Counted from the first letter of the stretch, positions 1 through 64,000 are shown. The stretch is DNA of 64,000 nucleotides from Clostridia bacterium (GCA_045545475.1 JAZQAZ010000040.1:1-64000), one strand, 5' to 3'. Notes: a model not told the origin generated them from the letters alone. Program-made: numbers and translations.

Positions 1-57
1 GTAGTTCTCCCCGTCTGTAAGAATCATTCCTTCTTCAGCTCTTATCGTTATTTTCAT
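1..57 (-). CDS. Phage hypothetical protein, N-terminal fragment (MKITIRAEEGMILTDGENY...), runs off the window
   Basis: ATG at 57 preceded by AGGCGGTG RBS; frame open to the window edge. Confidence 0.6.
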   Translation of the reverse strand, partial: MKITIRAEEGMILTDGENY

Positions 58-69
58 TTAATCACCGCC

Positions 70-768
70 TTAATTGTAAGCAAATGTCCAATTTGCCTTT
101 GAATTTCTAAGTGTGTTCCATTCTTCTGTATACGTTGATTCGTCATCAATATCTATACCAAAGGCATTGTTTACCGCTTCTTTTGAAAACGTAACCGTAA
201 GTCCGCTTTCTTTTTCTGATAAGGCGTTTATAACACTTTCAATACTTGCTTTGTTAAGTTTCGTACTATCCTTGAAACTAATATTTTGCCCTATCGTGCC
301 TTCAATTTCATCAATACTAATTAATGCAGAACAATCTGTAAAAGCGTTTTTGAAAGTAGTATTTTCTGTAATAATAAGTTTTCGTATTCTTTGCATTTTT
401 CTTGCCCAATAGAAAGTAGCATCTAATCCCGTAGGAACACGTGTAGCATCTATTGCTACTTTTGTATCTGTTATGCCTGAAGTGTAAAAAGTATTGCCAA
501 GAGCATTACTTGCGTCAGCACCTACAATGTCATATTTAGGATCATAATTATCATCGTTCCAATTCGGATAAGCAAATCTCCAATAATATCTTGTTGGTGC
601 TCCTTCGTTTTGCAATGGATCCCAAAAAGCATCATATTCCGCCTTCTTGCCTGCATCATAAACTTTAGGAATTTCTGTTACCATATCATCAAGTGTCAAA
701 GCATCCGTTCCCTTGGTCTTATCTCTTATGGCATCGGCAATGGCTGTCATTTTCTCATTAACACTCAT
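70..768 (-). CDS. Phage structural/tail-associated protein
   Basis: ORF track 234 aa; N-terminal AIADAIRDKT...LTLDDM motif typical of Firmicute phage tail accessory proteins; ATG overlaps the upstream stop. Confidence 0.55.
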   Translation of the reverse strand: MSVNEKMTAIADAIRDKTKGTDALTLDDMVTEIPKVYDAGKKAEYDAFWDPLQNEGAPTRYYWRFAYPNWNDDNYDPKYDIVGADASNALGNTFYTSGITDTKVAIDATRVPTGLDATFYWARKMQRIRKLIITENTTFKNAFTDCSALISIDEIEGTIGQNISFKDSTKLNKASIESVINALSEKESGLTVTFSKEAVNNAFGIDIDDESTYTEEWNTLRNSKANWTFAYN

Positions 769-1883
769 TACCAACTACCTCCTAAAATAGCCTCATCCAC
801 ATAGGACTTTATCTCAGCCTTATCTTCCTCTGTCCAGTAGTCTGTGCCTCTGACGGGTGTATAACCGTCTTCGCCATCTTTTCCGTTGTTCACCTGAAAG
901 CTTAACATCTCACCGTTTGTCAGAGTAATAATCACCCACATACTGTTCGTATTTTCATCCGCAGTCGCATAAATGTCGACTATTCCAACGCCAACCTCGC
1001 CCTTTTCGCCCGCATCACCTTTATCACCCTTGTCGCCTTTTTCGCCCTTCGGTCCTGTAGCACCTATAGGTCCCTGCTCTCCTCGGTCACCCTTTGCTCC
1101 GGTATCTCCCTTTTCACCCTTTGCTCCGGGTAATCCCTGCGGGCCCTGTTCGCCTTTGTATGTGCCAAGGTTGTCCCAGTCGCCGTCCCCGGTATAAAGG
1201 AAAAGCTCACCGTCCACGCCAACCTGATATATATCTCCTACCCTTGCATTTGTAGGAAGCTCAGGCTCTTCGCCTACAAGCCCTTTAATCTCAAGCCCGT
1301 GTCCCGTGTCGCCCTTCTCACCCTTAAGGCTTTCTATCCATTCTTCCTCAGTTCCTGTAAAACCGTGCTTAACCGCCAAAGCATAAGCGGACAAAATAAC
1401 AGGCTCCTTCATCTTCGTGGCAGGATTTACAAACTCACACCACCAGGCAGAAAAAGCATACAAATGGCTTTTCGCCATCTCCAAATCGTTGGCGTAATTC
1501 TGATAGTCCTGCAAATAAAAATCATAGAGAGCAATAAGATAATGCTTATACAGTGCCGCATGGGGATACGGTACCGAAAGATATATGTCTGACTTTACCC
1601 AGGCAGAAACATCTGCATCGGGGCTTCCTCCTGCTCCATCCGTAACCTTTTCATAAATAACGTCGCCTATGGAAACCTTACTGCCTTTTTTATACACCTC
1701 TCCCTCCTTCCACTCATCGGGCCAATAAGGAAGGGAAATATCTTCTGTGGATAAAAGCATTACATCTCTCTGTATTTCAAGCTCGATATCGGAAAGCATC
1801 TCCACCTTTGTCTGTATATTAAAGTCATTAATTCTCAAACGGTCAGCGGAAACAATAACCTCCGTTATCCCAACGTATTTCAT
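768..1883 (-). CDS. Putative head-tail adaptor-like protein with CBM5/12-like insert and collagen-like G-X-Y repeats
   Basis: Directly downstream of the major capsid gene; WKEGEVYKKGSKV..GDVIY motif; about 19 G-X-Y triplets; C-terminal GYTPVRGTDYWTEEDK. Confidence 0.6.
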   Translation of the reverse strand: MKYVGITEVIVSADRLRINDFNIQTKVEMLSDIELEIQRDVMLLSTEDISLPYWPDEWKEGEVYKKGSKVSIGDVIYEKVTDGAGGSPDADVSAWVKSDIYLSVPYPHAALYKHYLIALYDFYLQDYQNYANDLEMAKSHLYAFSAWWCEFVNPATKMKEPVILSAYALAVKHGFTGTEEEWIESLKGEKGDTGHGLEIKGLVGEEPELPTNARVGDIYQVGVDGELFLYTGDGDWDNLGTYKGEQGPQGLPGAKGEKGDTGAKGDRGEQGPIGATGPKGEKGDKGDKGDAGEKGEVGVGIVDIYATADENTNSMWVIITLTNGEMLSFQVNNGKDGEDGYTPVRGTDYWTEEDKAEIKSYVDEAILGGSW

Positions 1884-1900
1884 CCTTTACTCACTCCTTT

Positions 1901-2044
1901 TGTCGTTCGTTGTAGTTTCACTCACTAAAACCCTTTTCGGGTTTTATCACCGATTATCACCAAGTAAATGCTCCGCAAAACTTGGTTGCATCGGTGTCGT
2001 TCGCAAAACTTCGTTTCGTAAAACGCTTTGTGGCGTTTCACTTC
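1901..2044 (-). repeat. Modular hairpin repeat, locus 1 (modules C-B-A), flanked by 12-bp direct repeat ACTCACTCCTTT
   Basis: 1915-2015 is identical to 17147-17247; direct repeat at 1889-1900 and 2045-2056. Confidence 0.9.
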
Positions 2045-2059
2045 ACTCACTCCTTTCCA

Positions 2060-2104
2060 AAAAAGCCCGACACAGCGGATTAAACCGCCGCATCGGGCTT
2101 TTTA
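2060..2104 (-). terminator. Intrinsic terminator after the major capsid gene
   Basis: AAAAAGCCCGA...TCGGGCTTTTT inverted repeat with T tracts. Confidence 0.75.
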
Positions 2105-2112
2105 GTTATCAT

Positions 2113-3114
2113 TTATGCAAGTTCAGCTGCACCTGTTACGCCGCCTGCCATAGCAAAACGCCAGTCGTTGAAGCCTGCACCGAATCTTGAATAACCGTTC
2201 CAACGGTTGTTGTCGGTGTTCTCGTCAATGGAGCTCTTAACCTCTAAGTCTACCCTGTCGGACCATATTGCACCGGCGTGACTCTCATTATAGTTGGAGT
2301 CAAGGATAATCCAGGGAATGCTGTCCTTTGAAATAAACTCGTTAAGATAGTTCCAAACGATTATTCTCCAGCGTCCGAAAAGATAGTTGAAACCGTTATT
2401 TGCAGTGTTAGGATCCTTGTCCGCACCGATAACGGCAAAAACTGTCTTTTTAGCATTGTGTTCATTGGGAATAACAATGGTGTCGGGGCTTAAGCCTAAA
2501 ATTTCATTGTTGTCTCCTCTGAAATTCTGCATAGCAACTTCCGCTCTGCCTAAGGCATCTTCGGAAAATGCGTTTCCGCACACGTTGGACTGTGTTTTCT
2601 TCGCATCAATCTTGGAAGGATGCTTACTTGAGAACACAGGAAGCTTGTCCGCACCTGTTGCATCAAATTCCTTGCCGGAAAAGGCAAACTTTGTTTCGCC
2701 CTTTAAGCCGGCACCATAAAGTGCAGCACCAAAGCGTTCTCTTGTTCTGTAGTAGGATGCAATAAAGTTCTTGGGCTTCTGCTTAAAGTCCACAATCTTA
2801 GTGTCATCCACCATTTCACGGGTGATAACAAAACGGTCCTTCCAGGTTTCGTGTTCAATGGTCTTTGAAAAACCTTCAACCATACCGTCTTCGGGGTATG
2901 CACCGCCCTCACCAACAGGCTTAAAGCCGTCCATAGCTGTAAGAGAAGTGTACTTCTCAGAAAAATGTTTACTCTTTCCCATAAGGAAAAGATGCTTCAG
3001 AACACTCTGCTGCTCACAAGCTTCCGCATTGTGTTCGCATAAAAGACGTATTGCCATCTGGTCATTTTTAAAGATGGATTCCGCTACGCCTGCGCTTTCA
3101 GAAAATATAGGCAT
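2113..3114 (-). CDS. Major capsid protein
   Basis: 333 aa; follows scaffold and small decoration gene; PDTIVIP and SRFGAGFNDWR motifs typical of HK97-fold (Mu gpT-like) capsids. Confidence 0.8.
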   Translation of the reverse strand: MPIFSESAGVAESIFKNDQMAIRLLCEHNAEACEQQSVLKHLFLMGKSKHFSEKYTSLTAMDGFKPVGEGGAYPEDGMVEGFSKTIEHETWKDRFVITREMVDDTKIVDFKQKPKNFIASYYRTRERFGAALYGAGLKGETKFAFSGKEFDATGADKLPVFSSKHPSKIDAKKTQSNVCGNAFSEDALGRAEVAMQNFRGDNNEILGLSPDTIVIPNEHNAKKTVFAVIGADKDPNTANNGFNYLFGRWRIIVWNYLNEFISKDSIPWIILDSNYNESHAGAIWSDRVDLEVKSSIDENTDNNRWNGYSRFGAGFNDWRFAMAGGVTGAAELA

Positions 3115-3128
3115 TTATTTCACTCTCC

Positions 3129-3509
3129 TTAAATAATATTAAATCTTACCTTGCTTCCGGCACTCTTGCCTTCGGCAAATAAAATCTTCAGATGTCCGCT
3201 TGCTTCCTGTGCTCCGACACAAGAATCGCTTACTGCAAAGACATCACCGGGATTAATAGAATCAACATCAGAAGCTATCTCAGACTCATACGTGCCGTCT
3301 GCCACCACTCTTGTAACCTTAAGCATTTCGCCATCCGCACAGTCCTTTGTCTCCTCTGATATAAATTCAATTGTATCTGCACTTGTTGCCTTGCAAAGCT
3401 TTCCGCCTGAAAGTTTCAATGCATCGCCTCTTTCAAATTCACCCACATCTGCAGGATAACTTTCAATAGGCACTGAATTATCAACAGTTCTTGAAATTAA
3501 CTTAATCAT
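3129..3509 (-). CDS. Putative capsid decoration/cement protein
   Basis: 126 aa beta-rich protein between scaffold and capsid genes. Confidence 0.55.
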   Translation of the reverse strand: MIKLISRTVDNSVPIESYPADVGEFERGDALKLSGGKLCKATSADTIEFISEETKDCADGEMLKVTRVVADGTYESEIASDVDSINPGDVFAVSDSCVGAQEASGHLKILFAEGKSAGSKVRFNII

Positions 3510-3510
3510 C

Positions 3511-4428
3511 TTACTTTTTCACTCCTTCGTTCTGCTTAAAATAAAAGTTCTTATACTCTTCGTCCGATAAGCCGGGAGTAAGCTCCTTCATTCTTGCAAG
3601 TACAGAAGCGGGAACCTCTTTGCCTGTTCCTTTGCTTCCTCCGCTTGTTTTGATATGTGCCTTACTTCCGACTTCATTTTTTGCCTGAGCTCTGCTTTCA
3701 GCACGTGCCCGCTCTATATGTTTGTCATATGTAGCAAGACGATATGCCTCAGATAGTGATAAGCCCTTCTGAACGCTTAAACGATAAATTTCCTCGTATT
3801 CCGGCAAAGCATAAACATCATCAAAGGATTTTATTTCTGGATTCTCTTTGGAAATCTTTTCAATTTCCTTTGAGATTCTTGCAGCATATTCAGCGTTGTC
3901 GGCACGTCTGCTCTCTTTCTCTAATTTGTCTGAAAGTTCCTTTGCCTTAACAACGGAGGGATGATTGTCAATCATTCCCTTTATAAGCTCCTCTGAAATC
4001 CCAATCCTTTTAAGCTTTTCCGCTGCTTCGGTCGAATTACTTGCCATTCTTGCCTCACGAAGCTCCGCTTCTGTTGTCGCAATCTTTCCTGTGACTGGAT
4101 TCTTTATGCCGAGCGAGGAAATAGCGTCACTCACTCTTTTATCCGCATCACGTTTCGCTTCTGCAATCTTTCTTCTTGCTGCAGCTTCAGCCCTTCGCCT
4201 CGCTGATGCAAAAATTACATCCCGGTCTTTTATCTCTTTATCCGAAGCAGGTTCGGCGACCTCCTGCCCTTCTTCGCCTTCAGGAGTATCGTCACCGGAA
4301 AGGTCGGCGACACCTTCCTCTTCTTCGCCTGATGTCACCTCGGCTGTTCCAGGCTCGCTCTGCTCGCCTTCATCGCTCATGGTGACATCCAAAGCTTCCA
4401 TAACTTCCTGTTCTGACATTCCGTTCAT
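3511..4428 (-). CDS. Putative scaffolding protein
   Basis: Acidic disordered N-terminus, FASARRRAE helix, coiled coil; sits upstream of capsid genes. Confidence 0.7.
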   Translation of the reverse strand: MNGMSEQEVMEALDVTMSDEGEQSEPGTAEVTSGEEEEGVADLSGDDTPEGEEGQEVAEPASDKEIKDRDVIFASARRRAEAAARRKIAEAKRDADKRVSDAISSLGIKNPVTGKIATTEAELREARMASNSTEAAEKLKRIGISEELIKGMIDNHPSVVKAKELSDKLEKESRRADNAEYAARISKEIEKISKENPEIKSFDDVYALPEYEEIYRLSVQKGLSLSEAYRLATYDKHIERARAESRAQAKNEVGSKAHIKTSGGSKGTGKEVPASVLARMKELTPGLSDEEYKNFYFKQNEGVKK

Positions 4429-4447
4429 TTTAACTTACCTTCTTTCT

Positions 4448-4573
4448 TTATTTGCTCTTTTTAGCATCAGAGCCGCTCTTCAAAACCGATTTATCCGTCT
4501 TCTTCTGGGAATAAACCGCTTCGACCACCTGGGAACCGGTGTTTTTCACCTTTCCCGCCAAACTGTTCTTCAT
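4448..4573 (-). CDS. Small basic phage protein (41 aa, MKNSLAGKVKNTGSQVVEAV...)
   Basis: Not in the ORF track; AAAGGTGG RBS; lies between portal and scaffold. Confidence 0.6.
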   Translation of the reverse strand: MKNSLAGKVKNTGSQVVEAVYSQKKTDKSVLKSGSDAKKSK

Positions 4574-4617
4574 ATCATCACCACCTTTCATATTTTCCTT
4601 CTATCCTTCCAACCTGC

Positions 4618-4678
4618 TGTCATTCTGACGACGGCAATTTTCGGTCTCGTCCGCAAAATTGCCTATGGAAGAATCTCT
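4618..4678. repeat. TGTC-tagged palindromic REP-like repeat with internal module D
   Basis: TGTCATTCT...GAAGAATCTCT ends shared with copies at 8485, 12686, 17506 and 36687. Confidence 0.8.
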
Positions 4679-4692
4679 ACTCTATACTTGCA

Positions 4693-6666
4693 TTAATTTA
4701 TAATGTCCACGCCCTCCGCCATCTCTGCATTTGCAGGAGGAGTCATAGCGTTCACTCCCGGAACCGTTACCTTGCTTGCCGCTGCCGCCTTTGCCGTTTC
4801 CTGCTTTTCTCTTAAGTATCTCAGCGTTTCACTCGCCCCGGGATACATAAGTCTTTCCATCTTCATCCAGAACATAATAAGTGTTTCAGGATTTGCAGGA
4901 TCTCCATATGTTCCGGTCGTAAAATTCTGTCTTGTTTCCTGCCACATTGCTTCTCTGTTTGCCGCCAGGGGTTCAGAAGAATCAATGTCAAAAATAAATC
5001 GGTCATTCCAGTAATATTCTCCGGCTTCGTCCTTTTTAAGGAAATCCCATCTCGAAAAACGATTCGTGTTTTCGTGTCCGTAAACATCTCTGCTCATCAC
5101 GTCAATCGGCTCGTCCAGGTATGCAAGCATGAATTTAAAAATGCATTCGTAAATCTTTTTATATGCCGAATTCTTCGCAATACGTTTGCTTTCAAGCCTT
5201 CCCGCCGCCTGACTTGCCGAAATCTGCTTTGCCTTTCCGCTTCTCGCCGTGGTATCTGCTCTTCCTTGATATGAATCCGTAACACCAAGTGTCCTTCTTG
5301 GCTGTTCATATATCGCATTTATCATATTAAGCTCGGGAGCTATGTTTCCATAAAGCTGATGAACTCCGAAAAATTCCTTTTCCTCAAGTTTGGAAAGCCT
5401 TACTTCGCTAACGCCTCCCGGTTTCGCAGTTATTCTGGCATTAGGCGGAAGTGTCACAATTGTACCTGCATTCACACACTTGTCTATAAGCGAATCATTA
5501 AGACGGTTAAGTGCCTCCTGGCTGTCCTCAATAATGTCAACATCACTGACTCCTAAAAGATGGCCGAAAAGCGGAATATTTTTTTGAAGTATCACAGGAA
5601 AACAATCCGGCTTGTATGACGGAATCCTTGTGGGATGCGAATATGTAATTTCCACACCGTCAATTATCTCTGTCTCATCCTGCATTCCTGGAATCAAAAG
5701 GCCGGATGAATTTTCAATGCCTTCGTAAATTTCTTCATAGTCCGATTCAAAATAATCCCACTCACTGCTTCCGCAATATACGCATCTGTCTTCATTGCTT
5801 CTCTCATCAGGCATAAACGGCTCGCCCACTTCTGTAAGCTCACCTGTCTCGGATAACGGTGCAATCGGCATCATATTAATGGCTTTAGGAGCATTGCACT
5901 TTTTGCATCTTAAAGCACGCCTTGCCTGATAATCGGTAAAATCTTCCAAGACGGTATCGCCCGCCCAGGAAAACTTTCCGATGCCTCCCTTGCCGTTTTT
6001 ATAGTAGCAAATCACCTGAGTTAATAACTCTGTGCTGTGGCTCACATCGGAATCCTTGCCTCTTATTTCAGGCTCCGTCTCCGTCTCATCCGAAAGCTTA
6101 ACGTCAAACTTTGCCTCTAAGCTCTTTTTAGTCGCAGGTACCTTCAAAAAGAAATAGTCCATGTCAGAAATATCGCTCGTAACTCCATGTTGCGGAATAA
6201 TCTGCTTCGGATGAACGCCCGATATTACAACATCCCCTTTCCCAAAGCCTCCGGCATTGTCCCACTCAATGTGATATAGTGTTCCGCCCTGAATATATCC
6301 GGTTCGTTCCGATATGTCATTAAGCTCGCTCATCGGAAGTCTCGAAATCTCCTGCCTCAGCATATCTTCTATAAGCTTGGCCAAATTAGCGTCCTGCGGA
6401 TTATGCGGAATAACCTTCGGCATCGGAATAGCTGTAGAAACCTCTGTTTCAATAAGCTCAAAAACAACATTCTGCACATTCTTGCAGATAATATTCTCCT
6501 CTTCATTCTTTTTTGAAAGACGTTTCATCTGTCGCCTTCCCTCATAGATATTGTGACGTTCATCCATTCGGTCGAGTTCTTTTGAATAATAGTTTTCGGC
6601 AGAAGATAACTTCTCCTGCCACTCCAAAAGCTTCTTGTCCTGTTCTTTTTGTTTTTTCGTTCTCAT
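4693..6666 (-). CDS. Portal protein (P22-like) with zinc-ribbon insertion
   Basis: About 657 aa directly after TerL; NVVFELIETEV, LGVSDVD and LGVTDSYQG...SGKA motifs; GGAGG RBS before ATG 6666. Confidence 0.85.
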   Translation of the reverse strand: MRTKKQKEQDKKLLEWQEKLSSAENYYSKELDRMDERHNIYEGRRQMKRLSKKNEEENIICKNVQNVVFELIETEVSTAIPMPKVIPHNPQDANLAKLIEDMLRQEISRLPMSELNDISERTGYIQGGTLYHIEWDNAGGFGKGDVVISGVHPKQIIPQHGVTSDISDMDYFFLKVPATKKSLEAKFDVKLSDETETEPEIRGKDSDVSHSTELLTQVICYYKNGKGGIGKFSWAGDTVLEDFTDYQARRALRCKKCNAPKAINMMPIAPLSETGELTEVGEPFMPDERSNEDRCVYCGSSEWDYFESDYEEIYEGIENSSGLLIPGMQDETEIIDGVEITYSHPTRIPSYKPDCFPVILQKNIPLFGHLLGVSDVDIIEDSQEALNRLNDSLIDKCVNAGTIVTLPPNARITAKPGGVSEVRLSKLEEKEFFGVHQLYGNIAPELNMINAIYEQPRRTLGVTDSYQGRADTTARSGKAKQISASQAAGRLESKRIAKNSAYKKIYECIFKFMLAYLDEPIDVMSRDVYGHENTNRFSRWDFLKKDEAGEYYWNDRFIFDIDSSEPLAANREAMWQETRQNFTTGTYGDPANPETLIMFWMKMERLMYPGASETLRYLREKQETAKAAAASKVTVPGVNAMTPPANAEMAEGVDIIN

Positions 6667-6692
6667 ATGTCTACCTCCGTTCCCTCCATTCA

Positions 6693-6741
6693 AAGCCTTC
6701 CCCTTGAGGGGAAGGTGCCAGCGTAGCTGACGGATGAGGTG
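6693..6741. repeat. Palindromic REP-like repeat (CCTTCCCC-TTGA-GGGGAAGG type)
   Basis: Hairpin followed by a second small hairpin and CGGATGAGG; similar in layout to 16762-16810. Confidence 0.65.
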
Positions 6742-6744
6742 TAC

Positions 6745-6941
6745 TTGCGTTCATTATTTCGTAAAACACATTTCGTGTTTTCCGTCCGGCTTGGTTTCAT
6801 TCGCTAAAACACTGTTCGTGTTTTTACGCTCATAAAACTTCGCCTCCGTAAATATGAGTAAAAAACTGTGCCCATCGAAGGCAAGTTTTTTGCTCAAAAA
6901 TTTTTCACACCCTTCACGGGTTAAGAAAATTTTTATCGCAT
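6745..6941 (-). repeat. Modular hairpin repeat, locus 2 (two A modules plus the post-stop two-hairpin motif 6850-6941)
   Basis: AAAACAC-ATTTC-GTGTTTT, AAAACAC-TGTTC-GTGTTTT, AAAACTTCG; 6850-6941 aligns with 9868-9958. Confidence 0.8.
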
Positions 6942-6953
6942 GCTATGTTGCAT

Positions 6954-8483
6954 TTACTCCGGCTCACCCCATACCTCAATCATTCTTTGGCGTTCTTCTT
7001 CGCTTGCATCGTAATAGTCTTCCCACTGATCAGCTCTCCATTTAACCTTTTCCGATTCAGATTCCGCCATTTCCATGCTTTCCGTCGGACGGATGTGGTT
7101 TGCAATGGCAAGTGCCATAACCAAATCGTCGTGGCTTCCTGCTTCCGCCTCTGGACGAAACTCTTCGTTACGTACAAATGTCAGCATCTCTTCCAACGTG
7201 TCCTTATCGTTAATGCATGAAACATCCTCCTTCGTTGCCGAAATAAGCTCCCCAACAATCAAAGCCCTCGATTTTTTATCCGTCAAAAAGCCATATTCCT
7301 TTCTGAGCTTACCCGTAAACGTATCAAGCCGCTCCCTCACATACTGATTGGGATAATTAAGCCTTGCAAGCTCCCTCACAGGGTATGTGGAATAGTTTAT
7401 TTCGCAGGCAATCTTCGCCTTGCTGTAATACATTCCGAGGCAGTAAAGCTGACGGGTGTATTCAACCTCGTCAAATTGCTTGCGAAGTCTTGCCGCCTGG
7501 CATCCCGTCACGTTGTTCAAAACCTGCGCTGTAAAAAAGTCGCTTCCCGTTCCCGCCGTGTCTCCGCCGATAACGTAGGGAGTAAGCTCGGAGGGTTCCT
7601 CGAAAATACTTATGTACCCGTCGTCACATTCGCAAAACTTAATGTTCTTAATGGTTATACCTGAGTATTCATATTCAAAAACGCCCTTTTTAAGGGGCTT
7701 TTCAAGCTTTGAAATCCGCTCCTGTATAAGTGCGGAATTAAATACCGTTTTTCCCGTCGTTCCCCACTGTCCGAGGCAGTAAACCACCCAATAGTAATCG
7801 TCTAACTCTTTGAATTTCTCCAAGGTTTTTATATCCTCTTCTCTTGCGAAACGGTTATCTTTATATGTGGTTTCGGATGTTATAACGTCCTCATCCCTGC
7901 GGTCAAAGAAATAGCTTTTCAGCCAGTGATTCATTGACACCGGGTTAAAAGTCAGAATCATTTGCTTGTAGTGCTTTGTAGCACCTCGAAGTCTTATATT
8001 CAGCTGGTTAAAATCTTCCTTTGTCACCTCTGAAGCTTCTTCAATCCATATACCAGTAATGTTGTAAATTGATTTCAACTGCTCAACGTCCTTAAGTCCC
8101 GAAAAAACAATCTCATTTCCGTTTGAAAAAATTATCCTCTGCCGGGCGTTAGATGAGTTAATCTTATAGTCTTTTCCTTCTTGTTTATCGGGATAATACT
8201 CCGAAAGCTGTCCTATAAGCTGCTTAAAACAGCTTCCTTCAATGTCTTTTGCCTTCTTTCTGCAGACTAAAAATCTGTGGGGCTTCTCCGTCCAACATCT
8301 TTCCAAAATCTTACTTCCGGCAAAAATACTTTTTCCGCTTCCGCCTCCGCCTTTAAGCACCATTATTTTGTGTTCATCGAATAATAACGGCCAAAAACAG
8401 TCATTTGTCCGCTCTTTAAGCCGTCGGAGGTATTCCGCCGCCTCGTATGCTTCCTTGATTTTGTCTTTCATAAGCGCCGACAC
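6954..8483 (-). CDS. Terminase large subunit (PBSX-type)
   Basis: GGGGSGKS Walker A, WIEEASE Walker B, LTFNP, IGGDTAG and HDDLVMALAIA nuclease motifs. Confidence 0.95.
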   Translation of the reverse strand: MSALMKDKIKEAYEAAEYLRRLKERTNDCFWPLLFDEHKIMVLKGGGGSGKSIFAGSKILERCWTEKPHRFLVCRKKAKDIEGSCFKQLIGQLSEYYPDKQEGKDYKINSSNARQRIIFSNGNEIVFSGLKDVEQLKSIYNITGIWIEEASEVTKEDFNQLNIRLRGATKHYKQMILTFNPVSMNHWLKSYFFDRRDEDVITSETTYKDNRFAREEDIKTLEKFKELDDYYWVVYCLGQWGTTGKTVFNSALIQERISKLEKPLKKGVFEYEYSGITIKNIKFCECDDGYISIFEEPSELTPYVIGGDTAGTGSDFFTAQVLNNVTGCQAARLRKQFDEVEYTRQLYCLGMYYSKAKIACEINYSTYPVRELARLNYPNQYVRERLDTFTGKLRKEYGFLTDKKSRALIVGELISATKEDVSCINDKDTLEEMLTFVRNEEFRPEAEAGSHDDLVMALAIANHIRPTESMEMAESESEKVKWRADQWEDYYDASEEERQRMIEVWGEPE

Positions 8484-8486
8484 CTG

Positions 8487-9041
8487 TCATTCTGAAGGCA
8501 TAGGAGTTTTCGTTGAAAACTCCGAAGACTGAAGAATCTCTTCGTCTCCTGCAACCGACTTTATCAGTGCCATCTTCTCAGAGAGGCTCAGGTTCTCCGT
8601 CATAGCCTCTCTTGTATCTTTACCAAGTTCCAGCTCTCTCTGGTCTTTCCATCCGTAGTTGTTCTTCAGCTGAAATATAACACCCTGAACCTTCTTTCCG
8701 GTCATCAGCTGCTCTTCAAGGTACGCCTCGATGCGCCCCCGCGCACGCGTAACCGTGTCGGAAAATTCCTCCTGATTTCCGTAGGATGCGAAAGTGTCTC
8801 TGTGTATGCCTAAAAACAGGCACAACGCCGTCACAGACGGAGGAATAACATACTCTGTGTAAGTAATAGGCTTCTTTTTATCGTTCAAAATATCGCGAAA
8901 TTCAAATATTTCGTGGCCGTCTTTGTCCTTTTTCCCGGTCGGAACTCGTTCCTGTGCTTTCTTTGTCCTTGTAATCGACTTAAAGTATCTGTCAACAGCC
9001 GCCTTAAAGCTTTTCCCGTTGTATGCTTTATCTCTTCCCAT
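8487..9041 (-). CDS. Terminase small subunit
   Basis: PSVTALCLFLGI HTH and GVIFQLKNNYGWKD motif; directly upstream of TerL; C-terminus and stop come from the TGTC repeat at 8485-8541. Confidence 0.85.
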   Translation of the reverse strand: MGRDKAYNGKSFKAAVDRYFKSITRTKKAQERVPTGKKDKDGHEIFEFRDILNDKKKPITYTEYVIPPSVTALCLFLGIHRDTFASYGNQEEFSDTVTRARGRIEAYLEEQLMTGKKVQGVIFQLKNNYGWKDQRELELGKDTREAMTENLSLSEKMALIKSVAGDEEILQSSEFSTKTPMPSE

Positions 9042-9071
9042 AAGACACCTCACTCCCTTCCCGCAGAAAAT

Positions 9072-9128
9072 AAAAAAAGAACGCCAAACAAACCAAGCCC
9101 CTTTCGGACTTAGCTTATTCGGCGCTCT
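9072..9128 (-). terminator. Leader terminator between the late promoter and terS
   Basis: Minus strand AGAGCGCCGAATAAGCTAAGTCC-GAAA-GGGGCTTGGTTTGTTTGGCGTTCT followed by a T tract. Confidence 0.75.
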
Positions 9129-9130
9129 CA

Positions 9131-9273
9131 ATCAAAAGCCTCTTCGGCTTTTGCACGTTTCACTCGTTAAAAGCCTTTTGGGCTTTTCTTCGGCAATTTT
9201 CGTCTCGGTCGTAAAAATTGCCTATGACTCGCAAAACTTCGCTCCGTAAAAACTTTGTTGTTTTTACTTCGCT
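9131..9273 (-). repeat. Modular hairpin repeat, locus 3 (modules C-D-A-A)
   Basis: AAAAGCC-TCTTC-GGCTTTT, module D 9192-9226, CTCGCAAAACTTCGCTCCG, GTAAAAAC-TTTGTT-GTTTTTAC. Confidence 0.85.
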
Positions 9274-9299
9274 TAGGCACTCTGTTTTTATATGCATAT

Positions 9300-17277: not shown

Positions 17278-17638
17278 TACCAATCACCTTAACCTCTGTG
17301 CCTATTTCTTCAGCTGTAAATGTAAAATTGATATTGGGAATAATAAATGCACTCGCATCGGGAGGCGTTATCCTCTTGCAGACATATGCCGCCTCGCAAA
17401 CTTCAAAGCGTGTTCCGCCCTTATCTTCAACTATGTACCCCTTCTCGGGAAAATCAGCCTTCGGAAACAGCGGCACTACACCGCTATCATCATGAGCGCC
17501 CACGCTGTCATTCTGAGCCTTCAGGCGAAGAATCTCTGCGCTCATTTCAAAAATTCCCTCTGCAATATACTGCTGCTCCGGAATACCCTTCGCCTTTATT
17601 CGCTCCGCAAACTCAATCAACTCTCTATATTTCTCCAC
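17273..17638 (-). CDS. Phage hypothetical protein with in-frame TGTC repeat
   Basis: ORF track; probable GTG start at 17638 after GGAGGAG; repeat 17506-17537 encodes EILRLKAQND. Confidence 0.55.
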   Translation of the reverse strand: MEKYRELIEFAERIKAKGIPEQQYIAEGIFEMSAEILRLKAQNDSVGAHDDSGVVPLFPKADFPEKGYIVEDKGGTRFEVCEAAYVCKRITPPDASAFIIPNINFTFTAEEIGTEVKVIGK

Positions 17639-17915
17639 GAGTAAATCTCCTCCCGAGAAAATCTTCAAAGCTTCCGCTCCGCTTTTCTGCATCTTCAAGC
17701 CTTTCTTTTATCTCTCCAACCGTAACTCCGGTTCCTTTCCATAACGGAGACTGCTCTTCTGTCACCAGTTTGTATATCATTGAAGCCATATCCAGCCTCA
17801 TATCCGCAGGGCTGTTCTCCACCAAAAGACTTATGGCCATTGCAATGTCAGTAACAATATCAGTCGCCTCACCGCTTACAATAAACCTTCCTTCGTTTCT
17901 GTCAATCTTTATCAT
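17625..17915 (-). CDS. Phage hypothetical protein
   Basis: 96 aa, AGGAGG RBS, operon context. Confidence 0.6.
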   Translation of the reverse strand: MIKIDRNEGRFIVSGEATDIVTDIAMAISLLVENSPADMRLDMASMIYKLVTEEQSPLWKGTGVTVGEIKERLEDAEKRSGSFEDFLGRRFTRGEI

Positions 17916-17916
17916 C

Positions 17917-18132
17917 TTATACTATCCTCCTGAAATTAAAATCCTTCTTTATAACGATATGCTCCACACCACCGGGACGGTTTTCGTAATCATCCACTGC
18001 CTTGCTTGTTACACGCCAGGCACCTCCAACCTTAAAGCCCTTAAGCTTTCCTTGAGCAAGCTCCTCATAAATCACGCGGATAGAAATCCTCCACCGCTTC
18101 GCCAGCTCATTAACCGTAAATACCGCCTGCAT
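17917..18132 (-). CDS. Excisionase-like HTH_17 DNA-binding protein
   Basis: FTVNELAKRWRIS...GKLKGFKVGGAWRV. Confidence 0.8.
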   Translation of the reverse strand: MQAVFTVNELAKRWRISIRVIYEELAQGKLKGFKVGGAWRVTSKAVDDYENRPGGVEHIVIKKDFNFRRIV

Positions 18133-18150
18133 AAAATCACGCTCCTTTTA

Positions 18151-18268
18151 TTGACATTTTTCAAACACCGTGTTATAATAACTACGTTATTAAATTTCCC
18201 ATTTGTTCATAGTGAACAAAAATTTCCTCAAGCACTCACTGCGCCAACAGTGGGTGCTTTTATTTTTT
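18151..18268 (+). ncRNA. Candidate ~80-nt phage sRNA with its own promoter and terminator, antisense to the cro operon
   Basis: TTGACA(18151)-17-TG.TATAAT(18174); hairpin 18202-18220; terminator 18230-18268. Confidence 0.65.
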
Positions 18269-18300
18269 CTCGGACTCGCTCTGCTCATAAAAAAGCCTCC

Positions 18301-18477
18301 TTAAAATAAATCATTTACCGTACAATCAAGAATTTTTGCCAATATAGGAAGCTTGTCTGTCCTCGGCGTTGATTCTCCAGTTTCCCATTTCGCGACAGTG
18401 CTTCTATCTATATTGAGTTCCTTAGCAATATCTTCTTGTTTTAATTTTTTCTTTTCTCTCAGTTCTTTTATCTTCAT
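18301..18477 (-). CDS. Cro-like HTH-XRE protein (58 aa)
   Basis: Not in the ORF track; MKIKELREKKKLKQEDIAKELNIDRSTVAKWETG...; GGAGGTG RBS; divergent from cI. Confidence 0.9.
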   Translation of the reverse strand: MKIKELREKKKLKQEDIAKELNIDRSTVAKWETGESTPRTDKLPILAKILDCTVNDLF

Positions 18478-18523
18478 TCCATCACCTCCAAAAAGTGCAC
18501 CAATTTCATTTTTTAATTATAAT

Positions 18524-18639
18524 ATGAATTATATTCACATTATAATTCCTGTTTTTACCTTTGTCAATACTTTTTGTGAATTTTATTCATATTTTTTTGT
18601 TCGAAAAATATTTACAAAGTGAATTTTATTCACTATAAT
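18524..18639. promoter_or_regulatory. Lysis/lysogeny switch: three RTGAAT-N3-ATTCAY operators and divergent promoters
   Basis: Operators at 18524-38, 18576-90 and 18619-33; Pcro TTGACA-17-TATAAT (18567-18539, minus); PcI TTTACA-17-TATAAT (18611-18639). Confidence 0.8.
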
Positions 18640-18660
18640 GATATTAAAGGTGGTGATATT

Positions 18661-19002
18661 ATGTTTTCAGCTATCTTAAAAAAACTGAGAACTGAAAAGA
18701 AAATTACTCAAAAAAAATTAGCAGAGCAGCTTTTTGTAGACTGTTCTACGGTTACAAAATGGGAGACTGGAAAAGCCTTCCCCGACTTTAAAAAGCAACA
18801 AATGTTAGCAGAAATATTTGATGTCTCTATAGACTACCTCTTTGGTCGAGAAGACAAAAAAGAAAAGCCCGCCGAAAACGACGAGCTTGAAAATAAAAAT
18901 GTTAAATTTATAGGCAGGGACGGAACAGTCAAGTTCAAAAAGCTTTCTCCTGAAATGATTGCTATGCTTGAACAGCTTCCCGATTCAGGCGATGATCTTT
19001 AA
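18661..19002 (+). CDS. CI/ImmR-like HTH-XRE repressor
   Basis: LKKLRTEKKITQKKLAEQL...KWETG...LAEIFDVSIDYLFG; AAAGGTGG RBS. Confidence 0.9.
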   Translation: MFSAILKKLRTEKKITQKKLAEQLFVDCSTVTKWETGKAFPDFKKQQMLAEIFDVSIDYLFGREDKKEKPAENDELENKNVKFIGRDGTVKFKKLSPEMIAMLEQLPDSGDDL

Positions 19003-19519
19003 TAAAATTCTTAAATCGTTTTTTAACCTTTCGTTCCAAAGGATGTAAATAGAATTTGTTCCGCTCCGTAAGGACTTTAAAACGTTTAAGTCTTATCTCC
19101 GCTGCAGCCTTGCTTACATCACATAAAAGCATAATGTCCTCTGCCGTTTGTACATTGCATTCCTTAAGTATGCAGGCAGGCATAAGAAGCCTGGATGCAA
19201 AAACATCCGCTTCAACTTCTCTGTCTTCTACCTCTGTTTCATTATGGCCGAGTAATATGTGCCCTATTTCGTGAGCAATGGTAAAGCGTTGCCTTTTAGA
19301 ATTTACACTGTCATTGTAAAATATGTATGCTTTTTTTCCGATAACAACAGAAAACCCATCACCTACTTTCGGAACTCTCGGAGCTTCAGAATATTTAATA
19401 GCCTTAATTCCAAGCTTCTTGCATAAAGGAATTACTTTTACCGGTAATTCGCTTATATGCTCTTTAACCATTATCTCCCACGCTAAATTACGGGAGAATT
19501 TATATCGTGTGTATTTCAT
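18962..19519 (-). CDS. ImmA/IrrE family metallopeptidase
   Basis: RQRFTIAHEIGH and EVEADVFASRLLMP motifs. Confidence 0.9.
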   Translation of the reverse strand: MKYTRYKFSRNLAWEIMVKEHISELPVKVIPLCKKLGIKAIKYSEAPRVPKVGDGFSVVIGKKAYIFYNDSVNSKRQRFTIAHEIGHILLGHNETEVEDREVEADVFASRLLMPACILKECNVQTAEDIMLLCDVSKAAAEIRLKRFKVLTERNKFYLHPLERKVKKRFKNFIKDHRLNREAVQA

Positions 19520-19653
19520 ACACATCACCTCCACCTCTCATAATAAGGTGGAATATGACAAAATTCTACAGGAATATATTGTAAAAAGTTTTTGAATCCC
19601 GAGGAAAAATAAATATAAAAGCAGTTGAATTTCTCGTAAAATAAGGAGTTATA

Positions 19654-21975
19654 ATGGACACTATCAGGTCTTATCTTGCAAATAGTGCTAAAACATATTA
19701 TGAATATTTAACCCAGAACGACAAAGGAGTTTCCCGCATAAAAGTCAGAAGCATTTCTATTATCCAGCAAAACAAAATTAATTTATCATTGGATTCTGAA
19801 CTTTCTGATATATCTTTCTTGAAAGCTCTTATTGCAGACGGCAAAAAGCTCTCTTTAGATGCTTGTGAGATTTCGCTTATATCTCCGATGATTATTTCAC
19901 TTGAAGCCGAAATTGCTTTGATTAACAGGCTTATGGATGCTAAAGGAATATATTTAATTATCGATTTTCGTATTTTGGTTAAAAGAATTCAAGAAAAATA
20001 TGAAGAATCAGCCGAGACACTGAAACTTCCGAATAATCCTCCCGCACTCAAATTTCCACTAAAAACTTTTGGGCAAGTCCCATTCACCGTTTCACAGCAG
20101 GAAGCAATAAATAATATTTTTGCTTCTCCTATTTCTTATATATGGGGCGGAGCAGGAAGCGGAAAAACTCGTTTTGTACTTGCCTATTCAATATTAGCCT
20201 ATCTTTTATCAAAAAGAAGGGTTCTTCTTTGTGCACCCACAAATATTGCTTTGGAAAATGCATTAAAAGAGATTATTCCTATCGCCGTATCGTACGGGAT
20301 TGCACCGTCACAAATTTATCGTCACGGAAAGCCCTCTGCAGATTTTACCGCTAAATATCCTGAATCCTGCAACAATGCTATAAGTAAAGAATTAAAAAAT
20401 GCACAAAGTACAAAAACACGTTTAGAGCGACTGCTCCGTGCTGAACAAAAATTGCAATGGCTTTTTGAACTTAATGAAATTATAGATTCTGCAATTACAC
20501 TCTCTTCCGAGATTAAGCGTAAAACCGCTTTGATTGATGCGATTTCAATAAAACAAAACTTAAATCTCCAAGCCATATTATCTAAAGAAACGGCTATTGC
20601 TATACTGAACGGCAAAATTAATGCACAAAAAAGAAGCCTTCAATTCAAAATTAAAAGTTTCTTTAATAAAAAACATTATACTCAAATTTTATCTCCCATG
20701 CTTAATGAACTTGGAAAGCTCAACTCTGAGCATATAGATTTAACCGAAGAAAAACATTCTCTAACCAAAGAATCGGAAGTGATAAAGAAAGATATCCTAC
20801 ATATTCTGCGACAACTGCAGGACATACATAACAAAATAAAACATCGGGCATCAAATTTAAAAATCAATGTGAATTTGTTGAAATTGGATATTCTTCAAAT
20901 CCGCATACACAAACGTATACATTACGGAAAAGATTATATTGGAAAAGAGAAAATTGCTCTTGCTCCGCTTAATCTGCTGACAACCGAAGATATAAAAAGA
21001 AATATAGAACAGACTGATAAATTGATTGCCGATTTAACTGCAAGGCATGAGGAAAAAAATAAAGCTATACTTCTTCACGGATGCACTCTTGATGGGTTAG
21101 TATCTATATCTGATGACTATATCTTTTCCCATGCTTTTTTGGATGAAGCATGTTATTCTTGCATCGCAAAGACATCTCTGTTGTTTTTCCTTAAATGTCC
21201 TGTTACATATCTCGGAGACCATATGCAGCTCCCTCCTGTGTCAGAAATTAATGATATCGAAAAACTTGGCCGTAATGAAGGAGAGCTTCTTTGCTTATGG
21301 GAACAAAGCGGCATATATTCAAGTTCTATTTTTGAAAAAAACTTTTCAAAAATATATGATGATTATATAAATGGCACAGAATCCCTTCCTGGTATGCTTT
21401 CTATTTCTGTTCTTCCTGAGACTCACCGCTTCGGAAAAACACTTTCTTATATTTTGAATAAGTATGTATATAAAAACGGTTTTACATCTATAAAAGAAAA
21501 CGAAACTTTTATTTCAGTAATACACGCTTCTAAAAAAACTCCGTGCAAAGACTACAGGGAAAATATTGACGAAGTAAATGCCATAAAAAATTATCTAAAT
21601 AAAAATCATACTATTAATGACTTTGCAATACTAACTCCATATGTAAAGCAAGCCAAGCTCTTAAAAAATAGTTTATCTAAAGAATATACTCAAAACATTT
21701 TAACCGTTCATAAATCTCAAGGACAAGAATGGGATACGGTTATTTTGAGCGTATCAGACACTTCCAATAAGTTTTTTACCGATGTAAATAACCCTTCTTC
21801 GCGTGGAAAACAGCTCCTAAATACAGCTATAAGCCGTGCAAGAAAAAATTTAATTATTGTCTGTGATACTGATTACTGGGCTGGCATTAACAATCAGCTG
21901 ATTTCAGAATTAATACGTATTTCTATACCCACACAAACGAAAGGAGGCCCGCAATGGCAAGAAAAGGACTCTTAA
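19654..21975 (+). CDS. Superfamily 1B (Upf1/DNA2-like) helicase with coiled-coil insertion
   Basis: GGAGSGKT, APTNIA, DEAC, GDHMQLPP, ETHRF, LTPY, TVHKSQGQE, NTAISRAR. Confidence 0.9.
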   Translation: MDTIRSYLANSAKTYYEYLTQNDKGVSRIKVRSISIIQQNKINLSLDSELSDISFLKALIADGKKLSLDACEISLISPMIISLEAEIALINRLMDAKGIYLIIDFRILVKRIQEKYEESAETLKLPNNPPALKFPLKTFGQVPFTVSQQEAINNIFASPISYIWGGAGSGKTRFVLAYSILAYLLSKRRVLLCAPTNIALENALKEIIPIAVSYGIAPSQIYRHGKPSADFTAKYPESCNNAISKELKNAQSTKTRLERLLRAEQKLQWLFELNEIIDSAITLSSEIKRKTALIDAISIKQNLNLQAILSKETAIAILNGKINAQKRSLQFKIKSFFNKKHYTQILSPMLNELGKLNSEHIDLTEEKHSLTKESEVIKKDILHILRQLQDIHNKIKHRASNLKINVNLLKLDILQIRIHKRIHYGKDYIGKEKIALAPLNLLTTEDIKRNIEQTDKLIADLTARHEEKNKAILLHGCTLDGLVSISDDYIFSHAFLDEACYSCIAKTSLLFFLKCPVTYLGDHMQLPPVSEINDIEKLGRNEGELLCLWEQSGIYSSSIFEKNFSKIYDDYINGTESLPGMLSISVLPETHRFGKTLSYILNKYVYKNGFTSIKENETFISVIHASKKTPCKDYRENIDEVNAIKNYLNKNHTINDFAILTPYVKQAKLLKNSLSKEYTQNILTVHKSQGQEWDTVILSVSDTSNKFFTDVNNPSSRGKQLLNTAISRARKNLIIVCDTDYWAGINNQLISELIRISIPTQTKGGPQWQEKDS

Positions 21976-23051
21976 CCGCCACACTCACGCTTCCCGGCGG
22001 AAAGAGAAAATATATCTACGGAAAAACCAAAGCCGAGCTTGAAGAAAAACTTCTTGAAGCCAAACTTCTGCTTAAGGCAGGAGTGAATCCCGGAAACGAT
22101 GTAACCTTTTATGAATATGCTCAGGCTTGGTACAATTCCTATAAGAAGCCTTATCTCAGAGATACAAGCCGGGAAAATCTTCTCTACACCCTCAATAGCT
22201 ATATAGTCCCGTACCTTTCTTCTGTAAAGATGTCAGACGTAACTCCGATGCATATTCAGCAAATTCTTTCCTCGGTATCGGAAAAGAGCCGAAGCCTTAA
22301 TAATAAAGTGCTGCAGACATTAAGACACATATTTGATACAGCTGTAGATAATAACGTGATAGCCAAAAGCCCGGTTCCCTTAAAGCAAAAAACCGCCGGC
22401 AAGAAAACTGAAGAAAAAAAGCCCCTTACAAAGGAGCAGGAAAATATACTTATAGACGCTTTGGAAGGAACACGTGCAAGCCTGTTCGTCCTCATAGGCT
22501 TAAAAACAGGTATGAGACGCGAAGAAATCCTCGGACTTAATTGGGACTGTGTTGACCTTGAAAAACGCCTGATTCACGTCAAGAGAACGCTATTGCTTAC
22601 TGACAAGGCTTCAAAGATTTCCGAAACTACAAAAACGGATTCGGGAAACCGCTTAATCCCCATTCCTGACTCACTTCATAAAATTCTTACAGAAGAAAAA
22701 GAGAAATCGAATTCAGAATGGCTTTTTACAACACAGGAAGGAAATCCTTTAACCCGCTCTTCTTTCAGACGGATGTGGACCGCTGTAGAAACCCGTTATG
22801 TGAAAAATAAGACGGAACTCAATGAAAAGCACCGACCGGAAGTAAAAAGAATAATAAGCTTCCACGTTACACCACATATACTTCGCCATACATATATAAC
22901 AAGACTTTTCGAAGCAGGGCTCGATGTCAAACAGGTTCAATACCTCGCAGGACATAAAACTCCGGATATAACTATGAAAATTTATATTCATTTCTGTGAG
23001 GAAACTCGAAGAGATTCCACTTTTGATATGGCAAAGGCAGCTATCGGCTAA
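21954..23051 (+). CDS. int: Tyrosine integrase
   Basis: GMRREE (R), TKT (K), HILRH, LAGH, KIY catalytic set; N-terminal arm-binding domain. Confidence 0.95.
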   Translation: MARKGLLTATLTLPGGKRKYIYGKTKAELEEKLLEAKLLLKAGVNPGNDVTFYEYAQAWYNSYKKPYLRDTSRENLLYTLNSYIVPYLSSVKMSDVTPMHIQQILSSVSEKSRSLNNKVLQTLRHIFDTAVDNNVIAKSPVPLKQKTAGKKTEEKKPLTKEQENILIDALEGTRASLFVLIGLKTGMRREEILGLNWDCVDLEKRLIHVKRTLLLTDKASKISETTKTDSGNRLIPIPDSLHKILTEEKEKSNSEWLFTTQEGNPLTRSSFRRMWTAVETRYVKNKTELNEKHRPEVKRIISFHVTPHILRHTYITRLFEAGLDVKQVQYLAGHKTPDITMKIYIHFCEETRRDSTFDMAKAAIG

Positions 23052-23054
23052 GCT

Positions 23055-23074
23055 GTACCACACGCGTACCACAC
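23055..23074 (+). other. Putative integrase arm-type sites (GTACCACAC x2)
   Basis: 9-bp direct repeat at 23055-63 and 23066-74 between int and the tRNA. Confidence 0.5.
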
Positions 23075-23139
23075 ATAAAGAGGTATAAAGCATTAGAAAG
23101 CGTTCAAAATACGCTTATTTATTTTTTACTTCGAAAACA

Positions 23140-23185
23140 CAAAAAGACCGCAACCCCTTGTAACACAAGGATTTGCGGTCTTTTT
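23140..23185. terminator. Bidirectional terminator after tRNA-Lys / int
   Basis: AAAAAGACCGCAA...TTGCGGTCTTTTT. Confidence 0.8.
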
Positions 23186-23188
23186 GTT

Positions 23189-23264
23189 TGGTGACCCATC
23201 GGAGATTCGAACTCCGGACACCTTGATTAAAAGTCAAGTGCTCTGCCAACTGAGCTAATGGATC
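23189..23264 (-). tRNA. tRNA-Lys(TTT), probable prophage attachment gene
   Basis: Cloverleaf, CTTGA-CTTTTAA-TCAAG, encoded CCA. Confidence 0.97.
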
Positions 23265-23271
23265 ATATTAT

Positions 23272-23346
23272 TGGCTGGGCTGGCTGGACTCGAACCAGCG
23301 AATGCCAGAGTCAAAGTCTGGTGCCTTACCACTTGGCGACAGCCCA
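23272..23346 (-). tRNA. tRNA-Gln(TTG)
   Basis: Cloverleaf, CCAGA-CTTTGAC-TCTGG, CCA. Confidence 0.96.
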
Positions 23347-23381
23347 GTATAACTCAAGGCGTAATACCAATATAAAAAAAA

Positions 23382-23459
23382 TGGGGTGGATAGTGGGACT
23401 CGAACCCCCGGCCTCCAGAGCCACAATCTGGCGCGCTAGCCAACTGCCCCATACCCACC
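23382..23459 (-). tRNA. tRNA-His(GTG)
   Basis: G-1, CCAGA-TTGTGGC-TCTGG, C73, CCA; two stem mismatches. Confidence 0.92.
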
Positions 23460-23468
23460 ATAAAAAAA

Positions 23469-23545
23469 TGGCGTGCCTGCGGGGACTCGAACCCAGGACC
23501 TACTGCTTAGAAGGCAGTTGCTCTATCCAGCTGAGCTACAGGCAC
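23469..23545 (-). tRNA. tRNA-Arg(TCT)
   Basis: ACTGC-CTTCTAA-GCAGT, CCA. Confidence 0.95.
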
Positions 23546-23552
23546 AAAATAA

Positions 23553-23626
23553 TGGAGCGGGTGATGGGAATCGAACCCACGCGATCAGCTTGGAAGGCTG
23601 AGATTCTACCATTGAACTACACCCGC
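23553..23626 (-). tRNA. tRNA-Gly(TCC)
   Basis: TCAGC-CTTCCAA-GCTGA, CCA. Confidence 0.96.
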
Positions 23627-23656
23627 TTATAAGTATTAAATTCAAACGACTTAGCT

Positions 23657-23685
23657 ATTATAGCAAAGCTTTTCGGTTTTGTCAA
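23657..23685 (-). promoter_or_regulatory. sigma-A promoter of the tRNA operon
   Basis: TTGACA-17-TATAAT with extended TG. Confidence 0.85.
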
Positions 23686-23763
23686 TACCTTTTTTAATTT
23701 TTTATCAAATATTTTTCTCCGATACCCCAAAGAAGTATCGGAGAAAAATGCTAATTATCCCTA

Positions 23764-24855
23764 TTATTCATCCGTCTTTATTGATTCAAGAACAGCCTTA
23801 AAATCATTATATATATTTTTGTCAAATGCAGGATACCCCAACTTATTAAGTTCCGCTATGTTGTTGAGATTGTTTTTTACCAGATTTAAGATTCCCGCTT
23901 CCATTCCGTAAACAGCTTGTGTCATATGTGCATCCATAAGGTAATAAGATTGACCGTCAGATATAATTTCCTTTGCATACTCATTGGCAACATCATAATT
24001 CCCAAAGGAGGCCAAAAAGCACATATAGGTATAGTTTCCGTACTGTAATTCATCCGATTTCTGAATGCCTTTACTTTCAGAAATTCCGATAAATGTACTT
24101 AGTGCAAAAACAATGAGCAAAGCTATAGCAGTAAGCTTGCGGGAGGTTATAAGCTTTTTCCTGCTTCTTGCACTCAGACAGACGCAAGTCATAAGATATC
24201 CTCCAAAAAGTCCGCCGAAATGAGCCAGGTTATTAATCCCTCCCGTAAAGCTGTAAAGTGTTGTTATTATAACACAGGAAATTACGCCCCTCATCATCAT
24301 GCGGTTCATTGCCGTGGGATTTATATAATATATTGCAACAATCGCTCCCAAAAGGCCGAAAATCGCACCTGATGCTCCGATAGACGGGTTCTTCATAAAG
24401 GCAAATGTAAGAAAATTACCTAACAGTCCGCCGACAAAATATATAAGTAAATACTTAATCCTTCCTACCGCCGGCTCAAGTAATGTACCGTAAACATATA
24501 AGGCATAACAGTTGGATAAAAGATGGAACAAACCTTCATGAGTAAAAATCGACGTTACAATGCGGTAAACCTGCCCCGAAGCCACTGCTCCTCTGTGCAT
24601 GGATAAAATACTTGCCAAATCGCTCCCGTTAAAATTAAGAATTCTTATAACTAAAAATACTAAAACATTTATTGCTATAAGCGTAATAGTTGCTTTTGGT
24701 TTAACATAAGAGTACTTAACTCCGGAGCGAACGTATTTTTCCGGCTCATACGAATTTTCCGATTTATTCTCTTTATCAAATCCGTTATGGCCGCAAACCG
24801 GACAAAAGTCGCAATTATCCGAAAGACATTGTCCGCAGGATGAGCAATATTTCAC
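23764..24855 (-). CDS. Rhomboid intramembrane serine protease with N-terminal zinc ribbon
   Basis: FTH...HLLSN, IGASGAIFG, NLAHFGG. Confidence 0.9.
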   Translation of the reverse strand: MKYCSSCGQCLSDNCDFCPVCGHNGFDKENKSENSYEPEKYVRSGVKYSYVKPKATITLIAINVLVFLVIRILNFNGSDLASILSMHRGAVASGQVYRIVTSIFTHEGLFHLLSNCYALYVYGTLLEPAVGRIKYLLIYFVGGLLGNFLTFAFMKNPSIGASGAIFGLLGAIVAIYYINPTAMNRMMMRGVISCVIITTLYSFTGGINNLAHFGGLFGGYLMTCVCLSARSRKKLITSRKLTAIALLIVFALSTFIGISESKGIQKSDELQYGNYTYMCFLASFGNYDVANEYAKEIISDGQSYYLMDAHMTQAVYGMEAGILNLVKNNLNNIAELNKLGYPAFDKNIYNDFKAVLESIKTDE

Positions 24856-26069
24856 TCTTTTGTTCCTCCTTCCTCTTTATGCAAGCCAAACTTTTCAGTT
24901 GTCTTTTCTTTATGCGAAATAAAGAACCAGTCAAAAAGTCCGACATCGTAAAACTTATACAATAACGTTGCAACTATAGGCATTATAAGCATACCGATAA
25001 ATCCGTAAATTTTATATCCCACCCATATGGATATCAGAGACGTAAGCGGTCCTATTCCAATTGAATCCCCCAAAATCTTTGGCTGTACTATGTTCCTTAC
25101 GGAAAGGCATATAAGATAAAGAACCAACATTCCTATGGTAATGAAGATGCTTCCTCCTGCAAGAAGGTTTATAAGCGACCAGGGAATAAGTACTGTACCA
25201 ACTCCGAGAATAGGAAGCATATCCACAATTGCTACCACTATGGCCAACAGAGCCGCATTATCAATCCCCATTATAATAAAGCCTACAAAAAGTAATGCAG
25301 ATGTTATCAAAGTAAGTATAATTTGTGCTTTAAGTGTTCCCAGAAGTGCTCCGAAGCATTCGTTTTTAACAAGATGCATTCTTTCTTTGAATCCTTCCGA
25401 AACATTTTCCTGATACCAAAGAGCATATTTTTCCTTTCCGCTTGTAAAAAAGTAAGTAGAAAGCATAAGCATAACGATAAAAATTATAGCTCCGGGCAGG
25501 CTTTTAACAACAGAAATGGTTCCCGTTGCAAAGTTTCCTGCAAAAGGTCTCAAAACATCGGTAAGCTGTGACATAAAATCCGAGCTTAACTCCGTAATGT
25601 CCTTCCCCACATTATAGCCTCCGCTATGAGCAGCAGGTTTATTTATCTTCATCATTTCCATAAAGTCAAACGGAAGACTGTCAGACCATTCAACCAAGCC
25701 CTTATATGCAGAATTGAAATAGTCCGCCGCACCATTAATTATCATTTCCCAGTTCTTAATCACATAGCTCGACGCATCAGACACCAGTGACACTAAAAGT
25801 ACCACTAAAAGAGCCAGTAAAGTGAGCAAAATAAGAACCGTAATCACAGCACTTATTTTATAAGGAACATGCAGCTTCTTTTTAAGAAATTTAACCATGG
25901 GAGACGCCACAAGCGAAACACCCCATCCTATGATAAACGGCATAAACAGTACAATTGCATACGGCAACACTCTGAATGCAAGCACAACTACTCCTATTAA
26001 AAGCAACATCAAAAAATACCTTGAGTATTTTTTATGAAAATTGTTAAGCCTCTCAAAAAATTCTTCCAT
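24852..26069 (-). CDS. ytvI: YtvI / AI-2E family membrane protein
   Basis: DMLPILGVGTVLIPW, RNIVQPKILGDSIG. Confidence 0.8.
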   Translation of the reverse strand: MEEFFERLNNFHKKYSRYFLMLLLIGVVVLAFRVLPYAIVLFMPFIIGWGVSLVASPMVKFLKKKLHVPYKISAVITVLILLTLLALLVVLLVSLVSDASSYVIKNWEMIINGAADYFNSAYKGLVEWSDSLPFDFMEMMKINKPAAHSGGYNVGKDITELSSDFMSQLTDVLRPFAGNFATGTISVVKSLPGAIIFIVMLMLSTYFFTSGKEKYALWYQENVSEGFKERMHLVKNECFGALLGTLKAQIILTLITSALLFVGFIIMGIDNAALLAIVVAIVDMLPILGVGTVLIPWSLINLLAGGSIFITIGMLVLYLICLSVRNIVQPKILGDSIGIGPLTSLISIWVGYKIYGFIGMLIMPIVATLLYKFYDVGLFDWFFISHKEKTTEKFGLHKEEGGTKE

Positions 26070-26102
26070 ATAGTTTCTCCTTTAACTTAAAAAAGGGGTA
26101 TC

Positions 26103-27305
26103 TTAAAGGGAAAGCAGTTTTGCCATTATTTCAAAACCGTTTTCTATAAATTCTCCATACTTTTCCGCCTCATCCTCAGAAAAAGCAGATGCTCCATTGC
26201 CATAATCCCGTCCAGACTCAAATATCACCGCCGGCACCGGATCCGAAATGTGAGTCTTAATAGACACCGGTGTGGGATGGTCAGGCATAACAAGAAATCT
26301 GTAATCTTCTCCGGCTTCTTCCATGGCTTTCCTTATTGGGGCAATAATCTTTTCATCAATAAGACTTACCGCACGTACCTTTCCTGAAAGGTCACCCTGA
26401 TGTCCGCACTCATCCGGACCCTCTAAATGTATATAGATAAGGTCATTTCCGTCTTTTAATGCTTTAACGGCCGCTTCAGCTTTACCGTCATAATTTGTAT
26501 GAACCGTTCCTGTTATTCCATCAACCGGATAAACCGTCATATCGGCACATGCCGCAATACCTTTTATCAAGTCAACCGCAGAAATAACCGCACCTTTTTT
26601 TCCGTAAATATCATAAAACTTTGAAAGTGCGGGACGTGTTCCCTCTCCCCAGATCCAAAGTGAAGTAGCAGGATTTTTTCCTTCCGCAATGCGTTTTTGG
26701 TTTACCGGGTGATTCAAAAGAAGTTTCTCGCTCTTTTTCATTATCTCCAAAATCACTTCATTATCAGGAAGATACTCTCCCACCACCTTATCCGATATGT
26801 CATGAGGGGGAGTAAGTGTAAACTTACGCAAATCTGTCTCCCAACGCATAATATGGCGATAGCTTGTACCTGCAAAAAATCTTATCTTATCTGTCTTTAA
26901 ATTTTCGTCAATATAGGAAATAAGCTCAGCAGCTTCGCTTGATGAAATTTCACCTGCACTGTAATCAAGCATTGTTTTGTCTTCATAATTTTCCTCAGAT
27001 GAAAGCGTAACCAGATTAGCTCTGAAGCACATATCAGCATCTGTCAGCTTCACACCAACACTGGCTGCTTCCAAAGGAGAACGTCCGGTATAGCATTCCT
27101 TCGGTGAAAATCCCATTACAGAAAGATTTGCCACATCGCTTCCGGGCTTAAATCCGTCAGGCACTGTCTTAACCTTAAAAAGCCTTCCGCATCTTGCAAA
27201 CTCATCCATATTCGGAATATCTGCCGCCTCGTAAACAGTTTTTCCCGAAAGGCTGTCAATTTTATAATCTGCTGCACCGTCAGTCAATACTACTATGTAT
27301 TTCAT
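26103..27305 (-). CDS. apgM: Cofactor-independent phosphoglycerate mutase (ApgM type)
   Basis: DGAAD, PGSDVANL, GRSPLEAAS, PDECGH, PDHPTP..THISDPVP. Confidence 0.9.
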   Translation of the reverse strand: MKYIVVLTDGAADYKIDSLSGKTVYEAADIPNMDEFARCGRLFKVKTVPDGFKPGSDVANLSVMGFSPKECYTGRSPLEAASVGVKLTDADMCFRANLVTLSSEENYEDKTMLDYSAGEISSSEAAELISYIDENLKTDKIRFFAGTSYRHIMRWETDLRKFTLTPPHDISDKVVGEYLPDNEVILEIMKKSEKLLLNHPVNQKRIAEGKNPATSLWIWGEGTRPALSKFYDIYGKKGAVISAVDLIKGIAACADMTVYPVDGITGTVHTNYDGKAEAAVKALKDGNDLIYIHLEGPDECGHQGDLSGKVRAVSLIDEKIIAPIRKAMEEAGEDYRFLVMPDHPTPVSIKTHISDPVPAVIFESGRDYGNGASAFSEDEAEKYGEFIENGFEIMAKLLSL

Positions 27306-27507
27306 CAATCTCATTCCTTATCTAATATCGTCTTAATACCGGTCGGATATACCGATTCATACTAATTATACACCAAAACAGTTAAAAGTACAATAACAAA
27401 CTTATTAATATATTGTAAAATTTTTCTTCTTTTATATTGTAAATTACGTTATTTTGTGCTATACTATTATATTATAATGTAATTTAATGAAAGGAACTCT
27501 ATCAAAA

Positions 27508-30231
27508 ATGGGATTATTCACTAAAATCTTCGGTACTCACAGTGACCGTGAAATAAAAAAGATAATGCCTGTTGTTGAAAAAATTTTGGCTTTGGAACCC
27601 TCCATGCAGGCACTTTCCGACAGCGAGCTTTCTGCCCAGACAGAAAAATTCAAAGAACGCTATAAAAACGGAGAAAGCTTGGATTCCCTTCTTCCCGAAG
27701 CCTTTGCCACGGTAAGGGAAGCTTCTTTCAGAGTTTTGGCAAAGAAACCCTTCCCAGTTCAGCTTATGGGCGGTATAATTCTCCACGAAGGAAGAATTGC
27801 CGAAATGAAAACAGGTGAAGGAAAAACCCTTACCGCAACGCTTCCGGCATACCTTAATGCAATTGCAGGAGAAGGCGTCCACGTCGTTACCGTAAACGAA
27901 TACCTTGCCTCCACCCAGGCAGAAGAAATGGGAAAACTTTTTAACTTCCTTGGTCTATCCGTGGGCACCACTTTAAGCGGAAGAAGTCCCGAGGAGAAAA
28001 GAGCTGCATACAATGCCGATATCACCTACGGAACAAATAACGAATTCGGCTTTGACTACCTGCGTGACAATATGGTTATCTATAAAGAAAACATGGTTCA
28101 GCGTCCGCATGCCTTTGCAATTGTTGACGAAGTAGACTCCATATTAATCGACGAGGCAAGAACCCCTCTTATTATAAGCGGTCGTGGCGAGGAATCATCC
28201 GTTCTGTACACCCATGCAGACCGATTTGCCAAAACGCTCAAAGCTTTCTATATCAAGGAAACCAACGACAAGGAAAGTAACGATAACATTGATGCTGACT
28301 ATATCGTTGAAGAACGCACCAAATCTGTAACGCTTACCGCAAACGGTATTAAAAAGGCAGAAATAGCATTTAATATTGAAAACCTGTCTGATCCGGAAAA
28401 TATGACCTTAAGCCACCATATCAATCAGGCTGTAAGGGCAAATTCTATTATGAAACGTGACGTTGACTATGTGGTGAAGGACGGAGAAATCATCATTGTT
28501 GACGAATTTACAGGCCGACTTATGTACGGAAGACGATATAACGAAGGCTTGCATCAGGCAATAGAGGCAAAGGAAGGCGTAAAAGTAGCAAACGAATCAA
28601 GAACGCTTGCAACCATCACTTTCCAGAATTATTTCAGACTTTATAAAAAGCTTTCGGGTATGACCGGTACCGCCATTACAGAGGAAGAAGAATTCAGGGA
28701 AATATACCGACTTGACGTTGTATCAATCCCCACAAACCGACCCATGATAAGAGTTGACCATGATGACAGAGTTTATAAAAACGAACGTGGCAAATTTATG
28801 GCAATTGCCGCACAGGTGGAAGAGTGCCACAAAAAAGGTCAGCCGATTCTGGTAGGTACCATTTCCATTGAAAAATCAGAAGCACTTTCTGCTCTCTTAA
28901 AGAAAAAAGGTATCCCCCATCAGGTTCTTAATGCAAAACACCACGAAAAGGAAGCTCATATCGTCGCTCAGGCCGGAAGAAAAGGTGCAGTTACCATATC
29001 CACCAATATGGCCGGCCGTGGAACAGATATTCTTCTTGGCGGTAATCCGGAAATCATGGCTCTTGATCAGATGAGAAAAGAAGGCTATGAGGAATCCGTT
29101 GTTGCCGAAGCCAATATCCACACCCCCACCGTCGATCCTGAAATTCTTTCCGCCAGAGAGCACTTCAATGAGCTCTATAAGGAATTCAAGGTCGAAACAG
29201 ACAAGGAGCACGAAGAGGTTGTATCTTCAGGCGGTCTTTTCATCCTTGGTACCGAGCGTCATGAATCAAGACGAATTGACAATCAGCTCCGTGGACGAAG
29301 CGGAAGACAGGGTGATCCCGGCGAATCAAGATTTTTAATCGCACTTGACGATGATCTGATGCGACGTTTCGGCTCCGACAGGATAGAGACCATCATGAGC
29401 ATGACAGGTTTTTCCGATGATGAGCCTATTGAAGCAAAAATGCTTTCCGGCGTAATAGAAAACGCTCAGAAGAGAGTTGAAAGCAACCACTTCGCTGTCA
29501 GACGTAATGTTCTAAGATACGACGATGTCATAAACCAGCAAAGAAGTGTAATGTATGCACAGCGTGCAATGGTTCTTGATAACAAGGATTTGAAGCAGAA
29601 CATCATATCCATGGCGGAAAAGGTGTTCTCCGAAATCTTAAGCGTATATGCTTCAGACAACTATGCCGATAACTGGGAATGGGAAGGTTTAAATGCCGCT
29701 GTTTCCAAAATACTCCCCCTTGAAGCTCCATTAAACTATGACCGAGACACATATGACCGTCTCTCACGAGAATGGGTTCTTGAAGATTTAATGAAGCTTT
29801 TCAATGAAAACTATGAAAAGCAGGAGGAAATCTTCGGCGACGAAATGCGTGAGGTTGAGCGTGTAATCATGCTTCAGGTGGTTGACCGTCACTGGATGCA
29901 GCATATCGATGACCTTGCACAGCTTCGTGAAGGTATTTCTCTACGTGCCTATGCACAGCACGATCCGGTGGTTGAATATCAATCTGTAAGTTCAGAAATG
30001 TTCGATGAAATGAATGCATCAATCAGAGAGGAAACCGTAAGCGGAATTATGCATGTAAGAAAAAGAAGCGATGCAACCGAGCGTAAACAGGTTGCAAAAG
30101 CGGTCTCCACAGGCGAAAGCAAGGAAGTTGCAAGAAAACCCGTGGTAAACGAAGAAAAGAAAGTTGGCAGAAACGATCCCTGTCCCTGCGGCAGCGGCAA
30201 GAAATATAAACAATGTTGTATGGAAAAATAA
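27508..30231 (+). CDS. secA: Preprotein translocase ATPase SecA
   Basis: [43 protein letters not shown]. Confidence 0.99.
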
Positions 30232-30360
30232 ATTCAATAAAGAATTTATTTTTCCAAAATTGTGCGAGCGTTGCCGACGTAGCCGAGTTTTACGGAGTAT
30301 TTACTCGGCGTAAGTCGGCTGTAAAACGCGAACAGCCTTTTGTGCACTGCTCGGAACAAA
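30222..30360 (+). repeat. Modular hairpin repeat, locus 6 (C-B-A), inverted relative to the other loci
   Basis: GAAAAATAAATTC-AATAAA-GAATTTATTTTTC; GCCGAC..GCCGAGT-TTTACGGAGTATTT-ACTCGGC..GTCGGC; AAAACGC-GAACA-GCCTTTT. Confidence 0.85.
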
Positions 30361-30410
30361 CTCTATATCAAAAAAATCCTTCAACAATCTCCAGAAAGGA
30401 ATAAATAACC

Positions 30411-31523
30411 ATGCTTGAATTTGACGAATACAGATTAAACCTTGCCAGAAAGGAAGAACCTTTGGCACAATTAAATCAGTCCATGAACATACCCGGACTC
30501 GAAACACAGATTGAGGAAAAGGAAAAGCTTACCTTAGACCCCAACTTTTATAATGACACCAAGGAATCCCAGAAGGTACTCAAGGAAATAAATCTCCTTA
30601 AGAGTAAGGTTGCAAAATATAAGAGCGTTTACTCTACCTGGGAGGATTTAACCTCTCTTTGTGAGCTTGGCGACGAAATGGAGGACTTATCTGTCCTCGA
30701 GGAGCTTGCAGCAGGAATTGAGGCTTTTGAAAAATCCCTTGAGGATCTGCGTCTTGAAACCCTTCTCTCCGGTCCCTATGACAGAAACAATGCACTTATG
30801 ACAATCCATGCAGGTGCAGGCGGAACCGAAGCACACGACTGGGCGGAAATGCTCCTTCGTATGTATGAACACTGGGCTGAACGCAAAGGTTTCACAGTTA
30901 AACTTCTTGACTGTCTCGACGGAGAAGAAGCCGGTGTAAAGAGTGCAACCCTTTCCATTGAAGGCGAAAACGCTTACGGCTATGCCAAGGCCGAAAACGG
31001 AGTTCACCGCTTGGTTCGTATCTCCCCCTTTGACTCTGCCAGCCGTCGTCATACCTCATTTGCTTCCTGCGAAGTAATCCCAGAAATAGATGAGGACTTG
31101 AACGTAGAAATCAATCCTGATGACTTAAGAGTTGACACCTATCGATCCAGCGGTGCAGGCGGTCAGCACGTTAATAAAACCGAATCTGCAATAAGAATAA
31201 CCCATATTCCCACGGGTATCGTTGTCTCTTGTCAGAACGAGCGAAGCCAGATTCAGAACAGAGAAACAGCAATGAAAATGCTCAAATCCAAGCTTGTTGA
31301 AATTGCAGAGCGTGAGCATTATGAGAAAATTTCAGACATTAAGGGTGTGCAGAAGGATAATGCCTGGGGTAGCCAGATTCGTTCCTACGTTTTCTGTCCC
31401 TACACTATGGTAAAGGACCACAGAACCAACTTCGAAGTTGGTAATATTGATGCCGTAATGGACGGAGAAATTGACGGATTCATCAACGAATACTTAAAGG
31501 CTGCAAACCTCGGCACACTGTAA
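30411..31523 (+). CDS. prfB: Peptide chain release factor 2, uninterrupted ORF
   Basis: SPF and GGQ motifs; follows secA. Confidence 0.97.
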   Translation: MLEFDEYRLNLARKEEPLAQLNQSMNIPGLETQIEEKEKLTLDPNFYNDTKESQKVLKEINLLKSKVAKYKSVYSTWEDLTSLCELGDEMEDLSVLEELAAGIEAFEKSLEDLRLETLLSGPYDRNNALMTIHAGAGGTEAHDWAEMLLRMYEHWAERKGFTVKLLDCLDGEEAGVKSATLSIEGENAYGYAKAENGVHRLVRISPFDSASRRHTSFASCEVIPEIDEDLNVEINPDDLRVDTYRSSGAGGQHVNKTESAIRITHIPTGIVVSCQNERSQIQNRETAMKMLKSKLVEIAEREHYEKISDIKGVQKDNAWGSQIRSYVFCPYTMVKDHRTNFEVGNIDAVMDGEIDGFINEYLKAANLGTL

Positions 31524-31542
31524 AAGAAAGGAGGCTCTCCGT

Positions 31543-32037
31543 ATGGAAAAATGGGATATACTGAATTCTGCCGGAGAACCTACCGGAGAAACAGTAGTAA
31601 GATCGGCCAACGCATTAAAGGAAGGCCAGTATCACCTGGTGGTGCATATCTGGGTTATAAACGATAAGAAGAAAACACTCATTCAAAAGCGAAGTGATAC
31701 GGTGAATATTCTCCCGGGCATTTGGGCAACCACAAGCGGATCTGCTTTAAGCGGAGAAACGGAATTGGATGCCGCTAAGAGAGAGCTTTCCGAAGAGCTT
31801 GGGATTAAATCCGGCGACGAGGAGCTGATACTTATAAAGAAGTATCGAGGCAGAAACAACTTCGTTTACGTTTATGCCGTACATAAAAATGTAGGAATCT
31901 CTGAAATCACAATGCAGGCGGAAGAGGTTCAGGCAGTAAAGTGGGTCACTTCTGATGAACTTTCGGATATGGTACATAAAAAGCAGTTTCATCACTATAA
32001 CTATATGGCTGAGCTTTATGAATATATGAATAAATAA
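31543..32037 (+). CDS. NUDIX hydrolase (IDI-like)
   Basis: G..LSGETELDAAKRELSEELG Nudix box. Confidence 0.9.
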   Translation: MEKWDILNSAGEPTGETVVRSANALKEGQYHLVVHIWVINDKKKTLIQKRSDTVNILPGIWATTSGSALSGETELDAAKRELSEELGIKSGDEELILIKKYRGRNNFVYVYAVHKNVGISEITMQAEEVQAVKWVTSDELSDMVHKKQFHHYNYMAELYEYMNK

Positions 32038-32067
32038 ACGGTTGGGTGTTCCCCAACCGTTTTTCTG

Positions 32068-32171
32068 TTGACCGTTCTCTTTTTTCGTGCTATACTGTTT
32101 TCAGAGGTTGACTCATTTTTATATCTGAAGCAGCATTTTTGCTGTGAGGTAGGTAGGAGTCAGCCTCTTTT
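32068..32171 (+). ncRNA. Rod-shaped sRNA 1 (about 32103-32171) with promoter
   Basis: TTGACC-17-TG.TATACT; AGAGGTTGACTC...GAGTCAGCCTCT followed by T tract. Confidence 0.6.
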
Positions 32172-32211
32172 CTCATTTATGACACCTTGACTTTTAATCA
32201 AGTGCTCTTTC

Positions 32212-32327
32212 TTGACAAATTTAAATAAATCTGCTACAGTATATGTAGTAGTTGAAATGTTTTTTGTGGAGCCGCCGCTACGAGTTTTCTCGAAAGTGCG
32301 TCCTCCAACATTATCAGCTACTTTTTT
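32212..32327 (+). ncRNA. Rod-shaped sRNA 2 (about 32247-32327) with promoter
   Basis: TTGACA-17-TG.TACAGT; AGTAGTTGA...TCAGCTACT followed by T tract. Confidence 0.6.
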
Positions 32328-32370
32328 CATTTCCGCCAAATAAAAAATCCCCTTATCGGGGATTTTTTAT

Positions 32371-34356
32371 TTAATCAAGTTCTTTTTTTCCTGTATAAAG
32401 TTCGTAATAGCGTCCCTTTAATTTGAGAAGCTCGTCGTGAGTTCCCTCTTCCATAATTTCGCCCTTTTCAAGAACAATAATTTTATCCGCATTTCTTACG
32501 GTGGAAAGACGGTGAGCAATTACAAAGGTGGTACGCTCCTTCATAAGGCGATCCATACCGTGCTCGATGTGCATTTCCGTACGGGTGTCGACGGAGCTTG
32601 TCGCCTCGTCAAGCACTAAAATCGGAGCCTTACTTATTGCCGCACGGGCAATGTTAAGTAGCTGCCTCTGACCCTGGGAAAGGTTTTGACCATCTCCCAT
32701 AATTTCCGTTTCGTAACCCTTTGAAAGCCTCATAATAAAGCTGTGGGCACTGGCGGTTTTTGCCGCTGCAATAACATCTTCATCCGTGGCATCAAGTCTG
32801 CCATATCGGATATTTTCCATAATTGTACCGGAGAAAAGATGGGTATCCTGAAGCACCATGGCAATGTTTTCACGAAGGGATTCCCTCGTATATCCCTTAA
32901 TCGGTACACCGTCAATGGTTATCTCTCCGCTTCCCACATCGTAAAATCTGTTGATAAGATTTGTGATGGTTGTCTTTCCCGCACCGGTTGACCCTACAAA
33001 GGCAACCTTTTCACCGGGACGTGCCACAACGGAAAGATTTTTAAGGATAAGCCTTTCTTCCGTGTAGCCGAAGTTTACGTTTTTAAGGATAACCTCGCCC
33101 TTTATTTCGCCCATTTCTACTGCATCAGTACTGTCTGCTATCTCCGGAGAGGTATCCATAACCTTAAACACACGCTCCGCACCGGCAAGAGCGGAGAACA
33201 CATTACTCATTTGCATGGAGATCATATTAATAGGCTGGGCAAACTGCCTGGAATAGTTGGCAAATACCGTAAGTGCACCGGGGGTGAATCCGCTTGTTAT
33301 CATCATAATACCGCCGATTCCCACAGTAATGGCATAGGTAATCTGGCTTGTATTTCCCATAACGGGCCCCATAATACCGCCGTAAAACTGAGCTTTAAAC
33401 TGAGTGTCACGAAGATCATTGTTGAGAAGCAAAAACTCATCCTCGCATACGCTTTCGTGGTTAAACACCTTAACAACCTTCTGACCTGTTACGCTTTCCT
33501 CAATATAACCGTTAACCGCACCCAATGATGCCTGCTGACCTTTGTAGAAGCGACGGCCTCTTTTAGATATTGCCGCTCCGCCGAAAACAAAGATTGGCAC
33601 AAATAAAACGGTAACCATTGTAAGTACCCAGTTGGTTGTTATCATGAATACAAATGTACCAACAAGGGAGATAGAGCCTGAAATAAGCGATACAAGAGAG
33701 TTGTCAAGCATCATACCGATGTTGTCAACGTCGTTGGTAAAACGGCTCATAACGTCGCCTGTACTCTCGTTGTCAAAATACTTTAACGGGAGGGACTGAA
33801 GCTTTGCAAAAAGCTCGTTTCTTATCCTCTCCAAAGAGCCTTGGGTGATGGAAAGCATAAGTCTCGACTGAAAATATCCGGATAAAGCACCCACAAGATA
33901 AATTGTAAGAAGAATAACAATTCCCGCTATCATGTAGGTTAATACCTCGTAAAGCCTGCCTTCGGCAAAGATTCCCGAAAGAAACTCCGTTTTGGTAAGC
34001 GAGGTAATAATTTTGTCTGCAAACTCCTCAAGAGCACTTACTTCAACCTCTGCATCAGGCGATGCCGTAAGGGCAATTTTGTCTATTATGGGAGCCAGCA
34101 TGAATGAACCGAAAAGTGCTGTCAACGTATGAGTAACCATAAGAAGCATAACAAGTGCAAGCTTGAACTTATAGCTTGCCATATACTTCCAGAGTCTCTT
34201 AACTGTTTTACTTGTATCCTTAGGCTTTCCTCCGAGACCTCTCGCCATAGGTCCACCTCTGCCCGGGCCACCCGGTCCTCTTCCCTGAGCACCCGTAGCC
34301 ATATTATTATGGCCGGTGTTATACTGCTTTTTAAGTTCGTCAATATTTCTTGCCAT
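32371..34356 (-). CDS. ABC exporter, fused permease-ATPase
   Basis: GSTGAGKT, LSQGQRQ, LDEATS, IAHRLS. Confidence 0.95.
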   Translation of the reverse strand: MARNIDELKKQYNTGHNNMATGAQGRGPGGPGRGGPMARGLGGKPKDTSKTVKRLWKYMASYKFKLALVMLLMVTHTLTALFGSFMLAPIIDKIALTASPDAEVEVSALEEFADKIITSLTKTEFLSGIFAEGRLYEVLTYMIAGIVILLTIYLVGALSGYFQSRLMLSITQGSLERIRNELFAKLQSLPLKYFDNESTGDVMSRFTNDVDNIGMMLDNSLVSLISGSISLVGTFVFMITTNWVLTMVTVLFVPIFVFGGAAISKRGRRFYKGQQASLGAVNGYIEESVTGQKVVKVFNHESVCEDEFLLLNNDLRDTQFKAQFYGGIMGPVMGNTSQITYAITVGIGGIMMITSGFTPGALTVFANYSRQFAQPINMISMQMSNVFSALAGAERVFKVMDTSPEIADSTDAVEMGEIKGEVILKNVNFGYTEERLILKNLSVVARPGEKVAFVGSTGAGKTTITNLINRFYDVGSGEITIDGVPIKGYTRESLRENIAMVLQDTHLFSGTIMENIRYGRLDATDEDVIAAAKTASAHSFIMRLSKGYETEIMGDGQNLSQGQRQLLNIARAAISKAPILVLDEATSSVDTRTEMHIEHGMDRLMKERTTFVIAHRLSTVRNADKIIVLEKGEIMEEGTHDELLKLKGRYYELYTGKKELD

Positions 34357-34359
34357 GAC

Positions 34360-36093
34360 TCACACCTCCTTCCCCGACATCTGCGAGGTATAAATTTCCT
34401 TATATTCCTCGTTGGATGAAAGAAGCTCGTCATGAGTTCCGACACCGGTAATCACGCCGTCGTCCATAACAATTATTTTATCAGCTTCCATAACAGAAGA
34501 AATTCTCTGTGCAATAATAATTTTGGTAGAATCCGGAATTTCTGCCTTAAGTGCCGCCCTTATCTTTGCCTCAGTCGCCGTATCAACAGCACTGGTGGAA
34601 TCATCGAGTATCAAAATTTTCGGCTTTTTTATTAAAGCTCTTGCAATGCAAAGTCTCTGTTTCTGACCTCCGGATACGTTCACACCGCCCTGCTCAAGCT
34701 CCTTTTCATAGCCTTCAGAGGAAGCTTCGATAAATCCTCTGGCCTGAGCACTTTCACTTGCCTTTACAATATCTTCATCGGTGGCGTTTTCATCGCCCCA
34801 TAATAAATTATCACGAATAGTACCCGAGAATAAAATGTTTTTCTGAAGCACCATACCAACGCCGTCTCGTAAGTTTTTAAGACTGTATTCCGATACCGGC
34901 ACACCGTCAACCAAAACTTCTCCCTCATCGGGATCGTACAGTCTCGGAATCATGGAAACCAACGTGGTTTTACCGCAGCCGGTGGAACCGATTATACCCA
35001 CCGTCTCCCCTGCTTCTATTTTCACATTGATGTTTTTAAGCACTTCGTCGGGACTGTCCTTGTAATAGCGGAAGGACATATCACGAAATTCCACTTCTCC
35101 ACGTGTAACTTTAAGTTCGGGATATTTTGCATCATCGTCAGTAATATCCGACTTTTCATCCAGAACCTCTTTTATTCTTCTTGCGGAAGCAAGAGCACGG
35201 GATGAATGCATAAGCATCATTGTTACCATCATTAATGATGATAAAATCTGAGTAACGTATGTAATAAAGGAAGAAAGGTCGCCTATAGGCATGGGAAAAT
35301 CCACATCAAGCACCATTTTTCCGCCAAACCACAAAACTGCAATGGTAGTAAAGTTCATAAATATGGTCATTACGGGGCCCATAAAAATCATAACTTTAAC
35401 TGCAGACATATTCGCTTCCTTAAGATCGGCATTGGCGTTTCCAAACTTTTCGATTTCATGCTGTTCACGGACAAAGGATTTTACAACACGGACATTTGTG
35501 ATATTCTCCTGCACCGTTGAGTTAAGCTTATCTACCTTGACCTGCATTTTTCCGAATCTGGGAAAACCTGTTCTTATGATGAATATAACAGAAACAAGCA
35601 TAAGAGGAATTGTAACAGCTAAAACCACCGCAAGAGATGGCTTTAACCTTATTGCCATAATAAGTGCACCGATAAGCATACCGGGCGAACGAAGGAACAT
35701 ACGAAGCAGCATATTCACAAAGTTCTGCACCTGGGTTACGTCGTTGGTAAGACGGGTAACAAGGGAGCCGGTTGAAAATTTGTCAATATTGGCAAAGGAA
35801 AAGCCCTGTACCCTTTTATAAATATCCTGTCTCAAATCTGCCGCAAAATTAACCGACGCCTTTGCTCCGAAATATGCACCGCCGACACCGCCTGCCATCA
35901 TAATGAGGGCAAGACCAATCATACAAAGTGACATTTCAATGGAAAAGCCTATACCCTTTGCAACGCTTTCATTGATAATTCCGGCAAGAAAGCGAGGCAT
36001 AAAAACTTCGCCGATAACCTCGATAATCATACAAAGAGGTCCCAAGATGAAATACAATAGATACGGTTTTATGTATTTAGTCCACCGTTTCAT
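34360..36093 (-). CDS. ABC exporter, fused permease-ATPase (degenerate-site partner)
   Basis: GSTGCGKT, VSGGQKQ, LDDSTS, IAQRIS. Confidence 0.95.
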   Translation of the reverse strand: MKRWTKYIKPYLLYFILGPLCMIIEVIGEVFMPRFLAGIINESVAKGIGFSIEMSLCMIGLALIMMAGGVGGAYFGAKASVNFAADLRQDIYKRVQGFSFANIDKFSTGSLVTRLTNDVTQVQNFVNMLLRMFLRSPGMLIGALIMAIRLKPSLAVVLAVTIPLMLVSVIFIIRTGFPRFGKMQVKVDKLNSTVQENITNVRVVKSFVREQHEIEKFGNANADLKEANMSAVKVMIFMGPVMTIFMNFTTIAVLWFGGKMVLDVDFPMPIGDLSSFITYVTQILSSLMMVTMMLMHSSRALASARRIKEVLDEKSDITDDDAKYPELKVTRGEVEFRDMSFRYYKDSPDEVLKNINVKIEAGETVGIIGSTGCGKTTLVSMIPRLYDPDEGEVLVDGVPVSEYSLKNLRDGVGMVLQKNILFSGTIRDNLLWGDENATDEDIVKASESAQARGFIEASSEGYEKELEQGGVNVSGGQKQRLCIARALIKKPKILILDDSTSAVDTATEAKIRAALKAEIPDSTKIIIAQRISSVMEADKIIVMDDGVITGVGTHDELLSSNEEYKEIYTSQMSGKEV

Positions 36094-36551
36094 TTAATCT
36101 GTCCTTTCTCTTTTAGATTTTCTTTCATTTTTTTAAGTGTTTCGATAAATGCAACAAGCTCATCCTCCGTTACTCCCGTAACCATATCCTTGTCGATGGA
36201 GTCGAAAATTTCCCGTGAACGCATAACGACGTTTCTGCCCTTTTCTGTGATTGTAACATCGTTGTATCTTGCATCCTTGTCGGAGGTTTTTCTCTGGATA
36301 TACCCTCCCTCTATAAGTTTCTTAACAGAAACTGCTGCAGCCGCAGGCGTTATGGAAAGAGACTCTGCCAATTCTTTCTGCGAAACCGCCTTTCCGAAAC
36401 GGTAAAGATGCATAAGCATAACGTGCTGACTTCTGTGAAGCTTAATTTCTTCAAGCCTCTTTTCAACAACCTTTTTGTGCAAACGGTCCGTGCACATAAA
36501 AAGCCCCACCGCCTCGTGATAGAGACTTTTTTCCTTTGTATTTTTCTCCAT
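36090..36551 (-). CDS. MarR family regulator
   Basis: SQKELAESL.IT...L..GGYI.R....DAR...V..T.KG. Confidence 0.9.
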   Translation of the reverse strand: MEKNTKEKSLYHEAVGLFMCTDRLHKKVVEKRLEEIKLHRSQHVMLMHLYRFGKAVSQKELAESLSITPAAAAVSVKKLIEGGYIQRKTSDKDARYNDVTITEKGRNVVMRSREIFDSIDKDMVTGVTEDELVAFIETLKKMKENLKEKGQIK

Positions 36552-36686
36552 AGGTCACCTCCTGAAATAAATAGAAGACAGTTAAAGCGTTAATAATTAA
36601 CACCTTAACCGTTAACTATTTAATTATATTATAATGCGGTGCTTTTGTCAATAGAAAAAGGAGCTTTTTCACCCCTCCCTCACATA

Positions 36687-36746
36687 TGTCATTCTTCCAT
36701 CGGAGATTTTCCAGTCAGAGACGAAAATCTCCGATGGAAGAATCTC
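36687..36746. repeat. TGTC-tagged palindromic repeat
   Basis: TGTCATTCTTCCATCGGAGATTTTC...GAAAATCTCCGATGGAAGAATCTC. Confidence 0.8.
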
Positions 36747-36751
36747 ACTTC

Positions 36752-36868
36752 TTGACAAATTCAAATAAATCTGCTACAGTATATGCAGAGGTTAGATTTT
36801 TCGATGTGTATTCTGAAGTCGGATTTGTTCCGGCTTTAAGGACACCTGAAATGTCAACCTCATTTTTT
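36752..36868 (+). ncRNA. Rod-shaped sRNA 3 (about 36787-36868) with promoter
   Basis: Promoter 36/37 identical to that of sRNA 2; AGAGGTT...AACCTC followed by T tract. Confidence 0.6.
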
Positions 36869-36920
36869 ATTTCCCACCTTGCATTTCACACTTAAAAAAC
36901 GCCCGCTTCCGGGCGTTTTT

Positions 36921-37472
36921 TTATCTCCTGTAGCACATACAATCCTTTGAATGTCCGTTTATTATCCCCATGGACTGCAGATAGGAATATATAATGGTAG
37001 AGCCCACAAAGCTCATCCCTCGCTTTTTAAGGTCCGCCGATATGGCATCTGAAAGCGGCGATGTTGTCCTTTCCGTAAACTCCTCATTAATAATTTCGGG
37101 TGCAAAGCTTCTCAAATATCCGTAAAAGGAGCCCTTCTCCTTCACGATTTCCTTAAATATCCTGCTGTTTTTTATTGCCGCCTTAATTTTAAGACGGTTT
37201 CTTATTATGAGGGGATTTTCCATAAGCTCCGCAATTTTTTCTTCGCCATAGGCACTTACCTTATCAATGTCAAAATTGTCAAACGCCGCCCTGAAATATT
37301 CCCTTTTGTTAAGGATACATTCCCAGGAAAGCCCCGCCTGAAAGGATTCCAAAATTAAAAGTTCATAAAGCCTTCCATCCTCCGTCAGAAGCCTTCCCCA
37401 TTCCTCATCGTGATATTTAATGTATTTTTCATTTTTAAGATTAACCCAGCTGCACCTTTTACACATAAGCAC
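36921..37472 (-). CDS. tag: DNA-3-methyladenine glycosylase I
   Basis: RCSW..YHDEEWG, ESFQAGLSW, IIRNRLKI, H..DC. Confidence 0.95.
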   Translation of the reverse strand: MLMCKRCSWVNLKNEKYIKYHDEEWGRLLTEDGRLYELLILESFQAGLSWECILNKREYFRAAFDNFDIDKVSAYGEEKIAELMENPLIIRNRLKIKAAIKNSRIFKEIVKEKGSFYGYLRSFAPEIINEEFTERTTSPLSDAISADLKKRGMSFVGSTIIYSYLQSMGIINGHSKDCMCYRR

Positions 37473-37519
37473 CGCTCCTTAAAGAAAAGGGAAAAGCTGT
37501 GCTTTTCCCTTTTATCCGT

Positions 37520-37725
37520 ACCGTCGTAAAAAATTGCTTTGTTGCAATTCCTAAGAAAACCCTCTTCGGGTTTTCTTTTTTTATTAATCAGCCTCGCTAA
37601 AAACCTTTTCGGCTTTTAACGACACCTTTCGCTGATTTAAATGCTCCGCAAAAAATCAGCACGGTGTCCACGCTCGCTGATTCTTCAGTAAAAAAATTGC
37701 TTTGTTGCAATTTTTTTACTTTCGC
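37520..37725 (-). repeat. Modular hairpin repeat, locus 7 (C-B-A-A-C)
   Basis: GACACC..GCTGATTT-AAATGCTCCGCAAA-AAATCAGC..GGTGTC; two TTGC-TTTGTT-GCAA hairpins. Confidence 0.85.
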
Positions 37726-38834
37726 CAGAATCCCTTATCCTTCTTTATGCCTGCATAATTTTTATCGCCGGTCATTTCGGCAAATTCTAAAAGCTTCGCC
37801 TTCTGTTCCTTGCTTAAGTTTTTGGGCGTATCAACGATAATCGTTACATATTCGTCGCCCTTCTGAGGGTTATGAAGCTTCTGAATTCCCTTTTCCTTAA
37901 GACGGAAAATGGAATTTGACTGTGTTCCCTCCGGGATGGTAAATTCCACATCGCCGTGAATTGTGGGAACCTGACAGGTTGCACCAAGGGCCGCCTCCGT
38001 TATGCTGATGTGCTTTTCAACATAAACATCAAAGCCCTTTCTCTTAAAGGTTTTGTCGGGAGTAATTGCAACGGTTACAAGTAAATCGCCGTTGGGACCT
38101 CCACGAAGGCCGCATTCGCCCTCGCCTGACACGCTCATCGTCTGTCCGTGATCGATACCGGCCGGAATATTAACCTCAACTGTCTTCGTTCTTCTTACGC
38201 TTCCTCTTCCACGACAGCTTTCGCAGGGAGTTTTTATAATCTTACCGCTACCAGAGCAGCTCTGACAGGTTGTAACCGTGGAGAAAAAGCCACCCATGGT
38301 GTTTCTCACCTGACCTGTACCGTGACAAACCGAGCATGTTTCAGCAGTAGTTCCCGCCTTAGCACCGGAACCTCCGCAAGTGTCGCACTTTTCGCTTCTG
38401 TAAACCTCTATTGTCTTCTTACAGCCGAAAGCCGCCTCGGAAAACGTAAGGTTTATCTGCTTATTCAAATCGTTTCCGCGTACAGGGCCGTTTCTTCTCT
38501 GACCGCCGCCACCGAAAAAGCTTCCGAAAATGTCACCAAGGTCAACATCAAAGCCTCCGAAGCCGCCGTTAAAGCCACCTCCGTATCCGCCGCCCTGAGT
38601 CTGATCAAAGGCCGCGTGACCGAAACGGTCGTACTTTGCCTTCTTATCCGCATCGGATAAAACCTCATATGCCTCGTTTACTTCCTTAAACTTAACTGCC
38701 GCACTCTCAGGATCGTCCTTATTCAAATCGGGGTGGTACTTTTTCGCAAGTGAACGGTACGCCTTTTTAATTTCTTCGTCCGTCGCTCCCTTGGAAACGC
38801 CCAGCACCTCGTAATAATCTCTTTTATCTGCCAT
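37716..38834 (-). CDS. dnaJ: Chaperone DnaJ
   Basis: HPD, G/F region, four CxxCxGxG motifs. Confidence 0.99.
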
Positions 38835-38915
38835 AAATATAGTCCTTTCGCATTAAATGCAATATCTATGTAAACAGTATATGCCGGACGGCGCTTACCG
38901 TCCGGCTTAAATCTA

Positions 38916-40736
38916 TTAGTTTACGTCTGTAAAGTCAGCGTCCTGTGCACCTGCGGGGCCTTCCTGACCTGCACCAGCATTACCCTGAGCCTGCTGCTGT
39001 GCAGCTGCTTCCTGGTATACTCTCTGACCAATCTGGCTCATCTTCTGCATAAGAGCATCGCTTGCAGCTTTGATTGCCTCAGTATCTGTGCCCTTAAGAG
39101 ATTCCTTAACCTTGTCAGCTTCTGCCTTAAGGTCGTTCTTTTCGTCCTCAGACATCTTGTCGCCCATATCTGTTATGAGCTTTTCTGACTGATAAACCAT
39201 CTGGTCTGCTGAGTTTCTTATATCAACCTCTTCCTTACGCTTCTTATCCTCAGCAGCATACTGCTCTGCTTCCTTAACAGCCTTATTAATCTCGTCCTCG
39301 GAAAGATTTGTAGATGCAGTGATTGTGATATTCTGCTCATTACCTGTTCCTAAATCCTTTGCAGATACGTGAACGATACCGTTAGCGTCAATATCGAATG
39401 TAACTTCGATCTGGGGGATTCCTCTGGGAGCGGGAGCAATGCCTGAAAGCTGGAAGTTACCCAATGTCTTATTATACTGTGCCATTTCTCTTTCACCCTG
39501 AAGAACGTGAACGTCAACAGAGGGCTGATTATCTGCAGCTGTGGAGAAAATCTGGCTCTTCTTTGTGGGGATTGTGGTGTTTCTTTCAATAATCTTTGTA
39601 AATACTCCGCCCATGGTTTCGATACCGAGTGAAAGAGGAGTTACGTCAAGAAGTACTAAATCGTCAACGTCACCGGAAAGTACGCCACCCTGGATTGCGG
39701 CACCCATAGCAACACATTCGTCTGGGTTGATTTCCTTACTGATTTTGGATCCAACAAGCTTTTCAACAGCTTCGCATACGGCAGGGATTCTTGTGGAACC
39801 GCCAACCATAAGTACCTTCTTTATGTCGCTTGTGGAAAGACCTGCATCGGATAATGCCTTCTTAACGGGAACCATTGTTTCTTCAACAAGGTCAGCTGTA
39901 AGTTCATTAAACTTTGCTCTGGTTAATGTCATATCAAGATGTAAGGGGCCTTCTGCACCTGCAGAAATATAGGGAAGATTGATGGATGCGCTTGTAACGG
40001 AAGAAAGCTCGCACTTAGCCTTTTCAGCCGCTTCCTTAAGACGCTGAGAAGCCATCTTGTCGTTTCTTAAGTCAATGCCGTTGTCCTTCTTGAATTCCGA
40101 TGCGATATAGTCGATGATTCTGTTATCGAAGTCGTCACCGCCAAGTCTGTTGTTACCGCAGGTGGCCATAACCTCGAATACGCCGTCGGAAATGTCAAGG
40201 ATGGATACGTCGAATGTACCGCCACCTAAGTCAAATACCATAATCTTACCGTCAGGATCCTTGTCTGCGCCGAAAGCAAGAGCTGCAGCTGTGGGCTCGT
40301 TTATAATTCTCTGAACATCAAGACCTGCAATCTTACCTGCATCCTTTGTTGCCTGTCTCTGAGCGTCTGTGAAGTATGCGGGAACTGTGATAACAGCCTG
40401 TGTTACAGTTTCGCCCAAATAGCTTTCAGCGTCTGCTTTAAGCTTACCTAAAATCATAGCGGAAATTTCCTGAGGAGTGTAATTCTTTCCGTCAATGTCC
40501 ACCTTGTAGGAAGAACCCATTTCTCTCTTGATGGAGATTATTGTTCTGTCGGGGTTGGATACAGCCTGACGCTTTGCAACCTGACCAACAAGTCTCTCAC
40601 CATTCTTTGTGAAACCAACAACAGAGGGAGTTGTTCTCATACCCTCAGCGTTAGCGATAACCACTGCGCTTCCGCCTTCTAAAACGGCTACGCAGGAGTT
40701 TGTTGTACCTAAGTCTATACCGATAATCTTTGCCAT
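38916..40736 (-). CDS. dnaK: Chaperone DnaK
   Basis: [19 protein letters not shown]. Confidence 0.99.
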
Positions 40737-40756
40737 AATATATTCCTCCAATTAAA

Positions 40757-41311
40757 TTAGTTTGCTACTTTTACTACTGAATGTCTTATTACTCTGTCGC
40801 CGGTTTTGAATCCCTTTTGGAATTCTTCAACGATTACGCCTTCTCCTGCATTCTCGTCCTCAACGTGCATAACAGCGTTGTGAAGCTCGGGGTTAAACTC
40901 CTCGCCCACAGCGTCTATCGCCGTAACTCCGAGAGAAGTAAGGATGTCAGCCATCTGCTTTTTCATAAGGTCAACGCCCTCGGAAAATGCTTTCCATTCG
41001 CCGGATGCGTCAGTTGGCTTAACCTTTATTGCCTTTTCAATATTATCGAAAAGAGGCAAAAATGCAGCAACCGTATCGGCCTTTGCCATTTCATATAAGC
41101 TTTCCTTTTCCTTGGCTGTCCTTTTTCTGTAGTTTTCATACTCTGCAGTAATTCGGAGTATCTTGTCAGAAAGCTCCGCTATCTTTTTCTCGTTTTCGTC
41201 AACTAAAACTTCTTCTGTCACTTCTTCAACTGTCGACTCCTCTGCTGTAACTTCCTCAGCCTTTGCTTCTTCAGCTACTTCCTTTTCTATATCATCCTTT
41301 TTCTTCGTCAC
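40757..41311 (-). CDS. grpE: Nucleotide exchange factor GrpE
   Basis: AEYENYRKR, FNPELHNAV, RVIRHSVVKV. Confidence 0.97.
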   Translation of the reverse strand: MTKKKDDIEKEVAEEAKAEEVTAEESTVEEVTEEVLVDENEKKIAELSDKILRITAEYENYRKRTAKEKESLYEMAKADTVAAFLPLFDNIEKAIKVKPTDASGEWKAFSEGVDLMKKQMADILTSLGVTAIDAVGEEFNPELHNAVMHVEDENAGEGVIVEEFQKGFKTGDRVIRHSVVKVAN

Positions 41312-41355
41312 TTTTTTCATCCCTTTCTGTAGAGAGCCTTGCATCTTCTGACTTA

Positions 41356-42387
41356 TCACGGCTCAAGTATGTGTCTTAATATATTATCCATCGCTTCTGC
41401 CATATATTCAAGTGTTGACATAACACGGGAATAATCCATTCTTGCCGGGCCGATAATTCCTATTGACCCCTTCATATTGTCTGATGCACTGTAGGATTTC
41501 ACCACCAGTGAACAGTCGGAAAGTGCCGATATTCCTGTTTCCCTTCCGATTACCGTAAGGCACGAATCCTCCTCTGATGCATCGCGGACAAGTAGCTTTA
41601 AATTTTCATCGTCATCCACAAAATCTAGCAGAGCCCTTGCCTTATCCACATCGTGATATTCTCTGTAACGGAAAATGTTTGAGGCACCGTCTGTGAAAAC
41701 CTCTCCGTCATTTCCGGAAAGTGCCGATGTGATAAACTCGGAAAGAGCAGGTGTAAGATTTGGCCAGAAACGTGAAACCTCACGGAATACCGCCGCATTA
41801 AAGTCCATCTCATCGGGAGTTTTCATCGCCAGAAGCTCCGTTATAATTCCGCTTAAACGGTCTGCAAACTCCTGATTTATCTCCATGGGAGCTTTTATTT
41901 TCTTATCCTTTATAACGTCTCCTGTTGCAACCAAAACAGCCAGCACTAATCCTTCCTGCACAACGATAAGCTTTAAGCTCTTAAGACGAAGCCTTACAGT
42001 AGAAGGCGTAATTACAAAGGATGTGTAATTGGTGATTGCAGAAAGCGTTTCTCCCGCTCTTTTTGCAATTCCCGAAAGCTCTCTTGCTTTTGTCTCCATT
42101 CTGTGTGCCAGGTCATCCATCTCCGACAATGTAAGACGGTATTTTTCCATCAGTATATCCACATATAAGCGGTAACCAAGATATGATGGAATTCTTCCTG
42201 CCGAGGTGTGGGGTTTTTCCAAGTACCCCGCCTCCTCCAAAAACGCCATTTCGTTTCTTATGGTAGCAGATGAACAATCCTTAAGTATATTTTTCTGAAT
42301 TGTTGATGAGCCGATGGGTTCTGCCGTTTCAATGTATCCGTCAATAATGGCCTTTAATATTTTAAGCCTTCTTTCGGACAAATCCAT
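41356..42387 (-). CDS. hrcA: Heat-inducible repressor HrcA
   Basis: SSATIRNEM, PHTSAGRIPS, IIGPARMDY. Confidence 0.98.
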   Translation of the reverse strand: MDLSERRLKILKAIIDGYIETAEPIGSSTIQKNILKDCSSATIRNEMAFLEEAGYLEKPHTSAGRIPSYLGYRLYVDILMEKYRLTLSEMDDLAHRMETKARELSGIAKRAGETLSAITNYTSFVITPSTVRLRLKSLKLIVVQEGLVLAVLVATGDVIKDKKIKAPMEINQEFADRLSGIITELLAMKTPDEMDFNAAVFREVSRFWPNLTPALSEFITSALSGNDGEVFTDGASNIFRYREYHDVDKARALLDFVDDDENLKLLVRDASEEDSCLTVIGRETGISALSDCSLVVKSYSASDNMKGSIGIIGPARMDYSRVMSTLEYMAEAMDNILRHILEP

Positions 42388-42416
42388 TTATCTCACCAAC
42401 CCCTCATTTTTTATTT

Positions 42417-42476
42417 TTAGCACTCTACCCAAGAGAGTGCTAAAAATGTTATACCACTTTTATCCTCATTTGTCAA
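42417..42476 (-). promoter_or_regulatory. CIRCE element (42417-42443) and sigma-A promoter of the hrcA operon
   Basis: TTAGCACTC-N9-GAGTGCTAA; TTGACA-17-TATAAC. Confidence 0.95.
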
Positions 42477-42500
42477 GGGGTATATTGAATTTTTTAAAAT

Positions 42501-42535
42501 TATAAAGGACACTTCATTCAGAAGTGCCCTTTATA
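42501..42535 (-). terminator. Hairpin, probably the original clpP terminator
   Basis: TATAAAGGACACTTC-ATTCA-GAAGTGCCCTTTATA, adjacent to the IS target duplication. Confidence 0.6.
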
Positions 42536-42669
42536 ATTATTCTCCCATTTCTAGATAAGTATTGATAATTAATTTTTTCAAAAAATACTAGTAAATATGC
42601 ATAAAAACATTTTATGACTACAGAAAAATATACGATTAAGTATAAATATTTTTCTGTGGAGGTTATAAA

Positions 42670-43926
42670 ATGGCAAAGTTAAAGGATTTAAAAGATTTAG
42701 TTCAAAATGTCAATTTGACAGAAGAACAGATTGCAGAACTTCTCACTATCATTATTGATATGAAGAAGAAAAATGACAATGCTGAAAAAGGTAAGGTCGT
42801 GTTACCACCCGAATTAGTGGCATTATTAGAAAAATGCACTATAAACAGAGGTGAAGAATTAGTTTGTCCTTTATGTGGTAGCACTTCTGTAAATAAAAAT
42901 GGTAAAAAAGATGGTAGACAAAGATACTTATGCAAGTCTTGTGTTAAAACTTTTGGAGATACTTATGGAACTTTGCTTTATCATTCAAAATTAACAGTAA
43001 AGCAATGGATTGAGTTTTTGACCTTAACCCTTTATAATGCAAGTCTAAACAGAATTAAAAAGGATATGGGTATCAACCTCGCAACTGCTTGGTACAACAG
43101 ACACAAGGTATGCTCTCTTATAATGCAGTTAGAAGGCGAACAAGATAGTTTTCCCTCTATTGTTGAAGGTGACGAGTTCTTTATTCCGCTGTCTTTCATT
43201 GGTGAGAGAAACAAGGCTTTCTTCATTGAAGAATTGAAAAGAATGCCACGTCACCATCGTAACAGAGCAGCAAAGTTTGAATATATTGAACAGGCTGGCT
43301 ATGAAGTTGCAGAGGTTGAAGATATGGATGGCTTTTACGATGATGAAACTATCCCCTCTAATCTTTCAGTATCAAAGGAATTGAATGGTCTTGATAAGGA
43401 AGAAAAGAGAAAAAGAGGTATCAGCAACGAACAGGTTTGTGTTATTACTGCTGTGGATAAATTACAGAATGCTTATCTCGCGCCTACTTGCTTGGGTAAG
43501 ATTGAACCTAAACATTTAGAACAGCATTTGAGTGGCAAGTTTGCTGAAGATAGTATTCTTGTTACTGATAGTTTGAGAGCATACAGAACATTTGCTAATA
43601 ACAACAAGATACATTTAAGACAGATACCTTCAGGCAGACATACTTCTGGTCCATTCAATTTAGGTAAGGTTAATTCCTATCATTCCAAAATGACTGACTT
43701 TTTTGACAGATACAAAGAAGTTGGCTCAAAGTATTTAGACCACTACCTCGCTTTGTTTAGGTGGCAAGAAAAAGGGTTCAATTCCAGAACAGCAGACAGA
43801 GTTAATATGTTACTTGATATGCTGACAAAAGGTGTACCCGAAAAAGTGGAATTCCAAAAATTGAAATATAGACCTTTTCCTTTTGATACTAAAAATATTG
43901 TGAGGGTAGAGACAATTTCCGCATAA
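42670..43926 (+). CDS. IS1595 family transposase
   Basis: CPLC..C..C zinc ribbon, HTH, VEGDEFF, KRG, LVTDSLRAY, VNSYHS, YLDHYL. Confidence 0.92.
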   Translation: MAKLKDLKDLVQNVNLTEEQIAELLTIIIDMKKKNDNAEKGKVVLPPELVALLEKCTINRGEELVCPLCGSTSVNKNGKKDGRQRYLCKSCVKTFGDTYGTLLYHSKLTVKQWIEFLTLTLYNASLNRIKKDMGINLATAWYNRHKVCSLIMQLEGEQDSFPSIVEGDEFFIPLSFIGERNKAFFIEELKRMPRHHRNRAAKFEYIEQAGYEVAEVEDMDGFYDDETIPSNLSVSKELNGLDKEEKRKRGISNEQVCVITAVDKLQNAYLAPTCLGKIEPKHLEQHLSGKFAEDSILVTDSLRAYRTFANNNKIHLRQIPSGRHTSGPFNLGKVNSYHSKMTDFFDRYKEVGSKYLDHYLALFRWQEKGFNSRTADRVNMLLDMLTKGVPEKVEFQKLKYRPFPFDTKNIVRVETISA

Positions 43927-44076
43927 TGTGGTATAATTATATTGAAAATTGGAACATTTTTCTAATTTTTCAGTCTATATGAGTAGAAAGAGTTAGACAA
44001 ACTTGAATTTGAAGGTGAATCATAAAACAACGCTATGCTTCTTGAAGAAGTAATAGAAAGAGGAGAATTTTGGATA

Positions 44077-45234
44077 ATGAAAAAAAATATAAAAATATTT
44101 ATTATTTTATCTCTCATTTGCTGTATTGGTGTCTTATGTTATTTATTAACCACTAATTTTGAGAGTAGTAAAAAAGTATCTGTGCACAAAGAAATAGGAA
44201 ACGAATTGCAAGATGATATAAGTGCTATGTTGTGTTATAGCGAAGGTCATTCAGAAATTGCAAAAAGCGAAACCTTTTTTTACACAAAAGATTACCTAAA
44301 TAAATCTGAAAATCAATATTATTTAGGTGTTTCACACGTTTTCCCTGATGAAATAATTACAGAAAGATTTGCGATTCCTTTAGGATATAAAAATAGTAAG
44401 GAAATGGCATCTAATTTAGGACAAATTCTTGATTATACTAATTATGAGAAAGCAGAAATACTAATTTTAAATGATTGGTATAATGAAAATAAGAAAATTA
44501 TTGTTGCTTATATTATAGATAATGATTTGAAAACAGTTGAATTTTCAGTTGAAGACGAAGCTTATTTAGGAACATATGTAGATAATAGCACAATTTATAC
44601 TTTGATAAATTCAAAGAACCAATTGATAATTTCTTCTATTGACACGGCAAATAACAATAATGAAATAACAACTGTTTCTTATTCAGGACTTGTTCGAGAT
44701 AGAGCAGATTTGTCAGGCTCATATACCCTTATAAAAAACAGTATTTTATATTTGGGCGAAGCTACATACGATACAAAAAGTGATACAGTCTTTTCTACAA
44801 TTTCTATGCTTAATTTAGCTAATAATGAAACTTATAGTATTACATTTGAAAATGAATGGATTTATAATCTTTTGCATAATGATAATGAAATAGTTGCATT
44901 GATGGGTGCTGGAAAAGATGATATAGGATATTATCAAGATATAGTGTGCAATATTATTGATTTAAATTTAGATGCTATATCTACTCATTCGATTATGGGA
45001 CTACCTGATAATATTGATACAGTGAATTTTGCAGATAGAAGTCAAATATATAATGGGATACTTTACACAATAATAAACGGAACAACTTTAGGGAAAAATC
45101 ATCTACTTGCTTATAACATAAAAGAAAAAGAAATTATTTTTCAAGCTGAACTTGAAACAAAAATGGTAAATAAATATTTATTTGATTGGAATTTTTATAT
45201 TTATAGCAATAATAATTATTACGAAATACCCTAA
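44077..45234 (+). CDS. IS passenger: membrane-anchored/secreted beta-rich protein of unknown function
   Basis: AGGAG RBS, MKK plus hydrophobic N-terminus, beta-propeller-like composition. Confidence 0.75.
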   Translation: MKKNIKIFIILSLICCIGVLCYLLTTNFESSKKVSVHKEIGNELQDDISAMLCYSEGHSEIAKSETFFYTKDYLNKSENQYYLGVSHVFPDEIITERFAIPLGYKNSKEMASNLGQILDYTNYEKAEILILNDWYNENKKIIVAYIIDNDLKTVEFSVEDEAYLGTYVDNSTIYTLINSKNQLIISSIDTANNNNEITTVSYSGLVRDRADLSGSYTLIKNSILYLGEATYDTKSDTVFSTISMLNLANNETYSITFENEWIYNLLHNDNEIVALMGAGKDDIGYYQDIVCNIIDLNLDAISTHSIMGLPDNIDTVNFADRSQIYNGILYTIINGTTLGKNHLLAYNIKEKEIIFQAELETKMVNKYLFDWNFYIYSNNNYYEIP

Positions 45235-45436
45235 TTGTTGAAGTAGAAAAGAAAGCCAAGGGAATTTATATGAAGTGTAAATGAAGCATTAATAAAGCGA
45301 GATTGTGAAAAATAAATTCCAATTTGTTGAACTAAATACATATATGATATGGTGCATACTATAAATGTATCAATATTTCTGTATGCACCTTTTTGTATAC
45401 TTTTACACATCAATACTTATCTAGAAATGGGAGTAA

Positions 45437-46015
45437 TTATTTAATTATTCCGTCGATAATGCCGTAAGCAACAGCCTCTTCTGCATTTAAAATATAATCA
45501 CGTTCAGTATCACGTGTTATATCCTCCATGGTTTTCCCTGTGTTTTCGGCAAGGATACCGTTTAAGAGTCTCTTTGTCTTAAGCATATCCTTCGTGTGAA
45601 TATCCATATTGGTTGCCTGACCGCCGACACCGCCAAGTACCTGATGGATTAAAATTTTTCCATTCTTCATGGAATAACGCTTGCCCTTAGCTCCGCCTGA
45701 AAGAAGCACCGCCCCCATGGAAGCGGCAAGTCCCGCACAGATTGTGGTAACAGGGCTTTTTATTGACTGCATGGTATCATAAATAGCAAGACCGGCAGAT
45801 ACCGAACCACCGGGGGAATTTATATACATCTTAATTTCCTCACCGGGAGCAATACTGTCAAGATATAAAAGCTGCGAAACAATGGATGCAGACAAGTCAT
45901 CGTCAACCTCTGAAAAAAGAAATATCTTTCTTTCCTTCAAAAGTTCAGAATAGCAATTTGTTTTTGCCAGCGAGCCATCCTTGCTCTCTTTTAATATAAT
46001 GGGATCAATTATCAT
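45437..46015 (-). CDS. clpP: Clp protease proteolytic subunit
   Basis: YINSPGGSV, GLAASMGA, LIHQ, TERD..L.AEEA..YG. Confidence 0.95.
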   Translation of the reverse strand: MIIDPIILKESKDGSLAKTNCYSELLKERKIFLFSEVDDDLSASIVSQLLYLDSIAPGEEIKMYINSPGGSVSAGLAIYDTMQSIKSPVTTICAGLAASMGAVLLSGGAKGKRYSMKNGKILIHQVLGGVGGQATNMDIHTKDMLKTKRLLNGILAENTGKTMEDITRDTERDYILNAEEAVAYGIIDGIIK

Positions 46016-46156
46016 AAGTCTTATCCTTTCCCGCCTCAGGCGTCTTTCTCTGTTTTTGAAAAGTAGTATATCACAAAAACCAAAACAATGCAAGTAAAAG
46101 AATTTTCTTTTTTTGGACAAATTTTGTTAGTAAGAATTTATCTTTCAATCGAATTA

Positions 46157-46608
46157 TGTCATTCTTCCGTGCACAAAAGGCTTTTTGCCTTTTGCTGTCG
46201 ACTTACTTCGGGCAGTGCACAAAAGGCTTTTCGCCTTTTGCTGTCGACTTACTCCGGGCAGTGCACAAAACCCTCTTCGGGTTTTGATTTTTTGTTTCGC
46301 TCACTAAAACGCTTTTCGCGTTTTACTGTCGACTTACAGCAATTTAAATGCTCCGCAAAAAATTGCTACGTCGACCACGTTCGCAAAACTTCGTTCCGTA
46401 AATTGCTTTGTTGCAATTTACTGCACTCATTTCTTTATGGAAATTTTCCAGAAAGCTTTTCGCTTTCTGCTTTTTTTGTTTCACTCGCTAAAAGGCTTTT
46501 CGCCTTTTTCCACCCATTTACGCCAAGTAAATGCTCCGCAAAACTTGGCTACATCGGTGACGCTCGCAAAACTATCGTATAAAAATTTCTTTATGGAAAT
46601 TTTTATAC
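46157..46608 (-). repeat. Modular hairpin repeat, locus 8 (two C-B-A units plus 46-bp tandem A units)
   Basis: Tandem at 46169-46214 and 46215-46260; B loops near 46346 and 46529; half TGTC repeat at 46157. Confidence 0.9.
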
Positions 46609-48144
46609 TAAAAACCAGCTATATGCTTCCACATAAACACCCGTTGGGCTTATTTTCGGAATAACAATGTTTTTCTTCGCAGCAACCTCTGTAGTTTTGA
46701 AATAAATTCCCACAAGCGGAGCACTTTCCGCCATAGCTTTACCAAACTTCTTTGCCTCAGAAAGAAGGCTTTCACCTTCAGCCGCCGCAAGTGCCGCAAT
46801 TCTCATATCCATAACTCCGCCGGAATAACCAAATACATTGGCACTTCCGCCGCTACCTATAAGAAAAGCAAAATTAGCAGCATTTCCTATGGTACATCCT
46901 CCAATAAAAGCATCATAATTACCCGATGTAAGTCTTTCCTTATAGCTTGAATATGATAAAATTTCCACATCCGCAGAAATTCCGTAATTAAGCAACCAAT
47001 GGCTAAGGAAATTAGCAATACCGACACGGACAGAATCATCTTCATTTACTATTATGCTGAATTTTAAACTTTTTCCGTCTTTTTCATAAACGCCGGCTCC
47101 GCCCATTTTCCATCCGTCTCTCGTGAGTATATCCGAAACCTCTCCTATATCCGTCTCGTCAGTCTCAAATGCGTAAAAATACGCCGCCGGATTTACAGGA
47201 GTAGAAGCAGCTGTTTCCACCTCTTCAAATTCATCCGCCAATGAAGCCTTTCTGCAGGCGGCAAAAATTGCTCTTCTTGCCGATTCCTCCGAGAAAAGAT
47301 TTCCTGCCGAATTAAATCCGAGAAATTCAAATCTGTTGCTTTTACCTTTGTAAATCTTAATTCCTTTTCCCGACTTATCAGCAGTATTATCAGGATTTAT
47401 GAGTATGTCGGTTTCTCCCGATAAAAAGCTGGTTTCAGCTTTTATATCCGTATTCATATACAAAACTTCAATTTCATCTATATACGGACGCCCCAAATGA
47501 TATGAGCTGTTTTTTTCACACACCAGAGAAGTATAGCCAACATCCTCCTTGCGGCAGATAAACTGGCCTGTTCCGTTTGGCATATCCATTTTTCCGGGAG
47601 AACCATCCTTTATTATTGGAAACGTAAGCATTGATGCAAAATTAGCTTCAGGATTGTAAAGTTCTATCACAATTTCTCCCGAATCTGATATTTCTGCATT
47701 TTTAATATTTCTGACACAGCCGGAAAAACTTCCTCCATTGTATCTTATATAATCAATGGTATACTTAACGTCATAATTGGTAAGTGACGATCCGTCTGCA
47801 AAGGTGATACCGCCCTTTATTTTAAGTCTGGCCGTGAGATAATCATCAGACATGGAATACTCCGACACAAGATTTTTCTTTACGTTAAAATCATCATCCA
47901 AAGTAAAAAGACCATCATAAAAAAGATACAAAAGTTCTCTGCAGCTTTCATAGTTTGTGGCAAGGGGATTAAACGTGTCGGGTTTTCTTGAAGAAACCCT
48001 TATTTTTCCTCCCTGTATCATGTTCTCCGTTGATGTTTTTTCCGTCTCCGTTACATTTTCAGTAATTTCTTCTGTAACTTCCTTGCTGCAACCCACACAA
48101 AAAAGCATGGCGATAACAGTAATCATTGTAAAAATTTTTTTCAT
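46603..48144 (-). CDS. Family 5 ABC substrate-binding lipoprotein
   Basis: Lipobox VGC, TFNPL, FADGS.LT..DV..T, PNGTGQF. Confidence 0.9.
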   Translation of the reverse strand: MKKIFTMITVIAMLFCVGCSKEVTEEITENVTETEKTSTENMIQGGKIRVSSRKPDTFNPLATNYESCRELLYLFYDGLFTLDDDFNVKKNLVSEYSMSDDYLTARLKIKGGITFADGSSLTNYDVKYTIDYIRYNGGSFSGCVRNIKNAEISDSGEIVIELYNPEANFASMLTFPIIKDGSPGKMDMPNGTGQFICRKEDVGYTSLVCEKNSSYHLGRPYIDEIEVLYMNTDIKAETSFLSGETDILINPDNTADKSGKGIKIYKGKSNRFEFLGFNSAGNLFSEESARRAIFAACRKASLADEFEEVETAASTPVNPAAYFYAFETDETDIGEVSDILTRDGWKMGGAGVYEKDGKSLKFSIIVNEDDSVRVGIANFLSHWLLNYGISADVEILSYSSYKERLTSGNYDAFIGGCTIGNAANFAFLIGSGGSANVFGYSGGVMDMRIAALAAAEGESLLSEAKKFGKAMAESAPLVGIYFKTTEVAAKKNIVIPKISPTGVYVEAYSWFLV

Positions 48145-48157
48145 ATCTTCATTTCCT

Positions 48158-48952
48158 TTATTCAAGCTCTATTATTGCACCCAACGATCCGAATTTCCCT
48201 TTTCCTGCTCTGCTGGAAAAATAAAGCTGATTGTTACAAACCGTGCATTCTCCTGCCAGGGAAATATTTTCGTCCTTAAGCCCCGCTTCAATAAGGGTGC
48301 GTCTCACTGCTTCCCATAAATCGGCCCGATAATGTATACCGTCGCCTTCTTCTTTTATAAATGACAAATCCCGGAAGCTTTCCGAAAACGCATCATATAC
48401 ATCTTTTTTAATTTGAAAACAGCACTTTCCGATGGATGGACCTATTGCTGCCAGAATATCTGCCGGGTCGCTTCCGTATTCATTCACCATCGCCTTAACA
48501 GCATTCAGCACTATTTTTTTCACAGTGCTCTTCCATCCTGAATGTATGGATGCACACACCTTTTTTTCTCTGTCATACAAAAGCACCGGCACACAATCGG
48601 CAGATGTGGAAAGAAGGGGGATTCCGCCTTTATCTGTAACGAGAGCATCACAGCCGACAGATACCTTTACAGGCTCTTTTAAAATAGCAACCTTACTGTC
48701 ATGCACCTGATTTGTTCTGCTTAAGTTTTCTTCTGTAAATGAAAGAGCTGAGCATACGATGTTTACATTCTTTATAACAAATTCATCTCTGTCTCCCCTT
48801 AAAAAACCCAGATTTAAAGACGACAGATGTTCCTCTTCCGAAACCCCTCCGAGTCTCGTAGTGAAACAGTGTTTTACGCCCTCCTTTTCCAAAAGGGGAC
48901 TTATAAGATATTCAAAATTTCCGCATTTTCTGTGTTCAAAACCAATTTTCAT
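48158..48952 (-). CDS. pgeF: Peptidoglycan editing factor PgeF (YfiH/YlmD)
   Basis: FTTRLGGVS, QVH, ADCVPVL, HSGWK, GPSI..CCF. Confidence 0.9.
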   Translation of the reverse strand: MKIGFEHRKCGNFEYLISPLLEKEGVKHCFTTRLGGVSEEEHLSSLNLGFLRGDRDEFVIKNVNIVCSALSFTEENLSRTNQVHDSKVAILKEPVKVSVGCDALVTDKGGIPLLSTSADCVPVLLYDREKKVCASIHSGWKSTVKKIVLNAVKAMVNEYGSDPADILAAIGPSIGKCCFQIKKDVYDAFSESFRDLSFIKEEGDGIHYRADLWEAVRRTLIEAGLKDENISLAGECTVCNNQLYFSSRAGKGKFGSLGAIIELE

Positions 48953-48984
48953 AGTTTCTCCTCTGGCTATCCGGCTTTCACCGG

Positions 48985-49318
48985 TTTTCGTGCAAAAGGC
49001 TGTTCGCCTTTTTTCTGCAGTTCTTTCGCAGTTATCGCACAAAACCCTATGCTTCGCTCCGGGCTTTCGTCGTCTGCGGAACCCGCCTTTCGGCACGTTC
49101 CTCGCTTGCCTATGCTTCGCTCCGCAAAACGCCTTATTGCGTTACTCCTGCACAAAAGGCTATTCGCCTTTTGATACTGATTTGTTTCACTCGCTAAAAC
49201 CCTGTTCGGGTTTTAACACCGACTTCCGACAATTTTAATGCTCCGCAAAAAATTGTCACGTCTCCACGCTCGCAAAACTTCGCTCCGCAAAACGCCTTAT
49301 TGCGTTTTGCTACGCTCA
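48985..49318 (-). repeat. Modular hairpin repeat, locus 9
   Basis: A modules with loops TGTTC and TATTC, B loop near 49236, C module GCAAAACGC-CTTATT-GCGTTTTGC. Confidence 0.85.
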
Positions 49319-49987
49319 ATCCACCTTATGCACTCCCTCAAGACCAATAAGGGAAGTGAAAATCTCCTCACTGCTCTTTCCCTGTCTGAGCTGCACCGTA
49401 AATAACAGCAAAACATTTTTATCATCTTCTGTTGCTGTAAAATCAATATTTTTAATTTCTGTACAGTAAATATGAATTACCGAAAGAATATTAGCCACAG
49501 TCTCCGTATTGTTGTCCGCAGCAACATGAATTACAGCAAACCCTTCACCGTTTCGCTTTGTCATTATGTATCCTAAAACTCTTAAAACGATAAGCATCAT
49601 AAATGCCGCCGCAATAGCTCCGCCGTAATATCCGATTCCGATGGCAAGACCAACGCAAGCTATGGCCCAGAGTGTTGCCGCCGTGGTAAGACCACGTACT
49701 CTGTCGCCCTCTCTCAAAATCGTTCCGGCACCGAGAAAACCAATGCCTGATATAACCTGAGCGCCGAGACGTGCCACATCCGTAGAAAGTCCTTCCGTCA
49801 CCATAAACGAACTTATCATCATTGTAAGGCAGGCTCCCATACACACAAGTATGTGGGTTCGAAGTCCCGCAGGTCTGTGTTTATGTTCTCGCTCTATGCC
49901 GATAATACCGCCAAGTATTCCGGCAAGTACCATCTTAAGCAGAATAATCCCCAGTTCTTCAAGATGAGCAATAGTAAACCAATCCAT
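49316..49987 (-). CDS. MgtC/SapB family membrane protein
   Basis: IGIERE...PAGLRTH.LV, RLGAQVISGIGFLGAG, GLTTAATLW. Confidence 0.93.
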   Translation of the reverse strand: MDWFTIAHLEELGIILLKMVLAGILGGIIGIEREHKHRPAGLRTHILVCMGACLTMMISSFMVTEGLSTDVARLGAQVISGIGFLGAGTILREGDRVRGLTTAATLWAIACVGLAIGIGYYGGAIAAAFMMLIVLRVLGYIMTKRNGEGFAVIHVAADNNTETVANILSVIHIYCTEIKNIDFTATEDDKNVLLLFTVQLRQGKSSEEIFTSLIGLEGVHKVD

Positions 49988-50118
49988 ACTAACCCTCCAA
50001 AATTAAATAAAAAATGCACAGAATAATACACATATAAACTCATGCTACTTACTCTCTGCATTTTATTATACTATTATATTATGTAGAATTATACTATATT
50101 TTATCTCTGTTGTCAAGA

Positions 50119-50925
50119 TTACATTTCAATTTCCAGGCAGACAGGATAGTGGTCAGAAAGAAGAATTCCATTTTCCTTATCATTCCATAAATTAACATTG
50201 TGCGTTTTCCCGGAAGTTTCCTTATCCGCAAAAATATAATCTATTTTAGAGGCTTCTTTTCTTTCTATATTCTGCGGAGACGCACTGTCTCGAAAACCGT
50301 GAAATGTAATTTCTATATGTTCAGTCAAATCCTTATATTCCCCTCCGTTATATTCCTTAAGGAAGGTTATGGTCTTTGAATCCGGCTGTGCATTGAAATC
50401 TCCCAAAATAAATGTGGGACAATCAATCTTATCTTTATACTCTTTTGCCATTCCGACAATCTGGCATATGCCTTTTATTCTTGCATCATCGCTTATATGG
50501 TCAAGATGTACGTTATATAAGCTTATAGGCTCATCCATATCCTTATGCTTTAATACTGCGTGAGGACATATTCTCGGATATTCGCTCTGAATCTCATATC
50601 TTGAAGCAGGAACATAGGGTGTCGGAGAAAGCCAGAAGCTTTCAAAAGCTAAAAGCTCCATGGAGTCCTTTCTGTATGCAACGGATAAGCCTTCACCTGT
50701 ATAGTCAGATTGTCTTCCGTGACCCAGAATGATATAATCCTGAAGATAGTTTCTTAAAAATTCTCTTATGGGATCGGATATTTCCTGAAAGCAGATAACG
50801 TGAGGAGCTTCCTTTCTTATTTTTTCAAGTATCATACCTGCACGGTGAATAAAAGAATTAGCACCGTCCATAGGATGTGAGTACAAAGTTCTAATATTGA
50901 AGCTTACAATCTTCAGCTTGCTCAT
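50119..50925 (-). CDS. Endonuclease/exonuclease/phosphatase family protein
   Basis: SFNIR, FQE, GDFN, IDYIF, SDHYPV. Confidence 0.92.
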   Translation of the reverse strand: MSKLKIVSFNIRTLYSHPMDGANSFIHRAGMILEKIRKEAPHVICFQEISDPIREFLRNYLQDYIILGHGRQSDYTGEGLSVAYRKDSMELLAFESFWLSPTPYVPASRYEIQSEYPRICPHAVLKHKDMDEPISLYNVHLDHISDDARIKGICQIVGMAKEYKDKIDCPTFILGDFNAQPDSKTITFLKEYNGGEYKDLTEHIEITFHGFRDSASPQNIERKEASKIDYIFADKETSGKTHNVNLWNDKENGILLSDHYPVCLEIEM

Positions 50926-50937
50926 TTTAAGCCCTCC

Positions 50938-51405
50938 TCAAACAACAACATCAATTATATGTTTTTTGTTTTCTTTTGCATAACATCTGGTATAGTAACT
51001 TCCACCCTCTGTTTTTATGCAATACGATATCAAAAAATCAGAATTATCAACCATATAGCGGTTTCTTACATGCATGCATCCGTCATAGTAGTGCTCAGCA
51101 AGAGTTTCAATATCGTCCGCCATCTCAATAATACGACGGTATCTCTCTTTGTCGCACCTGCTGTAATAGCGTTCTTGTCCTTTACACGGAACTGCAACAA
51201 CCAATTTTACCGATGCATATTTTTTTGCCTCAATCACAGTTTCTGCCGCAAGCATATCATAGCCTGCCGCACCGCCGGTTATAAATTCTGTAACGCCTCT
51301 GGCAATAAGCAAATCCACCGTCTTTTTTGTAAAATCCCTTACTGCTGCAAAATCCTTTGCCGGAATATCACGATGCCCTGTAAATGCACAAACAAGTCCG
51401 CTCAT
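50938..51405 (-). CDS. SLOG / DUF1273 (YpsA-like) protein
   Basis: AFTGHR, FITGGAAGYD, RNRYMVD, GGSYYT. Confidence 0.85.
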   Translation of the reverse strand: MSGLVCAFTGHRDIPAKDFAAVRDFTKKTVDLLIARGVTEFITGGAAGYDMLAAETVIEAKKYASVKLVVAVPCKGQERYYSRCDKERYRRIIEMADDIETLAEHYYDGCMHVRNRYMVDNSDFLISYCIKTEGGSYYTRCYAKENKKHIIDVVV

Positions 51406-52427
51406 CTATGGAATTTAAATTCTGTTATGGTGTCATACACTTCGCCTTTTTTAAGCACAGGAGAAGGGAAATGACTGTATTCCATGGCATTGGGGAATAC
51501 CTGCGTCTCTAAACAAAGACCGCCGTGAACTGGATATTTCGCTCCGTTTTTGCATACTCTTTCGGTCTGTATGCCATTACCTGTGTAAAGCTGTACAGCA
51601 GGTCTGTCTGTATAGGAGTCCATAACTATTCCTGTCTTATCTCCCGTAAGAGTTGAGAATTTGCGGAAACCAAAACCATCAAGTGCAAAGTTATGGTCAT
51701 ATCCGCCAAAAAGGTTAACCTGGGGATGATTTGACGCAAAACCGTCATACATCTTAATCCCTTCTCTGAAGTCAAATGCACCACCGGAAACGTCTTCTAC
51801 AACGCCATAGGGCATGCACTCTTCGGTGTTGGGAGTATAGAAGCTTGACTGAATCATTAACGTATGGCCGTCAACAGTTCCCGAATCATGACCGTTTAAA
51901 TTAAAATATGTGTGATTTGTCATGTTAAGAAGAGTGTCAGCGTTGGCCTTTCCTTCATAATGAATTTTAAGGCTGTTTTCTTTTGTAAGAGTATAAGTAA
52001 CCTTTACCTTTACCTTTCCAGGGAAACCTTCATCTCCGTCCTCCGATGTAAGTGTAAGAATCAGCGAAGGCTCTGCCTTATCCACAGCCTTTCCTTCCCA
52101 CACTCGCTTTCCGAATCCTCTGTTTCCTCCGTGAAGATTGTTATTTCCGTTGTTTTTTGCAAGGGTATACTTTTTTCCGCCCAGAGTAAATTCGCCCTTA
52201 GCGATACGATTGGAGTTTCTTCCGATCAAAGCACCGTAGCAACCGTTGTTCTCCATATACTCTTCCAAAGTATCACGACCGAGAACAACGTCAACTCCAT
52301 CATAACAAAGAGTTCTTATAATCCCGCCATAGGTTATTATTTCCGCTGTAAGCCCTTTGCCGTTATCCATCTTAAAAAGGTAAACCTCATCGGGTCCGAC
52401 TTTTCCGTAAAGTATTTTTTCAATCAT
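51402..52427 (-). CDS. galM: Aldose 1-epimerase
   Basis: GRNSNRI, LHGG, NMTNHTYFNL, GYDHNF, CLETQ. Confidence 0.93.
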   Translation of the reverse strand: MIEKILYGKVGPDEVYLFKMDNGKGLTAEIITYGGIIRTLCYDGVDVVLGRDTLEEYMENNGCYGALIGRNSNRIAKGEFTLGGKKYTLAKNNGNNNLHGGNRGFGKRVWEGKAVDKAEPSLILTLTSEDGDEGFPGKVKVKVTYTLTKENSLKIHYEGKANADTLLNMTNHTYFNLNGHDSGTVDGHTLMIQSSFYTPNTEECMPYGVVEDVSGGAFDFREGIKMYDGFASNHPQVNLFGGYDHNFALDGFGFRKFSTLTGDKTGIVMDSYTDRPAVQLYTGNGIQTERVCKNGAKYPVHGGLCLETQVFPNAMEYSHFPSPVLKKGEVYDTITEFKFHR

Positions 52428-52446
52428 TTTTATCTTCCTTTCCCTC

Positions 52447-53103
52447 TTAAAGTGATTTTATAAATGCTGCCAGCCTGTCCGCAATTCTCTCATGACCTCT
52501 GTCAGAGGGGTGAAGGCCGTCAGGCATATAAAGTTTCTGAATTTCAGGAATTTCGGGATTTATTCCGCTCAACTTAAATAAGTCAAGAAGCGGCAAAGAA
52601 TAATATTCCGCTACCTCACGTAACGCTTCAACATATGTTTTCAAGGGATGATTAATCTCTCTGTTGGGGCTTCCCGCACCCAATGTATCCCCAAGTCTGT
52701 GAAGAGGAGTCATAATTATAATTGTAGCAAGAGGATATTTTTCTATAAGTCCTCGGAAAAGATAGTGGCATGCACCATAAAATGTATCCGGGGTTCTGTC
52801 CTTCATTTCTCCCAAAGGTGCATCGCCGTGTCCATAGTCATTGGTTCCGCCAAAAACCACGATAAAATCCGCATCCGCCATCGGAACATATCTTGTACAA
52901 AAATCCATTTCAAAGCTCTCAGGCTGTCCTTCAATATGTATTCTCTGCTTTGCGATTCTTGTTCCGCTTAATCCGTAATTATTAACCTCAGCGCCGTATT
53001 TTCTTCCGAAAACCGTTGTATACATATAGTCGTGTCCCGAAGAGCCCACACCCTGGGTTATCGAATCTCCGAGAAAATTAAAAATCTTACCTCTGATCTC
53101 CAT
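52447..53103 (-). CDS. SGNH/GDSL hydrolase
   Basis: GDSIT, GGTND, DGLHP. Confidence 0.92.
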   Translation of the reverse strand: MEIRGKIFNFLGDSITQGVGSSGHDYMYTTVFGRKYGAEVNNYGLSGTRIAKQRIHIEGQPESFEMDFCTRYVPMADADFIVVFGGTNDYGHGDAPLGEMKDRTPDTFYGACHYLFRGLIEKYPLATIIIMTPLHRLGDTLGAGSPNREINHPLKTYVEALREVAEYYSLPLLDLFKLSGINPEIPEIQKLYMPDGLHPSDRGHERIADRLAAFIKSL

Positions 53104-53231
53104 AGTGTCCCTCCATATAGATTTATACCTTAATAATAGCACTATATTAAAAAAATTACAAGTATTTATTGCATTATCGGAAAAAATGTTTTATACTATA
53201 GAAGGAATATTTTCCGAAAGGACTGTTTTTA

Positions 53232-54341
53232 TTGGTACATAAATTTTCATCATCCGTAAACATGATTATCGAAAAGGGTGCCGTTAAGAATAATAAAGAG
53301 CTTATCGCTTCTCTTGGAAGCAAAGCACTTATTGTTACAGGAAAAACTTCTGCTGAAAAAACCGGGGCACTTTCCGATGTGACAAATGCTCTTGAAGTTA
53401 CAGGCATCCACTACGAAATATATTCCGGCGTGGAACCCAACCCCACATATAACAGTGTATTGGACGCCGCCGGAAAAGGAACAAAAGCAGGTTGTGACTT
53501 TGTAATCGGTATCGGCGGCGGAAGTCCGCTTGACGCTGCAAAAGCAATTGCCGCCGTTATGAAAAATCCCGACATATCAGAAGAAGATGCTTTTTCTGCA
53601 AAATACAAAAACGGTGCATACCCTATCGTTGCAATCGGCACTACTGCAGGCACGGGAAGCGAGGTTACTCCCTATGCAGTAATAACCGGAAACGACGGAA
53701 GAAAAAAAAGCATGCGTTCACCCCACCTTCTTCCGAAAGTTTCCTTAGGAGACATAACATATATTTCTCAAATGAGCGAAGCTCTTATTAAAAATACGGC
53801 ACTTGATGCATGCTGTCATGCCTTTGAAAGTTATTTATGCAAAGCAGCAAACGACTTTACAAAAACCTTTGCTCTGCGTGCTATAAAGCTTTTAATTCCG
53901 GAATTTGAAACCATATCAGCTTACGGCACAGAAGGTCTTGACGACGAGGATTTTGAAAATCTCTACCTTGCGTCAATTTATGCAGGCTATGCTATTTCCG
54001 TAACCGGAACCGCAATGTGCCACACCCTAAGCTATTATTTGTCTGAAAAGAAAGGCATTCCCCACGGAAGGGCCTGTGCACTTTATCTTCCCGCATTTAT
54101 CCTTCACAATATAAAATGGGCCCCAAAGGAATCGGCCGAGCTTTATGACGAAATATTGCGTACAGACGAGGAAATCAGAACTCTTGTCACGGACCTTACA
54201 GGCACTTGTGAGCTTAAGCTTACGGAAGAAGACCTTGAAATAATCCGCCCGAGGCTCGTAAATAATCCAAGCCTGGAAAAGTGCCTTGGCGAATGCCCGC
54301 CTGCTTACGCAGAGGAGATATTAAAGGCATTATTTTCATAA
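53232..54341 (+). CDS. Iron-containing alcohol dehydrogenase
   Basis: GGGSPLDAAK, TTAGTGSE, DACCHAFE, H...HG. Confidence 0.92.
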   Translation: MVHKFSSSVNMIIEKGAVKNNKELIASLGSKALIVTGKTSAEKTGALSDVTNALEVTGIHYEIYSGVEPNPTYNSVLDAAGKGTKAGCDFVIGIGGGSPLDAAKAIAAVMKNPDISEEDAFSAKYKNGAYPIVAIGTTAGTGSEVTPYAVITGNDGRKKSMRSPHLLPKVSLGDITYISQMSEALIKNTALDACCHAFESYLCKAANDFTKTFALRAIKLLIPEFETISAYGTEGLDDEDFENLYLASIYAGYAISVTGTAMCHTLSYYLSEKKGIPHGRACALYLPAFILHNIKWAPKESAELYDEILRTDEEIRTLVTDLTGTCELKLTEEDLEIIRPRLVNNPSLEKCLGECPPAYAEEILKALFS

Positions 54342-54390
54342 AATTAAAGCAAAATGCTTTAATATAAATCAAAAGAGAGGAAAATACACT

Positions 54391-55785
54391 ATGCAAAGAG
54401 AAAAATTCGGTTCAAGACTTGGCTTCATCCTGATTTCTGCAGGCTGTGCCATCGGACTCGGTAACGTTTACCGTTTCCCCATTTTAACAGGAGGCTACGG
54501 CGGTGGCTTCTTTGTACTCATTTATATCGCATTCCTTTTACTTCTGGGTCTTCCCATTATGACTGCAGAGCTTACTGTCGGCCGTGCCAGTCAGAGAAGC
54601 ATCGCATCAAGCTTTGACGTGCTTGAAAAACCCGGTCAGAAATGGCATTGGATGAAGTATATGGGCATCGCCGGAAACTATCTTTTAATGATGTTCTACA
54701 CCACCATTTCATCCTGGATGCTTATCTATTTCGGTAAGTATATTACAGGCTCTATCCTTACCGCACAGACCGTGCCTGAGCTTGGCGACGTATTCGGTGC
54801 AACCGTTACAAACACTCCCTTAATCATAATTATGACCTTTGCTGTTATCATTTTATGCTTCGGCATTTGCTCACTCGGTCTTCAGAAGGGCGTTGAAAGA
54901 ATAACCAAGGTTATGATGATACTCCTTTTCGTACTTATGATAGGCCTTGCAATTTACTCCTGTACACTTAAGGGTGGCCTTGAAGGTCTTAAGTTCTACC
55001 TTATTCCTTCCGTTGAAAATCTTCAGAAGGCAGGTGTATGGACAGTAATTTCCGCAGCTATGGGACAGGCTTTCTTCTCACTTAGTATCGGTATCGGTTC
55101 AATTGCAATCTTCGGTTCCTACATCAGTAAGGAAAAGAGACTTATGGGAGAAGCTGCCACAATCATTTCCCTTGATACATCTGTTGCTTTAATTTCCGGC
55201 CTTATAGTATTCCCCGCTTGCTTTGCTTATGCAGGTGGCGTAAACGCAGACCCCGGAACAGTTGGTGCAAGCTTCTTATTTACCACACTTTCTTCCATTT
55301 TCAATGCAATGGCTCAGCCTATCGGACAGATAGTCGGTATCCTTTTCTTCCTGTTTATGATTTTTGCTGCACTTTCAACAGTTATCGCAGTGTTCGAAAA
55401 TATCATGTCCTTCTGGCTTGAGCTTACAAAGTTCAACAGAGTACAATCTGCAATTATAAACATCGTGCTTATGTGCGTTCTTTCCCTTCCCTGCATCCTT
55501 GGCTTTACCGTATGGTCAGGCTTTGCGTGGGGTCCCGGCCTTTCCAAGGGAATCATGGACCTTGAAGACTTCATCATAAGTAATAACCTCCTTCCCTTAG
55601 GTTCACTTTGTTATGTACTTTTCTGTACTTACAATAAGCACGGCTGGGGCTGGAGTAACTTCATGACCGAGGTTAACACAGGTCAGGGTCTCGCTTTCCC
55701 CAAGTGGCTGAGAGTATATGTAAAATATGTTCTCCCCTTAATCATCCTTATCGTATGGATTCAGGGCTGGGTTACAATGTTTTAA
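54391..55785 (+). CDS. Sodium-dependent NSS family transporter
   Basis: GCAIGLGNVYRFP, GQAFFSLS. Confidence 0.95.
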   Translation: MQREKFGSRLGFILISAGCAIGLGNVYRFPILTGGYGGGFFVLIYIAFLLLLGLPIMTAELTVGRASQRSIASSFDVLEKPGQKWHWMKYMGIAGNYLLMMFYTTISSWMLIYFGKYITGSILTAQTVPELGDVFGATVTNTPLIIIMTFAVIILCFGICSLGLQKGVERITKVMMILLFVLMIGLAIYSCTLKGGLEGLKFYLIPSVENLQKAGVWTVISAAMGQAFFSLSIGIGSIAIFGSYISKEKRLMGEAATIISLDTSVALISGLIVFPACFAYAGGVNADPGTVGASFLFTTLSSIFNAMAQPIGQIVGILFFLFMIFAALSTVIAVFENIMSFWLELTKFNRVQSAIINIVLMCVLSLPCILGFTVWSGFAWGPGLSKGIMDLEDFIISNNLLPLGSLCYVLFCTYNKHGWGWSNFMTEVNTGQGLAFPKWLRVYVKYVLPLIILIVWIQGWVTMF

Positions 55786-55858
55786 TTAAACAAAAAAGAG
55801 CATCGGAAAATTCCGATGCTCTTTTTATACTATTGTATCTTTTCTCCTATGCTTCACT

Positions 55859-55883
55859 GTAGGGAACGGATTTATCCGTTCCG
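55859..55883 (+). repeat. GTAG-tagged REP-like palindrome
   Basis: GTAG-GGAACGGAT-TT-ATCCGTTCC. Confidence 0.55.
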
Positions 55884-55929
55884 CAAAAAGCATTACAAAA
55901 ACGTGGCACTCAGAAGAGTACCACGTTTT

Positions 55930-64000: not shown

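Follow-up and report, generated by a model that had tools for sequence, protein, structure and literature searches.

In the window, the whole stretch of 64,000 nucleotides analysed here, we identified a mosaic hairpin-array family that is previously undescribed and resembles the known REP/BIME and BOX kinds, with BOX compared by architecture alone. These are lineage-restricted mosaic hairpin repeats of one clade of uncultured gut Clostridia, carried by both the chromosome and temperate phages. We give an even chance to the further reading that the arrays are co-transcribed RNA hairpins at 3' ends or between cistrons, of the REP/BIME/BOX/SPRITE kind, which probably spread by recombination.

The basic unit of about 80-90 nt consists of hairpin C, the spacer ACGGARCGAA and a long hairpin in which helix P1 carries hairpin A at its tip; units occurred singly or as head-to-tail arrays. 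Hairpin C has an A/U-rich stem and a C-AAYAAR-G hexaloop; hairpin A has a C-GAANA-G pentaloop, in which the closing C-G pair is invariant and the fourth loop base is free. Hairpin B, which is two-part with the loop UUUGCGGAGCAUUU, is optional and represents an extra insertion in the clade of G000 (the genome of the window). The linker that the first-pass annotation placed between C and B does recur in the window, but its 3' half (GUUUUGC) is a strand of P1, pairing with GUGAAAC of the tail GYGAGUGAAAC; B and A therefore sit within a three-way junction, P1/B/A. P1 varied with compensation (GUUUUGC/GUGAAAC, AUUGUGC/GUGCAAU, AAUCAGC/GCUGAUU and others). Further modules were A2, an A hairpin with a GTGCAC tail found in 46-nt tandem repeats, and D/E, located at 6855-6950 and 9872-9965 and repeated also near contig ends. 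GTAG preceded the inner B stem in some copies only.

Genome-wide, the exact B loop occurred five times, with a variant at 30289, and the linker core five times, all on this 73-kb contig. The contig also held 16 of the genome's 53 perfect AAAA-N3-N5-N3'-TTTT hairpins, one of which (26013) was unrelated to the family. C-AAYAAR-G hairpins numbered 31 across the genome, compared with 2 for the reversed loop. A repeat search of the window returned a 120-nt family at 1900, 17132 (96%), 46463 and 49169, and a 31-nt family of eight copies. Further, covariance model R1 matched at 11 positions (1905, 6784, 9147, 9900, 17137, 30225 on the plus strand, 37576, 46157, 46284, 46468 and 49174). The hairpin repeats first recognised by inspection are thus confirmed in their places. 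The loci are as follows.

1905..2043, minus strand: full unit C-P1-B-A-P1' (R1 166.6 bits; 96% identical to the 17132 copy over 120 nt), in the prophage between a capsid gene (2113-3114) and a collagen-repeat gene (768-1883).
6763..6950, minus strand: array after terL (R1 30.3 bits; R2 46.6 bits), in sense order D (a long A/T stem with the hairpin ACCC-GUGAA-GGGU at its tip), E (a terminator-like hairpin), a P1/A unit without B (6784-6908) and a second A hairpin (6763-6781).
9133..9269, minus strand: unit with a variant B of different loop after a terS-like gene region (R1 60.5 bits), with an additional upstream-flanking A hairpin at 9134-9152.
9826..10023, minus strand: degenerate mosaic (weak R1 match, 25.6 bits, E 0.03; repeats D7, D16 and D18) in which D/E modules are combined with a C-like hairpin and with an A-like hairpin whose loop is AAAAA.
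17137..17274, minus strand: full unit (R1 154.5 bits) where the prophage early-left genes and the plus-strand genes diverge.
30221..30360, plus strand: unit between secA and prfB (R1 94.2 bits), with a 15-bp C hairpin that includes the secA stop codon and the variant B loop UUUACGGAGUAUUU.
37529..37720, minus strand: array after dnaJ (R1 97 bits), comprising a C hairpin with the dnaJ stop codon, a full unit with P1 swapped to AAUCAGC/GCUGAUU, an A2 hairpin, a second C hairpin and then an ordinary terminator.
46157..46289, minus strand: 46-nt tandem repeats upstream of clpP (repeat family D5 and fold), with two full copies (46169 and 46215) and one more A2 hairpin (46267); every repeat joins an A2 hairpin to GUGCACUGCCCGRAGUAAGUCGACAGC.
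46284..46423, minus strand: full unit (R1 136.9 bits).
46468..46606, minus strand: full unit (R1 153.4 bits) in which the stop codon of a solute-binding-protein gene marks the start of the C hairpin (gene at 46603-48165).
48994..49312, minus strand: array after mgtC (R1 101.7 bits), with a full unit (49174-49312), A2 (49154), a duplicated C-like segment (49115-49143) and an A hairpin (48994).

Arrays of this kind break the short-read assemblies of the genus, as seen at contig ends, and they create spurious open reading frames (46088-46582).

Covariation was analysed in 42 units from nine genomes, seven of them with strong matches, using an alignment fitted to the model. Paired cells reached 95.9%, compared with 69.8% in shuffles (0 of 500 reached the observed value), and slid controls gave 34-51%; kinship among units and loci makes these statistics overstate independence. 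Double changes were present in 34 of 35 pairs and all helices covaried, which bears out the proposal that selection acts on pairing and loops rather than on stem sequence. The A loops included GAAAA (11 of 42), GAACA (11), GAAUA (10) and GAAGA (1), and the C loops AACAAA (25 of 42) and AAUAAA (5). The three-base core of A had been described as mostly compensated, and A stems do covary; the uncompensated copy near 30333 is a chimera produced by deletion between two A loops, both of which are intact in the relative G002. There were 52 G.U pairs and 5 A.C pairs, or 17 and 5 without two conserved wobble columns, which identifies the sense strand as the folding one. With each unit's strand picked by the model, 36 of the 42 units folded more stably in the sense strand (mean, -5.05 kcal/mol), and z was below -2 in all 42.

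Comparison of close relatives indicated how the arrays change. The number of units differed and hairpin tips were swapped: at the dnaJ-tag locus, the flanks of G000 and G002 were near-identical and the B and A stems wholly different, which supports the interchangeable modules that had been proposed. At secA-prfB, G002 carried at least three tandem intact units, and at mgtC it had only C and A2. The P1-B-A-P1' part of 46284..46423 was absent from DNA contigs of other strains (joint 46293 to 46417, runs X1 and X2). Further, orthologous loci were kept across species.

Such replacement could also come about if the repeats were DNA palindromes without an RNA role, neutral or selfish, which intrastrand template switching (quasi-palindrome correction) keeps perfect and lengthens and which gene conversion copies to other places. 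The nearly complete Watson-Crick pairing of stems C, A and B agrees with this, as do the replacement of entire tips at orthologous loci and the hairpin arms that take in the final codons of the gene upstream; at a 332-aa gene, changes in the coding arm were mirrored in the non-coding arm in three species. However, the excess of G.U over A.C pairs speaks against it, and the conserved U.G/G.U pairs of P1 are mismatches on the opposite strand. Loops and junctions, for which template switching offers no protection, were nevertheless conserved, orientation was biased relative to genes, and orthologous units were conserved at least as well as their coding flanks (the first pta-ackA unit was 92.7% identical, compared with 88.2% and 83.6% for the flanks). 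We consider this explanation unlikely.

A second explanation is that the repeats are non-autonomous mobile DNA, with a Y1/HUH enzyme reading the hairpins in single-stranded form as in REP/RAYT or IS200/IS605. Within one genus, 7 of 12 genomes carried the family, and a search of 125 other genomes of the same class found it in none. There was no match to phage records. No Rfam family other than tRNAs reached the gathering score across the window, and at E up to 5 the regions 46100-49400 and 1880-2120 gave chance-level hits only. No CRISPR-like array was detected in G000 by a k-mer spacing scan, a kind of array that assemblies can lose. Mobility would account for the roughly 26 intergenic loci in G000, for new sites that are occupied in relatives and vacant in G000, for copies in three different prophages and for the 96%-alike copies 15 kb apart; G.T wobble is tolerated in single-stranded DNA too, and a weak Y1_Tnp-like gene is present in G000 (C30:129759; PF01797, 25.7 bits). 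Against it, no repeats adjoined this gene, and no mobilising enzyme was evident, as had been remarked from the window. In the PF01797 search of the genus, RAYT/Y1_Tnp did not track the family: G007 had 12 matches and no Y1, whereas G008 had a Y1-like gene and one weak match. Loops were kept while stems differed, the reverse of REP families, and there was no conserved GTAG/CGTC-tagged palindrome. The end helix P1 covaried instead of forming a conserved terminal inverted repeat as in MITEs, and four filled/empty comparisons showed no direct target duplication, with a 6-nt CGRAAC microhomology at one of them. The defining features of REP/RAYT elements and of MITEs were thus missing, and we give little probability to the REP-like mobile DNA that had been offered as one option. 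The B-type units all lie close together, in one 50-kb neighbourhood, a pattern that points to local conversion and not to transposition.

Orientation relative to genes is a strong bias, not a rule. All copies in the window read in the sense of their flanking genes. Where the neighbouring genes are co-directional, 13 of 17 loci in G000 had the sense orientation, as did 15 of 17 arrays in relatives. The claim of the first-pass annotation that the repeats follow transcription thus holds only in part: four of the 17 G000 loci were antisense to real flanking genes, and the smpB-ssrA array, antisense to both genes, was kept in five species (G000, G004, G007, G009 and G010). The conserved array and the four antisense loci fit poorly with a purely cis role in mRNA. 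At 21 of 31 sense gene ends, the start of the first hairpin was on the stop codon or at most 17 nt past it. Stop-codon-spanning hairpins are common in G000 (320 of 2098 genes, mostly ordinary terminators), so that this position tells us no more than that the family occupies the slot of terminators. The C hairpins have an A-tract/U-tract shape with only 1-3 G-C pairs in the stem, and a consensus terminator scan of 36800-37800 flagged none of them on the sense strand; the C and A stems consist largely of A-U pairs and so may form only weak barriers. Only one RNA-library contig touched an element, at 37527.

The occurrence of the same loops in prophage and host DNA, a sharing noticed at the outset and confirmed by the R1 matches in both, would also be expected if they were sites for a loop-reading regulator common to phage and host, acting in N/boxB-type processive antitermination or as another reader of the pentaloop or AAYAAR hexaloop. 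The free fourth base of GAANA and the invariant C-G closing pair are compatible with such a reader. Lambda boxB loops are GAAAA or GAAGA. The resemblance of hairpin A to lambdoid boxB, at the sequence level, extends to loop form, whereas the family has its own invariant C-G closing pair. PMC12550061 describes the boxB pentaloops of P22 and phi21 as able to take a GNRA-like fold with one base looped out, and such pentaloops can be read by N peptides. The likeness to boxB holds for the loop in sequence and fails for the nut-site context. The elements lie 3' of genes (those for the capsid and terL, the terS region, and housekeeping genes of the host), in late phage and housekeeping operons rather than behind early phage promoters, and the family was also present in species and loci without the window's prophage. 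Incidental inspection showed no boxA-like partner or N-like gene, and none of the 12 genomes of the genus yielded Hfq or CsrA. A regulator of this kind is quite improbable. That the arrays are independently transcribed small RNA genes is very improbable: conserved antisense arrays (e.g., smpB-ssrA in five species) with G.U pairs in their own sense strand (P1, G004 copy) speak for it, but most arrays begin on or next to the upstream stop codon with no room for a promoter, 36800-37800 contained 0 promoter-like sites, and by eye no conserved promoter motif lay upstream of the five antisense arrays.

Co-transcribed RNA hairpins have several counterparts. BIMEs, built from the REP/PU units of enterobacteria, are extragenic mosaics of hairpins and linkers; they follow genes or lie within operons, differ in their number of units and may act as folded RNA that stabilises the upstream mRNA. 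The present family is likewise a mosaic of tandemly variable motif combinations in extragenic DNA. PMC3049150 also assigns BIME/REP an attenuator role, in which folded RNA damps downstream expression, and the GTAG/CGTC tags of REP are described in PMC3733652. REP stems are sequence-conserved, G+C-rich, tagged and paired with RAYTs, whereas those of the family are variable and A/U-rich, with conserved loops. Bcr repeats show compensatory changes. According to PMC3049150, pneumococcal BOX (boxA, n x boxB, boxC) is a composite with a tandemly variable middle module and terminal inverted repeats resembling those of ISSpn2, SPRITE is a terminator-like interspersed repeat, and both are co-transcribed, strongly folded in prediction and found in a low-GC Gram-positive bacterium. 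In architecture, the only level of this comparison, the family differs from BOX in lacking ISSpn2-like terminal repeats and in having a three-way-junction module and loop-only conservation. Bcr of the Bacillus cereus group, ERIC, Neisseria NIME and Correia are intergenic repeats confined to particular lineages; their predicted RNA structure is conserved, and some are transcribed and processed (PMC3049150). They have other sequences, are mostly single, MITE-like units bearing terminal inverted repeats, and none has the C / P1-A / B architecture.

On our preferred reading, the arrays would be part of the upstream gene's transcript, and selection holds on to sense-strand pairing together with loop and junction sequences. 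They would likely work as REP/BIME, BOX or SPRITE do, placing a folded RNA block where terminators normally sit, which may shield the upstream mRNA from 3' decay, damp read-through into the next gene, or both; a loop-binding protein possibly mediates this effect. The arrays would spread and diversify as short conserved loops and junctions recombine with one another, so that units are gained and lost and tips swapped, and not by a classical transposase. More speculatively, and with low probability, the arrays may be RNA targets of a putative clade-specific protein that reads GNRA-like C-GAANA-G and C-AAYAAR-G loops whatever the stem, a genus-wide post-transcriptional layer (3'-end or termination) adopted by temperate phages for their late genes. 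If so, rapid tip swapping would be a way of keeping many sites functional without mutual sequence homology.

The bacterial mosaic repeats on record are few (REP/BIME, BOX, NIME and bcr), and an uncultured gut lineage now contributes a well-defined, structure-conserved family to them. Its signature is unusually clean, in that all helices covary within one genome, loops are nearly invariant and modules are common to host operons and prophages. It is therefore a good natural test case for whether such arrays are kept for an RNA function or merely tolerated, and for movement without a transposase.

The source assembly of the window (G000) comprises 2.74 Mb in 50 contigs with 40.8% G+C. Since secA, dnaK and other genes of the window's contig (C40) are single-copy in the assembly, C40 is part of this genome. 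Related strains occur in DNA runs recorded as animal gut metagenomes. Pfam annotation placed a prophage at approximately 1-23051, encoding capsid, large and small terminase subunits, a ParB-like protein, YopX, a repressor/anti-repressor pair and a helicase. Host genes lie 3' of it, namely gpmI, secA, prfB, an ABC exporter pair, tag and dnaJ-dnaK-grpE-hrcA, together with clpP, a solute-binding-protein gene, a yfiH-like gene, mgtC and others. Integration-related and neighboring features of the window were as follows:

21954-23051, prophage integrase gene (Pfam)
23192-23626, tRNA cluster adjoining the prophage (RNA family search)
42670-43926, IS1595-like transposase gene (Zn_ribbon_InsA and a weak DDE_Tnp_IS1595 match)
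44035-45234, 399-aa ORF without a Pfam match, inside a 2.9-kb stretch absent from G002

The 2.9-kb stretch (42541-45434) is missing from the otherwise collinear genome of G002, a relative in the same genus. Further, the segments 32209-32268 and 36749-36808 are copies of a 60-nt repeat, 82% identical, in which TTGACA and a TATAT-type hexamer occur. One closely follows the ABC-exporter pair (32371-36093) and the other immediately precedes the MarR-family gene (36090-36551), so that a promoter or operator region may have been duplicated. Next to the tRNA genes at 59444-59676, the stretch 58986-59470 contains repeats of 115 nt (92% identity) and 38 nt that resemble duplicated 3' portions of tRNAs, such as integration at a tRNA gene leaves behind.

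A repeat search of the window located the hairpin families where the first-pass annotation had put them. When the nine loci were compared with the assembly by blastn-short, 47 of the 57 HSPs fell on C40. Each unit begins with hairpin C, a nearly all A-U stem of 6-15 bp in which C-G closes the hexaloop AAYAAR, followed 3' by the spacer ACGGARCGAA and helix P1. The GUUUUGC portion of the sequence previously described as a linker between modules proved to be the 5' strand of P1; it pairs with the tail GUGAAAC (P1'), and the helix includes conserved U.G and G.U pairs. The junction GAGCG within P1 leads to the optional hairpin B. Its outer stem (6-7 bp) and inner stem (7-8 bp) are separated by an internal loop with GYA in the 5' arm and GNAA in the 3' arm, and its loop is UUUGCGGAGCAUUU. 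In the variant B loop ACGGAGU, a G-C to A-U exchange is kept, which supports a mini-helix within the loop. Next is hairpin A, of the form (U)AAAA-NNN-GAANA-NNN-UUUU(A), and then a further junction, AGYGA. Together, P1, B and A make up a three-way junction. P1 was wholly exchanged to AAUCAGC/GCUGAUU in the dnaJ copy and was AUUGUGC/GUGCAAU in the secA copies of relatives. In a pattern search of the assembly, the exact B loop, the variant B loop and the linker core occurred on C40 only, and 16 of the 53 perfect AAAA-N3-N5-N3'-TTTT hairpins were on this contig.

Three further modules accompany these units. A2, a hairpin followed by GUGCAC, recurs as a 46-nt tandem repeat at 46169-46285. In D, a long A/T stem carries at its tip a small G+C hairpin whose loop is of the GNRAA type, whereas E resembles a terminator and has the loop UUCGA; D and E occur 3' of terL and at 9872-9965. 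The copies of the two-module D/E repeat were as follows:

6855-6950 and 9872-9965, in the window
C44:83240-83402, C12:28036-28071 and C2:42-77, elsewhere in the assembly
C20:24220-24443 and C8:13434-13468, further copies in the assembly

The D/E copies lie in prophage intergenic regions and at several contig ends, and three copies were present in the prophage array of the relative G003.

To evaluate the pairing, 42 units were aligned; given the relatedness of these units and an alignment that had been fitted to the model, the following figures lean towards structure. Standard pairs filled 95.9% of pair cells, compared with 69.8% when partners were shuffled (0 of 500 shuffles reached the observed value) and 34-51% when partners were slid by 1-3 columns. 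Changes had occurred on both sides in 34 of 35 pairs, and stem exchanges were directly readable in MAFFT alignments. The gap to the controls was large despite the model-fitted alignment, in agreement with the earlier proposal that selection acts on structure and loops and not on stem sequence. The folding z-scores of all 42 units were below -2 relative to shuffles. The family is real and clearly above chance.

The sense strand, which folds as C-P1-(B)-A-P1', was more stable than its complement in 36 of the 42 units, the average difference being 5.05 kcal/mol (Wilcoxon p ~1e-7). G.U/U.G cells numbered 52 vs 5 for A.C/C.A, and 17 vs 5 after two conserved wobble columns were removed; this wobble asymmetry is of the RNA type. 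Further, the arms vary and the spacers between them are conserved, contrary to what a dimeric dsDNA-binding site would show, which indicates that the fold belongs to a single strand, either RNA or ssDNA. The loops were almost invariant: the A loops were GAAAA (11 units), GAACA (11), GAAUA (10) and GAAGA (1), and the C loops included AACAAA (25) and AAUAAA (5). The closing pair of hairpin A was C-G in 38 of the 39 units with letters at these positions. The boxB loop of phage lambda is GAAAA or GAAGA. With its free fourth base, the GAANA loop is compatible in sequence with a GNRA-like pentaloop that loops out one base. Such folds are described for boxB RNAs and others (PMC12550061).

We surveyed the 12 genomes of the genus (G000 and its relatives G001-G011). 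R1, a covariance model built from four full units, gave 31 matches at E up to 1 in G000, 23 in each of G002 and G003, 16 in G004, 15 in G010, 12 in G007, 8 in G009, 4 in G011, one in each of G008 and G006 and none in G005 or G001. Head-to-tail arrays with periods of 93-121 nt were common among these matches. The aligned matches showed the general unit to be C plus the P1/A hairpin, with B as an optional insert present in G000, G002, G003 and G004. R2, a model of this minimal unit, detected the family at E up to 0.001 in 7 of the 12 genomes, with the same split as R1. Outside the genus, R1 at E up to 1e-4 had no match in two genomes from other genera of the family or in 125 class-wide genomes (searched with stricter filters, one genome being unscored). 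A strict linker-plus-B pattern, by which near-identical copies only are detectable, was found in one other genome among 185,579 species representatives. Searches likewise limited to near-identical copies gave no match for the strict B pattern in IMG/VR contigs, for the units in phage records or for the minimal-unit pattern in JGI metagenomes. Rfam, with which comparison had been suggested, contained no family matching the repeats: there was no repeat-family match over the window at the gathering score, and nothing above chance at E up to 5 in two element-rich stretches. Full-text literature searches, which cannot find a family by sequence, returned no description of it.

All modules of each G000 locus lie on one strand, and the sense strand is minus for every window copy except that of secA-prfB. 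The first-pass annotation regarded the repeats as transcription-oriented; this held as a bias but not as a rule, since 13 of the 17 G000 loci between co-directional protein genes were sense and 4 were antisense. The antisense loci, whose flanking genes are real by Pfam, were as follows:

C34, noc/parB-like gene to parA
C41, at thrC
C48:34912
C9:38380

The antisense array that separates the noc/parB-like gene from parA is bracketed by two sites, at ~10290 and ~10720 of C34 (locus L057), which we take to be parS-like from the consensus palindrome TGTTTCACGTGAAACA. In the relatives, 29 R2 hits formed 24 arrays, 17 of which had both flanks called and co-directional; 15 of these were sense and 2 antisense, although several are orthologous to G000 loci and the counts are not independent. 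Orientation by replication strand, a check proposed earlier, was rejected as the determinant: 16 loci agreed with the GC-skew leading strand and 9 disagreed, a weaker bias than that for gene strand. The secA-prfB copy and C48:33414 follow their genes against the GC skew.

In G000, smpB and the tmRNA gene (ssrA) are separated by an array that is antisense to both, and antisense units lay between these genes in all five species compared; G004, G007, G009 and G010 retain those upstream of ssrA. On C29 of G000 (19993-20335; locus L061, 1194-1536), the tmRNA gene starts 5 nt from an antisense unit, and an antisense C hairpin is directly upstream of the tmRNA 5' end in G000 and G009. Accordingly, the ssrA promoter or precursor leader may overlap the antisense unit. 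A 164-aa ORF at 46088-46582 (+), antisense through the hairpin arrays, is almost certainly spurious, and gene finders could miscall it.

In 21 of the 31 sense gene ends examined, the first hairpin starts at the stop codon itself or no more than 17 nt 3' of it. TAA was often within the 5' arm, with the 3' arm complementary to the last codons (secA, dnaJ, pta, sigA, smpB and others). As a control, a perfect hairpin of at least 7 bp reached the stop codon in 320 of 2098 G000 genes, mostly ordinary A-tract/U-tract terminators. Hairpin C therefore occupies the normal terminator slot, and an inverted copy of the target was rejected as an insertion signature because arms in the last codons are shared with these terminators. 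A unit 3' of smpB in G007 and G009 trims the last residue (RGKE* vs RGKDY* or RGKEY*). In RNA libraries from two metatranscriptome runs, which gave short, thin contigs only, a single X20 contig lay on the arrays, at 37527.

Comparison of loci revealed exchange of parts of units. At dnaJ-tag, where a 1401-nt query was 93% identical between G000 and G002, C, P1 and the tail were nearly base-for-base common to the two genomes, whereas both B stems and the A stem were wholly different; G003 has the G000 version. The secA-prfB locus holds three or more intact tandem units in G002, more than one in G003, a minimal unit without B in G010 and one unit in G000, whose mismatched A hairpin is accounted for by a deletion running from one to the other of the A and A2 loops. 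The arrays 3' of mgtC and of the solute-binding-protein gene are ~270 and ~230 nt shorter in G002, and in DNA contigs of other strains the part missing at 46293-46417 is precisely P1-B-A-P1'. Downstream of the ABC exporter, G004 has a unit vs a plain terminator in G000. Related prophages have long, short or no arrays 3' of the capsid gene, and that of G009 includes a tandem duplication copying the downstream ribosome-binding region. B-type units cluster in this 50-kb neighborhood and its prophage. Old loci persist: pta-ackA is shared among G000, G003 and G007, and comparison of G000 with G007 gave 92.7% identity for its first unit and 88.2% and 83.6% for the coding flanks. Exchange, gain and loss of units and the retention of old loci in these alignments suggest that change and spread came mainly from recombination or gene conversion, with exchanges between the short conserved loops and junctions.

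Neither terminal inverted repeats, direct target duplications nor an associated enzyme were found in filled and empty loci and in domain searches of the genomes. A RAYT/Y1 transposase was rejected as mobilizer because its presence does not track the repeats; the earlier statement that no cognate mobilizing enzyme is evident thus still applies. The IS1595-like gene (42670-43926) showed no link to the repeats. The contig C45 (3.7 kb; 3687 nt) has repeats at both ends and encodes a GH20 hydrolase and a 390-aa protein of unknown family, but it was rejected as an autonomous element for want of a transposase domain. Paralogous GH20 hexosaminidase genes with the 390-aa gene, on C45 and at the start of C30, recur in several genus genomes; repeat units lie between them, and contigs break at the units. 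The candidate loop readers Hfq and CsrA were each found in none of the 12 genus genomes and were rejected, and a CRISPR or solitary-repeat decoy was rejected, as G000 has no CRISPR-like array. Integron attC, hammerhead or other small ribozymes and group II domain V did not fit by eye against consensus sequences, the formal test being by Rfam only.

The single-strand fold with its wobble asymmetry, the conserved loops, the sense bias and the terminator-slot or intercistronic position fit, as the most likely reading, a co-transcribed RNA hairpin array of the REP/BIME, BOX or SPRITE kind. Of these, BOX is a composite element whose middle module is tandemly variable, and SPRITE resembles a terminator (PMC3049150). 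The rival explanations are an ssDNA mobile element, template-switch palindromes, an N-like regulator and sRNA genes. The co-transcribed-RNA reading leaves one main observation unexplained, namely the conserved antisense arrays. By analogy, the arrays would protect the 3' end, damp read-through or bind a loop-reading protein. The family is absent from Rfam and from the literature descriptions found, and it belongs to a class that is already known, that of lineage-specific mosaic hairpin repeats.
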